NCBI GenBank assembly: GCA_016178685.1
Contig: JACOSU010000081.1
Location: 722 to 64,721 of the forward strand
Direction of reading: 5' to 3'
Length of the DNA stretch: 64,000 bases
Source of the DNA: Candidatus Eiseniibacteriota bacterium
GTDB taxonomy: Bacteria; Eisenbacteria; RBG-16-71-46
The notes under the pieces are model-generated. The model had not been told where the DNA came from, searched no databases, and was given only the letters and a program-made list of their open reading frames with translations. The first letter of the stretch is position 1; each line of letters starts with the position of its first letter. A program made the position numbers and the translations under genes. Positions 1 to 64,000 of the stretch are shown here, piece after piece.

Positions 1-1425
1 CCAGACTCCGCTCGCCCCCGACATCGCCTGATCGAGCCTCGGATCGAGCCGCGGCGGATCCGAGGCGAAGCCCAGCCAGAACGGCACGAGCGGAAGCGGG
101 CCCCGATAGTAGTAGATCATGGGATCGATCGAGTTGACCGCCAGCACTTTCTCTCCGGCCACCGCGCGCGCGGCCACCAGTGCGGCCGCTCCGCGATGAT
201 CGTCCTTGCCGTAGCGCGGGTCGAAGTAGTGGTGCGAAAGCGAAGCCGCCCACAGCACCGCCACCGCGCCCGCCATGATCCAGCGCGCTCGGGGCTTCAG
301 GTCGACCAGCGCCGCCGCGATCAGGAGCAAGAACGCCGGATACGACGCGGCGAGATAACGCGGACGGAACGCCTTGAAGTTGGAGAGCGCGAACCAGCTC
401 ACGACCGCGGCCGGAGCCGCCAGCCACAGAGCCGCATCACCGAGCCGCCGCCGCCGGCGGAGCGCCGCCAGCCCCGCGAACCCCAGCCCTGCGAACACCA
501 GGGCGGTCGCGGCGATCTCCAGGGCGTGGCGCGCGAGGGTGCAGGCCGACGAATCGGCGATCAGCTCGCGCAGCGAGGGTCCCAGCGTGTAGCCGACCGC
601 GAAACTGTGGATCGCGAACGGCAGCGCCGCGGCGTGAAACGTGGCGGCGCCGCGCAGCCGCTCCTCGCTCGCCGCCCGCTCACGACCCGGATGCAGCCGC
701 TGCCAGTCCCACGTGCGAAGCGCCTGCGGCGCCCACGGCAGCGCGAGCGCCGCCAGCGCGACCCCGGCGATCGCCGCAAAGCGCATGCGACGGGCGCGGG
801 CGCCGGAATCGGCGAGCCACCAGCGCAGGTGAAGCGGAAGCACGAACGCGAACGACGGATTCGCGAGCAGGCCCACGATCGAGGCCGTGGTCCACGCGAA
901 CGCGGTGCGGGCGCGCGCCGCGCGCGACAGCTCCAGCATCAGGGCGCCGCTCACGCATGTGAACAGGATCAGCATCGCGTAGGGCCTGGCCTCCTGCGAA
1001 TACCACACCAGAAACGGCGAAACCGCGGCCAGCCACGCCGCCCACTCGGCCTCTCGCCGGCCCAGCCAGCGCGCGGCCACCCACGCCATCGCCGGCACCG
1101 TGGCGACGCCGCACAGCGCCGACGGCAGGCGCAGCGTCCACTCGTCTGAACCGCGGAGCGAGGCCACCGCGTGCACCAGAAGCGCGTAAAGCGGACCGTG
1201 CACGTTGCCGGTCAGGTCCCGCACGCCGAACGCGCTTCCCACGTTCGCGCTGTACCAGGTGAGCACCTCGTCGATCCACAGGCTCTGCGCGCCGAGACGA
1301 TAGAAGCGCAGCGCCGCCGCCACGACGGTTGCGGCGAGCACGGACCAGGCGAAGGCCGGAGACGGGACGAAAGGCGCGAAGGGCGGAGACGACCGGGAAT
1401 CGAGAGGCTCGGACTTCTGGTTCAT
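1..1425 (-). CDS. GT-C family polytopic membrane glycosyltransferase (PMT_2/ArnT-like). The 3' end runs off the left edge of the window; the start is ATG at 1425..1423.
   Basis: My own minus-strand translation gives MNQKSEPLDSRSSPPFAPFVPSPAFAWSVLAATVVAAALRFYRLGAQSLWIDEV... followed by many hydrophobic segments. It is absent from the ORF track because there is no in-window stop. It lies in the same operon as the downstream sugar transferase. Confidence 0.55.
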   Translation of the reverse strand, partial: MNQKSEPLDSRSSPPFAPFVPSPAFAWSVLAATVVAAALRFYRLGAQSLWIDEVLTWYSANVGSAFGVRDLTGNVHGPLYALLVHAVASLRGSDEWTLRLPSALCGVATVPAMAWVAARWLGRREAEWAAWLAAVSPFLVWYSQEARPYAMLILFTCVSGALMLELSRAARARTAFAWTTASIVGLLANPSFAFVLPLHLRWWLADSGARARRMRFAAIAGVALAALALPWAPQALRTWDWQRLHPGRERAASEERLRGAATFHAAALPFAIHSFAVGYTLGPSLRELIADSSACTLARHALEIAATALVFAGLGFAGLAALRRRRRLGDAALWLAAPAAVVSWFALSNFKAFRPRYLAASYPAFLLLIAAALVDLKPRARWIMAGAVAVLWAASLSHHYFDPRYGKDDHRGAAALVAARAVAGEKVLAVNSIDPMIYYYRGPLPLVPFWLGFASDPPRLDPRLDQAMSGASGVW

Positions 1426-1430
1426 TCCCG

Positions 1431-2363
1431 TCAGTATGCGCCCTCCCGGGACAGCACGGCGGGGATGGTGCGCAGGAGGATCTTGAGGTCGAGCATCGGG
1501 GACTGCTGCCGGATGTATTCGAGGTCGAGCCGCATCCACTCCTGAAACCCGATGCGGCTGCGACCGCTGATCTGCCACAGGCACGTGAGGCCGGGGCGCA
1601 CATCGAGGCGGTGCAGCTGCCATGGCTCGTACTGCGCCACCTCCTCGGGAATCGGCGGCCGCGGGCCCACCAGTGACATCTCGCCGGCGAGCACGTGGAA
1701 GAATTGCGGGATCTCGTCGATGCTGGTGCTGCGCAGGAAGCGGCCAATGCGTGTGATGCGCGGATCGTTGCTGATCTTGAAGACCGGTCCGTCCGCTTCG
1801 TTCAAGTGCGTGAGGTGGTGGCGGTGACGATCCGCTCCGTTCACCATCGAGCGCAGCTTGTAGAACGTAAACGGCCGGCCACCCCGGCCGATGCGCGTGG
1901 ACTTGTAGAATACCGGGCCTCGCGACTCCAGCTTGATCGCGAGCGCGGCGAGCAGCAGCACCGGCGATGTCAGCACCAGCGCGACCGTGGCGCCGAACAG
2001 ATCGAGAACGCGCTTTCCGGCTCGGGAGTAGAACCCTTGCTCGCGCTCGAGGGCCAGATGGGCCACTCCCTGCGGCACCGAAGCCAGCGAGACGGAGGCT
2101 CCGACCGTGACCCACAGGCGCGCCTCCGCGGCATGCTCAACGCCGTTGGAGTGAGCAGCGCGCGCGACGCCGTTGGTGGCATGCGGATGAGGAGCCGTCG
2201 AAGTGTAGGCCGGCGCGGCTGTCATGCTGAGACTCTCCACCGGGAGGCTGGACGCGGTAGGCTGGACCCGCGCGGACCACTCGGGTTCGCGGGCCATCGG
2301 TTCGCTGGGGGTAGCGAGGACGTCGGGCTCCATGATGCCGCTCTGATGTTGTGCCGCCCGCAC
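1431..2363 (-). CDS. Polyprenyl-phosphate sugar-phosphotransferase (bacterial sugar transferase, WbaP/PglC-like initiating enzyme). The N-terminal start is uncertain (alternative M at 2333).
   Basis: The C-terminal domain carries the hallmark motifs KLRSM, DEIPQFFHVLAGEMSLVGPRP and TCLWQISGRS, and there is a TM helix before the catalytic domain. Confidence 0.85.
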   Translation of the reverse strand: MRAAQHQSGIMEPDVLATPSEPMAREPEWSARVQPTASSLPVESLSMTAAPAYTSTAPHPHATNGVARAAHSNGVEHAAEARLWVTVGASVSLASVPQGVAHLALEREQGFYSRAGKRVLDLFGATVALVLTSPVLLLAALAIKLESRGPVFYKSTRIGRGGRPFTFYKLRSMVNGADRHRHHLTHLNEADGPVFKISNDPRITRIGRFLRSTSIDEIPQFFHVLAGEMSLVGPRPPIPEEVAQYEPWQLHRLDVRPGLTCLWQISGRSRIGFQEWMRLDLEYIRQQSPMLDLKILLRTIPAVLSREGAY

Positions 2364-2819
2364 AAAAAAACCGGGGGGATAGAAAACCCCTCGGTCAAAG
2401 CTCCCGCTTCATCCGTTCGGACAGAGTCCTGGACTGGTCGAGTGCGAGCGACGGGGGAAACAACAAGATGTCGAACCTCGGATGCATGTCCTGGCTACTT
2501 GCCAGGCAGCCGGGCAACTTCACGGGCCCGGTTGTGTGGCTCGCTCTTCAACGACGAACCCAGTTAGCAATGGATCCGCGCTGTCCCCTCCGGTGGTGAG
2601 ATTCTCTTCTGCTGCGGACAGAAGTTACGTTAGCAAAGGCCTGACAGCGAATCAAGTACCAAAGAGGGGCCACGGGAAGGCCTCTCCAGGGTCCCCGGTC
2701 GGGGGGCGGCATCGCGGCACGAAATCGGCATAGAATGAGCGTCGTCAGACTTCCAGCAAGATTCGGCCCCCTGCGGCGATAGGGGCCGTCGGGTCGATGG
2801 AACAACCCCGGGGAGCGCC
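2364..2819. promoter_or_regulatory. Long (~450 bp), noticeably lower-GC divergent intergenic region between the sugar-transferase operon (minus strand) and the GT-C/GT2 operon (plus strand). It probably holds divergent promoters or operators, and an sRNA is possible.
   Basis: No credible ORF is present. GC is lower than the flanks and there is an A-run (cacaaaaaaacc). A small imperfect inverted repeat ccgggggg-atagaaaa-cccctcgg lies near 2370..2400. It sits between divergently transcribed genes. Confidence 0.35.
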
Positions 2820-4340
2820 GTGGCAGGCATTGAAAATGCGCGTCCAGTGCGGCTGAAATCAAGCCCGCGCCGCGGTTCGGCCGGGGCGGGCGAAGCCCGG
2901 GTGAACGGCGGCCTGGATCGCGCGCCCGCGGCGGGCCTGGGGCAATCCACCCCGCTCGCGGCGCATTCTCCCCTTCCGGCACGGGTCGCGGAACCTGGCC
3001 CGCGCCCGGCAGACGCGGGTTCGGCCCGGATCTCGATCGCGATCTGGCTCGCTCTCGCAGCCGCGTTCGTGGCCTCGCGCGCACCCCTCATTTCTCATGG
3101 TTACGGATCCGATCCGGACGCGTGGCGGAACGCGGTGGCCGCGCTTCACATGAGGGCCGCGGGCCGCTACATCCCATCGCGGCCCCCTGGATTCCCCGTT
3201 TTCGAAGGGCTGATGGCGCTGCTCGTTCCCTGCGGATGGATCGCGACCAATCTCGCGGCGGTGATCGCCGAGCTCGGTGCGATCGCAGCGTTCGCGATGG
3301 TGCTCGCACGACGCGGCGTGCGCGAGAGGCTGTGGCCGCTGATCGCGTTCGCGTTCGGTGCGGCGCTGTGGGTGCATGCCACGCAGACCATGGATTACGC
3401 GTTCGGGCTCGCGTTTTTTCTCGCCGCCTACGCGGCACTGCTCTCGCGACAATTCACGTGGGCAGGCGTGATGCTGGCGCTCGCCGTCGGCTGCCGTCCG
3501 AGCTATGGCCTGCTGCTGGTCCCCGCGGCGACGTTTCTCTGGATGCGCGGCCGGCTCGCCGCCGTCGTTTCATTCGCGGTCGGATTCGCGCCGGCCGTGC
3601 TCGTGGTCGAAGCCCCGGTGCTGTTCGCTCCCGAAACGCGCGACCTCGCGGGTCATCTCGCGCGCCACGCCGCGCATCACGCCACGGGCTCGACGCTGAT
3701 CCCGCTGCTGCGGGGGTCGGTGGTGTTCCTGATCGGCAAATGGGCGGCGGCTGCGTTCGCGATCGCGGTTCCGCTCGCCGCGGCGCGGCGCATGCGAGGT
3801 TCGCGGCCCGCGGAAGCACCGCCCGATCGCGCGGCGTTCGCGTTCGAGGTGCTCGCCGCGGTCGCGGTCGCTGGCTTCTTTCTCGTCATCCCGTATGAAC
3901 CGGCGTACTTGCTGCCCGTGCTGCCGCTGATTCTGATCACGGCCGCTCGTGCACTGCCGCGGCCCTGGACGGCGGTGGTCGCGATCGCGATGGCGCTTCA
4001 GTCCCTCCTGTCGTTCGAGTTTGCCGATCGTCGTCTTGCTCCGGGCGACCTGTTCGTCGAGCTGGCCGAGCGGCACGCCCTGCTCGACCGGTCGAACTCC
4101 CAGCTTGCCGCGCGCCCCACGGCACCCACCGCGTACACGATCGGGCGCTTCGGCATCCACCGGCTGATCGCGCTGGGTGGCGGCCTCGAGGTCGGTGCCG
4201 CCGGATGGTCTTCGTTCAGCGCTTCCGGGGTCGCGCTGCAATCGAGCGACGGGCGGCGCATCTACGCCGAGCGGTTCACCGCGGCCGGGGCGGAAAGCTT
4301 GAGAAACTCGGGCTGGCGGATCCGGGGTGAGGCTCCGTGA
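2820..4340 (+). CDS. GT-C family polytopic membrane glycosyltransferase (ArnT/PMT_2-like). The true start is probably downstream of 2820.
   Basis: There are more than 10 hydrophobic helices. The first loop, SHGYGSDPDAW...RYIPSRPPGFPVFEGLMALLVP, resembles the ArnT/PMT periplasmic loop. Its neighbour is a DPM1-like GT2. Confidence 0.55.
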   Translation: MAGIENARPVRLKSSPRRGSAGAGEARVNGGLDRAPAAGLGQSTPLAAHSPLPARVAEPGPRPADAGSARISIAIWLALAAAFVASRAPLISHGYGSDPDAWRNAVAALHMRAAGRYIPSRPPGFPVFEGLMALLVPCGWIATNLAAVIAELGAIAAFAMVLARRGVRERLWPLIAFAFGAALWVHATQTMDYAFGLAFFLAAYAALLSRQFTWAGVMLALAVGCRPSYGLLLVPAATFLWMRGRLAAVVSFAVGFAPAVLVVEAPVLFAPETRDLAGHLARHAAHHATGSTLIPLLRGSVVFLIGKWAAAAFAIAVPLAAARRMRGSRPAEAPPDRAAFAFEVLAAVAVAGFFLVIPYEPAYLLPVLPLILITAARALPRPWTAVVAIAMALQSLLSFEFADRRLAPGDLFVELAERHALLDRSNSQLAARPTAPTAYTIGRFGIHRLIALGGGLEVGAAGWSSFSASGVALQSSDGRRIYAERFTAAGAESLRNSGWRIRGEAP

Positions 4341-4517
4341 GGCGCATGCTCTCTCGAGGTCCCCGTCGCGAGGTCCGCGCGAGCGCATTCCTGTGCTATT
4401 CTCTTTCGCCCATCGCATCGTCCGCCCGCAGCGCGAGCGCGCGTGGACGCGCCGCGCGGCTCGGCTCGGCTCGCCGGGTGCTTTGCCCCCGCCCACGATG
4501 TTCTCGGAGGAAGATTG

Positions 4518-5282
4518 GTGACGTTCTGGCTCACTCTTCCCGCCTACAACGAGGAACGTTCGCTCCCCGCGCTGCTCGAGCGCTGCGTACCGCTCGCGCG
4601 AGACCTTGATGCGATGGGAGAGCGGCTTCGCGTGCTGGTGGTGGATGACGGCAGCCGGGACGGGACCATCGCGGCGGCGCGAACCTTCGAAGGCCGGCTC
4701 GGGATCGAGGTGGTGCCGCACGTCGTCAACCGCGGCCTGGGCGCTGCGCTCAGAACCGGGATCGCAGCGGCGCTCGAGCGCGCCTCGGACGACGACCTGA
4801 TCGCGACCATGGACGCCGATAACACGCACGATCCGGCGCTGATTCCCGAGCTGCACCGGCGCATGCGCGAAAAGAGCGCCGACGTGGTGATCGCGTCGCG
4901 CTACGCGCCGGGCGGCGCGGAAGTGGGGCTGACCTCGCTGAGAAGGGTGCTCTCGCGCGGCGCGAGCTTCCTCCTCACGGTCATGACTCCGGTCGCGGGC
5001 GCTCGCGATTACACGTGCGGCTTCCGGCTCTATCGCGCCTCGACGCTCCGGCGCGCGGCCCGGGCCTGGGATGACGCCCTGATCGAGGAGGCGGGCTTCA
5101 CGTGCATGGCGGAACTGCTGCTCAAGCTCGGGCGCGGCGGCGCGCGCGTGGCCGAATCGCCTCTGGTGCTGCGCTACGACCTCAAGGAGGGCGCCAGCAA
5201 GATGAAGATGATGCGCACCATCTCGCGCTATTTCGCGCTGATCCGCCGCATCCGCTCGCGACCGCTGCCGCGCGTGGCGTGA
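4518..5282 (+). CDS. GT2 family polyprenyl-phosphate glycosyltransferase (DPM1/ArnC/GtrB-like).
   Basis: Motifs LTLPAYNEE, VVDDGSRDGT, DADNTHDP and a C-terminal amphipathic tail. GTG start at 4518 is preceded by GGAGG at 4507..4511. Confidence 0.8.
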   Translation: MTFWLTLPAYNEERSLPALLERCVPLARDLDAMGERLRVLVVDDGSRDGTIAAARTFEGRLGIEVVPHVVNRGLGAALRTGIAAALERASDDDLIATMDADNTHDPALIPELHRRMREKSADVVIASRYAPGGAEVGLTSLRRVLSRGASFLLTVMTPVAGARDYTCGFRLYRASTLRRAARAWDDALIEEAGFTCMAELLLKLGRGGARVAESPLVLRYDLKEGASKMKMMRTISRYFALIRRIRSRPLPRVA

Positions 5283-5369
5283 GGTTCAGAGGATGTTCGA
5301 GGATGATCGAGTGAGGGACCGCCGCGGCTCGCCGGGTCCGCCCTGCCAGGCATCGACCGGAGCGTCGAG

Positions 5370-7001
5370 ATGAGCCTCCATCGTGACGCGCCGCCGACCG
5401 GCAACGCCGCCGGCGCGCGCAAGCGAGTGCCGTTCGGTGACGTGTTCACAATCGGGCTCGCGGCGCTGGGCGCGCGGCTCTTCGCGTTGCCCGGATCGGG
5501 GCCCGAAACTCTGGGGCCCGACTCCGCCCATTTTCTCAATGTCGCCCGCTGCTTCGTCCGCGGCCAGGGTTTCTCGAATGTCGAAGCGTGGCCGTCGTGG
5601 ATGCACCCGGCGCGACTTCCGAGCCCCGAGACGTTCAAGGAGCCGGCCTATTCGTGGCTGATCGCTGCGGGGGCGCGCCTCGGCTGCGATCCGTTCGCCA
5701 CCGGCCGGATGATCGCGCTCTTGGCGGGCATTCTGATCCCATGGCTGACCTACGCGCTCGCGCGCGCCATCCATCCGGAACGCAGAGTGGCGCTGCTCGC
5801 GGGGCTGCTCGCGGCGTGCAGTCCGCTCTTGATTCAGCATTCCGTGGTGGTGACGGCCGACACGCTGTTCGCCGCGCTCACGACCGCCATGTTTCTCGCG
5901 GCCTGCGAGGGAGCGCGCGCGACCGGAGCCGTGCGCAGGTCGGTGTTCGACCTCGCCACCGGAGCCTGCTTCGGTCTCGCCTACCTGACGCGGGCCCAGG
6001 TGATGCTCGCGGTCCCCGCGCTCCTCGTGCTGTGGCTCGGACGCCCTACCCTGAGGTCGCGGCTTCAGAGCGTGGCGCTCGCGTTCTCCGCCGCCGTGGT
6101 GCTCGCTTCGCCCCTGCTGCTGCGAAATCTCCGGCAGTTCGGCGAGCCGCTCCACAGCGACGTGGTGCGGCTCGGCATCCTGCCGTACCTGGACCAGTTC
6201 GTGGTCTACAACTCGATCGACCTGCCCCCGGCAGCGATTCCCTACGCGCTCGCCCACCCCGCGCAGGTGGCCGCGCGCGTCGCCTCGAGCCTGCAAGGCC
6301 TGGCGCTGTCCACGTTCCCGCACAACATCCTCGGTCATCCGGTCTGGATGCTGCAGTTCGTCGCGGGGTTGCTGCTCGGACTCGGGCAGCGACGAGCACT
6401 CGGCTTCGCGTATCTCTACGGTGCGGTGACCGTCGCCTTCATCGCCGCCGTGTGGTGGGCGCCCTATTATTTCTGCAGCCTGACGCCGATCGCCTGCCTG
6501 TTCACCGCGATCGGCGCGGGCTGGATCGCCGATCGGATCGGCGATGTGCCGCTGGCTGGACCGGTCACCGGGGGTGCCCTGTTGTTCGCGACGCTCGCCG
6601 TGACGCTTCTGCTTCAGGTCGGCGTCGCGCGCCGCGATGTGCGCGCTTACCACGACCCGGAACTTGCCGCAACGCTGCACGAGGCTCCGTTCCTGCGCGC
6701 GCACCTGGCGCCCGGCGAATCCGTGATGGTGATGAAGACGTCGTACTGGGCCTGGTTCACCGACCACCCGGCCGTGAGCTTCACGCTCGCGGACGAGCCG
6801 CGTTTCATGGAAGTGATCCGGCGCCTTCGGGTGCGTTACGCGGCGCTGCCCACCAGCCTGTTGCCGAAGCTGGCCGCCCGGTCGCCATCGGGACGCCTGC
6901 CGCGCTCGCTGGTGTTCGATCACGCGGATTCCGCGCGCGATGTGACGGTGTTCCGGATCGAGGATCCGGCCGGTGCCGAGGGCGGCCATGCCACTCGATG
7001 A
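5370..7001 (+). CDS. GT-C family membrane glycosyltransferase (ArnT/GT83/GT39-like).
   Basis: N-terminal TM region then PAYSWLIAAGARLGCDPFATGRMIALLAGILIPWLTYALARAI, a typical ArnT/PMT_2 core. About 12 TM helices plus a C-terminal soluble domain. Confidence 0.7.
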   Translation: MSLHRDAPPTGNAAGARKRVPFGDVFTIGLAALGARLFALPGSGPETLGPDSAHFLNVARCFVRGQGFSNVEAWPSWMHPARLPSPETFKEPAYSWLIAAGARLGCDPFATGRMIALLAGILIPWLTYALARAIHPERRVALLAGLLAACSPLLIQHSVVVTADTLFAALTTAMFLAACEGARATGAVRRSVFDLATGACFGLAYLTRAQVMLAVPALLVLWLGRPTLRSRLQSVALAFSAAVVLASPLLLRNLRQFGEPLHSDVVRLGILPYLDQFVVYNSIDLPPAAIPYALAHPAQVAARVASSLQGLALSTFPHNILGHPVWMLQFVAGLLLGLGQRRALGFAYLYGAVTVAFIAAVWWAPYYFCSLTPIACLFTAIGAGWIADRIGDVPLAGPVTGGALLFATLAVTLLLQVGVARRDVRAYHDPELAATLHEAPFLRAHLAPGESVMVMKTSYWAWFTDHPAVSFTLADEPRFMEVIRRLRVRYAALPTSLLPKLAARSPSGRLPRSLVFDHADSARDVTVFRIEDPAGAEGGHATR

Positions 7002-7158
7002 GGGCGCCGCGGCCGATGCGATTCGCACGATGGATTGCGAAGAGCCCGCCCGCCCGCGCCGTGGAGTGCGAGGTTCCGTTTTCGAATCGTGGGCGTGGCG
7101 CGACGACGCGCGATTCCTTGCCCGCGGCCGGACCCCGCTGATAGACTTTTCATCCGGT

Positions 7159-7182
7159 TCCATCCGGGTGTCTCCGGATGGA
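7159..7182 (+). other. Stem-loop with a perfect 9-bp stem (tccatccgg / ccggatgga) and a 6-nt loop, in the 213-bp spacer upstream of the GT2 gene. The catccgg motif is also repeated at 7151..7157.
   Basis: Read directly from the sequence ttccatccgggtgtctccggatgga. No U-run follows, so it is not a classical intrinsic terminator. It may be an attenuator, an RNA processing site or a protein-binding site. Confidence 0.3.
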
Positions 7183-7214
7183 CGAACCCCGCAACGCACC
7201 TTTCACCCTCCCGA

Positions 7215-7889
7215 ATGCACCGCGATCTGAAGCTCAGCGTCGTCATCCCCTGCTATAATGAAGAAGATGGCGTGCGCGAAGTCATCGGGCGCATGCCGAA
7301 GGCGGTGGATGAAGTCGTCGTCGTCGACAACAACTGCACCGACCGCACGGCCGAGGTGGCGCGCGGCCTGGGGGCGCGGGTGGTGACCGAGACCACACCG
7401 GGCTACGGTGCGGCCTACAAGGCCGGATTGCGCGCCGCCTCGGGGGACGTCGTCATCACGCTCGACGGCGACGGCACCTACCCGCCCGAAGAGATCCCGC
7501 GGCTGGTGGAGGAACTCGTGGACCATGGCTGGGACTTCCTTTCGGCGAGCCGCTTTCCGCTCACCGACCCGAACGCCATGCAGTTCACGAACCGGCTCGG
7601 CAACGGGGTGCTGACGGTGGCGACGGCGGTGTTGTTCTTCAAGCCGATCCGCGACAGCCAGTCGGGGATGTGGGTGTTCCACCGCAGCGTGCTCGATCGC
7701 ATGCGCCTCACGTCCGACGGCATGGCGTTCAGCGAGGAGATCAAGCTCGAGGCCCTGCTGCGGGGCCTCAAGTTCGGAGAGGGTCACATTCCGTACGGAG
7801 AGCGCATCGGCGAGGTGAAACTTCAGAAGTGGCGCGACGGCTGGGAGAATCTCGCATTCCTGGTGCGGAAACGTTTGGGAGCGGTGTGA
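7215..7889 (+). CDS. GT2 family glycosyltransferase (DPM1-like polyprenyl-phosphate sugar synthase).
   Basis: MHRDLKLSVVIPCYNEEDGV, VVVDNNCTDRT, ITLDGDGTYPPEE and FSEEIKLEAL. ATG at 7215. Confidence 0.8.
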   Translation: MHRDLKLSVVIPCYNEEDGVREVIGRMPKAVDEVVVVDNNCTDRTAEVARGLGARVVTETTPGYGAAYKAGLRAASGDVVITLDGDGTYPPEEIPRLVEELVDHGWDFLSASRFPLTDPNAMQFTNRLGNGVLTVATAVLFFKPIRDSQSGMWVFHRSVLDRMRLTSDGMAFSEEIKLEALLRGLKFGEGHIPYGERIGEVKLQKWRDGWENLAFLVRKRLGAV

Positions 7890-9346
7890 TGGCGATGTCG
7901 GTTCGGCTCAAGCACTGGTGGCACGCCGATCGCGATCCTCTGATGCGGGTGATTCAAATTCTCGCCGTGGTGGCGCTCGGCATCGTGATCGGGACGCAGT
8001 ACATGACGCCCGACAAGCGCATGCTCTCGGTGGCGGCGGGGGCCCTCGTGTTCGGAATCGCATGGCGCCTCGACACCCTGACCGGACTCGGCCTTCTGAT
8101 CATCGCATTGCCCTATCCGCGCCCCACCGTGTTCGGGGGCACGAACTTCGCATTCATCCTGTTACTGCTGCTGATCTGGCTGCTGCGCGTCGCGCAGCGC
8201 ATGAGTCCTCGGCCGCGTGCGACGCCGCTGGACATCCCGATCGCCGGGTGGGTGCTGGCCTACGCGATCTCGTTTTACAATGTCGCGAACGCGGAGGACC
8301 TGGGCTACGCCATGCAGAGTACGGAGCAGTTCATCGTATGTCTTCTGCTCTTCTATCTGCTGGTCAGCAACATCCGGACCGTGGCCGATCTACAGCGCAT
8401 ACAGGCGTTCCAGGCGGTCTCGCTCGCCACCATCCTGCTGATCGCCGTCTACGAGCTGAACCATCCGAACGGAACCCTGATTCCGGGATGGATCATCTTC
8501 ACGAACACGTCGGGCGGCGAATTCAACTTGAAGAACGTGCGGGTGGGCGGTCCGTTCTTCGACTTCGAACTGCTCTCGGAGTTCTGTGCGGTGAGCAGCC
8601 TGCTCGTGGCGTTCCTGTATCTGCGCGCGCGCTCGATCTATGGCCGCGCCGCGCTCGCGGCGCTGCTCCTGCTCGACATCTTCGTGCTGTTCGCGACCGT
8701 CACGCGCGGCGCGATGATCTCGCTCGGCGTGGGCCTGCTGTACCTGCTGTTCCGGGTGCGGCGGCGCGTGCGCGTGGTCCCGCTCACGCTGGTGGCGGGC
8801 GCGATCGCGGGGTTGGCGACCGGAATGAATTTCTTCGTCTCCCACTTCACGCGCTCGGGCGATGTGGGGGCCCGGCTCCGGGGGACGCATTTCGTGGGCC
8901 TGGTGCCCGACAGCCGCGTGCAGGCGTGGGCCGGCGCCTGGGACCGTTTTCTCGAACATCCCTTGATCGGCCATGGCCCCTACTACTCGTCGCAAACCGG
9001 ATCGCACATCTGGTACTGGCCGCACAACGGATATCTGTACATTGCGAATCTGTTCGGCCTGTTCGGCCTGACGTTCTACTTCGCGCTGCTGATCACGCTC
9101 TTCAGAATCACGAACCGGTCGAGCGAGGATCTTCACGATCCGGATTACGCGCGCGCGTTCCTGCTGGTCGCGAACGTTCAGCTCGTGGTCTTCATCGTCG
9201 ATCAGATCAAGATCGACTACCTGCGCAACACGATCTACCAGTTCGAAGTGTGGGTGATGTTCGCGATGATGGTCGCCGCCTCCCGCGTGGCTCAGTCCGA
9301 AACTGTTCGCGCGAAGATCACGCGGCCATTGCCGTTCGCGGCATGA
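7889..9346 (+). CDS. O-antigen ligase / Wzy-type polysaccharide polymerase family membrane protein (Wzy_C-like).
   Basis: About 10-12 TM helices. The characteristic periplasmic loop reads LFATVTRGAMISLGVGLLYLLF...HPLIGHGPYYSS, with the R and H/G motifs of the O-antigen ligase/polymerase family. Its start shares 1 nt with the preceding stop (TGATG). Confidence 0.7.
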   Translation: MAMSVRLKHWWHADRDPLMRVIQILAVVALGIVIGTQYMTPDKRMLSVAAGALVFGIAWRLDTLTGLGLLIIALPYPRPTVFGGTNFAFILLLLLIWLLRVAQRMSPRPRATPLDIPIAGWVLAYAISFYNVANAEDLGYAMQSTEQFIVCLLLFYLLVSNIRTVADLQRIQAFQAVSLATILLIAVYELNHPNGTLIPGWIIFTNTSGGEFNLKNVRVGGPFFDFELLSEFCAVSSLLVAFLYLRARSIYGRAALAALLLLDIFVLFATVTRGAMISLGVGLLYLLFRVRRRVRVVPLTLVAGAIAGLATGMNFFVSHFTRSGDVGARLRGTHFVGLVPDSRVQAWAGAWDRFLEHPLIGHGPYYSSQTGSHIWYWPHNGYLYIANLFGLFGLTFYFALLITLFRITNRSSEDLHDPDYARAFLLVANVQLVVFIVDQIKIDYLRNTIYQFEVWVMFAMMVAASRVAQSETVRAKITRPLPFAA

Positions 9347-9410
9347 GCCGCACCTCTGCGCCACGGCCCATCGCGGCGCCGGATCCGCGGCCCGGGATCG
9401 GGAAGACGCC

Positions 9411-10478
9411 ATGCGTGATGCGCCGCGCCGCGGCTCCGGAGCGCGGCGCGTGAGCGTGAACGTGAAGGCGCTCGAGCCCGCCGGCTTCGCGCGGTGGGAC
9501 GACTACATCCAGCGCGCACCCGGGTCGAACTTCGCATCGCGCAGCGGGTGGAAGGGCGTGGTCGAGAGTCAGTTCGGCTGCCGGTCCGACTGGCGCTACG
9601 CCGAGCGCGACGGACGCGTGGTGGGCGTGCTGCCGCTGTTCGAGAAGCCCGCAGGCGGAAGGGCGCGCATGCTGTTCTCGGCGCCCGGCGGCCTGCTCGC
9701 CGACGACGAGGAGGCCGCGGCCGAGCTGCTGTCTCCGGCGCGCGAGCGCGTCCGGAGCGAGAAGCTCGAGCTGATCGAGCTGCGCGATCAACGCCGGCGC
9801 TGGGACGGACTCGAGACCAGCGAGGAGCATTGCACCATGATCCTGCGGCTCGAGGCGGACGTGGACGCGCAATGGAAGGCATTCGGCTTCAAGCTCCGCA
9901 ACAAGATCCGCAAGGCTCAGAAAAGCGATCTCACGACGCGCTGGGGACCGGAGCATCTCCCGGCGTGGCACCGCGTGATGCTCGAGAACCTGCGCGACCT
10001 CGGCACCCCGCTGCCCGGCGCCGGCTACTTTCGCGCGGTGCTGGATGCCTACGGCCCGGACATCGAGATCGAAGTGCTGGAATGCGGGGGCCGCACGATC
10101 GGCGCGCTGGCCGCGGTGCGCCATGCCGACGGATGCGCGAACCCGTGGTCGTCTTCGCTGCGTTCCGAACGCGACCGCTGCCCCAATCACATGCTCTACT
10201 GGGACGCGATCCAGCGGGCGATCGGCCAGGGTCTCAAGTGGTTCGATTTCGGGCGCAGCCAGTGGAACAGCAACACGTTCGAATTCAAGCGGGGCTGGGG
10301 CACCGAGCCCGCGCCGCTCTACTATCAGTACGTGCTCGGCACCGCGAAGCGCGTGCCCAGCCTTGATGATCAGAAACGGGCGTTCGCGCTCGCCGTGTGG
10401 CTGTGGCAGCGTCTCCCGCTCGCCGCGGCCGGCGCGCTGGGACCGGTAGCGCGGCGGCGTTTCCCGGAGGCGTTATGA
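9411..10478 (+). CDS. FemAB-like / BioF2-like GNAT-fold acyltransferase, of the type associated with PEP-CTERM EPS loci (TIGR03019-like).
   Basis: Size ~355 aa. Contains LPLFEKPAGGRARMLFSAPGG, WGPEHLPAWHRVMLENLRDLGTPLPGAGYF and a C-terminal WFDFGRS...FKRGWG, which is the FemAB-family fold pattern. It sits in an operon with polysaccharide-modifying enzymes. Confidence 0.5.
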   Translation: MRDAPRRGSGARRVSVNVKALEPAGFARWDDYIQRAPGSNFASRSGWKGVVESQFGCRSDWRYAERDGRVVGVLPLFEKPAGGRARMLFSAPGGLLADDEEAAAELLSPARERVRSEKLELIELRDQRRRWDGLETSEEHCTMILRLEADVDAQWKAFGFKLRNKIRKAQKSDLTTRWGPEHLPAWHRVMLENLRDLGTPLPGAGYFRAVLDAYGPDIEIEVLECGGRTIGALAAVRHADGCANPWSSSLRSERDRCPNHMLYWDAIQRAIGQGLKWFDFGRSQWNSNTFEFKRGWGTEPAPLYYQYVLGTAKRVPSLDDQKRAFALAVWLWQRLPLAAAGALGPVARRRFPEAL

Positions 10479-10981
10479 AGCGGATCGAGGGCCGCACCGA
10501 CCGGCAGGAGTACGAGCGCCGCATCGCGCCACGCAGCCTGCTGCGCATTCTGTGGCAGAAGCAGCTGCACATCCTGGCGCGCGTCACGATTCCGCTCGGG
10601 GCGCGCCTCGCGATCTATCGCGCGATGGGGATCCGCATCGGCCACGGCGTTTTCGTGGGCCTCGACACTTACCTCGGCTGCCAGTTCCCGGAGCTGATCG
10701 AGATCGAGGACGACGTGACGATCTCGTTCCGCGTCACGGTCGTGGTGCACGATGACGCGCGCCGCATGAGCGGCGTCATTCCCGGCCAGCTTGAGGGAAC
10801 CGTCGCCCCGGTGCGGTTCAGGCGCGGCTGCTATATCGGCGCCGGAGCGCTGATCCTGCCCGGCATCACGGTGGGCGAAGGCGCGGTGGTCGCGGCCGGC
10901 GCGGTTGTGACGCGCGACGTGCCACCGCACCAGGTGGTGGCGGGCGTCCCGGCGCGCACGATCAAGGAAACCGACGGATGA
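10475..10981 (+). CDS. Hexapeptide-repeat (left-handed beta-helix) O-acetyltransferase, WbbJ/WcaF/maltose-acetyltransferase-like.
   Basis: Repeats IGHGVFVG...IEIEDDVTISFRVTVV...GCYIGAGALILPGITVGEGAVVAAGAVVTRDVPPHQVVAGVPAR. Its ATG overlaps the upstream stop (ATGA). Confidence 0.8.
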   Translation: MKRIEGRTDRQEYERRIAPRSLLRILWQKQLHILARVTIPLGARLAIYRAMGIRIGHGVFVGLDTYLGCQFPELIEIEDDVTISFRVTVVVHDDARRMSGVIPGQLEGTVAPVRFRRGCYIGAGALILPGITVGEGAVVAAGAVVTRDVPPHQVVAGVPARTIKETDG

Positions 10982-13116
10982 CGCAACCATCGCGCGCGAT
11001 CCGCGGAGTCGCGACCGCGTGCGCGCTCGCGCTGATCGTGATCCTCTCGGAATTTCTGCGCGGCGTCCCCGGCGAGATCGCGCTCTACCCGCTGCTCGGC
11101 GCATTCCCCGGACTCGCGCTCGGCTGGGCGCTGCTGCCGCGCGCGTCCTCCACCACGCGCTGGGTGGTGGGGCTGGTGCTGGCGCCGCTCGCGAGCTCGA
11201 TCGCGGGCTGGGCGCTGCTGGCCGCGGGAATCCACGCCGCCGCCGCGGCGCGGGCGATCGGCTGGGTGGCGTGGGCGTTGTGGGCGGTTCAGCTCGCGCG
11301 CGAGCGGGCGGAATCCTCGCCCCGCGATGCCGCGCGCGCGAGAGACGTCGCCCGCGCGGCCGCGACCGGATCGCCGGGAGCCCCGGATGCGAACCCCGAT
11401 CCCGGCGACCGGACGCCGACGAGCGGCGCGGTGTGGGCGCTCAGCCTTGGCCTCTCACTCGCGATCGCGATTCCCCATTTCATCAATCCGTGGATGCTGG
11501 TCAAGTCCGACGCCTGGAATCACTGCGGGATCGTGTATCAGATTCTCGAGCGCGGCATGCCGCCCGAGGATCCGCGCTTCGCCGGACTTCACCTGAACTA
11601 CGTGTGGTTCTTCAATCTATTCGTGGGGCTCCTGTCGAGCGTCCACGACGGCGATCCGTTCGTGTTCATGAGCACACTCAATGTCGCCGACGTGGCGCTC
11701 ATCGCGTGGCTCGCCTACCTCGCGGGATGGATGCTGTGGCGCCGTTGCGAGGGGGCGCTCGGCGCGGCGCTGCTCACCTGTTTCGGATTCAACGCGTTCA
11801 TGTACCTGACATGGCCGTTGCGAGGACTGCGCGGGATGTCGGGGCTGCCGAATGGCGGGGGGGGGCCCACCTGGACGCTTCCGGCGCTCCACCTCGACTC
11901 CTCGCGCGTCCTCAACGACCTGGGCGCCCCGCATTCCTGGATCGAGAATTTCTTCGACAAGTTCATCGTCGGCACGTCGATCAACTATGCATGGCTGATG
12001 ATGATCCTGTTCCTGTGGGCCCTCGTCCGCCTGATGCGCGGGCGCGCCGGCGGCGTGTGGCTGATCGCCGCGCTGGCCGCGGCCGGAATGCAGTTGTGGC
12101 ATGGCGTCGTGGGCCTCTCGGTGGTTCCGGTCGCGGCCTGCACCCTGGTCCTCACGCTCGCGCTCCGTTCCGGGTGGAGATGGCTCCCGCCCGCTTCGCG
12201 CCTGCTGGATTTTGCGGCCGCGACGGCGGTCGGATTTTTCGCGGTGACCGGTTACACCCTGTCCATCTCGCGTGGGTGGGACGCGAAACAGACCGGGCTC
12301 CACGTCTCGCCGCTCCATCTGGATCCGATCGTGACGATCACGCTGGTCACGTCGTGCGCGCTGGCGGCGGCGCTGGCATGGAAACCGATGGTCTCCACGC
12401 TGCGCGGGCGCCGCGGGGACGCCGCGCCGCTCGTGGCCTATGCGGTTGGGATGTACGTGTTTTCGCTTCTGATCGCGCTGCCGAACCAGAACGAGGCCAA
12501 GTTCGCGTTCGAGGCATTCGTGCCGCTCGCGTTGTTTGGCGGGCCCGTGTTCACGGCGTGGGCGGGACGGATCCGCGCGCGCGCGGGCGCGCCGGGGATC
12601 GTCGCGCTGGCCGTGCTGCTCGCGGCGCCGCATGTGCTGACGCTGGTGGGCTTCACGCTCGATCGCGAGCGGAACACCTATCCGGCGCTCCACCCGGCCC
12701 CGGGTGAGACGGCGCTCTACGACCGGATCCGGGCGCAGACGCCTCGCGGAATGGTGTTCGTGGACGATCACTACCGCGATCTGATCATGGTGCGCGCGCG
12801 GCGGCAGATGTACCTGGGCTCGGCTTCGGGCCCCGAGCGCGCCGCCTTCCCGCTCGCACAGGTCATCGAGCGCCGAGCCGTGATGGCGGACCTCTATGGC
12901 CCGGCGCGCGATCTGGATCGCGATGTCGCCTCTCTTGCGCAGCTCGGCCGTCCGGCATGCGTGGTGTTCCGATCGCAGGACGTTCCGGCGGGCGCGCGGC
13001 CGGGCGCGGCGCTCGAGAGGCGGCCTGACCTGTTCCGGCGCTGGTACGACCACGACGGCTTCGTGCTCTATGCTGTCGCGACACCGTCCTCGACATCCGG
13101 AGCCGCACGCCCATGA
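10978..13116 (+). CDS. Large (712 aa) polytopic integral membrane protein of unknown function. It may be a GT-C-like glycosyltransferase or a polymerase-type protein.
   Basis: It has more than 12 hydrophobic helices and a ~150 aa C-terminal soluble domain. ATGA overlaps link it to both neighbours. I could not recognise a diagnostic motif. Confidence 0.5.
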   Translation: MTQPSRAIRGVATACALALIVILSEFLRGVPGEIALYPLLGAFPGLALGWALLPRASSTTRWVVGLVLAPLASSIAGWALLAAGIHAAAAARAIGWVAWALWAVQLARERAESSPRDAARARDVARAAATGSPGAPDANPDPGDRTPTSGAVWALSLGLSLAIAIPHFINPWMLVKSDAWNHCGIVYQILERGMPPEDPRFAGLHLNYVWFFNLFVGLLSSVHDGDPFVFMSTLNVADVALIAWLAYLAGWMLWRRCEGALGAALLTCFGFNAFMYLTWPLRGLRGMSGLPNGGGGPTWTLPALHLDSSRVLNDLGAPHSWIENFFDKFIVGTSINYAWLMMILFLWALVRLMRGRAGGVWLIAALAAAGMQLWHGVVGLSVVPVAACTLVLTLALRSGWRWLPPASRLLDFAAATAVGFFAVTGYTLSISRGWDAKQTGLHVSPLHLDPIVTITLVTSCALAAALAWKPMVSTLRGRRGDAAPLVAYAVGMYVFSLLIALPNQNEAKFAFEAFVPLALFGGPVFTAWAGRIRARAGAPGIVALAVLLAAPHVLTLVGFTLDRERNTYPALHPAPGETALYDRIRAQTPRGMVFVDDHYRDLIMVRARRQMYLGSASGPERAAFPLAQVIERRAVMADLYGPARDLDRDVASLAQLGRPACVVFRSQDVPAGARPGAALERRPDLFRRWYDHDGFVLYAVATPSSTSGAARP

Positions 13117-13919
13117 GCGATCGACCGCCAGTTCGAACCGCAGGCACCCTGGCGACGCAGCCCGTGGCGTCCGGTGTAGCGCGACCGGCGCGCGGGGGCC
13201 CTCCGCGAGTGCTGGTGCTGATGCCGGCGCACAACGAAGAGGACAGCATCGGCGCGACCCTCGCCGAAATCCGCCGGCACCTGCCGGAGGCGGACGCGGT
13301 CGTGATCAACGATTACTCGAGCGACGCGACCACCCGGGTCGCAGAAGGGCTCGGCGCGCATGTGGTCGAGCTGCCGTGGAATCTCGGCTACGGCGGCGCG
13401 GTGCAGGCCGGATTCAAGTACGCGCTCGCGCACGATTACGACTTTGTGATTCAGATGGACGCCGACGGCCAGCACGATCCCGCGAGCGCGCGCGACCTGC
13501 TCGCTCCGGTGCTGGCCGGCACCACCGACGTGGCGATCGGCTCGCGTTTTCTCGGCAGCGTCCGGTACCGCATTCCGGCTTTTCGCCGGTTCGGCATGAG
13601 CGTGTTCGGAGCGATCGTCACGTTCGTGACGCGCCGCAGCTTCTCGGACCCCACGTCGGGCTACCAGGCCATGAACCGCCGCGTGATGGAATTCTTCGCG
13701 CGCGACAATTACCCGAGCGATTTTCCGGACGCCGACACCATCATCCTGCTCGCGCTCGCCGGATTCCGCGTGAGCGAGGTGCCGGTCACGATGCAGGCGC
13801 GCGTCGCCGGCGCCTCGATGCACTCGAACCTGAAGGCGATCTACTACGTTTCGAAGATGACGCTGTCGATCCTGATGGTGCTTCTGCGTCACCGGCGGCT
13901 GCGCGCCTCGGCACCATGA
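13113..13919 (+). CDS. GT2 family polyprenyl-phosphate glycosyltransferase (DPM1/GtrB-like). It is a paralog of the gene at 41132..41842.
   Basis: VLVLMPAHNEEDSI, VINDYSSDAT, QMDADGQHDP and a C-terminal TM tail. ATGA overlap with the upstream gene. Confidence 0.8.
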   Translation: MSDRPPVRTAGTLATQPVASGVARPARGGPPRVLVLMPAHNEEDSIGATLAEIRRHLPEADAVVINDYSSDATTRVAEGLGAHVVELPWNLGYGGAVQAGFKYALAHDYDFVIQMDADGQHDPASARDLLAPVLAGTTDVAIGSRFLGSVRYRIPAFRRFGMSVFGAIVTFVTRRSFSDPTSGYQAMNRRVMEFFARDNYPSDFPDADTIILLALAGFRVSEVPVTMQARVAGASMHSNLKAIYYVSKMTLSILMVLLRHRRLRASAP

Positions 13920-14794
13920 CCGGCTCTGGATTTCATCCTGCGGCGGTCTCGTTCGACATCGAGGACTGGTTCCACCCCGAACTGCTCCGCGGTCACGTCG
14001 CGCCGGACGATTCGCGCAGCGTGGTGCGCCAAGGCACCCACGCGATCCTCCTCCTGCTCGAGCGTCGCCGGGTCCCGGCCACATTCTTCGTGCTGGGCGA
14101 CGTCGCGCGACGCCACCCCGATCTGGTGCGCGCGATCGAAGCGGGCGGGCACGAAATCGCCTGCCACGGCATGACGCACCGGCCGCTCTGGAATCTCGAT
14201 CGGGAAAGTTTCCGCGGCGAGCTGCGCGACTTTCGCGCCGCGATTCGCGCGGCGCTCGGGCACGACCGCGCGGTGGGATTCCGCGCCCCCACGTTCAGCC
14301 TCGACCGATCGACCGCGTGGGCGCTCGATGTGCTGAGTGAAGAGGGCTTCAGGTGGGACTCGAGCGTGTTCCCGCTGCGCGTTGGCCTTTATGGGGTCCC
14401 GGGCGCGCCACTCGGCATCTATCGACCCTCCCGGTCGAACCTCGCGCGCCACGATCCGCGCGGCGCTCTGGTGGAATTCCCGGTCGCGGTCGGCGCTCTG
14501 GGGCCGCTGCGGCTTCCGGTCGCGGGTGGATTCTACCTGCGCGCGCTGCCGCTCGCGCTGATTCAGACCACGCTCGATCGCATCGCGCGTCGGCGCCCGT
14601 TCGCGCTCTACCTTCACCCCTGGGAATGCGCGCCGGACCTGCCGCGCGTGCGGCTCGCTCCCGCCGATGCGTTCGTCACCTACTGCAATCTCGGCACCGT
14701 GATGCGCAAGCTCGATGCGCTGCTCGGGCGTTACGCGTTCATGACCATGTCCGGCATCCTCGAGCGGTACGCGCCGCTCGCGCCGGCCGCGTGA
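13916..14794 (+). CDS. Polysaccharide deacetylase family protein (NodB-like; resembles the PEP-CTERM-locus subfamily TIGR03006).
   Basis: The N-terminus VSFDIEDWFHPELL, together with FFVLGDVARRHPDLVRAIEAGGHEIACHGMTH and LHPWE, gives the NodB-type DxD / H-H metal motifs. ATGA overlap with the upstream GT2. Confidence 0.7.
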   Translation: MTGSGFHPAAVSFDIEDWFHPELLRGHVAPDDSRSVVRQGTHAILLLLERRRVPATFFVLGDVARRHPDLVRAIEAGGHEIACHGMTHRPLWNLDRESFRGELRDFRAAIRAALGHDRAVGFRAPTFSLDRSTAWALDVLSEEGFRWDSSVFPLRVGLYGVPGAPLGIYRPSRSNLARHDPRGALVEFPVAVGALGPLRLPVAGGFYLRALPLALIQTTLDRIARRRPFALYLHPWECAPDLPRVRLAPADAFVTYCNLGTVMRKLDALLGRYAFMTMSGILERYAPLAPAA

Positions 14795-14809
14795 AACGGA
14801 GGACCCTCG

Positions 14810-15211
14810 ATGCCATCCGCCGTGATGTACACCGGGATCCAGCTTCGCACCCAGCTGTTCGTGGTGGCGGTCGGGATCGCGATGCTGCTGTTCATCCTGA
14901 ATCTCGTGAGACGCAAGCAGCTGCGCGAGCAATACTCGCTGCTGTGGATTTTGTCGGCGGTGGTGCTGGTGCTGAGCGCGGTGTTCATCCGCTCGGTGGA
15001 CCGGCTGGCGCACGTGGTGGGAATCTACTATCCGCCCGCGTTTCTGTTCCTGATCGCGATCCTGATGGTGCTGATCCTGCAGTTCCACTTCTCGACCGTG
15101 ATCTCGAACCTGCGCGAGCAGAACAAGAGCCTCACGCAGGACCTCGGCATCCTGAGCGCCGAGGTACGTGAGCTGCGCCGCGCTCTCGAGGCGCGGGGCC
15201 GCACGACGTGA
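14810..15211 (+). CDS. Small 3-4 TM membrane protein (DUF2304-like), the usual partner of DPM1-like GT2 enzymes. It is a paralog of the gene at 40740..41120.
   Basis: 133 aa with LLFILNLVRRKQLREQYSLLWIL...IYYPPAFLFLIAILMVLILQFHF and a C-terminal coiled tail. GGAGG lies 8 nt upstream of the ATG. Confidence 0.55.
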   Translation: MPSAVMYTGIQLRTQLFVVAVGIAMLLFILNLVRRKQLREQYSLLWILSAVVLVLSAVFIRSVDRLAHVVGIYYPPAFLFLIAILMVLILQFHFSTVISNLREQNKSLTQDLGILSAEVRELRRALEARGRTT

Positions 15212-15693
15212 ACACGCCCGGCCACGCGGAAACTCGCGGCGCCGCGACTCACGGTGCGGCGGCCGACATCGCGGCTGCCGACGTCGCCGAGGCCACGGAC
15301 GACGCCACGGCGCGGCGCGTGGCGCGTTTCCTGATCCGCGAGGAGCCGCGACCCGAAGAGATCGCACGCTGGCGAGACGCGGTGCGCGCGCACGGCGCGG
15401 CGCTCACGCGCGAGCGCGACCGGAGGCTGTGGAGCCTGCTGCGCTCGGCGCCATGGCTCACGAGCATGGTGGATGCGGGTCTCGCGCTTTCGGACCCGCA
15501 TTCCCCGGTGCGCCACCGCCACTACCTGATGCTGGTGGTGCTCGAAGCCTCCCCCCATCACACCCGGCGCTTCCTGCCGTGCGATACTTCACGCTTCGCG
15601 TTGATCGCGCTCGGCGGGCGCATGGTCCTTGCCGTCTTGAGCGCGACGCTCGGCGTCGTGCTGGTGCGGGCCACGGCGTGGATCTGGCGATGA
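15208..15693 (+). CDS. Hypothetical protein (161 aa) with a hydrophobic C-terminus. It may be a small partner subunit of the downstream GMC oxidoreductase.
   Basis: GTG start overlaps the upstream stop (GTGA). Codon usage is consistent with the neighbours. No recognisable domain. Confidence 0.35.
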   Translation: MNTPGHAETRGAATHGAAADIAAADVAEATDDATARRVARFLIREEPRPEEIARWRDAVRAHGAALTRERDRRLWSLLRSAPWLTSMVDAGLALSDPHSPVRHRHYLMLVVLEASPHHTRRFLPCDTSRFALIALGGRMVLAVLSATLGVVLVRATAWIWR

Positions 15694-15760
15694 CGGAAGC
15701 GATCCGGCATGCGCTGAAGCTTGCGAAGCGCGGCGTGCCGCCCTCGCCCGGGATGCGGCC

Positions 15761-17374
15761 GTGACCACCCGCGAATTCATCGTGGTGGGCTCGGGCATGA
15801 CCGGCGCCCACGCGGCACGGACGCTGGTCGACGCCGGGCGTGACGTGCTGATGGTGGATGCGGGCGTGCGGCCGCGACCCGGGGAGGCGCAGCCGCCCGA
15901 GACCGATTTCATCTCGGCGCGAGAAACCGACCCGGAGCAGCATCGCTACTTCCTGGGCGATCGATTCGAAGGGGTGCCGTGGGGTGAGACCGAACACACG
16001 CTCACCCCCCCGCGGCAGCACATCGTCGAGGGCGCCGCACGCTGGCTGCCGCTCGTCACGGAAACGTTTCAGCGCATGGAGAGCCTCGCCTACGGCGGGC
16101 TCGGCGCCGGCTGGGGCGCGGGCGCCGCGGTCTACACCCGGCCCGAGCTGTCCGCGATGGGACTCGACGCGGCATCGCTCGCGCCCGCCTACCGCGAGAT
16201 CGCGCGGCGCATCGGTCTCGCCGCCGAGAGCGACGATGCCACGGCGCTGTGCGGCGAGGGGCTCGAGGACACGCAGGCGCCGCTGCACATGGACGGCAGC
16301 ATCGCCGCGATCCACGCCGCCTACCGGCGCCGACGGAACCAGCTCAACGCACGCGGCATCGTGATGGGCAAGGTGCCGATGGCGGTGCTCACCTCCGATC
16401 TCGAAGATCGGCGCGGCACCGCCTACACCGACATGGAGTTCTGGGCCGATCACGGGCATTCCGTGTACCGGCCGTGGATGACGGTCGAATCCCTGCGTGC
16501 CGCGCCGCGCTTCGAATACCGCGGCGGGTTGCTGGTGACCGCGTTTCGCGAACGCTCCGATGCCATCGAAATCGAAGCGATGCGCCTCGAGGACGGCGCG
16601 CTCGAGACCTTTCGCGGGAGGCGCCTGGTGCTCGGCGCCGGCACGCTCGGCACCGCGCGCATCGTGCTGCGTTCGATGCCCGGCGTCCCCTCGCTGCCGC
16701 TGCTCTCGAACGGCTACTGCATCGCTCCCTGTCTCCACCTGCGCCGGCTGGGCCGCGCGCTCGAGCGGCGCCGCACCAGCCTCGGCCAGCTCGAGATGTT
16801 CTTCGATCCGGGCCGTGGCGGACTGGATGTGCGCATGGTGTCGCTCTACACCTATCGCTCGCTGCTGCTGTTCAAGCTGGTGCGCGAGGTGCCGCTCGCG
16901 CTCGGGGACGGCCTCGCGCTGATGCACGCGCTCTCGAGCGCGATCGTGCTCGCCACCATCAATCACCCCGACCACGCCGCGCCCGGCAAGCTCGTGCGGC
17001 GCCTGCCGGACGACCGGTCGCCGACCGGGGACGCGCTGCGCGTGGACTTCGCCCCCACGGCGGACGAGCGGCACGACAACGATCGCGCCGAACGCGCGAT
17101 CCTGAGCGCGATGCGAAAACTCGGCGCGCCCGCGCTCAAGCGCCAGAGCATGAAGCCGGGTTCGACCGTTCACTACGCCGGCACGCTGCCGTTCGGCGAC
17201 GGCGAACGTCCGTTCACACTCGGGACGGACGGGCGCCTGGCCGGCACCCTGCGCGTGTTCGTGGCCGACGGCTCCGGCTTCCGCTACCTTCCGTCGAACG
17301 GTCTCACGCTCACCCTGATGGCGAACGCCCATCTCGTGGCGAAGGGCCTGTGTGCGAGGAACGATGGCGACTGA
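15761..17374 (+). CDS. GMC family FAD-dependent oxidoreductase (glucose-methanol-choline type).
   Basis: The N-terminal Rossmann motif is FIVVGSGMTGAHAARTL...DVLMVDAG. The C-terminal GMC_oxred_C-like region is STVHYAGTLPFG...LRVFVADGSGFRYLPSNGLTLTLMANAHLVA. Confidence 0.75.
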   Translation: MTTREFIVVGSGMTGAHAARTLVDAGRDVLMVDAGVRPRPGEAQPPETDFISARETDPEQHRYFLGDRFEGVPWGETEHTLTPPRQHIVEGAARWLPLVTETFQRMESLAYGGLGAGWGAGAAVYTRPELSAMGLDAASLAPAYREIARRIGLAAESDDATALCGEGLEDTQAPLHMDGSIAAIHAAYRRRRNQLNARGIVMGKVPMAVLTSDLEDRRGTAYTDMEFWADHGHSVYRPWMTVESLRAAPRFEYRGGLLVTAFRERSDAIEIEAMRLEDGALETFRGRRLVLGAGTLGTARIVLRSMPGVPSLPLLSNGYCIAPCLHLRRLGRALERRRTSLGQLEMFFDPGRGGLDVRMVSLYTYRSLLLFKLVREVPLALGDGLALMHALSSAIVLATINHPDHAAPGKLVRRLPDDRSPTGDALRVDFAPTADERHDNDRAERAILSAMRKLGAPALKRQSMKPGSTVHYAGTLPFGDGERPFTLGTDGRLAGTLRVFVADGSGFRYLPSNGLTLTLMANAHLVAKGLCARNDGD

Positions 17375-18219
17375 TCACCGGTTGCGGATCGGCATCACCG
17401 GCGCCTCCGGCTTCATCGGCAGCCATGCCGTGGCGCGATTCTCCGCGCGCGAAGGTTGCCGTTCATCGCTTCGAGATGCCGGGCGCGATCGAGAGCCGCG
17501 AATTCGAAGGCCTCGACGTTCTGATCCATGGCGCGCTGGTCGAGTACGGCCCCGCGCATCGCGACGCCGATGCGACGAACCGCGCCGGCGCGGAACGCGT
17601 GATCGAGATCGCGCGCCGCCACGGCATCCGCGTGATCTTTCTCTCCACGCTCTCGGCCCACGCGGACGCCCGGTCGCACTACGGCCGGAACAAGCTCGAG
17701 CTCGAGCGGCTGTTCGATCCCGATCGGGACTGCATTCTGCGTCTGGGGCTGGTGCTCGGACAGGGCGGGCTGTTCGGCAACATGGTCGGCATGATCCGCA
17801 GCGCGTCGTTCATTCCGCTGCCCGATGGCGGAAAGCAGCCCATCCAGACGCTGTGGATGGAGGACCTGCTCGATGTGTTCGAGCGGGTCGCCACACGTGG
17901 CATCGCCGGCGGGTACGCTCTCGCGACCGCCGAGGTCACCACCATGCGCGAACTCTACGAAACCGTGATCGCGGGCCTCGGCGTCAAGCGAACGCTGGTT
18001 CCCGTGCCGCTCGCGCTGGTCGGAGCCGGCGTCGCCGTGCTCGAGGCGTTGCGCATCCCGTTCGGAATCAACAGCGAGAACGTGCTCGGCATCAAGTGCC
18101 TGCGCGCGTACGACCTTGCACTCGACCTCGCCGCGCTCGGGATCACGCCGCTGCCGCTGCGCGAGTCGGTGGCGCGGCTGCTGACGATGGAGAGCGACCG
18201 AAAGAGAGAGAGAGCCTAG
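17364..18219 (+). CDS. NAD-dependent epimerase/dehydratase family protein, apparently interrupted by a +1 frameshift at about 17445..17454. It is either a pseudogene or a sequencing error.
   Basis: The Rossmann N-terminus MATDHRLRIGITGASGFIGSHAVARFSAR is in frame 0. The rest of the protein (KVAVHRFEMPG...LDVLIHGALVEYG...NKLELERLF...) is in frame +1, inside the artefactual 16249..18219 ORF. The shift lies in a GCGCGCG run. Confidence 0.5.
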
Positions 18220-18230
18220 CGAAGCTTCGC
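18219..18230. terminator. Perfect 12-bp palindrome gcgaagcttcgc directly after the epimerase stop, between convergent genes. It is a candidate bidirectional terminator hairpin or a protein-binding palindrome.
   Basis: Seen directly in the sequence. The convergent minus-strand gene stops at 18241. No T-run follows, so assignment as an intrinsic terminator is weak. Confidence 0.25.
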
Positions 18231-18240
18231 CGTGCGGGTC

Positions 18241-19893
18241 TCAAGGATCGAGCATGCGCGTACCCGCCCCGGGGCGCGCGGCGAAGTCAATTCCGGGCGG
18301 AGAGGCGGCGGGAAGCCGCACGTCGTTTCGCACCAGCAGCACGAGCCCCCTGTCGTGAGGAGAATCGGGCCAGAAGGAATGGACCCGGTAGCTGCGCTCG
18401 AACCACGGTCGCTCCGCCGAGAGCAGGCCCAGCCAGGCTCCTTTCGAGCTGCCGTAGAGAGCGATCAGTTCCGGGTTTCGCCGACGAACCTCGGCAGCCA
18501 GCAGCGCATAGCCCGCCCCGCGGTGGTACAGGCGCGCGAGCAAGCGGTCGGTGAGGCCGAACAGATCGATGATCGGCAGCTCCGACTGATAGCCGAGTCC
18601 TCCGATGTCATTCGCGGCCAGACGGCTCCCCGGCGGCGCCTGGACGCGCAGCCAGTCCCCGAGCGGCATGTGCGCCCGGTGAATGTTGTTCGAGTTGTCA
18701 ACGACGTAGGCCGGCCCGCACTGATCGTGAGGGGATAGAGCGCGCGCGTTTTCATGGAACGCGAGTCCCGCCCAGACCACACCGAGAGCGATCGCCCCAC
18801 GACCCGCACGGAATTCCCGGCGGGGCAGGAGCGCCTCCCACAGTGAATTCAGTCCGGTCGCGACACATGCCACCCATAGGGGCAGGATGTGAACGTAGAA
18901 GCGCAGACGAAGCACGTCCCCGCCCGCGAGCACGACGTAAGCCAGAAACGACGCCACGGCGCCGAACAGAAATCGCAGGGGTGTCGTGCGCGCGCGCGTG
19001 ACGGCGAGCGCCAGCAGAACCAGCAGCACGACGAGAACGCCCGCATCCGCGGCGAAGTCCCCGATCGAGGCCAGGCCCCGGTAAATCCGGGGCGCGTTCA
19101 GCGCGGTCTTGGCGTAGAACGTGTTCGGAAGAAAGTCCCCGTAGTAGCTCCAGCGCCAGATCCAGTAGGGAACCGCAAGCACCCCGCAGACGGCGGCCCA
19201 CGCCATCGGTCTCTGAAGCCGGCTGGCGCCCCGCGACGGTGCAACCAGCAGCGCGGTCCAGGCGATCGCCGCGAACAGAATCCCTTCGGGTCGCGCGAGG
19301 ATCAGCAGCCCGAAGAGAAGGGCGCTCACCGGTCGGGCATGATGCGCGCGATCTTCGGCGGCAAACGCGAGTGCCGCCCAGCTCAGGATCGCAGCGAACA
19401 GCGGCGCATCCATGCCGGCCACCGCCCACGCCGCGTAGAGCGGGCTCAGGGCGAGCAGCAGCGGGGCGAGCTTCGCCGCCCGCTCTCCGAGCCCCATCGA
19501 CCGGACCAGCTGATGGACCGCCGGGAGCGTGGCGATCGCCGACGAGATTCCCAGCACCTTCGCCGCGAGTTCGATCTGAATTCCGAGATGCCGGGCGAGC
19601 GAGAGCAACGAGATCCAGAGGAAGCACGTGTAGCCCTCCACGTGGTCTCCCGGCTGGTAGATCGGCCCCAGCCCGTTCGCCCAGTTGCGGGCGAACTGGA
19701 ATGCGATGAACGCGTCGTCCACCGTGAAACGCCAGTAGAGCGAGGCCTGCACGAGCAACAGCGCGCACGCGGCGATGACCGCGGTCCATCCCCTCCCGCT
19801 CGGCGAAAGCGCGGCCCGGAAACCCCACGCGGCGAGCGCGGTCGCGGCCAGCAGTCGGGCGAGAAACGGGTAATTGATCCACGAGAGACCCAT
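18241..19893 (-). CDS. Polytopic membrane protein, probably a GT-C-like glycosyltransferase (arabinofuranosyl/mannosyltransferase-like fold).
   Basis: Starts MGLSWINYPFLARLL. The first loop, RFTVDDAFIAFQFARNWANGLGPIYQPGDHVEGYTCFLW, carries a DD motif as in GT-C enzymes. There are more than 10 TM helices and a C-terminal soluble domain. Confidence 0.5.
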   Translation of the reverse strand: MGLSWINYPFLARLLAATALAAWGFRAALSPSGRGWTAVIAACALLLVQASLYWRFTVDDAFIAFQFARNWANGLGPIYQPGDHVEGYTCFLWISLLSLARHLGIQIELAAKVLGISSAIATLPAVHQLVRSMGLGERAAKLAPLLLALSPLYAAWAVAGMDAPLFAAILSWAALAFAAEDRAHHARPVSALLFGLLILARPEGILFAAIAWTALLVAPSRGASRLQRPMAWAAVCGVLAVPYWIWRWSYYGDFLPNTFYAKTALNAPRIYRGLASIGDFAADAGVLVVLLVLLALAVTRARTTPLRFLFGAVASFLAYVVLAGGDVLRLRFYVHILPLWVACVATGLNSLWEALLPRREFRAGRGAIALGVVWAGLAFHENARALSPHDQCGPAYVVDNSNNIHRAHMPLGDWLRVQAPPGSRLAANDIGGLGYQSELPIIDLFGLTDRLLARLYHRGAGYALLAAEVRRRNPELIALYGSSKGAWLGLLSAERPWFERSYRVHSFWPDSPHDRGLVLLVRNDVRLPAASPPGIDFAARPGAGTRMLDP

Positions 19894-19969
19894 CGCGCGA
19901 CCTCGCGGGACGGCATGAGAGAGAGTCCGGGTTCGGCGACGATCCGCCGTCGCGGCCATCGAGTCTAAA

Positions 19970-21463
19970 TCACTTCTCCCGCATCGGTGAAGCAGACCTC
20001 CCCGCCCGGACCGCGCGCCGGGAACGCGGCAGATCCTTCAGGATCGCCACGGCAATCTCTCGGCACAGCCGAGGACTGTAGTGCGTGAAGTCCACGTAGC
20101 AGGAGTTACAGCCCCGGTCCGCGTCCGAAATGTCGTAGAAATGCGGCAGTTCACCGGCGGCGATCGCGGCGCGCACGGTGTCGCGCATCGCGGCGAAGTA
20201 GCGGTACATGGGATCCCGGTCATAGTGCACGGGATCGCGATGAAACGCGTTAGAGGGCGAGAGCGGCCCGAGCGGCTGCAGAAACACTTCGAAGTCGAAT
20301 CCGTACGCCGCAGCAATCCGGTCGAGGAAACGGCCGTTCATCGAGTAGTAGGCCAGGATCTTGGTCTGATACCGGTGGACGTCCCTGGCCGCACCATCGA
20401 AATCGGGGGCCAGCCGCGCGTGGGCGCGATAGTGCAATAGCGGGTCCACATGGTAGAGGGCGGAAGGCACGTCGAGATCCGCATCGCGGTCGAGCTCCGA
20501 GTTTGGAATCCGCCGCTCCCGTCCGCTCTCGATCCCCGTGAGAAGCGCATCGAGCAGCGGCAGGCGCCTCACGATGAAGGAGGCGGGCGGGTGCTGCGCG
20601 CTCGAGATGTTGAAGCCCCAGCCATAGGCGTTGGAGAGACGGGACGGCGACTCCGCAGGCGCGAAGGGCACCTCATGCATTCGGGTAAAGTCGTTGAGAC
20701 CATCAACGAAGATCACCCGAGACGGCCGGTATCCCTTCTTGAGCAGCAGCAGCAGCTTGTCAATCTCAAGGTTCTGGTGGTAGGCCTCCACCGCGAAGTT
20801 GAGGTAGGTCGCCCCGGAGTCCAGCTCGTTGAGATACGCCGCGATGGTCTCGTCATCGGTGACCGCGTGGCCAAACGCGGTCGAGCCTCCCATCACCCAG
20901 GTCGCACCGTCGATCTTCTCCCGCGCGTTGCGAGCATTCACGAAGCGCGTGTATCGCATGTTTTCCAGACCCACGTTGTAGAACCGGGACGTCACCGGGC
21001 CCTCCATGAACTCAAGCGTCGGGTGCCAGGTGAGGTTTGGGGGTTGGAGCAGCAACTGGATTTCCTCGTCGGTGTGCCCCCCCATCAGGGCGCGGAACTG
21101 GCCGGGGTGCCTCGCGTGCATCTCCTCGACCGACACGAAGTTTGAAGCAGGCGCGGCACGCGGTGAACGCAGCACGAAGGCGGCGAGATTCGCGAGACCG
21201 AAGAGGAGAAGCGTATTAAAGGTCGAAAGCGCCACCGCCACGTAGAGGTTCCCGGCCCCCGCGAGCGGCGGCGCGCGACGCCTCGCGAGGAGAAAGATCG
21301 TGCCGAGAGTGATCGCGGCTGTCTCGAAAACCCAGATGAGCGTCGTGGTCGACTGGCTCAACCTGCCGTCCGGGCTGAACGCGCGGGCGAGCAGCCACGG
21401 GTTGCAGAGGATCCCAACGAGGATGAGGAACCACCCGACGAAACGCAGCCACCGATGGTGCAC
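19970..21463 (-). CDS. Membrane-anchored SGNH/DltD/AlgJ-like protein, a putative polysaccharide O-acyl transfer or esterase component.
   Basis: A single N-terminal TM (WLRFVGWFLILVGILC) is followed by a large soluble domain with GGSTAFGHAV and VIFVDGLNDF motifs. The call is tentative. Confidence 0.45.
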   Translation of the reverse strand: MHHRWLRFVGWFLILVGILCNPWLLARAFSPDGRLSQSTTTLIWVFETAAITLGTIFLLARRRAPPLAGAGNLYVAVALSTFNTLLLFGLANLAAFVLRSPRAAPASNFVSVEEMHARHPGQFRALMGGHTDEEIQLLLQPPNLTWHPTLEFMEGPVTSRFYNVGLENMRYTRFVNARNAREKIDGATWVMGGSTAFGHAVTDDETIAAYLNELDSGATYLNFAVEAYHQNLEIDKLLLLLKKGYRPSRVIFVDGLNDFTRMHEVPFAPAESPSRLSNAYGWGFNISSAQHPPASFIVRRLPLLDALLTGIESGRERRIPNSELDRDADLDVPSALYHVDPLLHYRAHARLAPDFDGAARDVHRYQTKILAYYSMNGRFLDRIAAAYGFDFEVFLQPLGPLSPSNAFHRDPVHYDRDPMYRYFAAMRDTVRAAIAAGELPHFYDISDADRGCNSCYVDFTHYSPRLCREIAVAILKDLPRSRRAVRAGRSASPMREK

Positions 21464-21859
21464 AGCAGTCTCCCCTCAGGTGTAGAAACGGCCTTACACG
21501 CACCTGCGTGGCAAGTTGACGATGCAGCCGGGCTGGACGAGGTCCGGGTACGCAGGACCCGGAGGATTTCGTTCAGCGCCTGTCGAACGTCGCACCACGG
21601 CCACCCCGCCCGTCGGAGCGACGCGAGGGCTTCGGAATCATCGGCTCGAGGATATTCCACGGTTCGTCGGTGAGGTCCGTGGCCCCCTGCTCGGCGCCAG
21701 CCATGACGCATTCGGGGAGCAGGCTACCTCAACTACCGCTGCCGGACCATGCGAGCGCTGCTGGCCGACCTCCTCCGCCGGCTCGAGACGCGGTTCTCGA
21801 CCGGGGAGGAGTACGCCCTTGCAGCCTGACCTCAGCTTCACCGTTTCGGGCGAAGTGAT

Positions 21860-22864
21860 TCAGCCGATCGCGTCTCGCAGCACCTGGCGCACACGCTCGA
21901 CCCCGATCTCGATCGCGAATTCGCGCGCCGCGCGAGCGCGAACGTGTGCCGACATGCGCCGCCGCAACGGTTCGTCGTCGAGCAGTCGGATGATCCGGTC
22001 CGCGAGCTGCGCCGGTTCGTGGGGCGGCACCAGGAATCCGTCCTCGCCGTCCCGGATGAAGTCGGGAATCGCGCCCACCGAAGTAACGACCATCGGAAGG
22101 CCGGCCGCCATCGCTTCGGGAATGACGAGCGGAAACGCTTCGGTCCAGGACGGCGAAACGAACACGTGCGACGAGACATAGGCCCGCGCGAGATCGGCGT
22201 CTTCGAGCGATCCGAGAAACGTCACGTGCGGGGCGAGAGCGCGGCGCTCGACCTCATCGCGCAGCCGCGGCTCCAGGGCGGCGCTCTCCGCGACGCCACA
22301 GAGGACGAACCGGGTCTCGGGATGCTTCGCGAGCACGGCCGGCGCCGCCTCGATGAGATCGCCGAAACCCTTGGGCGCTGACAGCCGTCCGACGAACAGC
22401 ACCGAGCGCTCGCCCGGCTGAAGCCACGGCGCCGCCGCGCCCGGCTTCGCGGCCTCGAAGCGCGCGACCTCCACCGGATTCGGCGACCAGGTCACGCCGT
22501 CGTGCCGCCAGGCCCGCGACATCTCCCTTTGAAACGTCGGGCCCAGCACGATCACGCGGTGGGCGGTCCGCATCATGACGCGACCCGCCCATCGTCCGAA
22601 CGGCGTGCGCGGCGAGGGGAACGCGGTGTGCAGCGTGCCGTGGTAGACCCGGGGCCGCACGCGGGCCAGCGCCAGGATCAGCCGCCACACGTTGCGGACG
22701 AAGTAGAGTGGCGAGGTCCAGTCCTGTTTTTCGACCGCCCAGCGCAACGCGCCTTTCGAAGTGTCCACGGTGTGGATCTCGAAGTCGCGCGCGAGGCTCG
22801 ATTCCACCAGCATGCGGTTGACGATCTGAACGCCGCCGAGCGGCGGCGGAAGCGGCCCGATCAT
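21860..22864 (-). CDS. GT4 family glycosyltransferase (GT-B fold).
   Basis: N-terminal MIGPLPPPLGGV. The C-terminal half, FVGRLSAPKGFGDLIEA...EAFPLVIPEAMAAGLPMVVTSVGAIPDFIRDGEDGFLV, is the classic GT4 E-x7-E region. The 290-codon upstream extension in the track ORF is Arg-rich and was rejected. Confidence 0.8.
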   Translation of the reverse strand: MIGPLPPPLGGVQIVNRMLVESSLARDFEIHTVDTSKGALRWAVEKQDWTSPLYFVRNVWRLILALARVRPRVYHGTLHTAFPSPRTPFGRWAGRVMMRTAHRVIVLGPTFQREMSRAWRHDGVTWSPNPVEVARFEAAKPGAAAPWLQPGERSVLFVGRLSAPKGFGDLIEAAPAVLAKHPETRFVLCGVAESAALEPRLRDEVERRALAPHVTFLGSLEDADLARAYVSSHVFVSPSWTEAFPLVIPEAMAAGLPMVVTSVGAIPDFIRDGEDGFLVPPHEPAQLADRIIRLLDDEPLRRRMSAHVRARAAREFAIEIGVERVRQVLRDAIG

Positions 22865-22980
22865 CAGGACCCGGGGGCGTGCGGCCTTCCCGTTCGCCGC
22901 TCGCGCGGATCCGGCCGGCCCCGCGCTCCCCAAATCGGTGAGGCGAGCGGAAAGCGGCGACTCGGTCACGGGTCCCGAGC

Positions 22981-25167
22981 TCAGGTCGAAGCGAACGGGA
23001 AGTGCGTGTCCATGAGCACCACGCGGCGCTCGGCGATCGAACGCCGCGCCGCGATCAGCGCCTGCGCCGCGACCACGAAGCTCTCGGTGTGATCCGGGGC
23101 GCCGCCCGCTCGCGAGAACTGGGCGGCCATCGCTTCGAGCATCGCCTTCTGCCCCAGATCCGGCTGAAGCTTCGAGGTTTTTCCGTCCGATGCGCCGCCG
23201 CGCAGCGTGAGCGAGCGGAATCCCGAGATGCGCGCCGAACGGCCGCCGCCCTGGATGTCGATGGTTTCGCGCTCCCAGCCCCGCTGGCTGCCGCACACGT
23301 AATGCACCGCGCCCAGGCCGCCGTTCGCGAAACGCATCTGGATCGCCCAGCTTTCTTCGCGATGCCCGGGATCGGGGGTCGCGAGCGCGTGCATTTCGAC
23401 CGGCAGGCTCTGCTGAAAATGAATCGCGAGATCGATGAAGTGGCACACGTCGCCGAACAGGATGCCGCCTCCAACCGACGGATCCTGGTACCAGCTGTCG
23501 GACGGAATCCCGGCGGCGCGCACGGTGCACGTCACCTGCCGCACCGGCACGCCCTCGAAGTGAACGAGCGCGCGGCGGCTGAGCGGCGCGAAGCGGCGGT
23601 TGTGCCCCAGCCACAGCGTGGGTCCGCCTTCGGCATGGCGCGCGAGCAGGGGCAGGATGGGATCGAGCTGTTCGCCCGAGAGCGCGAGCGGTTTCTCGAC
23701 GTACACGTGCTTGCCGGCTGCGAGCGCCTCGCACGTCAGGCGCGCGTGACTGTCGTGGCGCGTGGCGATCGCGATCGCGGTGATCTCGGGATCGCGCATC
23801 AGCTCGCCGGCGTCGGTGGTGGCGATGCGGAACCCGTAGCGCTTCGCGAGCGTTTCGGCGTTCATGCCCTTCGTGGTGCAGATCGCTTCGAGGCTCAGGC
23901 CGTCGAGCGCGGCGAGGTGCGGCAGAATCATCGACTTCGCGTAATTGCCGGCGCCGATCATGCCGAGCCGGACCGTTGCGCGCGCTCTCGTGCTCTCGAA
24001 GCGTACGGTGCGCGTCTCAGTCCCGGGCGCCGCGGCTTCGGCTTCGGGATACTCGAACACGATCCCGACCGCCGAGGCCAGCTCCCCGCCCGCAATTCGG
24101 TCAAACACGCCTATCGCCTCGCCGAACGGAAAGCGATGCGTGATCAGGCGCGCGAGGTCGAGCCGGCCCTGCGCGATCAGATCGAGGAACGCCGCCATGT
24201 TGCGATTCGCGGTCCAGCGCACGTATCCGATCGGGTAGTCCCTGCCGCGCGCCAGATACTCGGCGTCGAACATGCCCGCTCCCATCGCGCGGCTGAACCG
24301 GAAATCGATCTCCTTGCCGAACCAGGTGCGCCATTCGAGCTCGATCTGCGTGTTGCCCAGGCACACCACGCGCCCGCGGTCGCGCACCAGCTGCGCCGCC
24401 ATCTCGACCGGCTGGTTGCTGCGCGTCGAGGTGGTGAGCAGCACCGCGTCCACGCCTGCGCCGGCCGTCATGCGGAGCGCATGGGGCAGCGCTTCGTCCG
24501 CCGATGACGCGCACGCCGCCTCGGCTCCGTTCGCGATCGCGAGCGCGCACTTGGAGGCATCGAGGTCCACGCCCATCACGCGGCAGCCGTTCGCGCGGCA
24601 TAGCTGCACCAGGAACTGGCCGAGCAGCCCGAGCCCGATGATCGCGACGCTCTCGCCGAGTTCGAGCCGGGCCTGGCGCACCGACTGGAGCGCGATTGCG
24701 CCGATCGCGCTCGAACTCGCGGCCTCGAGGCTCACGCCCGCCGGCACCGCCACCACCAGATTGCGCGGCACCGCGTTGTACTCGGCATGGGTCGCGAGGC
24801 CTTCGCCGATGCACGCCACGCGGTCGCCGACCCGGAACTCGTCGACCTGCGATCCCACCGAACTCACCGTTCCCGCGCAGCTGTAGCCCAGCGTGGTCGG
24901 AGCCTTGAGACGCTCCTGCACCTTTCGCACGGTGGGCATCAGCCCCTGGTCGCGCAGCGTCTCGATCACGTGGCGCACCTGGTCGGGGCGCTCCCTGGCT
25001 TTTTCGGCCAGGTTCATGCGCGCCTGAGTGACCTTCATCTTTTCGGTCCCGACGCTCACGAACGAATAATGCGTGCGCACCAGCACGTCACCGGGGCCGA
25101 CGTTCGGCAGCGGAACGTCGCCCGCTTCCAGCCGGCCGTCTCGGAGGTACTGGCGGATCTGCTTCAA
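22981..25167 (-). CDS. Bi-domain oxidoreductase: an N-terminal Zn-dependent alcohol dehydrogenase (MDR) domain fused to a C-terminal Gfo/Idh/MocA NAD(P)-dependent oxidoreductase domain.
   Basis: The N-terminal part has VGPGDVLVRTHYSFVSVGTE, GDRVAC and IIGLGLLGQF. The C-terminal part has LGMIGAGNYAKSMILPHL, EKPLALS, FDSHA-like region. This fusion is known from EPS loci. Confidence 0.8.
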   Translation of the reverse strand: MKQIRQYLRDGRLEAGDVPLPNVGPGDVLVRTHYSFVSVGTEKMKVTQARMNLAEKARERPDQVRHVIETLRDQGLMPTVRKVQERLKAPTTLGYSCAGTVSSVGSQVDEFRVGDRVACIGEGLATHAEYNAVPRNLVVAVPAGVSLEAASSSAIGAIALQSVRQARLELGESVAIIGLGLLGQFLVQLCRANGCRVMGVDLDASKCALAIANGAEAACASSADEALPHALRMTAGAGVDAVLLTTSTRSNQPVEMAAQLVRDRGRVVCLGNTQIELEWRTWFGKEIDFRFSRAMGAGMFDAEYLARGRDYPIGYVRWTANRNMAAFLDLIAQGRLDLARLITHRFPFGEAIGVFDRIAGGELASAVGIVFEYPEAEAAAPGTETRTVRFESTRARATVRLGMIGAGNYAKSMILPHLAALDGLSLEAICTTKGMNAETLAKRYGFRIATTDAGELMRDPEITAIAIATRHDSHARLTCEALAAGKHVYVEKPLALSGEQLDPILPLLARHAEGGPTLWLGHNRRFAPLSRRALVHFEGVPVRQVTCTVRAAGIPSDSWYQDPSVGGGILFGDVCHFIDLAIHFQQSLPVEMHALATPDPGHREESWAIQMRFANGGLGAVHYVCGSQRGWERETIDIQGGGRSARISGFRSLTLRGGASDGKTSKLQPDLGQKAMLEAMAAQFSRAGGAPDHTESFVVAAQALIAARRSIAERRVVLMDTHFPFAST

Positions 25168-25476
25168 TGAAGCCTCGAGTTCTGGGGGTGAGGGCGCCTC
25201 GGCCGGGGGGCCGTGGAAGGCGAACGTGGGGTCGGCGGCGGGCGCACGTCGGTTGAGTTTATCACGTGCGCGTGCGCCAGTTCCACCGCGCGGCGAGGCG
25301 GGTTCGGGCGCGCAAATGGTAGAATGGAGAGCCCGCAGGCTCCCTGCGGGGCCACATCAACGCGAAGCCCGGGCCCCACCCCGTGCACGCCCCGCCCGAC
25401 GCAATCCGGCGGTTGCGCGCGGCGGCGTGTTGCGCCACCTTGGGCGGGATCGGAAGTGCTGCTCGAGGAGGCGTTC

Positions 25477-27195
25477 GTGAGTACGGGCGGAAGACGCTTT
25501 TTCGTGTCCCTCGCATTGATCGTGGCAATCGGCGCCGCGCTCCGGATCCCGCTCGTCGCCCTGGCCGCGGACTCCTACCGGCTGACCGAGTCGTTCAACA
25601 TCGAGGAAGTCGAAAACATCCGGCTCTCGACCGGCATGCTGCACAAGCACGACCCGAATCCCCACGCCTTCGAATATCCGAGCCTGTTCTACTACCTGAG
25701 CTTGATCGTCGAAGCGCCGCTGCGGGCCCCAAGTCACGACGCGTGGCGCGCGTATCTGGTCGGCGTGCGGGGGCTCTCCCTCCTGTTCGGCCTCGGCATC
25801 ATCTGGAACGTCGCGCTGCTGGCCCGACGGCTGGCCGGGGATCTGGCCGGGCTGCTCGCGGCGGCGCTGATTCTGTTCGACCGCACCATGATCGACATCT
25901 CGACACTGGCCAAGCCCAACGCCGCGCAGGTCTTCTTCGTGCTCGCGGCGTTTCTCGCATTTCTCTCGCTGGCCCACAGGCCGCGCGTCTCGACCGCGTC
26001 TTTCGCAGCCGCGCTGCTGGCCTTCGCCACCGCCAGCAAGTGGCTTGGCGCGCTCGCGCTCGCGCCTCTCGCGCTCGCGCCGCTGCTGTCCTCTCCCTCG
26101 ACGGCGCCGCGCGGTCTCCGCCGCCTGCTCGACACGCTGCGGGCCGGTCTCCGCGCGCCGGTCGCGCCGTGGCAGGTCGCTCTTCCGGTCGCCACGTTCG
26201 TCGTTCTGTTTCTCGCCATGGTGCCGTTCTCCATTCTATCGCCGCGCGAATTTGGCTTCGGCCTCGCGCAGACCTTCACCGCTCAGTCGGTCCACCAGCG
26301 CGCGGTTTCGATCTGGACGCCGCTGGCGTTCGCCATCCAATCGCTGGGGCCGCTCGGCGCTCTGTTCGCAGGGCTGGGCCTGCTCGCGGCGCTCGCGCGG
26401 CTCGCGCGGTGGGAAGCAACTCGCGCCGAACGCGGACTTCTTCTGGTGCTTGGATGGGCTCTGGCCTATGGCGCACTGCTGATCCTGGTGTTCGTGAAGC
26501 TGCCCTCCTACATCGATCTGTGGATTCCGTTCCTGGCGATTCTCGCAGGCGTTGCGCTGGCGGGCCCTCGCGGCCGGTTCGGCTCCCCGGTCCTTCGCGC
26601 CTCCGCGGTGGCGGCGGCCCTGATCGCCGGCCTGCTCTCGAACGGCGGGTACGCCGCGGCCCGCGCCCTGACCGCGCGCGTGGCCGACACCCGGATCTCC
26701 GCGGGGCAATGGATGGATGCTCACGCCGCGGCCGGAGATTCGATCCTCGCCGATCTGGGCGCGTTCGTTCCGGATCGGCTCACGCACGTGCGCTGGAACG
26801 GGTGGGGCAGCCCGCCGCGCACGGTGTACGACGAGAATGCGACGTGGGGATGGGATCCGGTGTGGCCCGAATGGTATGGAGGGCACCGCCGGCTGTCGTT
26901 CGAGAACGTCAAGTGGAAGGACCCGATGATGCTCCTCGCCGAGCGGCCGCGCTGGATCGTCACGTCGGATGCGTGGTCACAGATTCGTGCGCGACCTTCC
27001 CACGCGAGTGAGACCGCCGCGCCCGAGTACGACGCGACGCTCGCGGACGGCAGCGCCGGGTATGCGCTCTGCGCACGATTCGACCCCGCCCCGGCCCCCG
27101 CGAACCCGTGGAAACTGCTCGCCGCGCTTCGTCCCCCGCGTTCCGCGGTTCAGTATGGCGGTCCGGATCTGCGGATCTACGAGCGGGTGCGCTAG
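25477..27195 (+). CDS. GT-C family membrane glycosyltransferase (ArnT/PMT_2-like).
   Basis: GTG start with GGAGG at 25466..25470. First TM then the loop LTESFNIEEVENIRLSTGMLHKHDPNPHAFEYPSLFYYLSLIV. About 12 TM helices and a C-terminal periplasmic domain. Confidence 0.65.
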   Translation: MSTGGRRFFVSLALIVAIGAALRIPLVALAADSYRLTESFNIEEVENIRLSTGMLHKHDPNPHAFEYPSLFYYLSLIVEAPLRAPSHDAWRAYLVGVRGLSLLFGLGIIWNVALLARRLAGDLAGLLAAALILFDRTMIDISTLAKPNAAQVFFVLAAFLAFLSLAHRPRVSTASFAAALLAFATASKWLGALALAPLALAPLLSSPSTAPRGLRRLLDTLRAGLRAPVAPWQVALPVATFVVLFLAMVPFSILSPREFGFGLAQTFTAQSVHQRAVSIWTPLAFAIQSLGPLGALFAGLGLLAALARLARWEATRAERGLLLVLGWALAYGALLILVFVKLPSYIDLWIPFLAILAGVALAGPRGRFGSPVLRASAVAAALIAGLLSNGGYAAARALTARVADTRISAGQWMDAHAAAGDSILADLGAFVPDRLTHVRWNGWGSPPRTVYDENATWGWDPVWPEWYGGHRRLSFENVKWKDPMMLLAERPRWIVTSDAWSQIRARPSHASETAAPEYDATLADGSAGYALCARFDPAPAPANPWKLLAALRPPRSAVQYGGPDLRIYERVR

Positions 27196-27347
27196 ATCGT
27201 GGGCGCCTGGACGAGGCGGCCCCGAGCACCTCGCCCGCCGGCGCCTCCGGTCGGCAGCGACGCCTTGCGGCTGCATTCGGCCCCGGCTAACGTAGGGTGC
27301 GTTTCGAACGCGCCACGCTGGCGGCGGCGGCGGCCCCGGCCATCGAG

Positions 27348-27938
27348 ATGGAGGAGACGGTGAAGCAGAAGCTTCCCCACTTTCGGGGGGCATTGGTCGA
27401 ATTGTTCGCCCGGATTCGGTGGAAGCTGCTGATGATGATGCCGAACGAGGGCCGGATTCGCGTGTTGCGGCAGCACGGCGTCCGCATCGGCGAGGATTGT
27501 CTGATCTACACCACACTGTTCTCGACCGAGCCGTATCTGGTCGAGATCGGCGACCACGTCGCGATCTCCTCGGGGACCAGCTTCGTCACGCATGACGCCT
27601 CGGGCTGGGTCTTCAGGGAGCACCCCAAGATGGATGTCTTCGGACGCATCCACGTGGGGAACAACACGTTTTTCGGCACCAGCTGCACGGTGCTGCCCGG
27701 CACGCAGATCGGTTCGAATTGCATCATCGGGTCGGGCTCGGTGGTGCGCGGGGTCATTCCCGACGATTCCGTCGTGTTCGGGAATCCAGCCCGGGTCATC
27801 ATGAAGACTTCATTGATGAAACAGCTGCTCGTGAATCACAAGCACCGGCTCGACACCAAGTACCTTCCAGCGAAGGACAAGGAAAAGGTTCTGCGGCGCC
27901 ACTTCGGGCTCCCGGAGACCGGATCCAGGGGGGAATGA
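27348..27938 (+). CDS. Hexapeptide-repeat acetyltransferase (WcaF/WbbJ-like).
   Basis: IGEDCLIYTTLFSTEPYLVEIGDHVAISSGTSFVTHD...IHVGNNTFFGTSCTVLPGTQIGSNCIIGSGSVVRGVIPDDSVVFGNPARV. Confidence 0.75.
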   Translation: MEETVKQKLPHFRGALVELFARIRWKLLMMMPNEGRIRVLRQHGVRIGEDCLIYTTLFSTEPYLVEIGDHVAISSGTSFVTHDASGWVFREHPKMDVFGRIHVGNNTFFGTSCTVLPGTQIGSNCIIGSGSVVRGVIPDDSVVFGNPARVIMKTSLMKQLLVNHKHRLDTKYLPAKDKEKVLRRHFGLPETGSRGE

Positions 27939-27941
27939 GTC

Positions 27942-28190
27942 TTGGCCTCGGATACCATGACGGAGATCCACGACTACGTGCGGATGGAGTTCGCGCCGGA
28001 GCGGGCATCGGTCGCTCCCGATGAGAATCTTCTGGCCCAGGGGATCGTCGATTCGCTCGGCATTCTCAAGCTCGTGACGTTTCTCGAGCAGCGATTCGGG
28101 TTCGAGGCCGCCGATGACGACCTGGTCCCCGAGAATTTCTCGACGCTCGAGATGATCCGGGATTTCGTGGAGAGGAAGAGGAAGCCCTGA
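27942..28190 (+). CDS. Acyl carrier protein (phosphopantetheine-binding).
   Basis: 77-82 aa, acidic, with the 4'-PP attachment motif LAQGIVDSLGILKLV. The start is TTG at 27942 (GGGGGGA 5 nt upstream) or ATG at 27957. Confidence 0.75.
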   Translation: MASDTMTEIHDYVRMEFAPERASVAPDENLLAQGIVDSLGILKLVTFLEQRFGFEAADDDLVPENFSTLEMIRDFVERKRKP

Positions 28191-28192
28191 CG

Positions 28193-29338
28193 ATGGATCT
28201 CTCGTTCACGCCCGAGCAGCTCGCCCTGCGCGGCGAAGTCGTCAAGTTCGCCCGCAAGGAGCTGAACGCCGGGCTCGTCGAGCGCGACCACCAGCAGGCG
28301 TTCTCACGCGAGGGCTGGGACAAGTGCGCCGCGATGGGAATCCATGGTCTGCCGTTTCCGCGCGAGCATGGCGGGTCGGGGGCCGACGTCCTGACCACGA
28401 TGCTGGCGATGGAGGGGCTGGGCTACGGCTGCCGGGACAGCGGGCTGATCTTCGCGATCAACGCCCAGATGTGGGCCGTGCAGATGCCGATCCTCAACTT
28501 CGGCACCGAGGAGCAGAAGCGCAGGTACCTGCCCCGCCTGTGCGGCGGCGAATGGATCGGCGCCCACGGCATGACGGAGCCGGGCTCGGGTTCCGATTCG
28601 TCGGCGCTCGCGACCACCGCGGTCCGACGCGGACACCGCTGGATTCTGAACGGAACCAAGACCTTCGTGACGAACGCGCCGATCGCCGACGTGTTCGTGG
28701 TGTTCGCCACCACCGACCGAGCGCGGGGCTTCATGGGCGTGACCGGCTTCGTGGTGGAGAAGGGCGCCCCCGGCTTTCACGTGGGCAAACCGATCGAAAA
28801 AATGGGCCTCAAGACCTCGCCGATGGCGGAGCTCGTCTTCGAAGACTGCGAGCTCCCGCTCGACGCCCTGCTCGGAGAGGAGGGCGGCGGCACGCGGGTG
28901 TTCAGTTCCTCCATGGAGTGGGAGCGCGGCTGCCTGCTCGCGAGTTCCCTGGGCGCCATGGAGCGCCAGCTCGAGACCTGCGTCGATTACGCCACGAACC
29001 GCCGGCAATTCAACCGCCCGATCGGCAAGTTCCAGTCGGTCGCGAACAAGATCGTGGACATGAAGGTGCGTCTCGAGACGTCGCGTCTCCTTCTTTACAA
29101 GCTCGCGTGGCTCAAGTCGGCCGGCGGAGAGGCCGTGATCGACGCCGCGATCGCGAAACTCCACTTGAGCGAGTCGTGGGTCCAGTCGTGTCTGGACGCG
29201 ATCCAGATTCACGGAGGCTACGGCTACACGACCGAGTTCGAACTGGAACGTGACCTGCGCGATGCGATCGCCGGCCGGATCTATTCGGGAACCTCCGAAA
29301 TCCAGCGGAACATCATCGCCGCGCAGCTTGGATTGTGA
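28193..29338 (+). CDS. Acyl-CoA (acyl-ACP) dehydrogenase family flavoprotein.
   Basis: GAHGMTEPGSGSD, ILNGTKTFVTNAP, QIHGGYGYT and the C-terminal catalytic E region. 381 aa, full ACAD architecture. Confidence 0.85.
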   Translation: MDLSFTPEQLALRGEVVKFARKELNAGLVERDHQQAFSREGWDKCAAMGIHGLPFPREHGGSGADVLTTMLAMEGLGYGCRDSGLIFAINAQMWAVQMPILNFGTEEQKRRYLPRLCGGEWIGAHGMTEPGSGSDSSALATTAVRRGHRWILNGTKTFVTNAPIADVFVVFATTDRARGFMGVTGFVVEKGAPGFHVGKPIEKMGLKTSPMAELVFEDCELPLDALLGEEGGGTRVFSSSMEWERGCLLASSLGAMERQLETCVDYATNRRQFNRPIGKFQSVANKIVDMKVRLETSRLLLYKLAWLKSAGGEAVIDAAIAKLHLSESWVQSCLDAIQIHGGYGYTTEFELERDLRDAIAGRIYSGTSEIQRNIIAAQLGL

Positions 29339-29356
29339 CGCCAGGGACCTAGGGAC

Positions 29357-30940
29357 GTGACGAGCTTCCTGCTCCAGCACCTGCTGATGGACGCCGCCCG
29401 GCGCGCGCCGGATGCGGCGGCGGTCCGCTTCGAAGAGGAGACGCTGAGCTACGGCGAGCTCGACCGGCTCTCCGATCGGCTGGCCCACGCGCTCGCCGCG
29501 CACGACGTGCGGCGCGGCGACCGGGTCGCGATCTACCTGCCGAAGTCCACGGCCTCGCTGATCGCGATCCATGGCATTCTCAAGGCCGGAGGCGTCTACG
29601 TGCCGCTCGATCCCGGCGCCCCGGTCCAGAGGCTCGCCTACATCCTGGAGGACTGCGGCGTGCGATGCGTCGTCGCGGCCAGCGCGAAAGCCGCCGCGAT
29701 CCGCACCATGGTCGAGGGGGGCGCGCGGGTGCGGACGGCGGTGTTCACCGACGATGGAGGTGATGCGGGCCTCGGAGACCTCGGGATTCAGACGGTGCCG
29801 TGGGCGCGCGTGCTCGGCGGCGCGGAGGTGGGGCCGCCCGTGATCGCGTCGATCGCGACCGATCTCGCCTACATCCTTTATACCTCGGGTTCCACCGGCA
29901 CTCCCAAGGGAGTGATGATTTCGCACCTCAACTCGCTCACGTGCGTCCACTGGGCCGCCGCGGAGTTCGGCGTCACGAAGGCCGACCGGCTCTCGAGCCA
30001 CGCGCCGTTTCATTTCGACCTTTCGATTCTCGACCTGTTCGTGGCGATGAAGGCCGGAGCGAGCGTGGCGCTGGTGCCGGATGGTACCTCGACGTTCCCG
30101 ATCCGGCTCGGCCAGTGGATCGAGAAGAACCAGATCACGATCTGGTATTCGGTCCCCTCGATCCTGACCCTGCTGCTGCTGAAGGGCCGGCTCGACCGGC
30201 TGGATCTCTCCTCCCTGCGCCATGTGCTGTTCGCGGGCGAAGTGTTCCCGAACAAGTACCTGGCCGCCGCGATGCGCGCGGTGCCGCACGCGGAGTTCGT
30301 CAACCTTTACGGCCCGACCGAGACCAACGTCATCACGTTCTATCGGGTGCCGGCCGCCCGCGGGGAGCAGGGCGAACCGATCCCGATCGGGCGGCCGTGC
30401 GCGAACGGCGACGTATTCGTGGTCGGCGAGGATGGGAAGGTGGTCACGGAGCCGGGCGTGACGGGCGAGCTGTTCGCGCGCGGCACGACGGTGGCGCTGG
30501 GTTACTGGGGCGACCCTGAGAAAACCGCTCGCGGTTTCCTGCAGAACCCGCATCAGATGGATTTCGCGGAGCGCGTCTATCGCACCGGGGACATCGTGTC
30601 GCTCGGGACCGACGGGAACTACCGGCTGCTGGGCCGCCGCGATCGCATGATCAAGAGCCGCGGCTACCGCATCGAGCTGGACGAGATCGAGATCATCCTC
30701 AACGCGCATCCTTCGATCCGGGAGGCGGCGGTGGTCGCGGTCCCGGACGAGTTGAGCGGGAACCGAATCCTGGCTTTCGTGGCGGGCACCGACGGCCGGG
30801 AGCTGAACGCCGGATTCCTGCGCGACTACTGCCTCGAGAGACTGCCGCGCTACATGGTGCCGGAGAGCTTCAATCTGCTCGACGAGCTTCCGAAGACTTC
30901 AACCGGGAAAATCGACCGCGCGCGGCTCGCGCGCGGATAG
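29357..30940 (+). CDS. AMP-dependent adenylating enzyme (amino-acid adenylation / acyl-CoA ligase-like; resembles the exosortase-associated AMP-ligase and DltA).
   Basis: LSYGELD, YILYTSGSTGTPKGV (A3 core), NLYGPTET, YRTGD and PKTSTGKIDR (A10 Lys). Confidence 0.85.
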   Translation: MTSFLLQHLLMDAARRAPDAAAVRFEEETLSYGELDRLSDRLAHALAAHDVRRGDRVAIYLPKSTASLIAIHGILKAGGVYVPLDPGAPVQRLAYILEDCGVRCVVAASAKAAAIRTMVEGGARVRTAVFTDDGGDAGLGDLGIQTVPWARVLGGAEVGPPVIASIATDLAYILYTSGSTGTPKGVMISHLNSLTCVHWAAAEFGVTKADRLSSHAPFHFDLSILDLFVAMKAGASVALVPDGTSTFPIRLGQWIEKNQITIWYSVPSILTLLLLKGRLDRLDLSSLRHVLFAGEVFPNKYLAAAMRAVPHAEFVNLYGPTETNVITFYRVPAARGEQGEPIPIGRPCANGDVFVVGEDGKVVTEPGVTGELFARGTTVALGYWGDPEKTARGFLQNPHQMDFAERVYRTGDIVSLGTDGNYRLLGRRDRMIKSRGYRIELDEIEIILNAHPSIREAAVVAVPDELSGNRILAFVAGTDGRELNAGFLRDYCLERLPRYMVPESFNLLDELPKTSTGKIDRARLARG

Positions 30941-32095
30941 GCGCCGACCGGCCCGCTGCTTCCGCACATGCGCGACCACGCGGTCGAGGATCTCGCTCAG
31001 CCGATCGTAGATCATATCGGGCGCATGATTCGAGGTCACGTAGGAGCGAGCGCGCGCTCCCGCGGCGCGGCGCGCCTCGGGGTCCGAGAGCAGCCGGCCG
31101 ACTTCGCGCACGAGTTGCGGGTACTCCGAGACCAGGGCTCCCAGGCCCTGCCGCGTGACGAGCGCGTCCGGATCCACCGCGGACACGGTGGGCAGCCCGC
31201 ACGACCACGCCTCGAGCATCACGTTCGAAAAACCTTCGACCGGCGAAGTGTGCACCAGCAGCGACGCTCCCGCGAACAGCTCCGCGATCCCGGTGGGATC
31301 GACGAAACCGCGCACCGAGAGATTCGGGGTTCGATTCGCGGCCTCCTGCGCTCGGCCCCAGTGCTCCCGCGTGAGTGGCGGCGGTGGGATCACGCCCGCC
31401 ATCACGAAGCGGCGATCCGGGAACTCGCGCGCAAGATCGGTGAACCACTGCGGTCGCTTGATGTCCTTGTACGTGCCGAGCCACACCACCGTGCCGTCCT
31501 GCCCGGAATCGACCGCGTGCGCGGGAATTTCGACCACGTTGTGCAACACCTGGCTGTCGAGTCCGAACTCGAGGCGCAGACTCCGGCCCTGCGCTTCGGT
31601 CTGGGCGATCCGCAGATCGGCCTGTTTCAGCGCCCGCCGGTACCACACGCGATCGAGGATGCTCGGCTGCCGGGGCAGACTCGCGATCACCTCGTAGTCG
31701 CTCGCGACGTGCAGCACGAATCCCGCGCGGCGGGAGCGCGCCATGTCGAACGTGATCCCGGACGGCACTCCGGAGCCGTTCACGTAATACACCTCGGCGT
31801 CGGCGCGACGCAGAGCCGCAATCGAACGAGTCAGCCGCGGGTGGAAGAACCGCACCACCGGGATTGGGCTCACGAGCCGGAACGAGCGCAGCACGAGGAT
31901 GCCGTCGATCACGAGGCGCTCGGGTTGTCCGAAATCGCACGTCACGATGCTCACGTCGAAGCCGCGCGCCTGGAGCCCGCGCGCCAGCTTCAGCTGCTGG
32001 GTTTCCGCGCCGCCCGCGAATTCGACCCGCGGGCCGCTCCCGAGCAGCGGGAACAGGTACTCGCAGTTGAAACAGATGCGGCCCCGCCCGCTCAC
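30899..32095 (-). CDS. GT4 family glycosyltransferase.
   Basis: GT-B C-terminal domain with the EGFSNVMLEAWSCGLPTVSAVD motif. GTG start overlaps the upstream stop (GTGA). The 3' end overlaps the convergent adenylation gene by ~40 bp. Confidence 0.75.
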   Translation of the reverse strand: MSGRGRICFNCEYLFPLLGSGPRVEFAGGAETQQLKLARGLQARGFDVSIVTCDFGQPERLVIDGILVLRSFRLVSPIPVVRFFHPRLTRSIAALRRADAEVYYVNGSGVPSGITFDMARSRRAGFVLHVASDYEVIASLPRQPSILDRVWYRRALKQADLRIAQTEAQGRSLRLEFGLDSQVLHNVVEIPAHAVDSGQDGTVVWLGTYKDIKRPQWFTDLAREFPDRRFVMAGVIPPPPLTREHWGRAQEAANRTPNLSVRGFVDPTGIAELFAGASLLVHTSPVEGFSNVMLEAWSCGLPTVSAVDPDALVTRQGLGALVSEYPQLVREVGRLLSDPEARRAAGARARSYVTSNHAPDMIYDRLSEILDRVVAHVRKQRAGRRLSAREPRAVDFPG

Positions 32096-33216
32096 GAAGC
32101 CCACCGCTCGAGCGCGGCTTCGAGTCGCGGGCGCACCTGCTCCCACGCGTACTCCAGGGCGGTGCGTCGTCCGCCTGCCGCGAGCCGGTCCGCGAGCTCC
32201 GGATCCCGGATCAGCCGCTGAAACGCCGCCTTGAGCGCGGCGGGATCATCGGGCGGGATCAGGAGTCCGTTCTCCTCGTGGCGCACCAGGTCGCGAACCC
32301 CCGCGACCGGCGTCGCGATCACCGGCCGGCCGAACGCCATCGCTTCGAGCAGCACGTTCGGCAGCCCCTCGCCCTTGCGCGCCGCCAGCACCACGAAGGC
32401 GCTCTCCCGATAGAGAGTCGCCAGGCGCTCACGCTCCACGAATCCTTCGAAGCGCGCGGGCACGCCGCGCGCTCGAGCCAGCGCCTCGAGCCGCGCGCGC
32501 TCCGGCCCGGTGCCGGCCACCACCAGCGGGAACGCGAGTCCGGCCGAGGCATCGATCACGGTGTCCATGCCCTTGTCGCGGATCAGCCTCCCGACCGCGA
32601 GCACGCATGAGCCCCGGCGAGCGAGCGTGTCTGCCCGGGGAAGATCGAGCCCGTTCGGCACCACCTCGAGATGCGCTTCGACCGTTCGCCGCGTCCCGGG
32701 CGCGAAGCGCTCCATCTCGCGCAGCAGGGCGGCCCGGTTCTCCTCGCTCTGCACCAGCACGCCGTCCGCCTCCCGCCAGACGCGCGGGCCGACCCAGCGC
32801 GCCCACCGGGAATCCTCCAAGCGATACTCCCCCTCGCCGCGGATCCAGACCACCGCCGGGATACCGAGCCGTCTCTTGAGTCGCACGCCGGCATAGCCGC
32901 TGATGAAGGTCTGGAAGCACAGCACGACATCGGGCCGCGGCTTGAGCGCCGTCACCGCGCGCGTGATCGCCGAGAGGTCCCGCACCGCGCGCCACAGCGG
33001 CACTCCCGAGAGCGGCAGGCGCATCACGGTGAATCCGTCGCGTCGCTCGGTGCCGGGCGGCGCGGGCGGCTCCCGCCGCGTCACTACGGTCACGCGATGG
33101 CGGTCCGAGAGGCGGCGCGCCCAGCACTCGGCCTGATGCTCGGCTCCGCCCAGCGCGCCGGGTGGAAAACGCCCGATCAGGATCGCGATGTGGAGCGGTC
33201 GGATCGAATCGTTCAC
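32092..33216 (-). CDS. GT4 family glycosyltransferase.
   Basis: N-terminal HIAILIGRFPPGALGGAEHQ. C-terminal GEGLPNVLLEAMAFGRPVIATPVAGVRDLVRHEENGLLIPPDD. GTGA overlap with the upstream methyltransferase. Confidence 0.8.
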   Translation of the reverse strand: MNDSIRPLHIAILIGRFPPGALGGAEHQAECWARRLSDRHRVTVVTRREPPAPPGTERRDGFTVMRLPLSGVPLWRAVRDLSAITRAVTALKPRPDVVLCFQTFISGYAGVRLKRRLGIPAVVWIRGEGEYRLEDSRWARWVGPRVWREADGVLVQSEENRAALLREMERFAPGTRRTVEAHLEVVPNGLDLPRADTLARRGSCVLAVGRLIRDKGMDTVIDASAGLAFPLVVAGTGPERARLEALARARGVPARFEGFVERERLATLYRESAFVVLAARKGEGLPNVLLEAMAFGRPVIATPVAGVRDLVRHEENGLLIPPDDPAALKAAFQRLIRDPELADRLAAGGRRTALEYAWEQVRPRLEAALERWAS

Positions 33217-34166
33217 GTCACCAGGTCCGTGATTTCGCTGCCGCCGCCGGCGTGCTGCTCCACCCGCAGCTGATTCCCGACCCGGCGGAACATGGTTCCG
33301 CGATTCGTCGGCCGGTCGCTTCCGGTGCGGGTCACGAGCAGGAGGCCCCCTTCGATCAGACGCGCGCTCAGGGCCTGCACCATGCGGCGGATCGTGTCGG
33401 AGCCAAAGTATCCGAGATTCAGGATGTTTGCGGCGCGGATGATCGCGAAGGAGCCGGTGAGCGTGGGCCGCAGGATGTCCTCTTCGTGAAAGTGAACGCC
33501 CGGGACATCTTCAGCCTCCGGCGAGATCAGCGATACGCTGGACAACGCATAGCCGGCGAGCGGCTCGTGCAGCGCGACACGGAAGCGCCTCACGTCTTCC
33601 CGCATCAGCCGCCGCGCGAGCGCATAGAAATGCGGGCGCAGCACCAGATCGCGAGGCCGGAACCTCCACGGAGATGCCCAGCCGCCGACCTCGATCTGAA
33701 TCACCTGCTGGTCGGCGTCGAACAGCAGATTGCAACCATCGACACGACGGACATGGCGGGCGGAGATCATCAGGTCCGTGCCCCACGCCTCGCACGGGAT
33801 TCCAGCCGCACTGAAGGCTCTATGCATCTCGACGGTCGAGATTCCCGAGGAACAGGCCACGTCGAGAACGCGCAGCGGGAGGCGCTCGAGGTCGCTCGCG
33901 AGGCGGACCAGCATCGGAAACAGGTCGTTCATGCGGTTCGGGAGCGTGGCCTTGTACACGCCGTTGCGCAGCACCAGGCTCTGGAAGAACTCGTGCTGAA
34001 TCTCGGCGTTTCCGGACCGGCAGGCCTCCCGGTATTCTGCCACCGGAATGCAGCGCGCGTCACCGTGTGGCCCGAACCGGCGCAGGACATCCCGCAGCGT
34101 GACGGCCGTCCACATGTCGGGACGCATTGCGTGACGCGCCAGCGTGTGCACACCAGGATTGATCAC
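33213..34166 (-). CDS. Class I SAM-dependent methyltransferase.
   Basis: Motif I is LRVLDVACSSGISTVEM and motif II-like is LLFDAD. GTG start at 34166 overlaps the upstream stop (GTGA), with GGAGG just upstream. Confidence 0.65.
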   Translation of the reverse strand: MINPGVHTLARHAMRPDMWTAVTLRDVLRRFGPHGDARCIPVAEYREACRSGNAEIQHEFFQSLVLRNGVYKATLPNRMNDLFPMLVRLASDLERLPLRVLDVACSSGISTVEMHRAFSAAGIPCEAWGTDLMISARHVRRVDGCNLLFDADQQVIQIEVGGWASPWRFRPRDLVLRPHFYALARRLMREDVRRFRVALHEPLAGYALSSVSLISPEAEDVPGVHFHEEDILRPTLTGSFAIIRAANILNLGYFGSDTIRRMVQALSARLIEGGLLLVTRTGSDRPTNRGTMFRRVGNQLRVEQHAGGGSEITDLVT

Positions 34167-36890
34167 CGCTCCTCCCCCTCGCTCGCGGCCCGGGGCCGCG
34201 GTTTTTCCACGCGCGGCGGGTGCATCGACGCGCCCGCCGCACTCAGCACCGCAGCATAGCATCGCGGCTCGGAGACGTCGCGGCGCGCCACGCTCCGGCG
34301 GGCGACCCGGAAGAATCCGACCGGCAGTCCCGAGAAGTAATCGTTGTCGAAGAAATAGTCGCTGAGCCGCAGGTTCGCATAGTGCGGCTGGCGGATCATG
34401 CGCGCCTGGACCTGGTAGTCGCCGTTCGCGACGTCGAGCGGCACGACCAGAGAAAACGAGTCGCGCACCGCCTGATCCGGCGTCCAGAGGTCCACGCCGT
34501 ATTCGCCGCCGACCGGCAGATGATCGGCGCGGAAACGATAGCGCTCGTGATGAAGGCGCTCGATCAGCTTGCGAAGCGGCTTCGAAATGCACGCGGGCGG
34601 CGTGAATCCGCCCGGCAGCGGGCGATCGAATCGCACTGCGATCTGGTAGGAGCCGGCCGGCAGGCGCTCGATGGCCCGCCACACGATCACGCCGCGCACC
34701 GTGTCCCCGGGGGCCGCGACGCGGGGGGAGAGAGCGAAACCGAGCAGCGCCGGGGCCCCGGGCGCCACGCGCCGCGCGATGCCGTCCGTCCCGGGCCGGT
34801 AGCGGTTCACGAACGGGCGCGACGCGACGGGGGTGCGCAGCGTGTCGAGCGCGGCACGATGGACCCAATACACCACGAAGTCGCCGCGGTCGTACACGCG
34901 CTCGAACGCCGAAGGGAAGCGATCGAGCCGCCCCCGTTCCTCAACGAACCACTCCGGCCGCGGGGTCCAGTAGTCGAGCGCCGGCACCTCTGCAAAGCGC
35001 CGGTTGAGCGCGATCGCGTCCACGCCGTAGCGTGCCAGCAGGGCGCGCATGCGGGCCCAGTCTCCGAATGGGTCGAGCGCGTCGCGCGCATCGAGCAGGC
35101 GGCGGAGCGCCTGGGGGTCGCTCGGCGAGCTGTGCTGATCGAGCAGGGTGACCACGTAGTCGTGCGTCATCATGGGGACCGCGTAGCTGGTCAGGGGATC
35201 CGACAGCACGACGCTCCCGCGCGGCAGGTGGGCATCCATCCACTCGAGATCGGCGCGCCAGACCAGAGGGCTCAGGCGCCGTTCGTCGGCCGCGATCTCA
35301 CCGGAGTGCCGCGCGACCCGCGCCGCATCGAGCAGGGCGGGAGCGAGCAGCAACGCGACGGCGCCGAGCTGCGCGGCGGCCATCCCGCGCGCGCGCGGCG
35401 CGCCGGAACGCAGATCGGCGATCAGTCGGGGCAGCGCCCAGGCCACAAGGGCGGCCAGCGGCGTCATCCACACCACGCGCATCAGCAGATACCCGACGCG
35501 GGGCTGGAGCACGCTCACCACCGGCGGCACGAACAGGATCGTCCCGACCGCGGCCGCCGTGGTGAGCAGGAACAGCGCGGCCGCATCGCCGCGTCCCTCT
35601 CGCCACAGCCGGGGCGTGAGCATCGGAAACAGCAGCCATGCGCTTCCCATCCAATCCCACAGCACGCCCGGCGAGACCACGCGGACGCCGTCCCACAGCG
35701 TCAGCAGACCCTGGGCCTCGGTGTGAATGGGGTTGACCGGCGCCGGGGTGCGCAGCAGCTGCCACAGGGCGAACGGCGCCACCGCTCCTCCCACGGCGAG
35801 AGCGGTGCCGATCAGCCGTCGCAGCGACGGACCGATCCCACGCTCGCGCAGCGCGAGCCCCGCTGCGAGCGCCGAGAACACGATCGCGAACTGAAGCGCG
35901 GCGAACACGTGGGCGGCGACCGCCCCGATCGCGAGAGCGGCCGCGGCTAGCCGTGTGCCGCGCGACGGCCGGGCCAGATCCGCGAGCACCGCGACCGCGG
36001 TCGCCAGCGCGAGATGGTCGGCGAGCTTGGCGGCGTACACCGTCTCGCGCATCGGGGTCGATGCGAGCGAGCCGCCGTAAGTGAGAAGCAGCGCCCAGGC
36101 CGCGAACGCCGCTCCCGGGCCGCCCGCGAGCAGAGCGCCGAACGCCGCGACGTTGAGGATCAGGAGCGGCGAGAGCAGGATCGGCAGGTCGCGCCACGCG
36201 ACCAGCGGCGTGACTCGCGCGATCACCGCGATCAGCGCGGCCTCGCCGTGCCACAGGAACTTTCGCGGATCCACGCCGGCCCCGCCCGCATCGCGGAAGA
36301 ACGCGTCGTTCGGAAACAGCACCCCGTGCTCGAGCATGCGGCGGATGGTCCCTACGTGATCGGGCGAGTCCGAGACGTAGTGGAGCGGCGCACCCAGTCG
36401 CGCCGCGTACGCGCATGCGCACAGCGCCGCCAGCATCGTGAGCGCGAGGGCCGCACCCGCCGGCGCTTCCGGGGCGGATTCCCGGTGCCCCCCCGCGAGC
36501 GGCGCGGTCTCCCGTTCGAGCGCGGTCACGACCTCCCGGGCCACGCCGCCCGAACGGCGCGCCAGCACCACCGCCCACAGCAGCGCGTTCGCGGGCAGGA
36601 GGGCGGTCGCCAGGTGCGTGAAGGGAACGCGCGCGATCGCGCACAGCGACAGCAGCACCGCGTTCCATGCCACGCCGAGACCCAGCGCCCAGCCCGGGGC
36701 GAGCCACGGGCCGCCCGGTGGCCGCGCGTGGAGCAGCTTCAGCCACGCGAAGCCCGGGACGAGCAGCAGCGTGATCCCGGTCAGAACCACGCGCAGCGCG
36801 GGCGGGCACGATGCCAGCAGCCCGGCCGCGAGCGCGGCCTGGAGCAGCAGCTCGCCCGACAACGCGATCAGCGTCGACCGAGTTCTCATG
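34163..36890 (-). CDS. Very large (909 aa) polytopic membrane protein of unknown function: ~14 TM helices plus a ~330 aa C-terminal extracytoplasmic domain.
   Basis: The track ORF 34163..38479 (1438 aa) is a chimera. The real start is the ATG at 36890, which overlaps the Wzx stop (ATGA). The C-terminal domain is rich in W/Y/D (DYWTPRPEWF, YFFDNDYF). No recognisable catalytic motif. Confidence 0.55.
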
Positions 36891-38400
36891 CGTCCGCGGA
36901 GTCGGCGCGCCGCATCCAGGCCGGACGCAGATCCGTCATCATCTGCCGCAGCCCGGTGCCGCGCCCAAACGGATAGGCCAGCACCGAATAGAGCGGCAGG
37001 AACAGCGCGAGTTCCACGAGCATGTGCCCGGCGTGCGCGGTCAGGCTCTCCGCTCCGGGCCACGGCACCAGGCGATCGATGCCGAACGCGAGTCCATAGC
37101 TGATCGCGAGCGGCATGAAGGTCCTGAGCACACGCGCCGGCACGCCCCGCGTGGTGCCGCGCAGGCCGGCGAACGCCATCCAGCTCATCACCACTCCGTT
37201 GAGCACGTACGCGATCAGGGTGGCGCACGCCACGCCGGTGATGCCGGATCCCAGCCGCACCGCCACCAGGTCGAGCGCGGCGCCGAGCAGGGATCCCGCG
37301 AGCGCCACCGGGACCAAGAACGCCTGGCGCCGCAGCGTCATCAACACGATCGCCGAGAAGCCGACGAACGCGATTCCACCCGCCCCGAAGCACATCAGAC
37401 GCAACGCCGGGAGCCCCGGGAGGAACTTCGGCAGCAGCACGAACATCAGGTCCCGCGACCACAGAAACGTCACGCCGCACAGCACCGGCGTCATCACGGC
37501 CAGCGTCTGGTAGGTGCGCTCGACCTGGGAGCGCACCGCCTCGGGCCGGTCCCCGCCCTCCCGGTAGCGCTTGAGCAGCTGCGGATAGAGCACGAAGCTC
37601 ACCGAGTCCGGAAGGTAGAGCAGCAGCGTCATGGCGGTCACGGCCAGGCTGTAGTAGCCGAGCGAAATCGTGTTGAGACACTTGATGATGATGACGCGGT
37701 CGAGCGATCGCAGGATGACGGACGCCGAGTAGAGGTACATCGGGGCGCCGGCGCGCAGCAGCGCCAGGCATTCCGAGGAAGCCTGCGGGGCGAACGGCGC
37801 GATGTGCCGCGCCTGCCATTGGCTGACGATCGAAGCGATCACGGTGCCGACCAGCCAGCCGCCGAGCAGCGCCCACATGCCGAACCGGGGCATCAGGGCC
37901 AGCGCGAGGCCCGCTCCGATCACGCCCTGCACCAGGTACCAGCCGCTCACCGCGGTCATGTTGTTGTGCGCCCGCAGCAGATTGATGCGGTAGGAACCCA
38001 GGTTGCTGAGCACCACGCAGACGCCGGCCACGATCATGCCCCGCATTCCCCAGAAGTACTTGATCTTTCCGTTCGAGAACGTGAAATAGACCACGGTTCC
38101 GATCGCGTAGAGCGACGAGAGCAGCAGCACGTTGAACAATCCCGAACTCTTGGTGCGCCGGATCGCCTCCGCATCGCCGTCCACCAGCCGTGGCGGCAGC
38201 GTCTGGTCGAGACCCTGAAACGTGCCCGCGGTGGCGAGCATGCCGTAGTCCATGACCAGCTGGATGGCGTTCCACGCCCCGTAGGTGACCGGGCCCAGCA
38301 GGCGCGCCGCGATCAGCCCGCGCGCCATGAGCAGCACGCGGAAGACGTACTGGGAGGTCGCGAAGAAGATGGAATCCCGCAGAAACCTTCGTGGGTGCAT
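36886..38400 (-). CDS. MOP-superfamily polysaccharide biosynthesis protein (Wzx-type oligosaccharide flippase).
   Basis: The start MHPRRFLRDSIFFATSQYVFRVLLMARGLIAARLLGPVTYGAWNAIQLV is the canonical Wzx/polysacc_synt N-terminus. 12-14 TM helices. Confidence 0.75.
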   Translation of the reverse strand: MHPRRFLRDSIFFATSQYVFRVLLMARGLIAARLLGPVTYGAWNAIQLVMDYGMLATAGTFQGLDQTLPPRLVDGDAEAIRRTKSSGLFNVLLLSSLYAIGTVVYFTFSNGKIKYFWGMRGMIVAGVCVVLSNLGSYRINLLRAHNNMTAVSGWYLVQGVIGAGLALALMPRFGMWALLGGWLVGTVIASIVSQWQARHIAPFAPQASSECLALLRAGAPMYLYSASVILRSLDRVIIIKCLNTISLGYYSLAVTAMTLLLYLPDSVSFVLYPQLLKRYREGGDRPEAVRSQVERTYQTLAVMTPVLCGVTFLWSRDLMFVLLPKFLPGLPALRLMCFGAGGIAFVGFSAIVLMTLRRQAFLVPVALAGSLLGAALDLVAVRLGSGITGVACATLIAYVLNGVVMSWMAFAGLRGTTRGVPARVLRTFMPLAISYGLAFGIDRLVPWPGAESLTAHAGHMLVELALFLPLYSVLAYPFGRGTGLRQMMTDLRPAWMRRADSADA

Positions 38401-38516
38401 GGGGGGAGTTCCGATCAGCCCGCGCGGCCGCGGCGGGACACCTGGCGGGCGGCGGTTCGCTCGCATAGTATTGAAGCACTCATGCACATCCATTCGACCC
38501 GTTTTCCCTCACGATC

Positions 38517-39725
38517 GTGAAGCTCAACACCCCGGGGACGCTCGCTTCGGACGGCGGCACGCCGGTGCGTTCCACGTTTCTCCCGCTCGCCCTGCCGTCG
38601 ATCGGCGAATCCGAAAAGCGCCGCGTCATCGAGACGCTGGAGTCGGGCTGGATCACGACCGGCCCGCGCTCCCACGAGCTGGCGACCCGGGTCGCGGAGC
38701 TGGCCGGCGCGCGTCACGGCCTCGCGGTGAATTCGGCGACCGGCGCCCTCCACCTCGCGCTCGCGGCGCTCGGCGCGGGCGCGGGCGACGAGGTCATCAC
38801 CTCCACGTACACGTTCGCGGCGTGCGTCAACGTGATCGAGCACGTCGGCGCGACCCCGGTGCTGGTGGACGTCGAGGCCGACACCCTTTCGCTCGATCCC
38901 CAGGCGGTCGAGGCCGCGATCACGCCGCGCACCCGTGTGATCCTCCCGGTCGATTACGCCGGGCATCCGTGCGCGATCGAGGAGATCGTGGCGCTGGCCC
39001 GCTCGCGCGGGTTGCGCGTGGTCGAGGATGCCGCGCATGCGCTGGGAGCGGCGTGGCGCGGTCGTCCGATCGGCTCGTTCGCGGACATCACCGCGTTCTC
39101 GTTCTACGCCACCAAGAACCTGACCACCGGCGAGGGCGGCGCGGCGGTCACGGACGACGAAGCGCTGGCCGAGCGCATGCAGGTGCTGTCGCTGCACGGC
39201 ATGAATCGAGACGCGTGGAAGCGTTACGCGGACACCGGATCGTGGTACTACGAAGTCGTCGCGCCGGGATTCAAGTACAACCTGAGCGATGTGCTGGCGG
39301 CGATCGGGCTCGGCCAGCTCGAACGCTTCACCGAGATGCAGCGGCGCCGTTCCGCGCTGGCGGTGCGCTACCACGCCGCTCTCGCCGAGGTGCCCGAGGT
39401 GCGGCGCCCCATCACGCGCGAGGGAGCCACTCACGCGTGGCACCTGTATCCGGTCGCGCTCCAGCTCGAACGCCTGAGCTGCGATCGCGCGCGCTTCGCG
39501 CGCGAGCTGCGAGCCGAGAACATCGGGTCTTCCGTGCATTTCATTCCGATCCACTTCCATCCCCATTTCCGCGACACGCTTCCCTACCGGGCCGGCGCCT
39601 TTCCGGTGGCCGAGGAGGCCTACCGCCGCGCGCTCACGCTGCCGCTCTACCCGGCCATGACCGACCGCGACGTCGACGACGTGGTGGCCGCGGTTCGCAA
39701 GATCGCGCGGCATTTCCGGGCCTGA
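38517..39725 (+). CDS. DegT/DnrJ/EryC1/StrS family PLP-dependent sugar aminotransferase.
   Basis: TGPRSHELATRVAELAG, DEVITSTYTFAA and FSFYATKNLTTGEGG (PLP-binding Lys). Length ~400 aa. Confidence 0.85.
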   Translation: MKLNTPGTLASDGGTPVRSTFLPLALPSIGESEKRRVIETLESGWITTGPRSHELATRVAELAGARHGLAVNSATGALHLALAALGAGAGDEVITSTYTFAACVNVIEHVGATPVLVDVEADTLSLDPQAVEAAITPRTRVILPVDYAGHPCAIEEIVALARSRGLRVVEDAAHALGAAWRGRPIGSFADITAFSFYATKNLTTGEGGAAVTDDEALAERMQVLSLHGMNRDAWKRYADTGSWYYEVVAPGFKYNLSDVLAAIGLGQLERFTEMQRRRSALAVRYHAALAEVPEVRRPITREGATHAWHLYPVALQLERLSCDRARFARELRAENIGSSVHFIPIHFHPHFRDTLPYRAGAFPVAEEAYRRALTLPLYPAMTDRDVDDVVAAVRKIARHFRA

Positions 39726-39747
39726 TCCGCCGCCGGAACGCACCGGC

Positions 39748-40743
39748 TCACCGGGAGGCCTCGCCCAGTGAGCGCAGCGACAGACCCTCGCGATTCAGGT
39801 ACCAGAGTCCGACCGCTGTGATCGGAAGCCACTGGCTCGCGAAGTAGAACCAGGAGAACGGCACCGCGGCCTCCTTCCCGACGTGGAACAGCGCGAGCCC
39901 CGCCACGCACGCCAGATTCAGCGTGCCGATGTAGCCGGGCGCAGCCGGCACCATGATCCCGATCGCGGTGATCACCAGCATGATGAGCCCGCCGTACCAC
40001 GCGATCTGGATGTGCAGCGCTGCCATGCTGATCGTGAGCCCCAGGGAGAAAGTGAGGAACATCACGAACGACAGAAAAAACACCCAGGACAGGCGCTTGA
40101 GATCGCGGAACAACCCGAGACCTTCCAGAAAGTGATCGAGCGCCCGCGTCACGCGTTCGCGAGCCGAGGCCGGCAGGAACCCGGCGGTCCAGCCGATCAT
40201 CGCGTGCGCGAGGCGCGGCTGGCGCTCGAGCGCCACCACGAACGCCGTGAGCGCCACGCTCAGCAACAGCAGCAGGCCGGCGCCGGCCTGCACCATGCGC
40301 CCGGCCTCGGTGTCGCCGCGCAGTGGATAGACCGCGAGCGCCATGCCGAGAATCGCAAGCAGCGTCAGCATGTCGACCGCGCGCTCCACCACGACGGTGG
40401 CGAGCAGCGTGGTCTTCGAAAGACTCTCGCGCCGCGCCAGCGCCCACGGCCGCACGAACTCACCGAGCCGGAACGGGAGCACGTTGTTCGCCATGAACCC
40501 GATCATGGTGGCGCTGAACAGGCTGCCGGTGCCGATCCGTCGCGGAGCGGTGATCAGCGAACGCCATCGCACCGCGCGAATCCAGAATCCCGCGAGCGTG
40601 ACCGCCATGACACCGATGAAGCCCCAGTAATTGGCGTGTCGCAGCGCCGCTCCCACCTCACCCACGTGAATGTCGCGCATCGAGATCCAGACGCACACCG
40701 CCGAGATCGTGAGGCCCACGAGCAGCCGGACGAGGCGGTTCAC
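39748..40743 (-). CDS. UPF0104 / LPG_synthase_TM-like (flippase-like domain) membrane protein.
   Basis: VNRLVRLLVGLTISAVCVWISMRDIHVGEVGAALRHANYWGFIGVMAVTLAGFWIRAVRWRSLI, then 6-8 further TM helices. GTG start overlaps the DUF2304 stop (GTGA). The N-terminal ~90 codons of the track ORF were rejected. Confidence 0.6.
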   Translation of the reverse strand: MNRLVRLLVGLTISAVCVWISMRDIHVGEVGAALRHANYWGFIGVMAVTLAGFWIRAVRWRSLITAPRRIGTGSLFSATMIGFMANNVLPFRLGEFVRPWALARRESLSKTTLLATVVVERAVDMLTLLAILGMALAVYPLRGDTEAGRMVQAGAGLLLLLSVALTAFVVALERQPRLAHAMIGWTAGFLPASARERVTRALDHFLEGLGLFRDLKRLSWVFFLSFVMFLTFSLGLTISMAALHIQIAWYGGLIMLVITAIGIMVPAAPGYIGTLNLACVAGLALFHVGKEAAVPFSWFYFASQWLPITAVGLWYLNREGLSLRSLGEASR

Positions 40744-41120
40744 GCGTTCCCCCGCGGGACACCGGCCGGGCCGCGCAGGGATTCGATCTGGTTCTGCAGC
40801 AGCCCCAGTTCGCGGGTCAGAACGCGATTCTCGCGGCCGAGACGCGACATCTGGATCGACATGTAGAGCAGCATCACGACCCCGAACGTGACTCCGAACG
40901 CGAACGCGGTCGAGCTTTCGTAGAGAATGCCCATGGCCCGCGTGATCGCCTGAAGCAGCGGCGTACTGAACCCGAGCGCTGCCATCGCGAGCGACGACAC
41001 CACCCACAGCAGTGAGTATTCCTCGGAAAGCCGGCGGCGGCGCACCAGCTCCAACACGATCAGCACCAGCGCCACCGCGCCGAACGCGAAGATCGCCTGG
41101 GTGCGCGAGAGAAAGTGCAT
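40740..41120 (-). CDS. Small membrane protein (DUF2304-like), GT2 partner. Paralog of 14810..15211.
   Basis: 126 aa: MHFLSRTQAIFAFGAVALVLIVLELVRRRRLSEEYSLLWVVSS...LTRELGLLQNQIESLR. Same architecture as the plus-strand copy. Confidence 0.55.
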   Translation of the reverse strand: MHFLSRTQAIFAFGAVALVLIVLELVRRRRLSEEYSLLWVVSSLAMAALGFSTPLLQAITRAMGILYESSTAFAFGVTFGVVMLLYMSIQMSRLGRENRVLTRELGLLQNQIESLRGPAGVPRGNA

Positions 41121-41131
41121 GGAACCCTCCT

Positions 41132-41842
41132 TCAGCGGGCCTGCGGACGCCGCAACATCGCCATGAGCGACGCGAGCAGGTTCTTGTACGGGTAATACAG
41201 CGATTTTCCGAGCGTGTAAAACGAACGGCCCGCGCGCCGCTCGCGCATGTGGGCCGGCACTTCGCACAGCCGGAACCCGGAGCGCGCCAGCGCGATCAGC
41301 AGCGGCGCGTCGGGAAAATCGTGAGGCAGATCGTGCTGGAACGCTTCCATGACTCCGCGCGAGTAGGCCCGGAACCCCGACGTGGTATCCGCGATCGCGT
41401 TCCCGATCGCGAGCCCCGTGACCGCCGAGAACAGCCGCATGCCGAGCCGGCGCGTGGCGGGCGCCTGATACCCGGTCGGAGTCCGGTAGCGCGATCCGAT
41501 CGACACGTCGAAACGACCGGCCAGCACCGGCTCGACCAGCACCGCGAGATCGGCGGGATCGTGCTGGCCGTCCGCGTCGAGCTGCACCGCGGCCTGGTAG
41601 CCTCGCGCGAGCGCGTACCGGAACCCGGTCTGGAGCGCGCCGCCCACGCCCAGATTCACGACGTGCCGCACGACCGGAACGCAGAGGGCGCGGGCGACGG
41701 CGCCCGTCGCATCGCGCGAACCGTCGTCCACCACCAGCAGGTCGAACTCGGGCGCGAGGTCGCGCACCTCGGCGATCGTGCGCGGCAGACTCTCCTCTTC
41801 GTCGTGGGCCGGGATCACGATGAGGCAACGCGCGCCGCTCAT
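41132..41842 (-). CDS. GT2 family polyprenyl-phosphate glycosyltransferase (DPM1/GtrB-like). Paralog of 13113..13919.
   Basis: MSGARCLIVIPAHDEEESL, LLVVDDGSRDAT and QLDADGQHDP. ATG at 41842 overlaps the flippase stop (ATGA). The upstream 370 codons of the track ORF were rejected. Confidence 0.8.
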   Translation of the reverse strand: MSGARCLIVIPAHDEEESLPRTIAEVRDLAPEFDLLVVDDGSRDATGAVARALCVPVVRHVVNLGVGGALQTGFRYALARGYQAAVQLDADGQHDPADLAVLVEPVLAGRFDVSIGSRYRTPTGYQAPATRRLGMRLFSAVTGLAIGNAIADTTSGFRAYSRGVMEAFQHDLPHDFPDAPLLIALARSGFRLCEVPAHMRERRAGRSFYTLGKSLYYPYKNLLASLMAMLRRPQAR

Positions 41843-43416
41843 TCCGCCCCCCGCGGCTCGGACGAGGGCACCAGGCGGCCCGCGGCCGCCACCAGCCCAT
41901 CGCGCGAGCGCCGCAACCATGCCCCCTGCACCGGCAACGACGAGAGTTTCTCGAGGTCGTAGCCGGTCACGAGCTGCAGCGCGAACAGCGCGAACACGCC
42001 GAGCGGCACCAGAGCGAGTCGCGCCGCGAAGCTCCAGCCGAAGATCGGCGGCCGGTCGAGCAGCAGGCCCGCCACCAGCAACGGCACGGTGACCGCGATC
42101 GCGGTCAGGGCCGCGCGCGCGCGGTCGGCCGCGCCTTCGCGCACCATGCGCGACAGAAGAACCAGCGCCGCGATGTACGAGACCACCGCTCCCGCGAGAT
42201 TGGCCCAGCCCGCCCCCATCATTCCGACCGTCGGGACCAGCGCGAAGTAACAGCTGAACTCGGTGCCGAACTTGATCAGCGCCAGGGTCAGCACGGTGCC
42301 GGGCCGGCGCATCGCCTGGAACAGCATGGTGAGGGGCTGCTGGGCGGTGCGCGCAATCGGAACCAGCGCCATCACGCGCAGCAGCGGCACCGCCGGCAGA
42401 AACAGCGGGCTTCCGACCAGCAGCGTGAGCTCGCGCGCGAACACGAACACTCCGAACGAGAGCACGCAGGCCGCGACCTGGATCAGCCGGAACGCCTGGT
42501 CGAACACGTTGCGCAGTCGCTGGCGTTCCTCGCGAGCGACCAGATGAGTGAGCGAGGGCAGCAGCGAGGAGGGAAGCGTGTGCGCCAGTTCGATGAAGCG
42601 CTCCAGGGTCTGAAACGCGAACGAGAAGTAGCCGAGCTGCGCCGAATCGAACAGCTTTCCGAGCACCACCTTGCCGAGATTCTGGCCCGACAGGAACGTG
42701 ATGCGCGCGCCGAGCAGCGGAAGGCAATACGCCGTGATCGAGCGCATCAACTCGCGCGGCCCGGCTTCGGGCTCGTCCGCCCGGTTGTCCCCGCGACGCA
42801 GCAGCCACAGCAGCACCAGCGTGCTCACGATGCCCTGCACGACCGTGAGCACGGTGAGCCCGACCGCCAGAGCCGCAAGACCCTGTCGCGTGAACCACAG
42901 CAGACCGACCATCAGCGTCTTCAGCACATGAAACACCACCGCCAGCAGGCATACCCATCCGAAGCGCTGCATGCCGTAGAGCGCCGCGCGCCCGGTGGTC
43001 GAGAACCCGTCGAACACCACCATCAGCGTGAGGAGCGGCAGCAGCATCGCGAGATCGGGGGTATGAAACTGGCCCGCGAGCACCGGCGAGATCACGAGCA
43101 GCAGCGCGCCCGCCACCGCGCCGAGCGCGAGTTTGAATCCGAGTGCCAGCAGGTGCGCCCGCCTGAGCGTCCGCAGCGCGCCTCGCGCCTGGTATTCGGC
43201 GGCGAATCGTTCGAGGTAGGTTTCGAAGTTGCCGGTCGCCATGGTCGCGAGCCCGGCGAACGAAAGCGCCAGCGTCATGATCCCGTACTTGGTGGGGCCC
43301 AGCCAGCGCAGCAGGAGCGCGAAATACATCGTGCCCGAGACCAGCGCCGCGACCTTTTCGATCGCGAGATAGAAAGCGCCCCGCGAGACGCTGCGCGCGA
43401 TTTCTCCGCTCTTCAT
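41839..43416 (-). CDS. MOP-superfamily polysaccharide biosynthesis protein (second Wzx-type flippase).
   Basis: The N-terminus SRGAFYLAIEKVAALVSGTMYFALLLRWLGPTKYGIMTLALSF is typical of polysacc_synt. 14 TM helices. Confidence 0.75.
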   Translation of the reverse strand: MKSGEIARSVSRGAFYLAIEKVAALVSGTMYFALLLRWLGPTKYGIMTLALSFAGLATMATGNFETYLERFAAEYQARGALRTLRRAHLLALGFKLALGAVAGALLLVISPVLAGQFHTPDLAMLLPLLTLMVVFDGFSTTGRAALYGMQRFGWVCLLAVVFHVLKTLMVGLLWFTRQGLAALAVGLTVLTVVQGIVSTLVLLWLLRRGDNRADEPEAGPRELMRSITAYCLPLLGARITFLSGQNLGKVVLGKLFDSAQLGYFSFAFQTLERFIELAHTLPSSLLPSLTHLVAREERQRLRNVFDQAFRLIQVAACVLSFGVFVFARELTLLVGSPLFLPAVPLLRVMALVPIARTAQQPLTMLFQAMRRPGTVLTLALIKFGTEFSCYFALVPTVGMMGAGWANLAGAVVSYIAALVLLSRMVREGAADRARAALTAIAVTVPLLVAGLLLDRPPIFGWSFAARLALVPLGVFALFALQLVTGYDLEKLSSLPVQGAWLRRSRDGLVAAAGRLVPSSEPRGAE

Positions 43417-43432
43417 GCGTCCCCCGCCCCCC

Positions 43433-44575
43433 TCACGCGGCGCTCCCCGTGAGCGCGTCGAGCTCCGACTCGAGAAATCCGCGCACGTCCCGCAGGTGCC
43501 CGACCTCTCGCGGGATCGGACGGTTGGACCACAGCAGGGCCGCCATGTCGGGGTGAGAGGGATCGTAGCCGTGCATGGCCGCGAGCGGACTCGTGCCCAT
43601 GAACGAGGGCACCATCAGAACGCCGGGATCGAGCAGGAACAGGTCTTCCCCGTACGCCGCGTCCGCGAACCGGGTTCCTTCGCGATCGAGATCTCCGGCA
43701 TCGAGCCAGCGGCCGGGCGCGCCTTCGAGCGCCGCGCGCACGGATTCGCGTGCCGCCCGACGGCGCCACCAGAATCGCGCCATGGTGGAATCGAAGAACG
43801 CGACGTAATCGCGCGGCCAGCCTACGGCGAGGCCCGCGAGCCGGGCCATCACATCCTCCGTGCGCGCCACGTCGACCATGCCGTGATCGGACAGCAGGTA
43901 GATCCACAGATCCTCGCCGCTCCGCTTCGCGCGCTCGGTCAGCCGCCCCACCACGGCGTCGTAGCGCGAAAGCGATTCGCGCACGCCGCTCCCGCGGCTG
44001 CCTTCGTGATGAAGCTGCGCGTCGAGATCCGCGGTGTAGACGAACAGGAATTCAGTGCTCTCGAGCTCGCGCTCGAGCCACGCCAGGTTGTCCTGCTCCG
44101 GCGTGCGCCAGTCGCGGTGAGCCCAGGGGACGCCGCTCTTTTCGAGCGTGTCCCACAGCGAAGGCAGCGGCAGGCCGCCCGGCGAAAACACATCGGCGCG
44201 CTCCGCGAGATCGAATTCCGCGAGGATCGGGCGCGGGACCTCGTAGAGGTTGAAGTATCCGCGCACGCCGCGGCGCCGGACCAGTCGCGTGAGGGCGCGG
44301 GACAGCATTCCGCTGCTCTGGAGCCGCTTCGGGAGCGCACGAAGCGCGCCGAAGCCGCGAAACGGCGAATCTGCGGAGCGGCGGCGATACATGAGAAAGC
44401 GACCGTGTTCGCACGGCATCCGCCCGGTGAACAGGGTGGGCAGGGCGCCAGAACTGAAACCCAGCACGGTGTCGAGCTTGCGCCGGTGTTCGAGCGGCGC
44501 CGCGAATCCCGGCGCCGCCGACGCCAGGTTCCAGCCCAGAGCGTCCACCAGCAGCACCACCATGCGGCGCTTCAT
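43433..44575 (-). CDS. Alkaline-phosphatase-superfamily enzyme of the type I phosphodiesterase / nucleotide pyrophosphatase (NPP, PF01663-like) family.
   Basis: MVVLLVDALGW (metal-binding Asp) and SSGALPTLFTGRMPCEHG (the T-x-P-x-x-x-TG-x-x-P-x-x-HG NPP motif). Also LLSDHGM and MHGYD. ATG at 44575 overlaps the upstream stop (ATGA). The N-terminal 150 codons of the track ORF were rejected. Confidence 0.65.
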   Translation of the reverse strand: MKRRMVVLLVDALGWNLASAAPGFAAPLEHRRKLDTVLGFSSGALPTLFTGRMPCEHGRFLMYRRRSADSPFRGFGALRALPKRLQSSGMLSRALTRLVRRRGVRGYFNLYEVPRPILAEFDLAERADVFSPGGLPLPSLWDTLEKSGVPWAHRDWRTPEQDNLAWLERELESTEFLFVYTADLDAQLHHEGSRGSGVRESLSRYDAVVGRLTERAKRSGEDLWIYLLSDHGMVDVARTEDVMARLAGLAVGWPRDYVAFFDSTMARFWWRRRAARESVRAALEGAPGRWLDAGDLDREGTRFADAAYGEDLFLLDPGVLMVPSFMGTSPLAAMHGYDPSHPDMAALLWSNRPIPREVGHLRDVRGFLESELDALTGSAA

Positions 44576-45813
44576 CGCGCTTCCTCGCTGCGCTGGCCAT
44601 CCAGGATCCAGCGATCCCACGCCCGCACCGCCATGGCCGCGGCCGCGCTCCACCCGGCCGCGCCGCCGGCCGGGATCACGCCCAGCCGGGCGAGCGCGGC
44701 ATTCGCCCGCGGCGCGAGCGCGGCCTCCCGCGGGAACGGCGCGTCGCGCGGATCCACCGGGGTTCCCGGCTCGAGCGCCGCGAGCAACAGGATCGCGGCC
44801 GAGGCATTCAAGCGATGTTGCGGCGTTCCGGCCGGCGCGAATCGCCAGCGGTTCCACGCCGATGGTCCGAGAGCGCCGCGCGTATCGAACGCTATCGCCT
44901 GCCGGACCCGGCTGCGAAAGCGGGAGCGGGAAGCGCTCGCGAGCGAGAGCGCGAAATCGTCGAGCGTCGCGGACCCGGCGATCGCGCGGGCGCGCCGCCG
45001 CCATGCAACGCACCACGCGCGCACCACGCGCTTCCATTCATCGTGGGCCTCGGAGCGTGAGGCCAGGAGCGTGGGTTCGCGGCGCCACGCCAGAGCGGCA
45101 TCCCACAGCGCCGTGGCCGACCCGTCCCTGGCCGCGTGCGTTCGAGCCCACTCCACGCGCGCCGCCGCACCGTCGGGCCACGCGCCGCGCTCGAGCGCCG
45201 CGACCGAGGCGAGGTCGAGCGCGACCTTGAGCGTCGCGTGCCGCGCGCGCCAGCGATCGAGCGGTGAGCGGCCGAGCGACGCGTGCGCGGCGAGCAGCTC
45301 GAAACCGCGATTCTCGAGCAGCAGCGTGATCTCTTCGCTCGTGACGTCGCCCGGTGCGTGATCGGGCACGCGATCGAGCCACGACGGTTCGCCTTCGAGC
45401 ACGCGACCGTGCCGTCGCAGTTCGAGCGTGCCGGGGCGCGCGCAGAGACGGGTGAGGCCCTCGGCCGTCAGGAATGCGGCCTCGAGCGGCGCCGCGAGCC
45501 CCGCATCGAGCAGCCTCGCGGCCAGCGTGGGCCGCGCGTCGCGTGCCCGGGCCCGGGCGGCGCGGCAGGAGGATTCGTCCGCGAGCACGACGTAGAGATC
45601 CACATCCGAAAGGCTGACCCGCCTTCCTTCCCACGCGATCCACACCGCCTCGGTGGTCGCGTGGCTGCCCGAGAGCAGCACCGCGCGCCGGGCCGGGCCC
45701 GCCCACGCGAGCGCGATTTCGAGCACGGCGTCCGGGGGGCCCGAAGCGAACGAGCCCGTGCGATCGGAATGGGACGGCACGGGCTCCTCGTGACTGTGCT
45801 GGAGCGGGATCAT
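44572..45813 (-). CDS. Hypothetical protein, possibly with a minimal nucleotidyltransferase (Pol-beta-like) fold.
   Basis: LLSGSHATTEAVWIAWEGRRVSLSDVDLYVVLAD fits the GS...[DE]xD nucleotidyltransferase signature. The rest is uncharacterised. Co-operonic with the NPP-family enzyme. Confidence 0.4.
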   Translation of the reverse strand: MIPLQHSHEEPVPSHSDRTGSFASGPPDAVLEIALAWAGPARRAVLLSGSHATTEAVWIAWEGRRVSLSDVDLYVVLADESSCRAARARARDARPTLAARLLDAGLAAPLEAAFLTAEGLTRLCARPGTLELRRHGRVLEGEPSWLDRVPDHAPGDVTSEEITLLLENRGFELLAAHASLGRSPLDRWRARHATLKVALDLASVAALERGAWPDGAAARVEWARTHAARDGSATALWDAALAWRREPTLLASRSEAHDEWKRVVRAWCVAWRRRARAIAGSATLDDFALSLASASRSRFRSRVRQAIAFDTRGALGPSAWNRWRFAPAGTPQHRLNASAAILLLAALEPGTPVDPRDAPFPREAALAPRANAALARLGVIPAGGAAGWSAAAAMAVRAWDRWILDGQRSEEAR

Positions 45814-45832
45814 CGGGCGGACCGGGCGGGGG

Positions 45833-46627
45833 TCAGATGCGGCGGTAGATGAACTCCGGAATCTCGAGCAGACGCCGGTTGAGCACGCTGCCCAGCACCC
45901 GCGCGCCCGCCTTGCGCAGCAGGTCCACCGAGCGGCTGAGCACGGGCTTCTTGGTGCGGCCCGCCTCGACCACCATCACGACACACTCGGCCACCGCTGC
46001 CAGCGAGGAGGCTTCCGCTGCGTAGAGCACCGGCGGGCCGTCGAGCACGATCCAGTCGTAGCGCGAGCCGAGCGCATCGAGCCGCGCTTCCAGGTCGGCC
46101 GGCGAGTAGATCTCCGTACCGCGAATCGCCTCGGGCACCGGCAGCAGGTCCACGACCGGGGCGCCTTGCGCATCGCTCCCGACGCCGAACAGGCCCGCCA
46201 GCGAGCCCGGTTCTCCCGGCCGAAGCGCGGGGCGCTGTGCGTTGGCATCCACGAACAGCACGCGAGAGCGAGGATCGCTGGCGAGCGCGATCACGAACTG
46301 CGCGGCGACGGTGCTGGTGCCCTCTCCCCCCTGCGCGCTCATGAAGACCACGGTGCGCGGCTCCCGATCCACGATCGACGACTCGAGGCTTACGCGCAGC
46401 GTGGTCATCTCGCGCATCACCTGATCCGGAAGGCCGGCCAGCACCGTCGCATGGAGCACCGTCGCCTGGGCCGCGGAGCCGAGCGCGCGGGCCGCAGAAT
46501 GGGCGGACGACGAAGGAATCGGCGTGACGGACGCGGGCGGCGGCGTCATCGCCGGAGCCGCCAGCGCGGGTGGTGGCGCGGAGCGCCCGGCCTCGGCTTT
46601 TCTCAGGGCGTCAAAGATCCGGCTCAT
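45833..46627 (-). CDS. Bacterial tyrosine (BY) kinase-type P-loop ATPase (Wzc C-terminal domain / EpsG/CpsD-like chain-length regulator ATPase).
   Basis: Walker A is VVFMSAQGGEGTSTVAAQFVIALA, Walker A' is VLFVDAN and Walker B is DWIVLDGPPV. ATG start at 46627 (MSRIFDALRKAEAG); an alternative GTG lies at 46651. Confidence 0.7.
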   Translation of the reverse strand: MSRIFDALRKAEAGRSAPPPALAAPAMTPPPASVTPIPSSSAHSAARALGSAAQATVLHATVLAGLPDQVMREMTTLRVSLESSIVDREPRTVVFMSAQGGEGTSTVAAQFVIALASDPRSRVLFVDANAQRPALRPGEPGSLAGLFGVGSDAQGAPVVDLLPVPEAIRGTEIYSPADLEARLDALGSRYDWIVLDGPPVLYAAEASSLAAVAECVVMVVEAGRTKKPVLSRSVDLLRKAGARVLGSVLNRRLLEIPEFIYRRI

Positions 46628-46652
46628 GTGCGGGGCCTTCCTCCTCGACACA

Positions 46653-48017
46653 TCAACGGGCCCGGCGCCGCTCGTTGAGCGTCGCCAGCACCGGAAGTTC
46701 GAGAGCTTCCTCGGCCTGGCTGGCGGTTCTCACCGTCAGGTCGAGGCCGTCGAGAAAGAACGCCAGCCCGATGCCCACCACCAGGCTGAACATGGGCGCG
46801 AGCGCCAGACGCACGTAATCGTGCGTGGTCTTCGAGGTGGCCCGGCCGGCCGGGCTCATCAGAACGATGCTCAGCGTCGGCGTCGTGTGCTGCGTGACGC
46901 GAGCCTGGTCGCTGACCCTGGACAGGTTTTCGAGGCGCGTCCTGAGCACGCCGATCTCGCGGTCCATCTCGGCCAGCCTGACCTGCTGGTCGGGCACGAC
47001 GGCCAGCTGGGTCTGGTAGGTGGCGAGGTTGCGATCGATGACCCGGCCCGAGGATTCGAGCGCGTGGATGCGCGCGTTCGACATGTCCATGCGCGTTCCC
47101 ACTTCCCGATGCAGAAGATTTCGTAGCGTATCGAGCGTCGCGGTCGCGTTCACCACTTCGGGCGAATCGTCGCGGTAGTGCTCCCGCAGCGTCGCGACCC
47201 GGGTCTCCTGATCGAGCACCTTGCGTTTGAAATCGACCAGCGCGTCGCTCGAGCCCTGGCCGCCCAGACCCGGCAACTCGATGTCCTGGCGGTCACGCAT
47301 GGTCTCCATGGCGGCCACCGTCGAACGCATCTGCGCGAGATCCGCGTCGAGAGCGTCACGCTTCTTCTGCAGATCGCCGATCAGGTTCACGAGGCTTCGG
47401 GTCTGCTCCTCCGTGTCTGCGATGTGATTCTCATTCGTGAAGCGACGCCGGCGCTCCACCCAGTCCTCCAGTTCCTTCCGCACCCCCAGGATCTCGCCCT
47501 CGAAGAAGCCCTCGGGATAGCTCAGCGTCATGACGTTCTGGTGGTAATCGATGTAGGCGCTCAGCATCGCCCTGCACACCTGCTGCGCGATGATGGGATC
47601 GCGGTCCTCGTAGGCGAGCGCCACCAGGTTGCTCTTGCCCACGACCTCGGCATCCACCCGGCGCACGTCGATGCGCGGCACGGCGCCGGCGGACTCCTTC
47701 TCGAGAATCTTTCTCGCGAGCTCGAGGACGGGACCGCTGCGCGCGATCGCCATCTCGGTCGCCAGGTCGGATTCCCAGTCGTTCATCACCCGGCGGTCGG
47801 GCACCAGCACGCTCTGCTGTTCACCGCGCTTGATGAGGATGCGCCCGCTCGACACGTAGGACTTCGGCGTGCTGAGGGCGATCACCACCACCGTGACGGT
47901 CGCGACCGCGAACAATCCGATGATCAGCCACTTGCGCCGGAACACCACGGCGAGGAATTCGCGCGCGGTCGCCTGGCGGCCGGGGGCGGGGGCAAACTGC
48001 AGGGGGTTGTCGTTCAT
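46653..48017 (-). CDS. Polysaccharide co-polymerase / chain-length determinant protein (Wzz/PCP family, EpsF-like).
   Basis: TM1 (WLIIGLFAVATVTVVVIALS), a long coiled-coil periplasmic region, a C-terminal TM2 (FSLVVGIGLAFFLDGLDL) and a basic tail. Confidence 0.7.
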   Translation of the reverse strand: MNDNPLQFAPAPGRQATAREFLAVVFRRKWLIIGLFAVATVTVVVIALSTPKSYVSSGRILIKRGEQQSVLVPDRRVMNDWESDLATEMAIARSGPVLELARKILEKESAGAVPRIDVRRVDAEVVGKSNLVALAYEDRDPIIAQQVCRAMLSAYIDYHQNVMTLSYPEGFFEGEILGVRKELEDWVERRRRFTNENHIADTEEQTRSLVNLIGDLQKKRDALDADLAQMRSTVAAMETMRDRQDIELPGLGGQGSSDALVDFKRKVLDQETRVATLREHYRDDSPEVVNATATLDTLRNLLHREVGTRMDMSNARIHALESSGRVIDRNLATYQTQLAVVPDQQVRLAEMDREIGVLRTRLENLSRVSDQARVTQHTTPTLSIVLMSPAGRATSKTTHDYVRLALAPMFSLVVGIGLAFFLDGLDLTVRTASQAEEALELPVLATLNERRRAR

Positions 48018-48026
48018 GGCGATCGG

Positions 48027-48839
48027 CTACTTATGACCCGGGACGATGAACACCCGGTCGAGGTTGAACAGCTCCCAGCCCTCGAAGGCGAACGAGGTGA
48101 CGTTCGTCAGGCCGCCGAAGAACATCCGCGTGAACACCTCGATGTTGCCGACGGTCGAGCGCGGCACGTACACGATGTCGAAGCGCGACAGCCGCAGATC
48201 ACCCTTCAGGCCGCCGAACTTGAGAACGTCGTCCACCCGGACCTCGGCCACGCGCACCGTATTCGCGCCGTTGCGGTTGAACACGAGAACGTTGTTCCGG
48301 GCGGCGCCCTCCTTGAATCCCCCCGCCGCGGTGATGGCCTGGACCACGGTCATGTAGGGGTCCGCGGTCACCGGTCCGACCCTCACGACTTCGCCGATCA
48401 CGTGAACCTGGTTCACGGCCAGCCTTGACAGCTCGACGATCACCCGCGGAGCCCGGATGTCGCCCGCCAGGAGTTTGACCAGCGCGCCTTCGAGCTCGCG
48501 AGGCGTGCGCCCGGCCGCGATCACGTCGCCGACCGGGAACACAGAGATGCGCCCGTCGGGACGGACCACCATTTCTCTCAGGATATCGCCGTTCAGATCC
48601 GCGCGAGGTCCAAAATCGAGCGTGAGCTCGTCGCCGGGAACGATCCGGTACTCGGGGACCGAGCTCCAGTCGAGCGCGAGCGAGTCGGCGTCTCCATAGG
48701 ACGAAGCGGGGGTCAGATCGGCATGCGGCGCCGGGGTCGTCTCGGCGTGCGATGCGCTGAAAATCGCTGCCGTGGACGCGAGCGGGGCGCCGGCGAGCAG
48801 CGCGGCCGCGAACCACGGACGCAGAACGTTTCGAATCAA
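48027..48839 (-). CDS. Outer-membrane polysaccharide export protein (Wza/OPX family; Poly_export + SLBB domains).
   Basis: Signal peptide MIRNVLRPWFAAALLAGAPLASTAAIFSA. Also PEYRIVPGDELTLDF, SVFPVGDVIAAGRTPRELE and VIGEVVRVGPV (SLBB). TTG start with GAGGAG 5 nt upstream. Confidence 0.8.
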   Translation of the reverse strand: MIRNVLRPWFAAALLAGAPLASTAAIFSASHAETTPAPHADLTPASSYGDADSLALDWSSVPEYRIVPGDELTLDFGPRADLNGDILREMVVRPDGRISVFPVGDVIAAGRTPRELEGALVKLLAGDIRAPRVIVELSRLAVNQVHVIGEVVRVGPVTADPYMTVVQAITAAGGFKEGAARNNVLVFNRNGANTVRVAEVRVDDVLKFGGLKGDLRLSRFDIVYVPRSTVGNIEVFTRMFFGGLTNVTSFAFEGWELFNLDRVFIVPGHK

Positions 48840-49081
48840 AATCGCTCCTCAGGACGAAGTATCACGAGGCCCCCCACGCTTCGGAGTTCCCAGACAGTCG
48901 TTGGGGACCGCCAAGGAAGGCACCGGACGCGGGGTGCCGGTCGGCCCTCTGGCCCCACCGGCAACCGGATTACCGGGCCGAAATCCCGTTGATTTCGACC
49001 CCAGCAGTAACAAGATGCGTCTCGGCTGGCCTCCGCCCTGTGGATCGAACCGCTGGCTGCTGCGCTACTTGAGCGCGACCG

Positions 49082-49111
49082 AGTATAGGGAGTCGGGAAG
49101 TCCGCTGTCAA
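49082..49111 (-). promoter_or_regulatory. Near-consensus sigma70-type promoter (TTGACA-N18-TATACT) on the minus strand, ~235 nt upstream of wza. It is the likely promoter of the wza-wzz-kinase operon, with a long structured 5'-UTR.
   Basis: The minus-strand sequence reads ...aaTTGACAgcggacttcccgactcccTATACTcggtcg. Whether this organism's housekeeping sigma uses the E. coli consensus is an assumption. Confidence 0.35.
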
Positions 49112-49168
49112 TTCGCATCTGGTCCCACCGTGGACAAGTGAGAACCACGCAAAGGGTGTGCCCGCCTC

Positions 49169-50116
49169 TCAGCGGTCGATCTCGGCCAGAATCGCGGCCG
49201 AGAGCAGCGGGACCATGATTTCGTGATGTCCGGTGAGGGCGAAACCGCGCGCTCCCGGCGCCCGGGTGGGTCTTTCCACCACATTCACGCGCGGGCGGTA
49301 ATGCTGGATCTGGTCGAGATTCACGGTCGTGAGCCCGGACAGGTCGGCACCCAGATTGCGGGCCACGGACAGGGCCTTGAGGAAAACCTCGGGCATCAGA
49401 ACCGCCGACCCGAAGTTGATCGCAACCGCGCCCTGCGCCCGCTCGAGGGTTGCGGCCAGGATCCGGAAGTCTCGGAGCGTGGTCTCCCCGAGCGCCGCTC
49501 CATCGCAGCGCGGATGATGATGGATCGTGTCGGTCCCGATCGCGACGTGCACGGTGGCCGGCACGCCGAGCCGCCACGCCGTGGCCAGCAGGCTGGCCGA
49601 GGCGTGCGGCGGACCCTCGCGGTCGAGCGCGCGCCCCCACGCCTCGCCCAGGCCCTCGCCGCGCTCGCGTCCTGCGATCATCTCGGCGTTCATGAAGTCG
49701 CCGGTCTCATCCACCATGCCGAAGGTCCCGGCGTGAAGAGCGGACTCGACGTCCTCGGAGGTCGTGCCGATGCGCGCGATCTCGACGTCGTGGATCGCGG
49801 CCGCGCCGTTCATCGCCAGGTGGGTGACCACGCCGCGCTCCATCAGCGCGATCAGGCACGGCGAGACGCCGACCTTGATCACGTGGCCGCCGATCATGGC
49901 CAGCACCGGCCGCCCGCCGCGGTGCGCGGCCGCGACGCGCTGGATCACCTCGCGGATCGCACGGGCTGCCAGCTGGTCGGGCAGCGCGTCGATCACGGCG
50001 CGCGCGGCAGCCGGATCGAGCGGACGGGCGAATTCCTCGACCCGGACGCGTGTCGGCCGCGTCGCGACCGAGCCCACGGTGAGACGCGACAGATCCGCTG
50101 CGCGATAGCGCGACAT
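49169..50116 (-). CDS. Deoxyhypusine synthase-like (DHS-like) NAD-binding protein.
   Basis: GGHVIKVGVSPCLIALMERGVVTHLAMNGAAAIHDVE and VHVAIGTDTIHHHP resemble the DHS family core regions. I recognised the family from its sequence pattern only. Confidence 0.45.
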   Translation of the reverse strand: MSRYRAADLSRLTVGSVATRPTRVRVEEFARPLDPAAARAVIDALPDQLAARAIREVIQRVAAAHRGGRPVLAMIGGHVIKVGVSPCLIALMERGVVTHLAMNGAAAIHDVEIARIGTTSEDVESALHAGTFGMVDETGDFMNAEMIAGRERGEGLGEAWGRALDREGPPHASASLLATAWRLGVPATVHVAIGTDTIHHHPRCDGAALGETTLRDFRILAATLERAQGAVAINFGSAVLMPEVFLKALSVARNLGADLSGLTTVNLDQIQHYRPRVNVVERPTRAPGARGFALTGHHEIMVPLLSAAILAEIDR

Positions 50117-51120
50117 CAGGCTCCTGCTTTCGCGTCCTGCAGCACGACGCTGATGGACCCGATCGTGACCTTGCTCTTCATGAGGACGGGAATGCGCCGA
50201 TCGTCCGCGGTCAGCCAGATCAACAGCCGGCCGTTGTGTTTGAAGATGCCCCCGGCTTTCAGGATGGGCTCGACCACCACGCAGTCGAACGTCCCGGCCG
50301 GCACGTGAACGCGATCGCGTCCCAGGATCCGGACTTCGAGCGGCTGGCTGCGCCGGCTCGCGTGGTAATCGAACACGACGCTTCCCCCCACCGGCAGGGC
50401 CTGGGTTCGCGTGAAGTAGAACGACGATAGCGCATCCTGAACGTGCGGCGGGACCGGAAACGTGCGGCCGTCGCTGTAACGCGCTTCACCGTTCGTCGAG
50501 TCGAAGACGATCCTGCTCTGCGTTCTGGACCCGCCCTCGTGTCGATCCTCGCGATAGCTGAGGCTGAAACGCCCCTGCGAGTCCCACACCGACTCAATGC
50601 GATTGCGCACCTTGTACGTGAGGCTGAAGAATGCGTTGGACTCGGCGCGCGCCACCAGAGTATCCACCGGCCGGCCGGCGAAGCTTCCGTTGCCGTGCAC
50701 TTCGAGCCACGCGCTGCCGGCATGGATTGGCCCGTACTGAACCGAGAAGCGCAGCGATTCTCCGGGGCGAAACGGCCGCTCGACAGCCGGCAGCACATCG
50801 CCCAGTCCACCGCCCCTCGAGGCGGTCGCGGTGTCGGGATCGAACCCGGGGCCCTGCGAATCCGCAGCCGGTGCGAGACAGAGTATCGCGAGTGCGAGCA
50901 GCGCCGCGATCCGGTGGCGGCCGGGGCGGCCAGGTTGGGTAGCCGGGGCGCATGGCTCGAAGGCCGGCGCGGCCCGCCGCACGGCCACTGCCGGACCCGG
51001 ACGCGGCGGTTCCGGATCGGGAGAGCGGGAACCCGATTGTGGGAATGCGCCGCCGGCTCTAGAATCACGGACACGCACCATCTCGAACGCGTTTAAGGCA
51101 ATTCCAGTGCCGCCCTTCAC
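50116..51120 (-). CDS. Secreted/lipoprotein-like hypothetical protein with a beta-rich domain (possibly DUF3108-like). The true start is probably near 50990.
   Basis: A signal-peptide-like segment HRIAALLALAILCLAPAADS is followed by a soluble domain (FSVQYGPIHAGSAWLEVHG...TYKVRNRIESVWDS...). The N-terminal ~45 codons of the track ORF are uncertain. A 1-nt stop/start overlap links it to the DHS-like gene. Confidence 0.4.
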   Translation of the reverse strand: MKGGTGIALNAFEMVRVRDSRAGGAFPQSGSRSPDPEPPRPGPAVAVRRAAPAFEPCAPATQPGRPGRHRIAALLALAILCLAPAADSQGPGFDPDTATASRGGGLGDVLPAVERPFRPGESLRFSVQYGPIHAGSAWLEVHGNGSFAGRPVDTLVARAESNAFFSLTYKVRNRIESVWDSQGRFSLSYREDRHEGGSRTQSRIVFDSTNGEARYSDGRTFPVPPHVQDALSSFYFTRTQALPVGGSVVFDYHASRRSQPLEVRILGRDRVHVPAGTFDCVVVEPILKAGGIFKHNGRLLIWLTADDRRIPVLMKSKVTIGSISVVLQDAKAGA

Positions 51121-51140
51121 AGGGCCCTCATGAGGACACT

Positions 51141-52352
51141 ATGTCATCCAGCCAATCGCCTGTCAAACCTGTGCTTGCGGCGTCGGATCGGCTCCAGAAC
51201 GTGGCGCCCTACGCGCTCGCCAGGGTGTTTCAGGATCGCGACGAGAAGGTGCGGCAGGGTGCGGACGTGATCGATCTGGGCGTGGGAAATCCCGACCTGC
51301 GACCGCCCGCGCTCGCGATCGAGGCGCTGAAGGCGGCGCTCGACGATCCCTCGGTGCAGAACCACCGCTACCCTTCATTCAACGGCCTGCCCGAGTTCCG
51401 GGCGGGGATCGCGCAGTGGTACCGCACGCGTTTCAGCGTGACGATCGATCCCGAGGGCGAGGCTCTCCCGCTGGTCGGTTCGAAGGAGGGCATCGCGAAA
51501 CTTCTGTTCGCGCACCTGAACCCCGGCGATACGGTGTTGATGTGCACGCCGTGCTATCCGGCCTACCTGGGGGCCGCCGCGCTCACGCAGAGCCGGCTGG
51601 TCGAGGTCCCGCTGCTCGCGCGCAACCGCTTCCTGCCCGATCTCGGCGCGATCGACCCCGAGGACGCGCAACGCGCGAAGTTCATCTGCGTGAACTTTCC
51701 GAACAACCCGACCGGAGCGATCGAGACGCCCGAGTTCTACCAGGAGTTGCTGAGCTTCGCGCGCCGGCACGACCTGTTCGTGATCTCGGACATCGCGTAT
51801 TGCGACCTGTCCCTCGATCCGTCGTACCGCGCGAGATCGTTCCTCGAGTTCGACCGCGACCACGAGCGAACCGTCGAATTTCACTCGTTCTCGAAGTCGT
51901 ACTCGATGCAGGGCTGGCGCATCGGATTCGCGGTCGGAAATCGCGAGGGGATGGCGAACCTGTTGAAGATCAAATCGAACATGGATTTCGGCGTGTTCAT
52001 GGCGATCCAGCGCGCGGCGCTCGCGGTGCTGACCGGTCCGCAGGACTATTGCCGCGAAGCGGCGAACACGTACCGTTTCCGGCGTGACGCGTTCCTCAGC
52101 GCGATCCAGCCGCTCGGCTATCCGGTCGATCCCCCGCTCGCGACGCTCTACGTGTGGCTTCCCATCCCGCGGCGTTACGGCTCGTCCATGGAGTTCGCGC
52201 GCGACCTGCTCGATCGGACCGGGGTCGTGGTCGCGCCCGGAATCGGCTTTGGCCGGGCCGGCGAGGGCTACGTGCGCGTGGCGCTGTGCGTTTCCGAGAA
52301 TCGGCTGCGCGAGGTTGGGCGGCGCATGTCGGACGCGGGCTTTCGCTACTGA
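51141..52352 (+). CDS. Class I/II PLP-dependent aminotransferase (aspartate / LL-diaminopimelate aminotransferase-like).
   Basis: NFPNNPTGA and SFSKSYSMQGWRIGFAVG (PLP Lys), with a C-terminal arginine. 403 aa. Confidence 0.85.
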   Translation: MSSSQSPVKPVLAASDRLQNVAPYALARVFQDRDEKVRQGADVIDLGVGNPDLRPPALAIEALKAALDDPSVQNHRYPSFNGLPEFRAGIAQWYRTRFSVTIDPEGEALPLVGSKEGIAKLLFAHLNPGDTVLMCTPCYPAYLGAAALTQSRLVEVPLLARNRFLPDLGAIDPEDAQRAKFICVNFPNNPTGAIETPEFYQELLSFARRHDLFVISDIAYCDLSLDPSYRARSFLEFDRDHERTVEFHSFSKSYSMQGWRIGFAVGNREGMANLLKIKSNMDFGVFMAIQRAALAVLTGPQDYCREAANTYRFRRDAFLSAIQPLGYPVDPPLATLYVWLPIPRRYGSSMEFARDLLDRTGVVVAPGIGFGRAGEGYVRVALCVSENRLREVGRRMSDAGFRY

Positions 52353-52461
52353 GCCGCTCGTCGCTTCGGCCATCGAGACTCCGGGGGCGGAATCTTCCCG
52401 GGCACGGTCGACGGACGCTGCGCCGCAGCCCGCTGCGGTACGGCTCGCCGCGGGACGTCCC

Positions 52462-52491
52462 TTGACCGCTCGCTAACCGGTTGGATAGAAT
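52462..52491 (+). promoter_or_regulatory. Promoter-like element TTGACC-N18-TAGAAT upstream of the small-protein / carbamoyltransferase operon.
   Basis: cTTGACCgctcgctaaccggttggaTAGAATcat, located ~10 nt before the first ORF. Confidence 0.3.
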
Positions 52492-52499
52492 CATTTCCC

Positions 52500-52733
52500 T
52501 TGCTCGTGAACGATGTGGTACCCGCGTTGGGAGCTTCACTCGTGAAAACCGTCAAGCGCTTCTTCCGCAACCTGTTCGCCCGCGTCGGCCTGGCGGGGGG
52601 ATTGCTGTCGTTCTTCTGGCGCCGGAAGATCTGGTGGATGATCCCGCTGGTGGGAGCCATCCTGATCCTCGGTGTGCTGGTGATCTTCGGACAGTCTTCC
52701 GCGATCAGCGCATTCATCTACACCCTGTTCTAG
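52500..52733 (+). CDS. Small hydrophobic membrane protein (~64-77 aa). It may belong to the small-protein family that accompanies NodU/CmcH-type carbamoyltransferases (SxtK/DUF5989-like).
   Basis: The more likely start is GTG at 52541 (GGGAG 8 nt upstream): VKTVKRFFRNLFARVGLAGGLLSFFWRRKIWWMIPLVGAILILGVLVIF. It lies immediately upstream of a second small ORF and the carbamoyltransferase. Confidence 0.4.
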   Translation: MLVNDVVPALGASLVKTVKRFFRNLFARVGLAGGLLSFFWRRKIWWMIPLVGAILILGVLVIFGQSSAISAFIYTLF

Positions 52734-52736
52734 TCG

Positions 52737-53030
52737 ATGAGAACCAGTTCGCCCGCGGTGCAGCTGGGCTCCATCCGCCGCATCGCGCCCCTTCCGGCCG
52801 ACGCTCCGTTCTACAGGCGCCTGTGGCACGCGTGGCAGGCGATCGCGCGCGTCATCGGAAATCTCCTCTCCCGCATCGTGACCAGCGTCGCGTTCGTCGT
52901 CCTCCTGCCGCTGTTCGCGATCGGCGTGCGGCTTTTCTCGGATCCTCTCCAGCTCAAGCCACGGCCCGCGCGCTGGATCCCGCTTCCACCGCCACCGTCG
53001 AACATTGATGAGGCACGGCTCGGGCTCTAG
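52737..53030 (+). CDS. Small membrane protein (97 aa). It may be SxtJ-like, the second carbamoyltransferase-associated small protein.
   Basis: The ATG lies 3 nt after the previous stop. A hydrophobic core IVTSVAFVVLLPLFAIGVRLF sits between polar ends. Confidence 0.4.
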   Translation: MRTSSPAVQLGSIRRIAPLPADAPFYRRLWHAWQAIARVIGNLLSRIVTSVAFVVLLPLFAIGVRLFSDPLQLKPRPARWIPLPPPPSNIDEARLGL

Positions 53031-53054
53031 GCCCGACGCCTGAACGTCCATTCC

Positions 53055-54833
53055 ATGAACGTACTCGGAATTTCATGCTTCTATCACGATTCCGCGGCCG
53101 CCCTGGTGCGCGACGGGGTGCTGATTGCCGCCGCCGAAGAGGAGCGATTTTCGCGAATCAAGCACGACTTCGGTTACCCGGAGCAGGCGATCGCGTTCTG
53201 CCTCGCTGAGGCCGGCCTCACCGCACAGGATCTCGATCACGTCGTGTACTACGAGAAACCATTCCTCAAGTTCGAGCGGATCCTCACGAGTTGCCTGCAG
53301 ACCTTTCCTCGCAGCTATGAGGTCTTTCGCGAAGGAATGATCGCGTGGCTGACCGACAAGCTGTGGGTTCAGAATCTGATCAGCGACCGGCTCGGAGTGC
53401 CGGCGAAACGCGTGATCGCCATCGACCATCACGCCGCCCACGCGGCGAGCGCCTTCTATCCGTCGCCGTTCGACGAAGCGGCGATCCTGACCGTGGACGG
53501 CGTTGGCGAGTGGGCCACCGCGACGTTCGGCAGCGGAACGGGGAGCCGGCTCTCGCTGAGTCACGAGATCCGCTTCCCGCACTCGCTCGGCCTGCTCTAC
53601 AGCGCGTTCACGGCGTTTCTCGGGTTCGAAGTCAACGAGGGCGAGTACAAGGTGATGGGCATGGCGCCCTACGGGAAGCCGCGCTATCTCGACGACGTGT
53701 GGAAGCTGATCACGCTCGGCGACGACGGATCGTTCCGCCTCAACATGGAATATTTCAGCTTCCAATACTCCGCCCGGCACACGTACAACCACCGGTTCAT
53801 CAAGCGGTTCGGCCCGCCGCGGCCGCCCGGGATACACTTCTTCACCTCCACTTCGGGCTATCCCTCCTACTTCGGCCCGAAACCCGCCGACTATGAAGCG
53901 CTGGCGCGCACGAACCAGCACTACGCCGACATCGCGGCCTCGATCCAGCGGGTGACGGAAGAGGTGCTGCTTCACATGGCGCGCGCGCTCCATCGCCGGA
54001 GCGGGATGAAGAAGTTGTGCATGGCGGGCGGCGTCGCGCTCAACTCCGTCGCGAACGGCCGTATCCTGCGCGAAACGCCGTTCGAAGAACTGTATATCCA
54101 GCCCGCGGCCGGGGACGGTGGCGGCGCGGTCGGCGCCGCGTTCTATGCCTACCACCAGCTTCTCGGGAAACCCCGCGGCTTCATCATGAAGCACGGCGCC
54201 TGGGGCAAGGAATACAGCCAGGGCGAGACGCTCGACTGGCTGCGCGCGCAGAACATCGCGCACGAGATCGTGGACAGCGAAGACGTGCTGCTCGACCGGG
54301 TGGTTGACTCTCTGGTGCGCGGCGAGGTGGTCGGCTGGCATCAGGGCCGCTTCGAGTGGGGCCCGCGCGCGCTCGGCTGCCGCAGCATCCTCGCCGATCC
54401 GCGGCGCGCGGACATGAAGGACATCGTCAATACGAAGATCAAGTTCCGCGAGCCCTACCGGCCGTTCGCGCCCTCAGTGGTCGCCGAGGCCGCTGAACGA
54501 TATTTCGACCTGCCGGACGCGGCCCGCCATTACCCCGCGCGCTTCATGCTTCTGGTCGCGCCGGTGCGGCCGGAACATCACGCGACATTGCCCGCCACGA
54601 CTCACGTGGATGGATCCGGGCGGCTGCAGACGGTGTTTCGCGAGGAAAGCCCGCTCTATCACGGGCTGATCGAGCGCTTCGGCCGCGCCACCGGCGTGCC
54701 GGTCGTGATGAACACTTCGTTCAATCTCAAGGGCGAGCCGATCGTCACGACCCCGGCGAATGCGCACAGCACGTTTACGCGGTCGGAGATGGACCTGCTG
54801 GTGGTCGGCAATGTGCTGGTGCGCAAGAGCTGA
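53055..54833 (+). CDS. Carbamoyltransferase (NodU/CmcH/NovN family; carbamoyl-phosphate dependent O-carbamoyltransferase).
   Basis: MNVLGISCFYHDSAAALVRDG, AEEERFSR (YrdC/Kae1-like N-domain), CMAGGVALNSVANG and the C-terminal HVDGSGRLQTV...VVMNTSFNLKGEPIV. Full length, 592 aa. Confidence 0.9.
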   Translation: MNVLGISCFYHDSAAALVRDGVLIAAAEEERFSRIKHDFGYPEQAIAFCLAEAGLTAQDLDHVVYYEKPFLKFERILTSCLQTFPRSYEVFREGMIAWLTDKLWVQNLISDRLGVPAKRVIAIDHHAAHAASAFYPSPFDEAAILTVDGVGEWATATFGSGTGSRLSLSHEIRFPHSLGLLYSAFTAFLGFEVNEGEYKVMGMAPYGKPRYLDDVWKLITLGDDGSFRLNMEYFSFQYSARHTYNHRFIKRFGPPRPPGIHFFTSTSGYPSYFGPKPADYEALARTNQHYADIAASIQRVTEEVLLHMARALHRRSGMKKLCMAGGVALNSVANGRILRETPFEELYIQPAAGDGGGAVGAAFYAYHQLLGKPRGFIMKHGAWGKEYSQGETLDWLRAQNIAHEIVDSEDVLLDRVVDSLVRGEVVGWHQGRFEWGPRALGCRSILADPRRADMKDIVNTKIKFREPYRPFAPSVVAEAAERYFDLPDAARHYPARFMLLVAPVRPEHHATLPATTHVDGSGRLQTVFREESPLYHGLIERFGRATGVPVVMNTSFNLKGEPIVTTPANAHSTFTRSEMDLLVVGNVLVRKS

Positions 54834-54848
54834 ACGCGAGCGCACTCC

Positions 54849-56024
54849 GTGAGACGCCTGCTCCCGAATCTCGCCCTGCTCGCGGGGAGCATCCTCTTCT
54901 CCCTTCTGCTGGTCGAGGGAGCGCTGCGTCTCCTCGGCTTCTATCCCTCGTTCGCGACCCCCGACCCCACGATCGGCCCGCGCTGGCTTGCCCACGCGCC
55001 GTACCGCTATTCGCTGGAGGGTTTCTCGCAGGGCCGCATGAACGCCGCCGGCTGGCGGGACCGCGATTACTCCGAGAAGAAGCCGGTGGGGACCAGGCGC
55101 ATCCTCTTCCTCGGGGATTCCTTCGTCGCGGCGCTCGAGGTGCCGCTCGACAGCACGTTTCACAAGCGACTCGAGCGCCAGCTCAACGCGCGCGCGCTTC
55201 CCGGACACGGTACGGAAGTGATCGCACTCGGCCAGGGCGGCATGGGTACCACGCAGGAATATCTGACCTACCGGAAATGGGGGGTGGCCTACGATCCCGA
55301 TGTGGTCGCAGTGCTGTTCATCCTCAACGACTGCGGGGACAACTGGCGCTGGCCGGGGCCGGGCATGCTTCGCCCGTACTTCGTCGAAGACGGCGATTCG
55401 CTGCGGCTCGACATGTCGTTTGCGGAAACGCCCGAGTACAGGTACCTGGCGCGGATGGCTCCGTTCAAGCAGCATTCGAGCCTGGTGACGGTCGCGGCCA
55501 AGATCCGCCAGGATTTCGGTGCGCGCTTCCATCCGGACCCGGCCCAGGCGGGGTTCAGCGGCCCGCACGGCTGGTATACGACATGGAACTTCGACAAATC
55601 TCCGCCGGTGGATTCGATCCCGGCATTCGGCCTCACGGAGAAGATTCTGGCCCGCTTCGCGCGCGAGGTTCAGCGGGATGGCCGGCGTTTCGTGCTGTTC
55701 GCGGCCGGGGCGGCCGAGCAGGAAGCCCGCGAGTGTCTCATCCGCAGGTCGGGCGACCCCAATTTCGACCCGGACAAGACGCAGCAATGGCTGGTTTCGG
55801 TGGGTGCGCGCAACGGGTTCGAGGTGGTCCCGCTGACGCCGACCTTCCGCTCGGTCTGTGCGGTCGATGGCCGGCGCCTGTGGTGGGGCAGCGGTGACCG
55901 GTACGGGCATTGGAACTCAGCCGGCCATGCCGTCGCGTCCGACGTGATGGCCCGCTACTTCACCTCGCGACCCGAAGGTCTCGAGAGCGCTCCCGCCGCA
56001 GGCGCCCGGTTCCGGGCGCGGTGA
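54849..56024 (+). CDS. SGNH/GDSL-hydrolase-fold protein with an N-terminal membrane anchor (AlgX/AlgJ-like). Paralog of 60445..61620.
   Basis: N-terminal TM LLPNLALLAGSILFSLLLV. RILFLGDSFVAA (GDS block), GQGGMG and HWNSAGH (catalytic His block). Confidence 0.6.
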   Translation: MRRLLPNLALLAGSILFSLLLVEGALRLLGFYPSFATPDPTIGPRWLAHAPYRYSLEGFSQGRMNAAGWRDRDYSEKKPVGTRRILFLGDSFVAALEVPLDSTFHKRLERQLNARALPGHGTEVIALGQGGMGTTQEYLTYRKWGVAYDPDVVAVLFILNDCGDNWRWPGPGMLRPYFVEDGDSLRLDMSFAETPEYRYLARMAPFKQHSSLVTVAAKIRQDFGARFHPDPAQAGFSGPHGWYTTWNFDKSPPVDSIPAFGLTEKILARFAREVQRDGRRFVLFAAGAAEQEARECLIRRSGDPNFDPDKTQQWLVSVGARNGFEVVPLTPTFRSVCAVDGRRLWWGSGDRYGHWNSAGHAVASDVMARYFTSRPEGLESAPAAGARFRAR

Positions 56025-56029
56025 CCGCT

Positions 56030-59000
56030 TCACCCGCGCGTCGCGGCGGCCTCCGCCTGCAGCTCCTGAAGACTCACGACTTCGATCGCTCCCTCCCGCA
56101 GCTCCTCGATCGCATCGGCGGCCGCGGCCGCCCCCGCCAGCGTCGGGATGCAGGGCACGCGGTATTGCAGTGCCGCAGTGCGCAGACGCCAGCCATCGCG
56201 GAAGGACGAAGCGCCGAGCGGCGTGTTGACGAGCAGATGGATCTGCCCGCTGCGAATGGCGTCCACTCCGTTCGGGCGGCCCTCGCTGACCTTGAGCACC
56301 TCTTCGACCTCCAACCCCGCTGCGCGCAGTGAGGACGCGGTGCCTCGCGTGGCGGCGAGCTGGAAACCCAGGGCCGCGAGCCGGCGCGCGGTGGGCGCCA
56401 CGGCGGTCCGATCGCGCTGGTTGACGGTGATGAAGGCGGTCCCGCTCGCGGGAAGCCGGGTCCCCGCGGCGAGCTGGGCTTTGTAGAACGCCATCCCGAA
56501 CGTGCGCGCTACGCCCATGACTTCGCCGGTCGAGCGCATCTCGGGCGAAAGCCTCGGATCCACTCCCGGAAATTTGACGAACGGAAAGACCGGCGCCTTG
56601 ACGTAATAGCGGTCCACGGTGAGGTCGCGCGTGAGCCCCAGACCGGCCAGCGTCTTGCCCAGCATGAGCCGCGTCGCGATCTTGGCGAGAGGGACGCCGG
56701 TCGCCTTGGAAACGTAGGGAACGGTGCGCGAGGCGCGCGGGTTCACTTCGAGCACGTACAGCCGGCCATCGGCGATCGCGAACTGGAGATTGATCAGGCC
56801 CACCACCTTGAGCGCGTGCGCGATCGTGCGGGTCGTGCTCCGGATCTCGGCCAGGTGGCGCTCCGAGACCTTGTAGGTGGGCAGCACACAACACGAGTCT
56901 CCGCTGTGAACCCCGGCCTCCTCGATGTGCTCCATGATGCCGCCGATCACGCAGTCGTGTCCGTCGGCGAGGGCATCCACGTCCAGCTCGACGGCGTCCT
57001 CGAGGTAGCGGTCGATCAGGATCGCGCCGAGCGGGGCGGTCTCGAGCGCCTGCGTCATGTAATGGCGCAGATCGTCCTCGGAATAGACGATCGCCATGCC
57101 GCGACCGCCCAGCACGAATGAGGGCCGCAGCAGCAGCGGAAACCGGAGTTCGGCCGCGGCGGCTACGGCCTCCTCCAGGTTGCGAGCGATGGCGTGCTCC
57201 GGGTGCGTCAGACCCAGCGAGTCGAGGAACGTGGCGAAGCGCTCGCGGTCCTCCGCCAGATCCACCGAGTCGGGCGGCGTGCCGAGGATGGGCACCCCGG
57301 CGCGGTGGAGCGGCATGGTGAGATTCAGCGGCGTCTGCCCGCCGAACTGAACGATGACGCCATCCGGACGCTCGCGCTCCACGATCTCGAGCACGTCCTC
57401 GAGAGTGAGCGGCTCGAAATAGAGACGGTCGCTGGTGTCGTAATCGGTCGAGACGGTCTCGGGATTGCAGTTCACCATGATGCTCTCCACGCCCTCATCG
57501 CGCAGCGCGAACGAGGCGTGGCAGCAGCAGTAGTCGAACTCGATTCCCTGGCCGATGCGGTTGGGCCCGCTTCCCAGGATGATCACCTTGCGACCCGGGC
57601 GCGGGTCGCTTTCGTCCTCCTCCTCGTACGTCGAGTAGAGGTACGGAGTGAACGATTCGAACTCGGCAGCGCAGGTGTCCACGCGCTTGTAGACCGGCCG
57701 GATGCCGGCGGCGTGCCGCTGCGCTCGAACCGCGTCCTCGCCGCCGCCCGTCAGGTAGGCGATGCGACGGTCCGAGAATCCGTACTGCTTCGCGGTGCGA
57801 AGCCGCTCGGCGCTCAGGGATTCGAGCGGCCGGCCGCGGATCGCCCGCTGCAGCTCCGCGAACTGTTGCACCTGGTCCAGAAACCAGGGATCCACGTGGG
57901 TGAGCAGGTTGAGCTCCGCCACGCTCCAGCCCGCTTCCAGCGCGTGCACGATCAGGTGCAGGCGGTTTTCGCTGGGGGTCCCCAGCATGCGCGCCAGCTC
58001 GTCCCGGTTGCGGATCTCGGGCCGGAACGGCCGCACCGCCTCCAGCGAGCGCAGCGCCTTGAACAGCGATTCCTTGAACGTGCACCCGATCGCCATGACC
58101 TCCCCGACCGACTTCATCTGGGTGCCCAGTGTGACGTCGGCGCCCGGGAACTTCTCGAACGCGAATTTCGGAATCTTGGTGACCACGTAGTCGAGCGCGG
58201 GCTCGAAGGCCGCCGGCGTCTTGCGCGTGATGTCGTTGGGAATCTCGTCCAGCGTGTAGCCCACGGCGAGCCGTGCGGCGATCTTGGCGATCGGGAAGCC
58301 GGTGGCCTTGGAAGCGAGCGCCGATGAGCGCGAGACGCGCGGATTCATCTCGATCACCACCAGCCGGCCGTTCTCGGGATTCACGCCGAACTGCACGTTG
58401 GACCCGCCGGTATCCACGCGCACCGCCCGCATGATCGCGGTCGCCGCGTCGCGCATGCGCTGGTATTCCTTGTCGGTCAGGGTCTGGGCGGGCGCCACGG
58501 TGAGCGAGTCGCCGGTGTGCACTCCCATCGGATCGAAGTTCTCGATCGAACAAATGACGACCACGTTGTCGTTGAGATCACGCATGACCTCGAGCTCGTA
58601 TTCCTTCCAGCCCAGCAGCGACTCCTCGACCAGCACCTGCCCCGCAGGCGACAGATCGAGACCGCGGCGTACGATGGTCTCGCACTCCTCGTCGTTGTAC
58701 GCGATGCCGCCGCCGCTGCCGCCCAGGGTGAACGAGGGGCGCAGCACGACCGGGTAGCCGTTGCCTGAGGCGAACGCGAGGGCGGCGTCCACGCTCGAGA
58801 CCAGGACGCTCACCGGCACCTCGAGACCGATCTGCTGCATCGCGCGCTTGAACGCGTCCCGATCCTCGGCGATGCGGATCGCCTCGATGCTCGCGCCGAT
58901 CACCTCGACGCTGTAGCGCTCCAGCGCGCCGCACTGCGCCATCGCGAGCGTGAGGTTCAAGGCGGTCTGGCCGCCCACCGTGGGCAGCAAGGCGTCGGGC

Positions 59001-59245
59001 CGCTCGCGCGCGATGATCGCCTCGAGGTACTCGGGCGTGAGAGGCTCGACATAGGTCCGGTCCGCGAGTTCAGGGTCGGTCATGATGGTGGCCGGATTCG
59101 AATTCACGAGCACGACCTCGAACCCCTCGGCCTTCAGGGCCTTGATGGCCTGCGTGCCGGAGTAGTCGAACTCGCAGGCCTGGCCGATCACGATGGGACC
59201 GGAGCCCACGGTCAGGATCCGCTTCAAATCACGGCGACACGGCAT
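56030..59245 (-). CDS. carB: Carbamoyl-phosphate synthase large subunit.
   Basis: 1071 aa, with the two ATP-grasp halves ([24 protein letters not shown]... and [25 protein letters not shown]...) and the MGS-like C-terminus. Confidence 0.95.
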
Positions 59246-60423
59246 CAGCGCACCCCGCCCGCGTGCGCGCGCATCAGGTCGGCAAACCGTTCGAACAGGT
59301 AATGCGCGTCGTGCGGCCCCGGCGAGGCCTCGGGGTGGTATTGCACGCCGAACGCCGGCGCATTGCGCAAGCGCAGGCCTTCCAGCGTCTGGTCGTTCAG
59401 GTTGATGTGGGTGCGCTCGACTTCGCGATCGGGAAGCGAGTCGGGATCCACCGCGAACCCGTGATTGTGAGCCGTGATTTCGACTTTTCCGGTCGTCAGA
59501 TCCATCACCGGATGATTGCCGCCGCGGTGACCGAACTTGAGTTTATAGGTCCTGCCGCCGCAGGCGAGACCGAGGATCTGGTGCCCGAGACAGATGCCGA
59601 AGATCGGCACGCGTCCGAGCAGCGCGCGCACTGTCCGCACCGCGTAGGCGACGGGCTCGGGATCGCCGGGGCCATTGGAGAGCACCACGCCGTCGGGCTC
59701 GAGCTTGAGGAGATCCTCCGCGGCTGTGGTGGCCGGAACCACGGTCACGCGGCAGCCGACATCCACGATGCGGCGGAGAATGTTCCACTTGACGCCGTAG
59801 TCGTAGACCGCGACGTGGAACGCGCGCCCGGCGCCCCGGTCCCCCGCCTCCAGACCGGCTGCCGCGCGTCCGCCCAGCCGCGTTCGAGCGTCGTGCGGCG
59901 GGAGCCAGCTGCGCCGGTCCCAGCGGTATTCCTCGATCATGGTCACGGCGCTCGCGAGATCGCATCCCGCCATCGGCGTCACGGCGCGCGCCCGCGCGGC
60001 CAGCGCATCCACACCGTGGCCCTCGTTTCCGATCGCGCCGCGCTTCGCGCCATGCGTGCGCAGGTGGCGCACCAGCGCGCGGGTGTCGAAGTCGCAGAAC
60101 CCGGGGATCCCGCTCGCCGCCAGATATTCTTCGAGCGTGCGCTCGTGGCGCCAGTTGCTCGCGATGCGGCTCGGCTCCTTGACCACCAGCGCGGCGAGGA
60201 ACGGCTTCCGAGACTCGAAGTCTTCGGCAGCGATGCCGTAGTTGCCGATCATGGGATGCGTCATCACCACGATCTGGCCCGCGTAGGACGGGTCTCCCAG
60301 GATCTCCTGGTAGCCGCTCATCGACGTGTTGAACACCACCTCGCCCGCGGCATCGGACGGGGCTCCGAAACGCCGGCCGCGAAACGCGCGGCCATCTTCG
60401 AGCACCAGCAGGGAAGTCGACAT
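59245..60423 (-). CDS. carA: Carbamoyl-phosphate synthase small (glutamine amidotransferase) subunit.
   Basis: [26 protein letters not shown] and the GATase triad region [12 protein letters not shown]...HNHGFAV. A 1-nt stop/start overlap links it to carB. Confidence 0.95.
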
Positions 60424-60444
60424 GGGAGAGTTCAGACGACCAGT

Positions 60445-61620
60445 CTACGGACTGCGCCCGCCGAGTTCAACGCCGAGCCCGGTGGTGTCGAGGCCTGCGA
60501 GCGTTCGCGCGAGGTATCGCTCCATCACGCTCGCGGCGACGGCGTGGCCGGCGCTGTTCCAGTGCCCGTACAAAGGGGATTTTCCGAACCAGAGCGGCGC
60601 GCCCAGTTCGCGGCTGGCGGCTCGAAAGGCGGGGCTGAGCGGCACCACGTCGAATCCATGGCGCGCTCCCACCGCCGTCAACCATCGCCGGGTCTTTTCC
60701 GGATCGAAGAACGGATCGCGGCCGAACGTGGCCAGCAGCGCCCGGTCCTCCTGCGGCGCGAAGCCGGACGCGAAAACGATGAACCGACGGTGGTCGCTCG
60801 CGACTTCGCGCGCGAATCGCGCGAGAATTTTCTCGGTCAGTCGGAAGGCCGGGATCGAATCCGCGGGCAGGCGCGCATCGAAGTTCCAGGCCGGAATGTA
60901 GCCGTCCCATGTCGCCCCGGTCGGCTGCCTGGGAGGCGAGAACCGGGCGCGAAGGGTCGCGAGGGCCCCACGCAACTGGGCCCACAGGACCGAACGGGAC
61001 TTGAGCCACAGCAGGCGCTCGCCCTTAAGAAACGCCGCCGTGTCCCTGAACGAGGTATCGAGCCCGAGGGAATCTCCCTGTTCCACGAAGAACGGGTGCT
61101 CCTGCTGGAGCGCGGACGGACGCCAGTCGTCCGCAGGATCGTTGAGGACGAAGAGGACGGCCACCAGGTCCGGATCGTAGCGCACGCCCCAGCGTTTGTA
61201 GGTCAGATACTCGGTGGTGGTCCCGTTCCCGTTCTGCCCGAGCGCGATCACCTCGAAGCGCTGTCCGGTCCGCGCGCGCTGGTTCAGCGCGCTCTCGAGT
61301 CGCCGGTGGAACGTGCTGTCGAGCGGCACCTGGAACGCCGCCACGAAGGAATCCCCCAGCAGGAGGATCCGGGTGGTGTGAGCGGGCTTCGCTTTCGGGT
61401 GCTCGACGTCACGCCACCCTTCGGAATTGAATCGCCCGGTCGAGCCCCCCTCGGTGATCCAGCGATAATGAGCGTGCGGAATGTATCGATAGCCGATCGT
61501 CGGGTCCGGCACCGTCTCGTAGGTGCCGAAGCCGGCCAGTCGCAGGATGGCCTCGAGCAGCAGCAGGCCCCCGGCCAGCCCGACCAGCATGACGACCAGC
61601 TTGCCCGCGAGATTTTTCAC
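60445..61620 (-). CDS. SGNH/GDSL-hydrolase-fold membrane-anchored protein. It is an inverted paralog of 54849..56024, with roughly 70% aa identity over the core.
   Basis: RILLLGDSFVAAFQVPLDSTFHRRLE, GQNGNGTTTEYLTYKRWG and HWNSAGHAVAASVMERY. GTG start at 61620 overlaps the M16 stop (GTGA). The track ORF 60445..62916 is a chimera. Confidence 0.6.
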   Translation of the reverse strand: MKNLAGKLVVMLVGLAGGLLLLEAILRLAGFGTYETVPDPTIGYRYIPHAHYRWITEGGSTGRFNSEGWRDVEHPKAKPAHTTRILLLGDSFVAAFQVPLDSTFHRRLESALNQRARTGQRFEVIALGQNGNGTTTEYLTYKRWGVRYDPDLVAVLFVLNDPADDWRPSALQQEHPFFVEQGDSLGLDTSFRDTAAFLKGERLLWLKSRSVLWAQLRGALATLRARFSPPRQPTGATWDGYIPAWNFDARLPADSIPAFRLTEKILARFAREVASDHRRFIVFASGFAPQEDRALLATFGRDPFFDPEKTRRWLTAVGARHGFDVVPLSPAFRAASRELGAPLWFGKSPLYGHWNSAGHAVAASVMERYLARTLAGLDTTGLGVELGGRSP

Positions 61621-62900
61621 CGCGACTCCGCCACCGGCCAGTCGGTCGCGGTGAGCGGGCCGTCCGGCGCCGGCCCCAGCGCCGCGAGCGCGAATGCGCC
61701 CGGATCGAGCAGCCGTTTCGCGACCGCGGCCACCTGATCGCGTGTGACGGCGCGCACGCGCTCCACCTGCTCCTCGGGCGTGACGTTGCGGCCGCAGTAG
61801 AGTTCTTCCTGGGCCAGGTGCGACATGCGGTTCGATACGCTTTCGGCTCCAATCATCACGCTGCCGCACAGCTGCTGCCGTCCCATCGCGACCTCTTCTT
61901 CGGACGGTCCCCGGTCGCCCAGCTTGAGCAATTCGTCGCGCACGCGATTCAGCGCTTCGCGCGCGCGCCCGGGTGAAACAGCGAGGTGGATCGACAGCAT
62001 TCCCGCGTCGCGGTGGAAATCGGGAACCGAGAACACCGAGTAGGCGAGCCCCGCCTCCTCTCGCACGCTCTGGAACAGGCGCGAACTCATGCCTCCACCG
62101 AGCAGCGTGTTCAGCACCACCAGCGGGAAGCGCTCCTCGTCCCGGTAGGCCATGCCGCGGGTCCCGAGCGAGAGGTACACCTGCTGGAGGTCGTCGCTCA
62201 CCTCGTGCCGCACGCTGGGCGCGTAGGCCGGCGGCAGGCCCGAGTGCGGCATCGGCTTCCCGGCCGGCGCGCCGTGGTGCGTCGTGACCAGATCGAGGAG
62301 CGCGTCGTGCTCCAGCGCGCCGGCCGCGGCCAGCACCAGCTGATCGCCGCGGTAGCGGCTCTCGAAATAGGCCCGCAGCGCCGCGACGTCGAGGCCATCC
62401 ACGGTTTCGACCCTTCCCAGAATCGGAAGGCCGAGCTCGTGCCCGCTCCAGACCTGCGCGGCCAACTGCTCGCTCACCTTGTCCTCGGGATTGTCCTCGG
62501 ACGCGAAGATCTCCTCGCGCACCACGGATTTCTCGCGCTCCACGTCGGGCGCGGCGAAGCGCGGACGCCCCACCAGATCGAACAGCACATCCACCACTTC
62601 GGGCAGATGCTCCGCGAGCGCGCGGGCGTAATAACAAACCTGCTCGCGGCCGGTGAACGCATCGAGGTGGCCGCCGAGCGACTCGAGGCTCTGCGCGATC
62701 GCCTTCGCGTCGCGCCGCTCGGTGCCCTTGAACATCATGTGTTCGATGAAGTGCGAGATTCCGAGCCGCTCGGCGGGCTCGTCCCGCGCCCCGTTGCGCA
62801 CCCAGATGCCGACCGACACCGAGCGCCGGTCCGGCATGGCCTCGGTCAGCACGCTGAGCCCGGAGGGCATCACGGTCTTCTGGAATGGGCCTGCGATCAT
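61617..62900 (-). CDS. M16 family zinc metallopeptidase (insulinase/pitrilysin-like, PqqL/YmxG type).
   Basis: Inverted zincin motif HFIEHMMFKGT plus the downstream E. 427 aa with two M16 halves. The conserved pnp-M16 gene order supports the call. Confidence 0.85.
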   Translation of the reverse strand: MIAGPFQKTVMPSGLSVLTEAMPDRRSVSVGIWVRNGARDEPAERLGISHFIEHMMFKGTERRDAKAIAQSLESLGGHLDAFTGREQVCYYARALAEHLPEVVDVLFDLVGRPRFAAPDVEREKSVVREEIFASEDNPEDKVSEQLAAQVWSGHELGLPILGRVETVDGLDVAALRAYFESRYRGDQLVLAAAGALEHDALLDLVTTHHGAPAGKPMPHSGLPPAYAPSVRHEVSDDLQQVYLSLGTRGMAYRDEERFPLVVLNTLLGGGMSSRLFQSVREEAGLAYSVFSVPDFHRDAGMLSIHLAVSPGRAREALNRVRDELLKLGDRGPSEEEVAMGRQQLCGSVMIGAESVSNRMSHLAQEELYCGRNVTPEEQVERVRAVTRDQVAAVAKRLLDPGAFALAALGPAPDGPLTATDWPVAESR

Positions 62901-62973
62901 CCGGTCTCCGGGGCAAAACGCCGAGTGGCAGGTCGCCCTGCCACTCGGTCCGCCACGATGCGAGGGTGCGAGG

Positions 62974-64000
62974 CTAGCGGCGACGGCCCCGATCGCGGTC
63001 TCCGCGATCGCGCTCTCCGCGTTCCCGGCCTCCGGAACCTGCTCCCGCTCCCGCGGGAACTCCGCCCTCGGGTTCCGGCAACAGCGCTTTGCGCGACAGC
63101 TTGATCTTGCCGTCGCGGTCCACGCCGATGACCTTGACCATGACCATGTCTCCGAGATTCAACACATCCTCGGTGCGCTCCACCCGATGATGCTCGATCT
63201 CGGAGATGTGCAGCAGTCCGTCCCGACCGGGCACGATCTCGACGAACGCGCCGAACGCCACCACGCTGCGCACCTTGCCCTGGTAGATCTTGCCTACCTC
63301 GGGATCCTCGGTGATGTTGCGGATCATCTCCTCCGCGCGCTTCCCGCCCTCGCCATTGACGGCGGCGATGCGCACCTCTCCGGTATCCTCGATGTCGATC
63401 TGCGTTCCGGTCTCCTCGGTGATGCGCTTGATGATCTTGCCGCCCGGGCCGATCACTTCGCGGATCTTGTCCGGGTGGATGTGCAGGATGATGATGCGCG
63501 GCGCGTACGGCGACATTTCGGCGCGCGCCTCGGGCAGGGCCTGCCGCATCAGGTTCAGGATGTGCATGCGCCCCTTCTTCGCCCGCTCGAGCGCGCTCAT
63601 CATGACCAGGAACGAGATGCCGCCGATCTTGGTGTCCATCTGGAACGCGGTCACGCCGTCGGTGGTGCCGGTGACCTTGAAGTCCATGTCGCCGAGATGA
63701 TCCTCGACGCCCAGGATGTCGGTCAGCACCGCGACTTTGTCGCCCTCCTTGATCAGGCCCATCGCGATGCCCGCGACCGGCGCCTTGATCGGGCAGCCCG
63801 CGTCCATCAGCGCCATCGAGCCGCCGCACACCGAAGCCATCGACGACGATCCGTTCGACTCGAGGATGTCGCTGACGATGCGGATGGTGTAGGGGAACGT
63901 CGTGTCGGCCGGGATCACCGGCTCGATCGAGCGCTCCGCCAGCGCGCCGTGTCCGATCTCACGCCGGCCGGGCCCGCGGATCGGGCGCACTTCGCCGACG
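62974..64000 (-). CDS. pnp: Polynucleotide phosphorylase, 3' (C-terminal) part. The gene continues beyond the right window edge.
   Basis: Second RNase PH domain ([15 protein letters not shown]), KH domain ([17 protein letters not shown]), S1 domain ([15 protein letters not shown]) and an Arg/Gly/Asp-rich tail. Confidence 0.9.

What the first reader, a model, noticed from the sequence alone, without database searches (positions are those of the whole stretch)
1431..48839. About 47 kb continuous surface-polysaccharide island with exosortase/PEP-CTERM-type marker genes but no exosortase or PEP-CTERM substrate in view
Nearly every gene from 1431 to 48839 belongs to one polysaccharide or glycoconjugate assembly system. 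The parts are listed in the summary and feature table; the count of 15+ glycosyltransferases and the two-flippase, one-polymerase, Wza/Wzz/kinase arrangement are what define it as a single system. Several members match families defined by their association with exosortase A (EpsH) loci. These are the FemAB-related protein (TIGR03019-like), the polysaccharide deacetylase with an FDIEDWFH N-terminus (TIGR03006-like), the AMP-forming ligase (TIGR03098-like) and the EpsE/F/G-like Wza/Wzz/kinase trio. Yet I find no 8-TM exosortase and no PEP-CTERM protein in 64 kb. Either they lie just outside the window, or this lineage uses the accessory set without exosortase. The second case would be worth describing.
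Basis: partly seen in the sequence, partly recalled or inferred. Interest (0 to 1): 0.55.

Follow-up and report, generated by a model that had tools for sequence, protein, structure and literature searches.

The report
Eisenbacteria envelope-glycan island, no exosortase
This is a very large, real cluster of cell-surface sugar-polymer genes from an uncultured Eisenbacteria genome; two of its genes resemble helpers of the exosortase protein-sorting system, but the cluster is an ordinary polysaccharide assembly locus with many membrane glycosyltransferases and no exosortase nearby.

Summary
The island is real. It runs off the left edge of the window; in relatives about 7-8 kb more of sugar genes follow there. 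The source is a Candidatus Eisenbacteria MAG.

None of the six named "exosortase markers" reaches its NCBIfam cutoff:
- FemAB-like protein: 250 against 260, close. Relatives score 245-278, so the clade straddles the cutoff.
- Deacetylase: 232 against 276.
- "Ligase": 342 against 592. It is an amino-acid adenylation enzyme.
- Wza/Wzz/kinase-like trio: 26-52% of their cutoffs. The "kinase" lacks the Walker A lysine.

No exosortase or PEP-CTERM protein turned up in the window or in 84 related loci (842 kb in total, with positive controls). In reference loci, xrtA lies 2-14 kb from FemAB.

What is there is a composite system:
- Wzx/Wzy-type machinery.
- Four GacI/PpgS-like GT2 enzymes that probably make lipid-phosphate sugars, two with DUF2304 partners.
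- Seven to eight GT-C enzymes, including an orphan family shown here to have the GT-C fold.

Whether the genome has an exosortase elsewhere could not be tested. Haft (2006) already noted that these accessory families have homologues in PEP-CTERM-negative genomes. Interest is modest.

The parts
1..1341 (-). g01: GT-C glycosyltransferase (PMT_2). Truncated by the left window edge, so the island continues beyond the window.
   Evidence: PF13231 at 35.3 bits against a cutoff of 26.1. Homologues of 53-61% identity in 7 Eisenbacteria MAG loci.
1431..2333 (-). g02: small polyprenyl-phosphate glycosylphosphotransferase, the initiating enzyme.
   Evidence: Bac_transf at 220 bits. TIGR03025 at 292 against 295.55, C-terminal half only. 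TIGR03013 (the XrtA type) at 167.6 against 393.
2901..4340 (+). g03: membrane protein with about 11 TM helices, unassigned. Candidate GT-C only.
   Evidence: No Pfam or NCBIfam hit. TM estimate. No significant profile match to the g10 family. Absent from syntenic relatives.
4518..5282 (+). g04: small GT2, polyprenyl-phosphate-sugar-synthase-like.
   Evidence: PF00535 at 88.8 bits. Best NCBIfam hits are PpgS and ArnC, all below cutoff.
5370..7001 (+). g05: GT-C (PMT_2).
   Evidence: PF13231 at 54 bits and PF02366 at 29 bits.
7215..7889 (+). g06: small GT2, dolichyl/polyprenyl-phosphate hexose transferase-like.
   Evidence: PF00535 at 94 bits. NF041391 at 132 and AglJ at 126, both below cutoff.
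7886..9346 (+). g07: Wzy_C-family polymerase or ligase.
   Evidence: PF04932 at 53.8 bits against 31.7. TIGR03097 at only 28.9 against 188.
9411..10478 (+). g08: FemAB-like GNAT-fold protein (Acetyltransf_6), at the edge of TIGR03019.
   Evidence: TIGR03019 at 250.1 against 260.35, full length. 35.8% identical to D. vulgaris FemAB. Relatives score 244.6-277.9. NCBI name is "GNAT family N-acetyltransferase".
10475..10981 (+). g09: hexapeptide-repeat acyltransferase.
   Evidence: PF00132. Conserved directly after FemAB in relatives.
10978..13116 (+). g10: orphan GT-C-fold glycosyltransferase with about 15 TM helices and a periplasmic C-terminal domain.
   Evidence: No Pfam or NCBIfam hit. Family of 51 hypothetical proteins. 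AlphaFold2 pLDDT 92.7, pTM 0.93. The 20 best PDB matches are all GT-C enzymes: DPY19, STT3/PglB, AftA, ArnT. No conserved Cys.
13209..13919 (+). g11: small GT2 (GacI/PpgS-like). 48% identical to g34.
   Evidence: PF00535 at 79.5 bits. PpgS at 85 bits, below cutoff. Paralogy.
13916..14794 (+). g12: polysaccharide deacetylase (Polysacc_deac_1 + DUF3473).
   Evidence: TIGR03006 at 231.8 against 276.2. Pfam. 38% identical to the D. vulgaris XrtA-locus deacetylase.
14822..15211 (+). g13: DUF2304 small membrane protein (GacJ/Rv3632 family).
   Evidence: PF10066 at 90.7 bits. Role of GacJ and Rv3632 from bioRxiv 10.1101/180810.
15208..18219 (+). g14-g16: an unknown 161-aa protein, a weakly GMC-oxidoreductase-like protein, and a fragment-like NAD-binding protein.
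   Evidence: Only sub-threshold hits.
18241..19893 (-). g17: probable GT-C (PMT_2, borderline).
   Evidence: PF13231 at 25.9 bits against 26.1. About 9 TM helices.
19970..21463 (-). g18: unknown, with a faint SGNH-like match.
   Evidence: NF047474 at 18.7 bits only.
21860..22864 (-). g19: GT4 glycosyltransferase.
   Evidence: PF00534 at 135 bits. TIGR03088 at 82 against 409.
22981..25167 (-). g20: fused Zn-ADH and GFO/IDH/MocA oxidoreductase. Sugar oxidation is the inferred role.
   Evidence: PF00107, PF08240, PF01408 and PF22725.
25456..27195 (+). g21: GT-C (PMT_2).
   Evidence: PF13231 at 31.9 bits and PF02366 at 27.3 bits.
27297..30940 (+). g22-g25: hexapeptide acyltransferase, 82-aa carrier protein, PigA/RedW-like carrier-protein dehydrogenase, and stand-alone adenylation enzyme.
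   Evidence: g25: TIGR01733 at 389 against 317 (passes), TIGR03098 at 341.6 against 592 (fails). g24: NF053553 at 453.7 against 500, full length. g23: PP-binding.
30899..33216 (-). g26, g27: GT4 glycosyltransferases.
   Evidence: PF13692, PF00534 and PF13439. Not TIGR03087/03088/04063 members.
33213..34115 (-). g28: unknown 300-aa protein.
   Evidence: No hit.
34163..36889 (-). g29: 908-aa membrane protein with about 12 TM helices, a distant relative of g10. Probable GT-C.
   Evidence: hhalign against the g10 family: probability 94%, E=1e-7 over 351 columns.
36886..38400 (-). g30: MOP/Wzx-type flippase.
   Evidence: PF13440 at 47 bits and PF01943 at 35.5 bits.
38517..39725 (+). g31: DegT/ArnB/PseC-type sugar aminotransferase.
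   Evidence: PF01041 at 425 bits. ArnB at 390 and PseC at 374, both below cutoff.
39748..43416 (-). g35-g34-g33-g32 operon: Wzx-like flippase, small GT2, DUF2304, flippase-like protein. Its layout resembles GacK-GacI-GacJ.
   Evidence: PF01943 at 75.6; PF00535 at 93.9; PF10066 at 67.1; PF03706 at 168. TIGR00374 at 66.8 against 43.2. Paradigm.
43433..45813 (-). g36: alkaline-phosphatase/phosphodiesterase-family protein. g37: unknown.
   Evidence: PF01663 at 57.4 bits. g37 has no hit.
45833..46459 (-). g38: BY-kinase-like P-loop protein, probably not catalytic.
   Evidence: TIGR03018 at 59.6 against 230.65. Walker A reads GEGT where D. vulgaris has GEGK. One Tyr in the last 25 residues, against 4 in D. 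vulgaris.
46653..48017 (-). g39: Wzz/PCP-like co-polymerase.
   Evidence: TIGR03007 at 86.2 against 278.85. PF02706 at 23.5 against 25.5.
48027..48839 (-). g40: Wza-type outer-membrane polysaccharide export protein. Right end of the island.
   Evidence: Poly_export at 52.5 bits plus SLBB. TIGR03027 at 94.7 against 180.

Best explanation
The region is a large, mosaic biosynthesis island for envelope glycans in an uncultured Candidatus Eisenbacteria bacterium. It spans at least 49 kb of the window and probably about 57 kb with its left flank. It is not an exosortase (XrtA/PEP-CTERM) locus.

Two known kinds of machinery are combined.

(a) A Wzx/Wzy-type route.
- A small phosphoglycosyltransferase (g02) starts a lipid-linked repeat unit.
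- Cytoplasmic GT4 enzymes extend it (g19, g26, g27, and more beyond the left edge).
- A MOP flippase exports it.
- The Wzy_C protein g07 polymerises or ligates it.
- A Wzz-like protein (g39), a probably inactive kinase-like partner (g38) and a Wza-like exporter (g40) take it across the outer membrane.

(b) A side-chain route on the periplasmic face, of the GacI/GacJ/GacL or PpgS/Rv3632 type.
- Four small GT2 enzymes (g04, g06, g11, g34) make polyprenyl-phosphate monosaccharides. Two of them sit beside DUF2304 activator-like proteins.
- Flippase-like proteins move these donors across the membrane.
- Seven or eight GT-C enzymes transfer the sugars onto the polymer: g01, g05, g17, g21, g10, g29 and perhaps g03.

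Tailoring enzymes are embedded in the island.
- A FemAB-like aminoacyl/acyl transferase, a deacetylase and two hexapeptide acyltransferases.
- A cassette of carrier protein, adenylation enzyme and dehydrogenase.
- An aminotransferase and oxidoreductases.

The FemAB-like and deacetylase genes are homologues, at or just below threshold, of the XrtA-associated pair. In this lineage they are wired to an orphan GT-C rather than to an exosortase.

Shown: the family and fold assignments, the synteny, and the absence of a linked exosortase. Inferred: the order of steps, the substrates, and whether there is one product or several.
For: Source and conservation
- The FemAB-like protein is 100% identical to MBI1798812.1 from a Candidatus Eisenbacteria MAG, on a 69,189-bp contig.
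- Syntenic loci occur in 7 Eisenbacteria MAGs and in L013-L016.

Family assignments
- The small GT2 enzymes best match the polyprenyl-phosphate sugar synthases PpgS, ArnC and AglJ, and a dolichyl-phosphate hexose transferase.
- DUF2304 proteins g13 and g33 score 90.7 and 67.1 bits.
- GacJ (DUF2304) activates the GT2 GacI, and Rv3632 stimulates PpgS (bioRxiv 10.1101/180810).

GT-C enzymes
- The g10 model has pLDDT 92.7. Its top 20 PDB matches are all GT-C enzymes, with E-values of 3e-8 to 4e-4.
- g29 is related to g10.

Not an XrtA locus
- All named markers are below their cutoffs.
- tblastn with D. vulgaris exosortase, EpsI, PEP-CTERM proteins, XrtA-associated ATPase and TIGR03016 outer-membrane protein found nothing in the window or in 12 of the related loci.
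- Eight diverse exosortases and an HMM built from them found nothing in 85 loci (842 kb). The best score was 13.6 bits, on a sugar-transferase ORF. The control scored 396 bits.
- The PEP-CTERM motif scan found 0 hits, against 3 of 3 in the control.
- In bona fide plasmid loci xrtA lies about 2-14 kb from FemAB: D. vulgaris, Vibrio, Sphingomonas and Photobacterium.

Left flank in relatives
- A UDP-sugar dehydrogenase, five glycosyltransferases and NDP-sugar enzymes.
Against: - No biochemical data exist for any of these proteins, and the glycan product is unknown.
- The GT2 matches to polyprenyl-phosphate sugar synthases are all far below the equivalog cutoffs.
- g03 remains unassigned. g17 and g39 sit just below Pfam thresholds.
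- The genes lie in at least six transcription blocks on both strands. The gene content next to the core module differs between relatives. So one system has not been separated from several adjacent systems.
- FemAB is upstream of the g10 homologue in only 25 of 43 informative loci.
- The rest of the genome could not be examined. That includes the 5.2 kb of the source contig lying outside the window. An exosortase acting in trans is not excluded.
- One relative's FemAB passes TIGR03019 (277.9). The clade is therefore at the fringe of that family, not clearly outside it.
Confidence: 0.7

Rival explanations
1. This is a standard XrtA/EpsH locus, and its exosortase and PEP-CTERM genes lie just outside the 64-kb window.
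For: The best NCBIfam hits of g08, g12, g38, g39 and g40 are XrtA-associated models. The source contig has 5.2 kb outside the window that could not be read.
Against: - All scores are below their cutoffs.
- The right flank is housekeeping: carAB, an M16 peptidase and PNPase.
- In seven relatives, the 8-10 kb beyond the left edge holds a UDP-sugar dehydrogenase, glycosyltransferases and NDP-sugar enzymes.
- No exosortase or PEP-CTERM protein in 842 kb from 85 loci of the clade, with working positive controls.
- Other hallmark genes of the D. vulgaris locus are also missing: XrtA-associated ATPase, TIGR03016 outer-membrane protein, EpsI and the TIGR03013 glycosyltransferase.
Confidence: 0.03
2. 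The genome has an exosortase/PEP-CTERM system at a distant locus. That system works together with this island in trans, with sorted proteins attached to or embedded in the polysaccharide made here.
For: - FemAB proteins of the clade straddle the TIGR03019 cutoff (244.6-277.9).
- Relatives also carry an AsnB-type amidotransferase whose best hit is the XrtA-associated TIGR03108 (595.6 against 816.9).
- A preprint proposes that in Sphingomonadales, exosortase systems may depend on exopolysaccharide clusters located elsewhere (10.64898/2025.12.21.693542).
Against: - There is no direct evidence for any exosortase in Eisenbacteria. None was found in 842 kb.
- No held paper mentions Eisenbacteria together with exosortase or PEP-CTERM.
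- In four of the five distinct plasmid-borne FemAB loci that carry the TIGR03019 name or were unannotated, the exosortase is physically linked.
Confidence: 0.2
3. Much of the island glycosylates proteins (S-layer or other envelope proteins) or lipids rather than building a secreted polysaccharide. In this reading the PMT_2-type GT-C enzymes act as protein O-glycosyltransferases and the Wzy_C protein acts as an O-oligosaccharyltransferase or ligase.
For: - PMT_2/PMT matches for g01, g05 and g21.
- The closest structural matches of g10 include protein-modifying GT-C enzymes: DPY19, STT3 and PglB.
- Wzy_C is the same Pfam family as the O-antigen ligases.
Against: - A Wzz-like protein and a Poly_export/SLBB exporter are present. 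These are typical of polymer export.
- ArnT and AftA, which modify a lipid and a polysaccharide, match g10 about as well.
- No acceptor protein was identified.
Confidence: 0.12

Closest known systems
XrtA/PEP-CTERM (EpsH) exopolysaccharide locus, for example D. vulgaris Hildenborough plasmid pDV1 (locus L011)
   Same: - It has a deacetylase and a FemAB-like pair, 38% and 36% identical to g12 and g08.
- It has a DegT aminotransferase, a Wzy_C/O-antigen-ligase-family protein, a flippase, GT4 enzymes and hexapeptide acyltransferases.
- It has an exporter, a chain-length protein and a kinase-like protein.
   Different: - The window has no exosortase, EpsI, PEP-CTERM proteins, XrtA-associated ATPase, TIGR03016 outer-membrane protein, full-length TIGR03013 transferase or sigma-54 regulator.
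- All shared families score below the XrtA-specific cutoffs.
- FemAB and the deacetylase are separated by an acyltransferase, an orphan GT-C and a GT2 rather than being adjacent.
- The many GT-C enzymes and the GT2+DUF2304 modules have no counterpart in the D. vulgaris locus.
GacI/GacJ/GacK/GacL side-chain pathway of Streptococcus pyogenes group A carbohydrate, and M. tuberculosis PpgS/Rv3632 (with the GT-C Rv3779, recalled from memory)
   Same: A small GT2 makes a polyprenyl-phosphate sugar. A three-TM DUF2304 partner accompanies it, a Wzx-type or flippase-like protein moves the donor, and a GT-C transfers the sugar outside the cytoplasm. The window has GT2+DUF2304 twice: g11/g13, and g34/g33 with g35 and g32.
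   Different: - The GT2 scores are far below the PpgS equivalog cutoff (66-97 against 370).
- The organism is a diderm of a different phylum.
- There are far more GT-C enzymes here (7-8), including an orphan family.
- Donors and acceptors are unknown.
Wzx/Wzy-dependent group-1-like capsule or EPS systems (Wza-Wzb-Wzc type)
   Same: A phosphoglycosyltransferase, GT4 enzymes, a MOP flippase, a Wzy_C protein, a Wzz-like PCP and a Poly_export/SLBB exporter.
   Different: - The kinase-like partner lacks the Walker A lysine and the C-terminal tyrosine cluster.
- No phosphatase was found.
- The exporter is short (270 aa).
Chelatococcus daeguensis plasmid pTAD1 EPS locus (L012)
   Same: It carries a FemAB protein and a deacetylase that NCBI does name as XrtA-associated. 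They sit in an EPS locus with no exosortase within 20 kb on either side, as here.
   Different: It is proteobacterial, and its proteins carry NCBI's XrtA-associated family names. Its chromosome was not examined, so an exosortase may exist elsewhere. Two plasmid records with exosortase hits were not listed.

Membership tests
XrtA/PEP-CTERM (exosortase A) EPS system | An exosortase gene (EpsH/XrtA; PF09721, TIGR02602, TIGR03109) in or near the locus | tested here: not met
   No Pfam or NCBIfam hit in any called gene. tblastn and an HMM built from 8 exosortases found nothing in the window or in 84 related loci, while the control scored 396 bits. The genome outside these loci could not be tested.
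XrtA/PEP-CTERM (exosortase A) EPS system | PEP-CTERM substrate proteins (TIGR02595, PF07589) | tested here: not met
   No family hit. A six-frame scan for the motif plus TM helix plus basic tail found 0 hits in 842 kb, against 3 of 3 in the D. vulgaris control.
TIGR03019 (FemAB family, XrtA-associated) | Score at or above the curated cutoff of 260.35 | tested here: inconclusive
   The window protein scores 250.1, below the cutoff. Relatives score 277.9, 247.8 and 244.6, so the clade straddles the cutoff. NCBI names the window protein only "GNAT family N-acetyltransferase".
TIGR03006 (XrtA system polysaccharide deacetylase) | Score at or above the curated cutoff of 276.2 | tested here: not met
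   231.8 for the window protein and 217-227 in three relatives. It is the best-hitting family and aligns over full length.
TIGR03098 (acyl-CoA ligase, exosortase A-associated) | Score at or above 592.35. From memory of the model description, members sit next to a PLP-dependent decarboxylase (TIGR03099). | tested here: not met
   341.6 against 592.35. The protein passes TIGR01733 (amino-acid adenylation) at 389 against 317.4. Its neighbours are a carrier protein, an acyl-CoA-dehydrogenase-family protein and a hexapeptide transferase, not a decarboxylase.
TIGR03027 / TIGR03007 or TIGR03017 / TIGR03018 (XrtA-type exporter, chain-length protein, autokinase) | Scores at or above 180, 278.85 (or 422.75) and 230.65 | tested here: not met
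   94.7, 86.2 (or 65.4) and 59.6.
BY-kinase (bacterial tyrosine autokinase) | An intact Walker A GxxGxGK[ST] motif and a C-terminal tyrosine cluster | tested here: not met
   g38 has GEGT aligned to GEGK of the D. vulgaris kinase. It has one Tyr in the last 25 residues, against four in D. vulgaris.
Wzx/Wzy-dependent polysaccharide pathway | Initiating phosphoglycosyltransferase, MOP flippase, Wzy-family polymerase, PCP and OPX exporter | tested here: met
   Bac_transf at 220 bits; Polysacc_synt and Polysacc_synt_3 (g30, g35); Wzy_C at 53.8 against 31.7; Poly_export plus SLBB. The Wzz hit is only 23.5 against 25.5, and TIGR03007 reaches 86 bits.
GacI/GacJ/GacL-type (PpgS/Rv3632-type) lipid-phosphate-sugar side-chain pathway | A small GT2 polyprenyl-phosphate sugar synthase, a DUF2304 partner, a flippase and a GT-C transferase | tested here: inconclusive
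   All four component types are present at Pfam or fold level. GT2 scores against the characterised equivalogs are far below cutoff. Activity cannot be tested here.
GT-C glycosyltransferase superfamily (for g10) | The GT-C membrane fold with a periplasmic domain | tested here: met
   The AlphaFold2 model has pLDDT 92.7. The top 20 Foldseek matches in the PDB are all GT-C enzymes, with probability 1.00 and TM-scores of 0.32-0.53. There is no sequence-level match to PMT_2 proteins or to PDB sequences.

The most novel reading that the evidence does not exclude
Eisenbacteria lack exosortase and PEP-CTERM proteins altogether. Yet they conserve the "XrtA-associated" tailoring genes: FemAB-like protein, deacetylase and, in most relatives, an AsnB-type amidotransferase. 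These score at about family-threshold similarity and are wired to a lineage-specific orphan GT-C enzyme. This would show that the cassette modifies the glycan itself and does not need protein sorting. It would also give a clean background in which to work out its chemistry, which remains uncharacterised.
Probability: 0.35. Interest if true: 0.45.

Novelty: new member of a known kind. Interest (0 to 1): 0.28.

Why it matters
The result gives a first annotated picture of the envelope-glycan machinery of an uncultured phylum, Candidatus Eisenbacteria. That machinery depends unusually heavily on periplasmic GT-C enzymes fed by lipid-phosphate sugars.

It also assigns a fold to a previously unannotated membrane protein family. 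The g10 family has 51 database members plus 73 metagenome loci.

For annotation practice, it is a caution. Best hits to models labelled "XrtA-associated" do not imply an exosortase system when scores are below the cutoff. The original description of the system already said that these accessory families occur in PEP-CTERM-negative genomes.

If the phylum truly lacks exosortases, the conserved FemAB/deacetylase module would be a good place to study what that cassette does to a polysaccharide.

Tried and rejected
Attempts to read the source contig
- Exact-product look-ups of window genes failed, or returned only a 1.9-kb read-assembly contig.
- An exact 50-mer from the window's left end was absent from metagenome contigs.
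- The source genome is not among the GTDB representatives; the best relative is 61% identical.
- The 5.2 kb of the source contig outside the window, and the rest of the genome, therefore stayed unread.

Attempts to classify g10 and g03 by sequence
- The g10 profile showed no relation to the g01 (PMT_2) family profile by hhalign.
- Profiles of both families found nothing in PDB sequences.
- Only the structure prediction resolved g10.
- g03 against the g10 profile was not significant, so g03 is left unassigned.

Ideas rejected
- g10 as a divergent exosortase: rejected, because it has no conserved cysteine and has the GT-C fold.
- g32 (331 aa, about 8 TM helices) as an exosortase: rejected, because it is a strong LPG_synthase_TM/TIGR00374 flippase-like protein.
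- g25 as an XrtA-type ligase: rejected.

Other negatives
- There are no tRNA genes or Rfam matches in the window.
- No held paper links Eisenbacteria with exosortase or PEP-CTERM.

Not attempted
- A database search with an exosortase query. Only the best 120 hits are listed and there is no taxon filter, so it could not show presence or absence in this phylum.

Full report
**1. Gene calls and source**

The window is 65-73% G+C, so raw ORF lists are full of spurious frames. A codon-usage log-odds gene caller gave 52 genes, g01 to g52.

The FemAB-like protein is 100% identical to NCBI protein MBI1798812.1, annotated [quoted passage not shown]. It lies on a 69,189-bp contig. The neighbouring membrane protein carries locus tag HYR73_03920.

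The source genome is not among the GTDB representative genomes. The closest relatives there are Eisenbacteria MAGs at 53-61% identity for g01.

**2. Is the observation true?**

Yes for the island. From g02 (1431) to g40 (48839), nearly every gene with an assignable family is glycan-related. The parts are:
- a small phosphoglycosyltransferase, g02;
- four small GT2 enzymes: g04, g06, g11, g34;
- three GT4 enzymes: g19, g26, g27;
- PMT_2-type GT-C enzymes g05 and g21, with g17 at 25.9 bits against a cutoff of 26.1;
- a Wzy_C protein, g07;
- two MOP flippases, g30 and g35;
- a third flippase-like protein, g32;
- two DUF2304 proteins, g13 and g33;
- a DegT aminotransferase, g31, and oxidoreductases g15 and g20;
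- two hexapeptide acyltransferases, g09 and g22;
- a FemAB-like protein, g08, and a deacetylase, g12;
- a carrier-protein cassette, g23-g25;
- a phosphodiesterase-family protein, g36;
- a Wzz-like protein (g39), a kinase-like protein (g38) and a Wza-like protein (g40).

Three large polytopic proteins had no family hit: g03, g10 and g29.
- For g10 I collected its family: 51 proteins, all "hypothetical" and without Pfam domains. I aligned 44 of them. The AlphaFold2 model has pLDDT 92.7 and pTM 0.93. Its 20 best matches among solved structures are all GT-C glycosyltransferases: DPY19, STT3/PglB, AftA and ArnT.
- g29 is a distant relative of g10 (hhalign probability 94%, E=1e-7).
- g03 stays unassigned.

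The left boundary is wrong. g01 (1-1341) is a PMT_2 GT-C enzyme cut by the window edge. In seven syntenic relatives it is followed by a UDP-sugar dehydrogenase, five more glycosyltransferases and NDP-sugar enzymes.

The right boundary at 48839 holds. Downstream lie a GSU2086-family protein, a DUF3108 protein, an aminotransferase, a carbamoyltransferase group, carAB, an M16 peptidase and PNPase.

**3. The "exosortase marker" claim**

| Protein | Model | Score | Cutoff |
|---|---|---|---|
| g08 | TIGR03019 | 250.1 | 260.35 |
| g12 | TIGR03006 | 231.8 | 276.2 |
| g25 | TIGR03098 | 341.6 | 592.35 |
| g38 | TIGR03018 | 59.6 | 230.65 |
| g39 | TIGR03007 | 86.2 | 278.85 |
| g39 | TIGR03017 | 65.4 | 422.75 |
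| g40 | TIGR03027 | 94.7 | 180 |
| g07 | TIGR03097 | 28.9 | 188.1 |
| g02 | TIGR03013 | 167.6 | 393 |

- g25 passes the amino-acid adenylation model TIGR01733 (389 against 317.4). It is not the XrtA-type ligase.
- The GT4 enzymes are not members of the XrtA-associated families TIGR03088 or TIGR04063.
- g38 has Thr where the Walker A lysine should be, and it lacks the C-terminal tyrosine cluster.

Two resemblances are nevertheless real.
- g08 and g12 align over full length with the XrtA-associated models. They are 36% and 38% identical to the adjacent pair in the bona fide XrtA locus of D. vulgaris plasmid pDV1.
- In relatives the FemAB scores are 277.9 (RBG_16_71_46, which passes), 247.8 and 244.6. 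The deacetylases score 217-227. An AsnB-type amidotransferase that the window lacks scores 595.6 against 816.9 on TIGR03108.

So the clade sits at the fringe of the FemAB family and just outside the deacetylase family.

**4. Is an exosortase nearby?**

The reference loci show what to expect.
- In D. vulgaris pDV1 the exosortase is about 14 kb from FemAB. PEP-CTERM proteins, EpsI, the XrtA-associated ATPase, the TIGR03016 outer-membrane protein and a sigma-54 regulator are in the same locus.
- In the Vibrio alfacsensis, Sphingomonas parapaucimobilis and Photobacterium replicons, the exosortase match lies about 2 kb from FemAB.

In the window, none of these proteins gives a tblastn hit, and no gene hits an exosortase or PEP-CTERM model.

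I then assembled 85 loci of this clade, 842 kb in all:
- the window;
- 7 loci from genome contigs;
- 4 loci from FemAB homologues;
- 73 metagenome loci found with the g10 family profile.

I searched them with eight diverse exosortases: a Desulfovibrio xrt, XrtA (two), XrtB, XrtD, XrtV, one acidobacterial and one planctomycete. I also searched with an HMM built from them.
- Nothing was found. The best hit was 13.6 bits, on a sugar-transferase ORF.
- Every panel member found the control exosortase, and the HMM scored it at 396 bits.
- A PEP-CTERM tail scan found 0 hits, against 3 of 3 in the control.

An exosortase just outside the window is therefore very unlikely. A standard EpsH locus is excluded for practical purposes.

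**5. How novel is "accessory genes without exosortase"?**

Haft et al. [quoted passage not shown] They added that only EpsH lacks homologues in PEP-CTERM-negative species (PMC1569441).

Chelatococcus daeguensis plasmid pTAD1 carries a FemAB protein and a deacetylase that NCBI does name XrtA-associated. They sit in an EPS locus with no exosortase within 20 kb on either side. That plasmid does not appear among the 40 listed exosortase-bearing plasmids; two further records were not listed.

Whether Eisenbacteria genomes hold an exosortase elsewhere could not be tested with the tools available. No held paper mentions the two together.

**6. What the island most likely does**

Two known mechanisms appear to be combined.

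*Wzx/Wzy-type assembly and export.* The components are g02, the GT4 enzymes, a MOP flippase, g07, g39, g38 and g40.

*Side-chain addition on the periplasmic face.*
- The four small GT2 enzymes best match the polyprenyl-phosphate sugar synthases PpgS, ArnC and AglJ, and a dolichyl-phosphate hexose transferase. All of these matches are below cutoff.
- Two of them sit with DUF2304 proteins: g11 with g13, and g34 with g33.
- The g35-g34-g33-g32 operon reads flippase, GT2, DUF2304, flippase-like.
- In S. pyogenes the DUF2304 protein GacJ binds and activates the GT2 GacI, which makes the GlcNAc-phosphate-undecaprenol donor for side-chain attachment. In M. tuberculosis the GacJ homologue Rv3632 stimulates PpgS (bioRxiv 10.1101/180810). 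That GacL is the GT-C that uses the GacI product is my recollection, not read in the passage retrieved.
- The seven or eight GT-C enzymes here would use such donors.

*The conserved core.* Across relatives it is Wzy_C, (AsnB), FemAB-like, hexapeptide transferase, the g10-type GT-C, (GT2), deacetylase, (DUF2304).
- FemAB lies upstream of the g10 homologue in 25 of 43 informative loci.
- The deacetylase lies downstream in 29 of 35.
- A plausible but untested chemistry is de-N-acetylation of an amino sugar, followed by re-acylation or aminoacylation by the FemAB-like enzyme.

*One system or several.* The genes are spread over at least six strand blocks. The content next to the core varies between relatives. 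There are two or three flippases. I therefore cannot say that this is one system rather than two or more adjacent pathways.

**7. Verdict**

- The locus is a new member of known kinds of polysaccharide machinery in a little-studied phylum.
- The most interesting reading still open is a phylum-wide loss, or primary absence, of exosortase with retention of the FemAB/deacetylase/amidotransferase cassette. That needs whole-genome HMM searches that could not be run here.

Noticed in passing
window 27297-30940 (+): An NRPS-like cassette sits inside the glycan island. It holds a hexapeptide acyltransferase, an 82-aa carrier protein, a dehydrogenase and a stand-alone amino-acid adenylation enzyme. The dehydrogenase's best full-length hits are the prolyl-carrier-protein dehydrogenases PigA and RedW (453.7 bits against a cutoff of 500). 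The adenylation enzyme passes TIGR01733. This suggests that a carrier-bound amino acid is oxidised and then transferred onto a sugar..
   Followed up: partly
window 52542-56024 (+) and 60445-61620 (-): A DUF5989 protein, a small TM protein, a NodU/CmcH-type carbamoyltransferase and the SGNH/GDSL-like protein g47 lie next to carB/carA. g50, on the other side of carAB, is a 54% identical paralogue of g47. This may be a carbamoylation module fed by carbamoyl phosphate, which would extend glycan-related genes to about 61.6 kb..
   Followed up: no
window 10978-13116 (+); alignment A3: The g10 family has no Pfam or NCBIfam model. It has 51 database members and 73 metagenome loci, mostly from soil and sediment. 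Its invariant residues include D178, H182, D198, H375, K508, D562, R632 and R665, and it has a confident GT-C fold. It is a candidate for a new family definition..
   Followed up: yes
window 45833-46459 (-): The BY-kinase-like protein has Thr in place of the Walker A lysine (GEGT against GEGK) and only one Tyr near its C terminus. It is probably a non-catalytic partner of the Wzz-like protein..
   Followed up: partly
window 9346-9411, compared with L013 7890-9818, L014 8038-9966 and L016 7969-9912: Relatives carry a roughly 645-aa AsnB-type amidotransferase between Wzy_C and FemAB. Its best hit is the XrtA-associated TIGR03108, at 595.6 against 816.9. The window has only a 64-bp gap at that position, so the gene has been lost or was never gained in this genome..
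   Followed up: partly
window 22981-25167 (-): g20 is a 728-aa fusion of a zinc alcohol-dehydrogenase-type module and a GFO/IDH/MocA oxidoreductase module..
   Followed up: no
window 2901-4340 (+): g03 is a membrane protein with about 11 TM helices. It has no family hit and no counterpart in the syntenic loci of relatives. It carries a short SDxDAW...PP..P.F.G stretch that resembles the first-loop motif of g10, but the profile match is not significant..
   Followed up: partly
L015 (GCA_035632955.1, contig DASQFU010000025.1): A MAG labelled Candidatus Limnocylindria (Chloroflexota) carries the same module of FemAB, hexapeptide transferase, g10-type protein and deacetylase. Its FemAB is 51% identical to the window's. 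This points to horizontal transfer or to a binning error..
   Followed up: no
window 49169-50796 (-): A GSU2086-family protein (391.8 bits against a cutoff of 250) and a DUF3108 protein lie immediately downstream of the island. Their function is unknown..
   Followed up: no

Follow-up and report, generated by a model that had tools for sequence, protein, structure and literature searches.

Gene content of the locus

The window, the whole 64,000-nt stretch of DNA analysed, comes from an uncultured Candidatus Eisenbacteria bacterium and carries a polysaccharide-export gene cluster. Profile searches identified Bac_transf, Wzy_C, Wzx, Wzz, AAA_31 kinase-like and Poly_export genes, and the Wzx/Wzy-dependent exopolysaccharide (EPS) set consists of an initiating phosphoglycosyltransferase (PGT), three GT4 proteins, two Wzx proteins, Wzy, Wzc-like chain-length and kinase proteins and a Wza exporter. 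Within about 43 kb the locus also holds seven membrane GT-C genes and four GT2 genes, the latter predicted to make lipid-linked sugars for the GT-Cs. The genes considered here are:

1–1425, minus strand: GT-C (PMT_2 type); N-terminus at 1425, C-terminus cut by the window start
1431–2363, minus strand: initiating polyprenyl-phosphate glycosylphosphotransferase (Bac_transf; PF02397, 220 bits)
2820–4340, plus strand: GT-C of a rare unnamed family (longest ORF)
4518–5282, plus strand: GT2, polyprenyl-phosphate sugar synthase-like, 254 aa (PF00535, 88 bits)
5370–7001, plus strand: GT-C (PMT_2/PMT type; PMT_2, 54 bits, and PMT, 29 bits, both above gathering scores)
7215–7889, plus strand: GT2, polyprenyl-phosphate hexose synthase-like, 224 aa (PF00535, 93 bits)
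7889–9346, plus strand: Wzy_C family polymerase or ligase (PF04932, 54 bits)
10978–13116, plus strand: GT-C, 712 aa, carrying additional TM helices at the N-terminus and, C-terminally, an alpha/beta periplasmic domain
13113–13919, plus strand: GT2, polyprenyl-phosphate sugar synthase-like, 268 aa (PF00535, 79 bits)
13916–14794, plus strand: NodB-type deacetylase with DUF3473, XrtA-system type (PF01522, PF11959)
14810–15211, plus strand: DUF2304 small membrane protein, GacJ family (PF10066, 90.6 bits)
18241–19959, minus strand: GT-C, borderline PMT_2 (26.2 bits, 0.1 bit above the cut-off of 26.1)
25213–27195, plus strand: GT-C (PMT_2/PMT type; PMT_2, 31.8 bits; PMT, 27 bits)
34163–36889, minus strand: GT-C, 908 aa, distant paralogue of 10978–13116 with an added C-terminal domain
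36886–38493, minus strand: Wzx/MOP flippase, first of two (Polysacc_synt_3, 46.7 bits; Polysacc_synt, 35.5 bits)
39748–40743, minus strand: PF03706 (MprF flippase-domain-like) membrane protein (LPG_synthase_TM, 168 bits)
40740–41118, minus strand: second DUF2304 (GacJ-like) small membrane protein (PF10066, 63 bits)
41132–41842, minus strand: GT2, polyprenyl-phosphate sugar synthase-like, 236 aa (PF00535, 93.9 bits)
41839–43416, minus strand: Wzx/MOP flippase, second of two (Polysacc_synt, 75.6 bits; weak MurJ and MatE)

Every gene named in a preliminary description of this DNA exists and belongs to the class given there, with small corrections from profile searches and orthologues. "At least 5–6 GT-C genes" had been counted; their presence holds and the number is now seven, the two listed as further candidates (10978..13116 and 34163..36890) both being GT-Cs, the second by hhalign and with its end at 36889. 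The gene placed at 18241..19893 keeps its class, on its borderline PMT_2 score, and now runs to 19959 on the minus strand. The GT2 genes at 4518, 7215 and 13113 stand, and the one put "at 41842" is the minus-strand gene 41132–41842.

The locus resembles XrtA/PEP-CTERM exopolysaccharide loci, but its FemAB-type, deacetylase, chain-length and export markers all score under their cut-offs (e.g. 250.1 vs 260.35; for the deacetylase, TIGR03006 gives 231.7 bits vs 276.2). Among the ORFs scanned in the window we found neither an exosortase gene nor a PEP-CTERM substrate, and the locus thus lies outside that class as defined by an exosortase with markers at equivalog score. The initiating enzyme reaches 291.9 bits with TIGR03025 (EPS_sugtrans), against a cut-off of 295.55.

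GT-C membrane proteins

A crude hydropathy scan gave 7–15 hydrophobic segments in all seven GT-C candidates, with about 11 TM segments in the 5370–7001 protein. Two structure models from the set are helical bundles, fold matches of the GT-Cs include AftA, AftB and AftD, and the PMT_2 check proposed earlier gave scores above gathering in four genes (1–1425, 5370, 18241 and 25213), so that structural similarity or Pfam membership places the proteins in the GT-C fold. An Asp/Glu motif after an early TM helix is conserved or invariant in six candidates, where it would lie in the first periplasmic loop, and the GT-C reading of the preliminary description is upheld. We found W-[IV]-D-E after TM1 in 8/8 orthologues of the 1–1425 protein, G-x-D-x-D in 18/18 members of the 2820–4340 family, D-x-A-H in 8/8 orthologues of 5370–7001 and E-E-V-E in 4/4 orthologues of 25213–27195. 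S-D-x-x-x-H is invariant in both the 10978 and the 34163 families, as are D175, H179, D208 and R210 in the latter; T-V-D-D-A-F follows TM1 in 18241–19959, as read from one sequence only. The predicted donors of the GT-Cs are polyprenyl-phosphate-linked sugars.

The seven proteins are highly divergent. The 1–1425 gene, which follows the PGT stop at a distance of 5 nt, scores 35.1 bits with PMT_2 (cut-off, 26.1) and has an Agl23-like TIGR03663 match in NCBIfam. True starts probably lie near 2994–3024 for 2820–4340 and at 25477 for 25213–27195. The 18241–19959 gene is variable, being missing from locus L004, and its best NCBIfam match is an AftB-type arabinofuranosyltransferase model (E = 6e-12; 44 bits, where the cut-off is 1050). 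The 10978–13116 family is almost confined to Candidatus Eisenbacteria; the 34163–36889 family (465 representatives, weak DUF6541 match) aligns with it over 587 columns in hhalign (99.2% probability, E = 6.5e-20). In a Foldseek comparison bearing on this group, DPY19 is the top match, and oligosaccharyltransferases (OSTs) do no better than AftA and ArnT, at TM-scores of only 0.26–0.53.

The GT-Cs fell short of three named classes with which they were compared. GT39 protein O-mannosyltransferases combine PMT with luminal MIR domains, whereas the GT-Cs, two of which match PF02366 at 27–29 bits, showed neither a MIR domain nor any other GT39 feature. For 5370–7001 the ArnT (GT83) model reaches 25.8 of the 567 bits required, and it matches none of the other GT-Cs. 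For the STT3/AglB/PglB (GT66) class, the WWDxG motif looked for in the C-terminal periplasmic domain is absent from the family consensus.

GT2 proteins and their putative partners

All four GT2s are short (224–268 aa), of non-processive architecture, and match PF00535 at 79–94 bits, with a D-x-D column invariant in their alignment. PDB searches placed DPMS and ArnC first for each, and for three of the four nearly all significant PDB matches were polyprenyl-phosphate sugar synthases. The top NCBIfam models were PpgS, ArnC, dolichyl-phosphate hexose transferase or AglJ, while ordinary EPS GT2 models stayed below about 30 bits. The closest characterised relatives of all four are thus polyprenyl-phosphate sugar synthases, and the non-processive synthase type proposed for them at the outset remains the predicted activity. 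PpgS and ArnC top the NCBIfam list for GT2 4518–5282, whose PDB matches are DPMS, ArnC, GtrB and one weak unnamed GT (6p61); its start was fixed by orthologue alignment, with GGAGGA upstream of the GTG. GT2 7215–7889, its start likewise fixed by orthologues, scores 131 bits with dolichyl-phosphate hexose transferase and 124.5 with AglJ, and matches DPMS first (E = 3.9e-19), then ArnC, with soluble GT2s such as GpgS lower down. GT2 13113–13919 (PpgS, 85 bits; AglJ, 80 bits) has only DPMS and ArnC as PDB matches, and is 48% identical to GT2 41132–41842 (PpgS, 97 bits), which matches only ArnC, DPMS and GtrB.

Beside GT2 41132 and near GT2 13113 lie the DUF2304 genes, whose products are, by analogy with GacJ, likely activators or anchors of the GT2s. 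An FAD-oxidoreductase and an SDR-like gene adjoin the GT2/DUF2304 block, and the L004 orthologue of the latter has PF01370. The deacetylase, which adjoins the 712-aa GT-C in nearly all loci, is possibly a lipid-linked sugar de-N-acetylase. Candidates for flipping lipid-linked monosaccharides are the two Wzx/MOP proteins, one of them presumably needed for the repeat unit itself, and the PF03706 protein. The 41839–43416 Wzx precedes GT2 and DUF2304, a position like that of GacK.

Gene order and its conservation

GT-C, GT2, GT-C and GT2 genes follow one another directly at 2820–7889, which bears out the serial pairing described earlier. Across the locus, three GT2 genes immediately adjoin GT-C genes, giving three pairs in which a synthase-like protein and a GT-C are encoded together, and one of these junctions is an ATGA overlap (GT-C 10978 to GT2 13113). 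ATGA overlaps also join GT2 13113 to the deacetylase, GT2 41132–41842 to its upstream Wzx gene and GT-C 34163–36889 to its own, and the Wzy_C ATG at 7889 overlaps the stop of GT2 7215 by 1 nt (TGATG). The fourth module, an operon at 39748–43416 linked by overlaps, runs Wzx, GT2, DUF2304, MprF-flippase-like; AGGAGG and an ATG lie just past the GT2 stop, and the PF03706 gene overlaps the DUF2304 stop (GTGA).

The same order, including the GT2/GT-C arrangement, recurs in independent MAG contigs at 40–65% protein identity (L002, L003, L004, L007 and many Eisenbacteria loci), which indicates that it is more than chance. Base composition is uniform along the window. With this uniformity, and with a locus that is shared across the phylum and not a horizontal acquisition, the term "island" used in the preliminary description is a misnomer. 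Its overall interpretation is supported: of the two outcomes that it named as refuting, membrane proteins lacking a GT-C fold or acidic motif and GT2s of processive type, neither was observed.

Interpretation and alternatives

From gene content, folds, family relationships, motifs and conserved order, we consider that the locus probably (about 0.7) encodes several multi-component transmembrane glycosylation systems of the GtrABC/GacIJKL/SccNMPQ type that decorate or extend an exopolysaccharide in the periplasm. The activities, donors, acceptors, GT2-to-GT-C matching and flippase roles in the following scheme are predictions. Each of the four cytoplasmic GT2s would transfer one sugar from a nucleotide sugar to polyprenyl phosphate, two of them with the help of a DUF2304 membrane protein resembling GacJ. 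Before their export, one or more of these lipid-linked products may be modified by the neighbouring NodB-type deacetylase together with the FAD-oxidoreductase/SDR pair. Flipping would fall to a Wzx-type protein, the MprF-flippase-like protein or both. On the periplasmic side, the seven highly divergent GT-Cs would then use the flipped lipid-linked sugars to branch or extend either the translocated repeat unit or the polymer as it grows.

Several observations count against this reading. Seven GT-Cs face four synthases, so pairing is not one-to-one, and profile searches of the window gave no match to a GtrA-type flippase. GT2 4518 and GT2 7215 have neither predicted TM helices nor a DUF2304 partner, which leaves their membrane association unexplained. 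All four GT2s fall far short of the NCBIfam equivalog cut-offs (66–131 bits overall against 370–529; the best 131 vs 375, others 66–97 vs 370); by these scores none is the equivalog of a named enzyme, and the specificity for the sugar, and even for the lipid acceptor, is putative.

Emb and Aft enzymes elongate mycobacterial arabinan sequentially, and the GT-Cs might similarly go beyond single-sugar side branches and build a substantial extracytoplasmic glycan domain from polyprenyl-phosphate monosaccharides. The excess of GT-Cs over donors suggests several linkages per donor, the FAD-oxidoreductase and SDR-like gene near GT2/DUF2304 resemble DprE1/DprE2, and Aft proteins appear both among the fold matches and as the top NCBIfam model for the 18241 protein. 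That model is nevertheless matched at 44 bits against 1050, the locus already encodes a complete repeat-unit pathway of the conventional kind (PGT, three GT4s, Wzx, Wzy) that suffices for a backbone, and nothing in the sequence separates elongating from branching GT-Cs; we regard sequential elongation as improbable, if tenable.

Action of some or all PMT_2-type GT-Cs on secreted or envelope proteins, as with actinobacterial Pmt/Ppm1, or on lipid A, as with ArnT, is unlikely; PMT-like O-glycosylation of proteins, an alternative raised in the preliminary description, is unsupported but tenable. PF02366 does exceed its gathering score for 5370–7001 and 25213–27195, the former has its weak ArnT match, and there is the likeness to XrtA/PEP-CTERM loci, for whose sorted proteins glycosylation has been proposed. 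Set against this are the missing GT39 features, the 25.8-bit ArnT score, the lack of an exosortase or PEP-CTERM substrate among the scanned ORFs, and the conserved interleaving and translational coupling of GT-C genes with EPS genes.

The four GT2s could instead be ordinary Leloir enzymes, adding sugars on the cytoplasmic side to the repeat unit on Und-PP, with GT-C donors made elsewhere. PF00535 is generic, specific models score far below equivalog level, two of the proteins have no anchor or partner, and 7215 also matches soluble GT2s such as GpgS; but polyprenyl-phosphate sugar synthases rank first for all four in NCBIfam and PDB, well above classical EPS GT2 models, and the genes adjoin or overlap GT-C and GacJ-family genes across MAGs, which makes this quite doubtful. 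Least likely of all is that the 10978 and 34163 families are OST- or ligase-like and move an entire Und-PP-linked glycan in one step to protein or another acceptor, instead of single sugars from polyprenyl-phosphate donors, given the absent WWDxG motif, a Foldseek ranking led by DPY19 rather than OSTs, and the ATGA overlap with a polyprenyl-phosphate synthase-like GT2.

Comparison with known systems

The general mechanism has been well described (PMC8035078, PMC11127046, PMC11754754), with multi-component transmembrane glycosylation systems reviewed in PMC8035078. The locus is new in its GT-C gene density and its two uncharacterised GT-C families; if periplasmic decoration or extension is correct, it would be an unusually dense case of a known extracytoplasmic sugar-adding strategy.

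The GacI/GacJ (DUF2304)/GacK (Wzx)/GacL (GT-C) system, in which GacJ stimulates GacI (bioRxiv 10.1101/180810), offers a precedent by kind of part. It joins a cytoplasmic GT2 that has no TM anchor to a small DUF2304 membrane protein, and includes a flippase of the Wzx type and a GT-C. Corresponding parts here are Wzx 41839–43416, GT2 41132–41842 and DUF2304 40740–41118, and GT2 13113 with DUF2304 14810 beside GT-C 10978. The setting differs, with a Gram-negative-type Wzx/Wzy/Wza exopolysaccharide in place of an ABC-transporter-made rhamnan, four synthases and seven GT-Cs where the Gac system has a single one of either kind, and an extra PF03706 flippase-like gene and deacetylase.

The logic is also shared with GtrA/GtrB/GtrC O-antigen glucosylation and the pentofuranose three-component systems (GT136; Kelly et al. 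2024), in which a lipid-linked monosaccharide is flipped and a GT-C modifies the glycan in the periplasm during or after Wzx/Wzy polymerisation; here, however, the window has no GtrA-family flippase or PRPP-dependent synthase, and its GT2s lack the C-terminal TM hairpin of GtrB. In ArnC/ArnD/ArnE-F/ArnT, which adds aminoarabinose to lipid A, a GT2 makes a polyprenyl-phosphate N-acylated aminosugar, which is deacylated on the lipid by a NodB-family protein, passes through small membrane proteins and is transferred by a GT-C. GT-C 10978, GT2 13113, deacetylase 13916 and DUF2304 14810 are like kinds of parts, although the deacetylase belongs to the XrtA-system type and has DUF3473, DUF2304 replaces the SMR-like ArnE/F, scores with the ArnC and ArnT models stay far under their cut-offs, and the setting is exopolysaccharide rather than lipid A.

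Several GT-A/GT-C pairs serve the surface glycans of one organism in Streptococcus mutans (SccN/SccM and SccP/SccQ, two pairs in one locus; PMC11754754) and Lactococcus lactis (CsdAB/CsdCD/CsdEF), as predicted here, and each S. mutans pair has its own lipid-linked donor and its own linkage. Their GT-C families and the present ones show no sequence relationship. Against the two or three pairs found there, about 43 kb of DNA here encode three adjacent GT2/GT-C pairs, a fourth synthase module and additional GT-Cs outside any pair.

Seven GT-C genes in the window

Because the window is about 69% G+C (65–73% throughout), raw ORF lists were crowded with spurious frames; genes were called from codon-position GC and then confirmed with Pfam. 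NCBI names of identical proteins assign the DNA to a Candidatus Eisenbacteria MAG (locus tags HYR73_03885 and HYR73_03920, 69-kb contig); an exact search with one of the window's proteins matched only a 1.9-kb contig from run SRR12113389. The range 2820–7889 consists of four consecutive plus-strand genes, encoding in order a polytopic membrane glycosyltransferase (GT-C), a GT2 enzyme, a PMT_2/PMT protein and a second GT2 enzyme. These and the other GT-C genes with scores against PMT_2, whose Pfam gathering cut-off is 26.1 bits, are as follows.

GT-C genes with PMT_2 scores and genes of the range 2820–7889
1–1425, minus strand: GT-C; PMT_2 35.1 bits
2820–4340 (ORF), plus strand: GT-C membrane protein; homologues of 430–470 aa
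4518–5282, plus strand: GT2; start supported by orthologue alignment
5370–7001, plus strand: PMT_2/PMT GT-C; PMT_2 54 bits, PMT 29 bits
7215–7889, plus strand: GT2; start supported by orthologue alignment
Directly after 7215–7889: Wzy_C polymerase; its ATG overlaps the GT2 stop
18241–19959, minus strand: GT-C; PMT_2 26.2 bits, borderline against 26.1
25213–27195, plus strand: GT-C; PMT_2 31.8 bits, PMT 27 bits

The GT2 starts proposed in the preliminary description agree with the orthologue alignments. Since homologues of ORF 2820–4340 are 430–470 aa long, its true start probably lies near 2994–3024.

Four membrane proteins thus exceed the PMT_2 gathering score in the Pfam search, while three GT-C candidates, 34163–36889 (908 aa) among them, have no significant family match. 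The family of 34163–36889 has 465 representatives (the 909-aa family), and its homology to the family of 10978–13116 (the 712-aa family) is indicated by an hhalign probability of 99.2% (E = 6.5e-20 across 587 columns); the two families' S-D-x-x-x-H and D-P-R motifs fall in register. The window therefore holds seven GT-C genes, against the earlier estimate of at least five or six. An acidic motif following an early transmembrane helix is conserved across orthologues or families in six of the seven; for 18241–19959 it was read in a single sequence.

Only one pair among the seven showed BLASTP similarity, and that was marginal (E = 0.003), so they are not recent duplicates; profile comparison of A1 with A4 likewise found no relationship, and recent duplication is ruled out as their origin. 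PDB sequence and profile searches with the GT-Cs returned no significant match; tyrosine-kinase matches of the 10978 family (E about 0.1) reflect a chance 35-residue match. Two of the GT-C families had no match in Pfam, NCBIfam or PDB sequences, and no literature on either was found. In both the 712-aa and 909-aa families, several extra transmembrane helices precede the canonical GT-C core, and residues L40, G41, P44, G45, P70 and L71 are invariant in the N-terminal extension (residues 1–130 of the 712-aa protein). We give low to modest weight to an OST-like en bloc role for these two families.

The neighbouring gene 19970–21463 (minus strand, 497 aa) was considered as a further GT-C, but a soluble domain makes up most of the protein and the candidate was dropped. 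Its product has three N-terminal transmembrane helices ahead of that large domain, and no family match.

GT2 enzymes, neighbouring DUF2304 genes and a candidate flippase

All four GT2 proteins are 224–268 aa long, retain D-x-D and score 79–94 bits against PF00535. Their best NCBIfam matches are PpgS, ArnC, haloarchaeal dolichyl-phosphate hexose transferase and AglJ, and ordinary EPS GT2 models in NCBIfam stay below about 30 bits. In PDB searches DPMS and ArnC came first for every one of them, and for three of the four, all or nearly all significant matches belong to the polyprenyl-phosphate sugar synthase class; with GT2 7215, soluble GT2s such as GpgS appear lower down the list. These matches support the class proposed in the preliminary description, with the GT2s as putative polyprenyl-phosphate sugar synthases that are equivalogs of no named enzyme. 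None reaches an NCBIfam equivalog cut-off, and for this reason no sugar was assigned. That they are instead ordinary Leloir enzymes has a low to modest probability.

GT2 13113 and GT2 41132 are 48% identical, and each has a DUF2304 gene nearby. In Streptococcus pyogenes, the DUF2304 protein GacJ binds the GT2 enzyme GacI, giving it a lower Km for undecaprenyl phosphate and a several-hundred-fold higher Vmax (bioRxiv 10.1101/180810). On the plus strand, GT-C 10978–13116 and GT2 13113 share an ATGA overlap, as do GT2 13113 and a NodB-type deacetylase, with DUF2304 next. A Wzx gene on the minus strand shares an ATGA overlap with GT2 41132–41842; beyond the GT2 stop come an AGGAGG site and the ATG of DUF2304, whose stop in turn overlaps the start codon, GTG, of a PF03706 (MprF flippase-domain-like) gene. 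A search of all locus ORFs found no GtrA-type flippase; because a gene of that family is lacking, the PF03706 protein is a candidate for the flippase that lipid-linked sugars would need.

This PF03706 gene (39748–40743, minus strand) shows translational coupling with GT2 and DUF2304, and in another locus, L032, a homologue (7771–8730) lies between a GT2 and the 712-aa GT-C. Downstream of the other DUF2304 gene, 15208–15693 (plus strand) encodes a 161-aa protein with no family match, its GTG start overlapping the DUF2304 stop; it also adjoins DUF2304 in L003, L004, L007, L010, L012, L034 and L038.

Conservation across Candidatus Eisenbacteria

The same gene order recurs in independent contigs, with proteins 40–65% identical. 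Its first part reads PMT_2, initiating phosphoglycosyltransferase, then GT-C, GT2, PMT_2, GT2, Wzy; its second part reads 712-aa GT-C, GT2, deacetylase, DUF2304, small unknown, FAD-oxidoreductase, SDR. In a scan of species-representative genomes, the 712-aa family turned up at 57 loci, most of them labelled Candidatus Eisenbacteria. Profile annotation of these loci showed a constant unit of FemAB-like protein, 712-aa GT-C and deacetylase, often with a GT2 between the last two and with the 909-aa GT-C and Wzx alongside. GT-C content nevertheless varies between relatives, since L004 is without the 18241–21463 pair (the PMT_2 gene 18241–19959 and the 497-aa unknown). The term 'island', taken as horizontal acquisition, did not hold: the even G+C and a gene order kept across the phylum rule it out.

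A probable polysaccharide pathway with proposed layered glycosylation systems

Pfam matches in the locus comprise the following.

Initiating phosphoglycosyltransferase
Three GT4 enzymes
Two Wzx proteins and Wzy
Chain-length determinant and kinase-like ATPase
Wza-type exporter
Aminotransferase and oxidoreductase genes
Acyl-activation cassette

The best-supported reading of this gene content is a Wzx/Wzy exopolysaccharide pathway on which several multi-component transmembrane glycosylation systems appear to be layered. The GT2 enzymes would make polyprenyl-phosphate sugars in the cytoplasm, a flippase would carry them across the membrane, and the GT-C enzymes would attach the sugars in the periplasm. 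Well-established examples of this scheme are GtrABC, ArnC/ArnT, GacIJKL, CsbB/YfhO, CsdAB/CD/EF and SccN/M with SccP/Q (PMC8035078; PMC11127046; PMC11754754). Low to modest probability attaches both to arabinan-like elongation outside the cytoplasm and to GT-Cs that glycosylate protein or lipid A.

We regard as unlikely, at roughly one chance in five, a broader proposal in which much of a branched surface polysaccharide of Candidatus Eisenbacteria would be assembled outside the cytoplasm, a Gram-negative equivalent of the way mycobacteria assemble arabinan. Four polyprenyl-phosphate sugars, tailored in different ways and in some cases de-N-acetylated or epimerised on the lipid, would supply the seven GT-Cs, and an MprF-type flippase would have been co-opted for lipid-linked sugars. 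Two undescribed GT-C families would take part, one of 444 aa and the other a 712-aa/909-aa superfamily that has additional helices at the N-terminus and an OST-like domain at the C-terminus.

Systems of this kind are already known, and the locus leaves the known mechanism unchanged. GT2/flippase/GT-C sets are a recognised source of surface-glycan diversity outside the cytoplasm; most work on them concerns pathogens and Gram-positive bacteria, where each glycan has one to three GT-Cs. What is new is the density: about 43 kb hold seven GT-Cs and four synthases, where characterised systems have one to three, and about one third of the first 38 kb encodes GT-C enzymes. Also new are the two putative GT-C families and, possibly, the use of an MprF-type flippase for lipid-linked sugars. 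An uncultured environmental phylum has thus kept a conserved exopolysaccharide cluster dense in GT-C genes, which annotation pipelines at present tag 'hypothetical'. The two GT-C families without a match are specific candidates for new families in CAZy, and the cluster also offers a candidate non-GtrA flippase.

Possible tailoring genes

Four genes (9411–10478, 13916–14794, 46653–48017 and 48027–48839) match XrtA/PEP-CTERM-associated NCBIfam models, all below equivalog cut-offs and several just under; the ORFs scanned across the 64-kb window yielded no exosortase. The NodB-type deacetylase (13916–14794), a GMC/FAD oxidoreductase-like gene (15761–17374) and an SDR-like gene (about 17340–18219), all on the plus strand, are neighbours of GT2 and DUF2304; the L004 orthologue of the SDR-like gene has PF01370 Epimerase. 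This block, kept in many Eisenbacteria loci, resembles ArnD and DprE1/DprE2, which tailor sugars on the lipid carrier.

Just after GT-C 25213–27195, the cassette 27297–30940 (plus strand) encodes a hexapeptide acyltransferase, acyl carrier protein, acyl-CoA dehydrogenase and adenylating enzyme, the last scoring 389 bits for an amino-acid adenylation domain and 342 bits for an exosortase-A-type ligase model; its content suggests that the glycan is decorated with acyl or aminoacyl groups. Gene 22981–25167 (minus strand) is a 728-aa fusion of zinc alcohol dehydrogenase and GFO/IDH/MocA oxidoreductase, and L004 keeps it at the corresponding position. A NodU/CmcH-type carbamoyltransferase gene (53055–54833, plus strand) lies just beyond the polysaccharide locus, close to the carbamoyl-phosphate synthase genes carA and carB (56030–60423, minus strand), and may point to O-carbamoylation of a glycan.

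Follow-up and report, generated by a model that had tools for sequence, protein, structure and literature searches.

A predicted proline-oxidation cassette headed by a hexapeptide acyltransferase in an exopolysaccharide locus of a Candidatus Eiseniibacteriota bacterium

What group might a stand-alone adenylation enzyme, a free carrier protein and a dehydrogenase-like flavoprotein produce when their genes lie among glycan-assembly genes? The question was raised by a 64,000-nucleotide stretch of DNA from Candidatus Eiseniibacteriota bacterium (the window), for which an original prediction had described four contiguous, co-directional genes behind a GT-C glycosyltransferase gene as a possible acyl or aminoacyl decoration system. 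The gene content was corroborated by the ORFs, their Pfam matches and the PMT_2/PMT match of the upstream gene. All four cassette ORFs were located at the predicted coordinates on the forward strand (Table 1), in the order LbH acyltransferase, carrier protein, ACAD flavoprotein and stand-alone adenylation enzyme, with intergenic gaps of 3, 2 and 18 bp. The cassette was flanked by the PMT_2/GT-C gene upstream and a convergent GT4 gene downstream, within a Wzx/Wzy-type locus. An 801-aa antisense ORF (28304-30709) could be dismissed as a high-GC shadow because GC3 was 0.83-0.89 in the cassette frames. The GT-C product contained at least eight hydrophobic segments; the real start of its gene is possibly internal, near 25477.

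Table 1. Positions of the cassette genes and the two adjoining glycosyltransferase genes in the window
Feature	Position	Strand	Matches
GT-C-type (PMT_2/PMT) polytopic membrane glycosyltransferase, adjoining the cassette upstream	25213..27195	+	PF13231 31.8 bits (cutoff 26.1), PF02366 27.0 (cutoff 22.7)
LbH (left-handed beta-helix, hexapeptide) acyltransferase, 196 aa, first cassette gene	27348..27938	+	Hexapep PF00132
Stand-alone 4'-phosphopantetheine carrier protein, 82 aa	27942..28190	+	PP-binding PF00550
ACAD-fold flavoprotein, 381 aa, predicted L-prolyl-S-carrier-protein dehydrogenase	28193..29338	+	Three Acyl-CoA_dh domains
Stand-alone adenylation enzyme, 527 aa, predicted L-proline-specific	29357..30940	+	AMP-binding 300 bits, AMP-binding_C
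GT4 glycosyltransferase, convergent with the adenylation gene and overlapping its end	30899..32146	-	Glyco_trans_1_4, Glyco_trans_4_4, Glycos_transf_1

The top three PDB matches of the flavoprotein were AnaB (4irn; 466 bits), 6cxt_B (343 bits) and PigA (317 bits). Chain 6cxt_B was deposited as a butyryl-CoA dehydrogenase, and we take it to be Bmp3, a prolyl-carrier-protein oxidase. The window ACAD was 52.6% identical to AnaB, and its score against AnaB was approximately 120 bits above that against 6cxt_B and about 155-185 bits above those against genuine acyl-CoA dehydrogenases; in a neighbour-joining tree, AnaB nested within the clade of the window protein. Glu244 (codon 28922-28924), located in the motif MEWERG, aligned with the catalytic Glu (W-E-R/K) of solved relatives. 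The best NCBIfam matches were PigA (453.7 bits, equivalog cutoff 500) and RedW (446.7 bits, cutoff 650), both below cutoff. Strong homology points to a prolyl-carrier-protein dehydrogenase homologue, with a predicted dehydrogenase function. Among such enzymes, AnaB carries out a two-electron oxidation to a pyrroline-carboxyl thioester, and PltE, RedW, Bmp3 and PigA carry out a four-electron oxidation to a pyrrole-2-carboxyl thioester.

The adenylation enzyme passed the amino-acid adenylation model TIGR01733 (389 bits, cutoff 317), and its best single-domain PDB chain was PltF, an L-proline ligase (323 bits). Asp235 and Lys517 (GrsA numbering) were kept, and the specificity code could be read as DLLYLALVIK (D221, L222, L225, Y264, L291, A293, L317, V325, I326 and K518). 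This proline-type code, the readout proposed with the original prediction, agreed at 7 of 8 positions with the consensus of stand-alone L-Pro adenylation enzymes, L(L/F)YLALVC (PMC3874040), and was unlike the modular Pro code; the predicted substrate is L-proline. The carrier protein matched PF00550 at 26.7 bits (cutoff 20.8) and carried an IVDSLGI motif, in which Ser38 of DSL (codon 28053-28055) is the predicted attachment site. Its best PDB matches were type II peptidyl carrier proteins, with weak matches to Bmp1-CP, DltC, PigG and PltL. Two other assignments suggested for these proteins did not hold: the adenylation enzyme failed TIGR03098, the exosortase A-associated acyl-CoA ligase model (341.6 bits, cutoff 592.35), and scores stayed below cutoff for two DltA models (291.7 bits, cutoff 476; 279.9 bits, cutoff 559.85) and for DltC (24.2 bits, cutoff 68).

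Since the ACAD was nearest to prolyl-carrier-protein dehydrogenases, and the adenylation enzyme passed TIGR01733, failed TIGR03098 and had a proline code, the cassette appears to convert proline to a dehydroprolyl- or pyrrolyl-S-carrier rather than to act on a fatty acyl chain. The originally proposed logic of an adenylation domain, a free carrier and a dehydrogenase in a glycan context could thus be retained at its core, but its substrate was revised: with L-proline and a prolyl-carrier-protein dehydrogenase homologue, a dehydroprolyl or pyrrole-2-carbonyl group would be expected instead of an unsaturated fatty acyl one.

The LbH product was identical to the NCBI protein 'acyltransferase [Candidatus Eisenbacteria bacterium]' and matched the hexapeptide-repeat families PF00132 (47.9 bits, cutoff 27) and PF14602 (34.7 bits, cutoff 27). 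Its closest solved relatives were the acetyl-CoA-dependent galactoside and maltose O-acetyltransferases. The match to TIGR03570 (NeuD/PglB/VioB) covered the C-terminal LbH part only (65.1 bits, cutoff 160.8), so the protein is not a member of that family. A weak match to TIGR02353 (45.7 bits) fell on the LbH domain at the C-terminus of Pls/PosA-family NRPSs, and all matches to LpxA/LpxD and Pls/PosA-type models were far below cutoff. In a tree of 120 homologues, all ten sampled members of the clade (L002, L138-L140, L142-L145, L147 and the window) preceded a carrier protein and an ACAD, usually followed by an adenylation enzyme, in that order, and 3/3 sampled members of the sister clade stood alone. 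The stand-alone clade was approximately 60% identical to the cassette-linked clade with nearly the same consensus, and just two well-conserved positions differed between them. With these two differences and CoA-dependent solved relatives, a switch of donor to acyl-S-carrier protein is not evident from the sequence. Synteny suggests that the LbH protein would serve as the off-loading enzyme, transferring the acyl group from the carrier to a sugar. With an acyltransferase dedicated to the cassette at the head of the gene set, a surface sugar may carry a proline-derived decoration not described before.

The surrounding locus encoded an initiating transferase, GT2, GT4 and GT-C glycosyltransferases, Wzy, two flippases, Wza, a Wzc-like protein and a DegT aminotransferase, the only one in the window, 7.5 kb from the cassette. 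Some accessory proteins of the original prediction could be recovered in part. The FemAB-like aminoacyl/acyl transferase was found as a GNAT Acetyltransf_6 protein (9270-10475), but nothing ties it to the cassette. Two of the three SGNH/DltD/AlgJ-like proteins were membrane-anchored, single-TM GDSL/SGNH proteins (54834-56021 and 60448-61617; 24-30 kb from the cassette), while the third (19973-21475) gave a sub-threshold match only. The predicted lack of an MBOAT was confirmed: none of the window ORFs scanned gave an MBOAT or AT3 Pfam match, with the threshold relaxed to E <=1 for those without other matches. No halogenase, ketosynthase (KS), condensation (C) domain or thioesterase (TE) was detected in any scanned window ORF.

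ACAD homologues with 56-82% identity occurred in 80 species genomes that span more than 10 phyla, most of them with a Pro-code adenylation domain nearby. The triad of ACAD, adenylation enzyme and carrier protein could be observed in 62 of the 80 genome loci across many phyla, with varying partners that included NeuD-type sugar N-acyltransferases, halogenases and SGNH membrane proteins. Halogenases are classic partners of pyrrolyl-S-carrier proteins, and Trp_halogenase-family genes occurred in 16/80 loci, with none in the window. At 12 other loci, the equivalent slot beside the triad was occupied by NeuD/PglB/VioB-type N-acyltransferases unrelated to the window LbH, often together with DegT; among the triad-adjacent LbH proteins, that of L033 passed TIGR03570 at 173.7 bits (cutoff 160.8) and a second representative fell just short. 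Related cassettes adjoined genes for GT4, a sugar epimerase/dehydratase, a UDP-sugar dehydrogenase, NeuB with a CMP-transferase, a flippase and AsnB. An orthologue of the window GT4, 65% identical and also convergent after the cassette, was found in the metagenomic locus L143, and orthologues of this GT4 and two other locus genes accompanied the cassette in L143 and L138. No glycan genes were found within ~6 kb of the cassette in L002, L142 and L144. Proteins homologous to the window's two SGNH copies turned up repeatedly in the vicinity of the triad or cassette, in L139 and L145 and as the C-termini of 840-aa membrane proteins in loci mostly labelled Gemmatimonadota; their link to the cassette is a recurrent one, but one of co-location only. 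The proposed check of co-occurrence across genomes showed that the cassette stays together and frequently has glycan genes next to it.

We favour, with moderate confidence, the reading that the cassette is a type II thiotemplated proline-oxidation unit recruited into an exopolysaccharide locus, with the LbH protein passing the product to a sugar. The logic by which an adenylation enzyme, a carrier protein and an ACAD lead to a pyrrolyl-S-carrier is established (PMC10849742). By strong homology, the adenylation enzyme would activate L-proline and load it as a thioester on the Ser38-phosphopantetheine of the 82-aa carrier. The AnaB/PigA-type flavoprotein, again judged by strong homology, would then oxidise the tethered prolyl ring with Glu244 as base, giving a pyrroline-carboxyl thioester (two electrons) or a pyrrole-2-carboxyl thioester (four electrons); we favour the pyrrole because a stable substituent would result. 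Synteny suggests that the LbH enzyme could take the acyl-S-carrier protein as donor, as LpxA/LpxD do with acyl-ACP, and that, on the cytoplasmic side, a nucleotide-sugar or an undecaprenyl-linked repeat unit may accept the group at a hydroxyl or amino position. The decorated unit would be flipped, polymerised and exported via the Wzx/Wzy/Wza genes of the locus. It is likewise synteny that points to a polysaccharide as the destination of the acyl group. A literature search found no polysaccharide bearing pyrrole-2-carboxylate or dehydroproline, and nothing on this glycan-locus proline cassette. Also counting against the favoured reading are the sub-cutoff PigA and RedW scores of the ACAD, the closeness of the LbH clade to its stand-alone sisters together with its CoA-dependent solved relatives, the lack of nearby glycan genes in L002, L142 and L144, and the distance of the DegT gene.

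Other explanations of the gene set were considered. A ligase for a fatty acid or another non-amino acid, coupled with a beta-oxidation-type dehydrogenase, could supply an enoyl-ACP or enoyl-CoA for a lipid or acyl decoration, and generic long-chain-fatty-acid-CoA ligase and butyryl/acryloyl-CoA dehydrogenase models did match. All of these matches were below their cutoffs, however, and the TIGR01733 result, the retained Asp235 and Lys517 with the proline-type code, and the higher ACAD score against AnaB make this account highly improbable; the ordinary fatty-acyl-CoA ligase that would have undermined the original prediction was not what was found. The cassette might instead make a diffusible small molecule (free pyrrole-2-carboxylate, some acylated metabolite, or the starter unit of an assembly line encoded elsewhere), its position in a glycan locus being incidental. 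The characterised homologues (Plt, Red, Pig, Bmp, Ana) all make small molecules, the triad is tied to secondary-metabolism-type halogenases in the 16 loci, and in the non-glycan settings of L002, L142 and L144 the gene quartet acts like a mobile unit complete in itself. We consider this unlikely nevertheless, as the 6-kb neighbours of the cassette in the window and in L138-L145 included no identified gene for a KS, condensation domain or thioesterase, the window cassette sits between GT-C and GT4 with the GT4 and two other locus genes co-travelling, and at other loci the triad has genes for NeuD-type sugar N-acyltransferases and DegT on its flanks.

The LbH protein could also be an ordinary acetyl-CoA-dependent O-acetyltransferase of the exopolysaccharide, the carrier-bound product being handed off otherwise (by a membrane SGNH protein or the Acetyltransf_6 GNAT) or hydrolysed. 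Its CoA-dependent solved relatives, the almost identical consensus of the stand-alone sister clade and the recurrence of SGNH homologues, including the 840-aa proteins, are consistent with such a role. An unrelated acetyltransferase would be hard to reconcile, however, with the 10/10 head-of-operon linkage, which holds with or without glycan genes nearby. Recruitment to the equivalent position also occurred independently in other LbH lineages, LbH enzymes that use carrier thioesters exist (LpxA, LpxD), and the Pls/PosA LbH domain gave a weak match; this explanation, too, is given a low probability, slightly under that of the small molecule. Extending the preferred reading, proline oxidation for glycan decoration, across phyla is more tentative, being possible but somewhat doubtful. 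Carrier-made pyrrole-2-carbonyl or dehydroprolyl groups would be moved onto surface-polysaccharide sugars by dedicated acyltransferases: the LbH clade here and NeuD-type enzymes in Acidobacteriota, Nitrospirota and Bacteroidota. In the loci for which Gemmatimonadota is the usual label, membrane-SGNH proteins might do so, combined with halogenation.

To our knowledge, thiotemplated pyrrole biosynthesis has until now been described only for antibiotics, pigments and toxins. If correct, the proposed function would join it with surface-glycan tailoring, two fields seldom in contact, and would explain hundreds of genes labelled just 'acyl-CoA dehydrogenase family protein' or 'acyltransferase'. It would imply that the EPS or LPS of widespread soil and sediment phyla bears a new substituent, aromatic, UV-absorbing and perhaps halogenated, with effects on the chemistry of the matrix, on recognition by phages and immune systems, and on the binding of metals. 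In the cross-phyla form, natural-product pyrrole chemistry would routinely decorate the envelopes of uncultured bacteria. The cassette offers a compact four-gene genome-mining marker, testable soluble enzymes and a candidate LbH that would use carrier-protein thioesters instead of CoA donors.

Among known systems, the cassette resembles PltF-PltL-PltE, RedM-RedO-RedW, PigI-PigG-PigA, Bmp4-Bmp1-Bmp3 and AnaC-AnaD-AnaB in its stand-alone, predicted L-Pro adenylation domain with an L(L/F)YLALVC-type code, stand-alone carrier and ACAD-fold predicted oxidase with the catalytic Glu aligned, and AnaB is the closest solved structure to the window ACAD. It differs from them in having a leading LbH acyltransferase and glycan-assembly neighbours in place of a following halogenase, ketosynthase, condensation domain or thioesterase, and in an ACAD that scores below the PigA/RedW equivalog cutoffs.

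In DltABCD (teichoic acid D-alanylation) and AlmEFG (glycine on Vibrio cholerae lipid A), an adenylation domain loads a free carrier with an amino acid destined for a surface glycopolymer or glycolipid. Transfer relies on the MBOAT DltB and extracellular DltD in Dlt and on a lysophospholipid-type acyltransferase in Alm, and neither system is known to have an oxidation step. The window cassette shares with both the logic of an adenylation domain and a small free-standing carrier, but departs from Dlt in its sub-cutoff DltA/DltC scores and in the lack of an MBOAT among the scanned window ORFs. In V. cholerae O1, tailoring genes and the gene of the LbH hexapeptide transferase RfbO neighbour RfbK/RfbL (WbeK/L). 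This pair is a further likeness, comprising a carrier and an adenylate-forming ligase in an O-antigen cluster with an unusual sugar N-acyl group (N-tetronyl-perosamine). RfbL is described as placing 2,4-dihydroxybutanoate either on CoA or on RfbK, the carrier protein (PMC12208996). That substrate belongs to the hydroxy acids rather than the amino acids, and the pair works without an ACAD-type prolyl oxidase.

LpxA/LpxD and the C-terminal LbH domains of Pls/PosA-family NRPSs take acyl groups from a carrier-protein phosphopantetheinyl thioester, not from CoA. They provide a precedent for the proposed off-loading, although the window LbH is nearer in sequence to the CoA-dependent MAT/GAT O-acetyltransferases. 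In clorobiocin and coumermycin biosynthesis, CloN1-N7 (CouN) transfer pyrrole-2-carboxyl from a carrier protein onto the noviose 3'-OH, and we know of no other established pyrrolyl-sugar ester. That route uses a second carrier protein and non-LbH acyltransferases (CloN2, CloN7), and it acylates a small aminocoumarin glycoside instead of a polysaccharide repeat unit; the likeness, drawn by description only, lies in a proline-derived pyrrolyl-S-carrier serving as acyl donor to a sugar hydroxyl.

The original prediction described four contiguous, co-directional ORFs, and these were present as described on the forward strand. They encode an LbH acyltransferase, a carrier protein (CP), an ACAD flavoprotein and an adenylation enzyme (A-domain), with intergenic gaps of 3, 2 and 18 bp. 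A protein-database search found an NCBI entry with exactly the sequence of the LbH product, in a Candidatus Eisenbacteria MAG (69,189-bp contig). The GC3 of the four cassette frames was 0.83–0.89, and the long antisense ORF is therefore a high-GC shadow. The downstream GT4 gene is convergent with the cassette. A perfect 9-bp GC hairpin at 30916–30936, where the A-domain and GT4 genes converge at their 3' ends, was the sole element at the cassette boundaries, where no clear sigma-70 promoter or terminator could be found.

Coordinates of the cassette genes and of other features in the window
Feature	Position	Strand	Remark
LbH acyltransferase	27348–27938	+	Hexapep, 47.9 bits
Carrier protein	27942–28190	+	PP-binding match; Ser38 codon 28053–28055 within IVDSLGI
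ACAD	28193–29338	+	three of three Acyl-CoA_dh domains matched
Adenylation enzyme	29357–30940	+	AMP-binding and AMP-binding_C matches
Antisense ORF, 801 aa	28304–30709	−	spans ACAD and A-domain genes; without coding-type GC3 pattern
GT-C membrane protein (PMT_2/PMT)	25213–27195	+	upstream of cassette
Further PMT_2 (GT-C-type) homologues	5307–6998; 18244–20037	+; −	
Two-domain oxidoreductase, 728 aa	22981–25167	−	zinc-ADH-like domain fused to GFO/IDH/MocA domain
DegT aminotransferase	38475–39722		resembles ArnB and PseC
Putative carbamoylation region, five genes	53031–54830; 54834–56021; 56030–59542; 59248–60444; 60448–61617	+; +; −; −; −	in this order: carbamoyltransferase, GDSL/SGNH, two carbamoyl-phosphate synthase subunits (large one presumed), GDSL/SGNH

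The adenylation enzyme is predicted to act on an amino acid and carries a proline code. It passed the amino-acid adenylation model TIGR01733 (389 against a cutoff of 317) and failed all fatty-acyl-CoA ligase models, and the L-proline ligase PltF was its top single-domain PDB chain. Membership of the DltA, DltC and TIGR03098 families was rejected on score; the A-domain fell below the cutoff of the DltA models and reached 342 against a cutoff of 592 with TIGR03098. Prediction of the specificity from the A4–A5 motifs and an alignment of 64 homologues gave the proline-type ten-residue code DLLYLALVIK, which agrees at 7/8 positions with the stand-alone L-Pro A-domain consensus L(L/F)YLALVC (Kadlcik et al., PMC3874040). 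A full-text literature search for candidate ten-residue codes (DLLYLALVCK and others) returned no occurrence. An A-domain, a CP and an ACAD constitute an established set which converts L-Pro to prolyl-S-CP and further to pyrrolyl- or pyrrolinyl-S-CP (PMC10849742).

Sequence comparison also sets the ACAD apart from generic acyl-CoA dehydrogenases. The closest solved structure was AnaB, which dehydrogenates prolyl-ACP in anatoxin synthesis (466 bits), followed in the PDB search by 6cxt chain B (343 bits; taken here as Bmp3, since a 77-aa carrier domain was co-crystallised with it) and by PigA (317 bits); genuine acyl-CoA dehydrogenases reached at most 312 bits. The best NCBIfam models were PigA (453.7) and RedW (446.7), both under their equivalog cutoffs. 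Glu244 (28922–28924) of the MEWERG motif could be aligned with the W-E-R/K Glu of AnaB, 6cxt chain B and PigA, a residue described for AnaB and Bmp3 as a conserved catalytic base (PMC10849742). In the neighbour-joining tree, AnaB was nested in the window-type clade, with Bmp3 and PigA outside. Halogenase-linked ACADs were scattered all through this tree, and a two- versus four-electron endpoint can therefore not be read from it.

An ACAD scan of one genome per species revealed 271 relatives, of which the best 80 loci (56–82% identity to the window ACAD) were studied. These were distributed among Eisenbacteria, Calditrichota, Desulfobacterota, Bacteroidota, Chloroflexota, Acidobacteriota, Gemmatimonadota, Nitrospirota, Planctomycetota, Actinomycetota and other phyla. 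An A-domain homologue lay within 8–9 kb of the ACAD in 62 of the 80 loci, usually with a small CP. The majority of A-domain codes in these loci were DL(F/L)YLALV(C/I)K. A second code, DMFNLAMSSK, differs from the proline consensus and was found in approximately 11 loci, where the ACAD may oxidise another amino acid. The ACADs of these loci (L006, L008, L013, L018–L020, L026–L028 and L053) were AnaB-like and 62–68% identical to that of the window. Most DMFNLAMSSK loci also carried a conserved 390-aa protein with no Pfam/NCBIfam match (e.g. L028:16980–18149, beside the A-domain gene at L028:15370–16962), and DegT, GNAT or NeuD-type LbH genes were present in many.

Several partners recurred near the triad of ACAD, A-domain and CP among the best 80 loci. 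NeuD/PglB/VioB-type LbH N-acyltransferases abutted it in 12 loci (the LbH of L033 passed TIGR03570, 173.7 against a cutoff of 160.8), and Trp_halogenase-family genes lay nearby in 16. Further partners were DegT aminotransferases, GNATs, sulfotransferases with APS kinase, AsnB-type amidotransferases and UDP-GlcNAc 2-epimerase. Polytopic 840-aa proteins with a C-terminal SGNH domain were found in 15 loci, mostly labelled Gemmatimonadota. One or two such membrane proteins, polytopic in their N-terminal half, were located between the ACAD and the carrier/A genes in L031 (11332–16393), L038, L041, L042, L045, L049, L058 and L076, most of which had one to three Trp_halogenase-family genes close by. 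Their SGNH part was 34–38% identical to the window GDSL proteins, and Pfam did not support reading the membrane domain as an MBOAT. In its layout, this arrangement is reminiscent of Dlt/OatA-like export, here of a (halo)pyrrolyl group. Plasmid tblastn revealed 57%-identical ACADs on megaplasmids of two cultured organisms, pMVF16-2 of Microvirga sp. VF16 (L082) and pSCL4 of Streptomyces clavuligerus (L083), in both of which an A-domain and a carrier protein adjoin the ACAD in records without usable annotation. More A-domains close to the pSCL4 ACAD suggest an NRPS context, and both strains are possible starting material for work on this enzyme family.

The case for the LbH enzyme acting on the carrier-bound product is built mainly on its strict head-of-operon linkage, together with the independent recruitment of other LbH lineages to this position. 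At least 120 homologues of the window LbH (57–100% identity over the aligned part) were present in the protein database, and genomic context was looked up for eleven on long contigs. The window order of LbH, PP-binding, ACAD and usually AMP-binding was observed in eight (L138, L139, L140, L142, L143, L144, L145 and L147), while the LbH stood alone in three (L141, L146 and L148). A tree of 120 homologues separated a clade of mostly 180–200 aa, in which all ten sampled members, including the window and L002, were cassette-linked, from a clade of mostly 177–182 aa, in which all three were stand-alone, as was the more distant LbH of L085. Cassettes headed by LbH had ACADs 73–85% and A-domains 60–69% identical to those of the window; the code was DLFYLALVIK in five of six LbH-linked cassettes and DLFYVALVIK in L140. 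The linkage was kept even where glycan genes were not nearby. The argument has its caveats: the two clades differed at two well-conserved positions only (D96 and R/K171), too few to interpret as a sign of a donor switch, and the nearest solved relatives were CoA-dependent galactoside and maltose O-acetyltransferases. NeuD and WbbJ membership was rejected on score. A metagenome scan with the LbH gave three close matches on short contigs, one without a cassette. L145 carried two cassettes 3.4 kb apart, ordered ACAD-A-CP-LbH (L145:1–2619) and LbH-CP-ACAD-A (L145:6001–9654), with differing A-domain codes (DLSYFALVCK vs DLFYLALVIK) and an AsnB-type amidotransferase and a GT4 gene between them.

A sugar, glycosyltransferase or flippase-like gene occurred within approximately 6 kb in six of nine cassette loci outside the window, and no obvious glycan genes lay near the cassette in the other three (L002, L142 and L144). 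In L138, an epimerase/dehydratase overlaps the start of the LbH gene, with GT4 and another epimerase coming next, and homologues of window genes 15641–17371 and 17416–18240 lie beside the cassette. The neighbours in L139 are a UDP-sugar dehydrogenase, a carbamoyltransferase, a glycosyltransferase and a GDSL protein, and those in L140 are a flippase, NeuB, a CMP-transferase and AsnB. GT4 genes occur in L143 and L145, and a faintly matching Polysacc_synt-like gene in L147. The GT4 of L143 is a 65%-identical orthologue of the window GT4 in the same convergent position. In L142, OCD_Mu_crystallin (ornithine cyclodeaminase family) and PALP genes (L142:6059–8081, −) converge on the cassette, a pair that could supply proline from ornithine or be an SbnA/SbnB-like diaminopropionate pair.

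The window itself is a Wzx/Wzy-type polysaccharide locus. Pfam analysis revealed one Bac_transf initiating transferase, three GT2, two GT4 and three PMT_2 proteins, Wzy_C, two Polysacc_synt flippases, Poly_export (Wza) and Wzz/AAA_31 proteins, together with an Acetyltransf_6 GNAT and two paralogous single-TM GDSL/SGNH proteins. The reported absence of an MBOAT was corroborated, as neither an MBOAT nor an AT3 domain was detected in the window ORFs scanned. Three PMT_2 homologues are unusual for a Wzx/Wzy cluster, and several large polytopic proteins (2739–4337, 10795–13113) had no family match. The NodU/CmcH-type carbamoyltransferase adjoins the small and (presumed) large carbamoyl-phosphate synthase subunits and both GDSL/SGNH proteins, a neighbourhood which suggests that this polysaccharide is O-carbamoylated; L139 likewise has its carbamoyltransferase and GDSL gene beside the cassette. 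The 728-aa oxidoreductase weakly matched UDP-GlcNAc 3-dehydrogenase and inositol dehydrogenase models, and with the DegT aminotransferase it could make an amino sugar, a candidate acyl acceptor.

In the proposed mechanism, the A-domain would adenylate L-proline and load it onto the Ser38-Ppant of the CP, and the flavoprotein would oxidise the prolyl ring to a pyrroline- or pyrrole-2-carboxyl thioester; both steps are predicted from strong homology. The LbH enzyme would then transfer this product onto the hydroxyl or amine of a sugar at the cytoplasmic face, a putative step suggested by synteny and by the precedent of LbH enzymes using carrier-protein thioesters, namely LpxA and LpxD, along with a weak match of the window LbH to the Pls/PosA terminal domain. 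The decorated repeat unit would finally be flipped, polymerised and exported. The full model of a proline-oxidation cassette with LbH transfer to a polysaccharide sugar appears slightly on the probable side.

Literature searches returned no description of such a cassette, and nothing relevant was found on prolyl-ACP, AnaB or pyrrole-2-carboxylate with polysaccharides. Surface polymers are decorated from a carrier protein by Dlt and AlmEFG, and a pyrrolyl group is transferred to a sugar in clorobiocin. Carrier-protein-based decoration of a surface polymer is also seen with V. cholerae RfbK/RfbL (PMC12208996). What is new is the combination of a prolyl-oxidation cassette with a dedicated LbH at its head, placed inside polysaccharide loci and distributed over many uncultured phyla. 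The chemistry up to the thioester follows the already known Plt/Red/Pig/Bmp/Ana logic, and the idea of a carrier-protein-fed surface decoration is shared with Dlt, AlmEFG and RfbK/RfbL.
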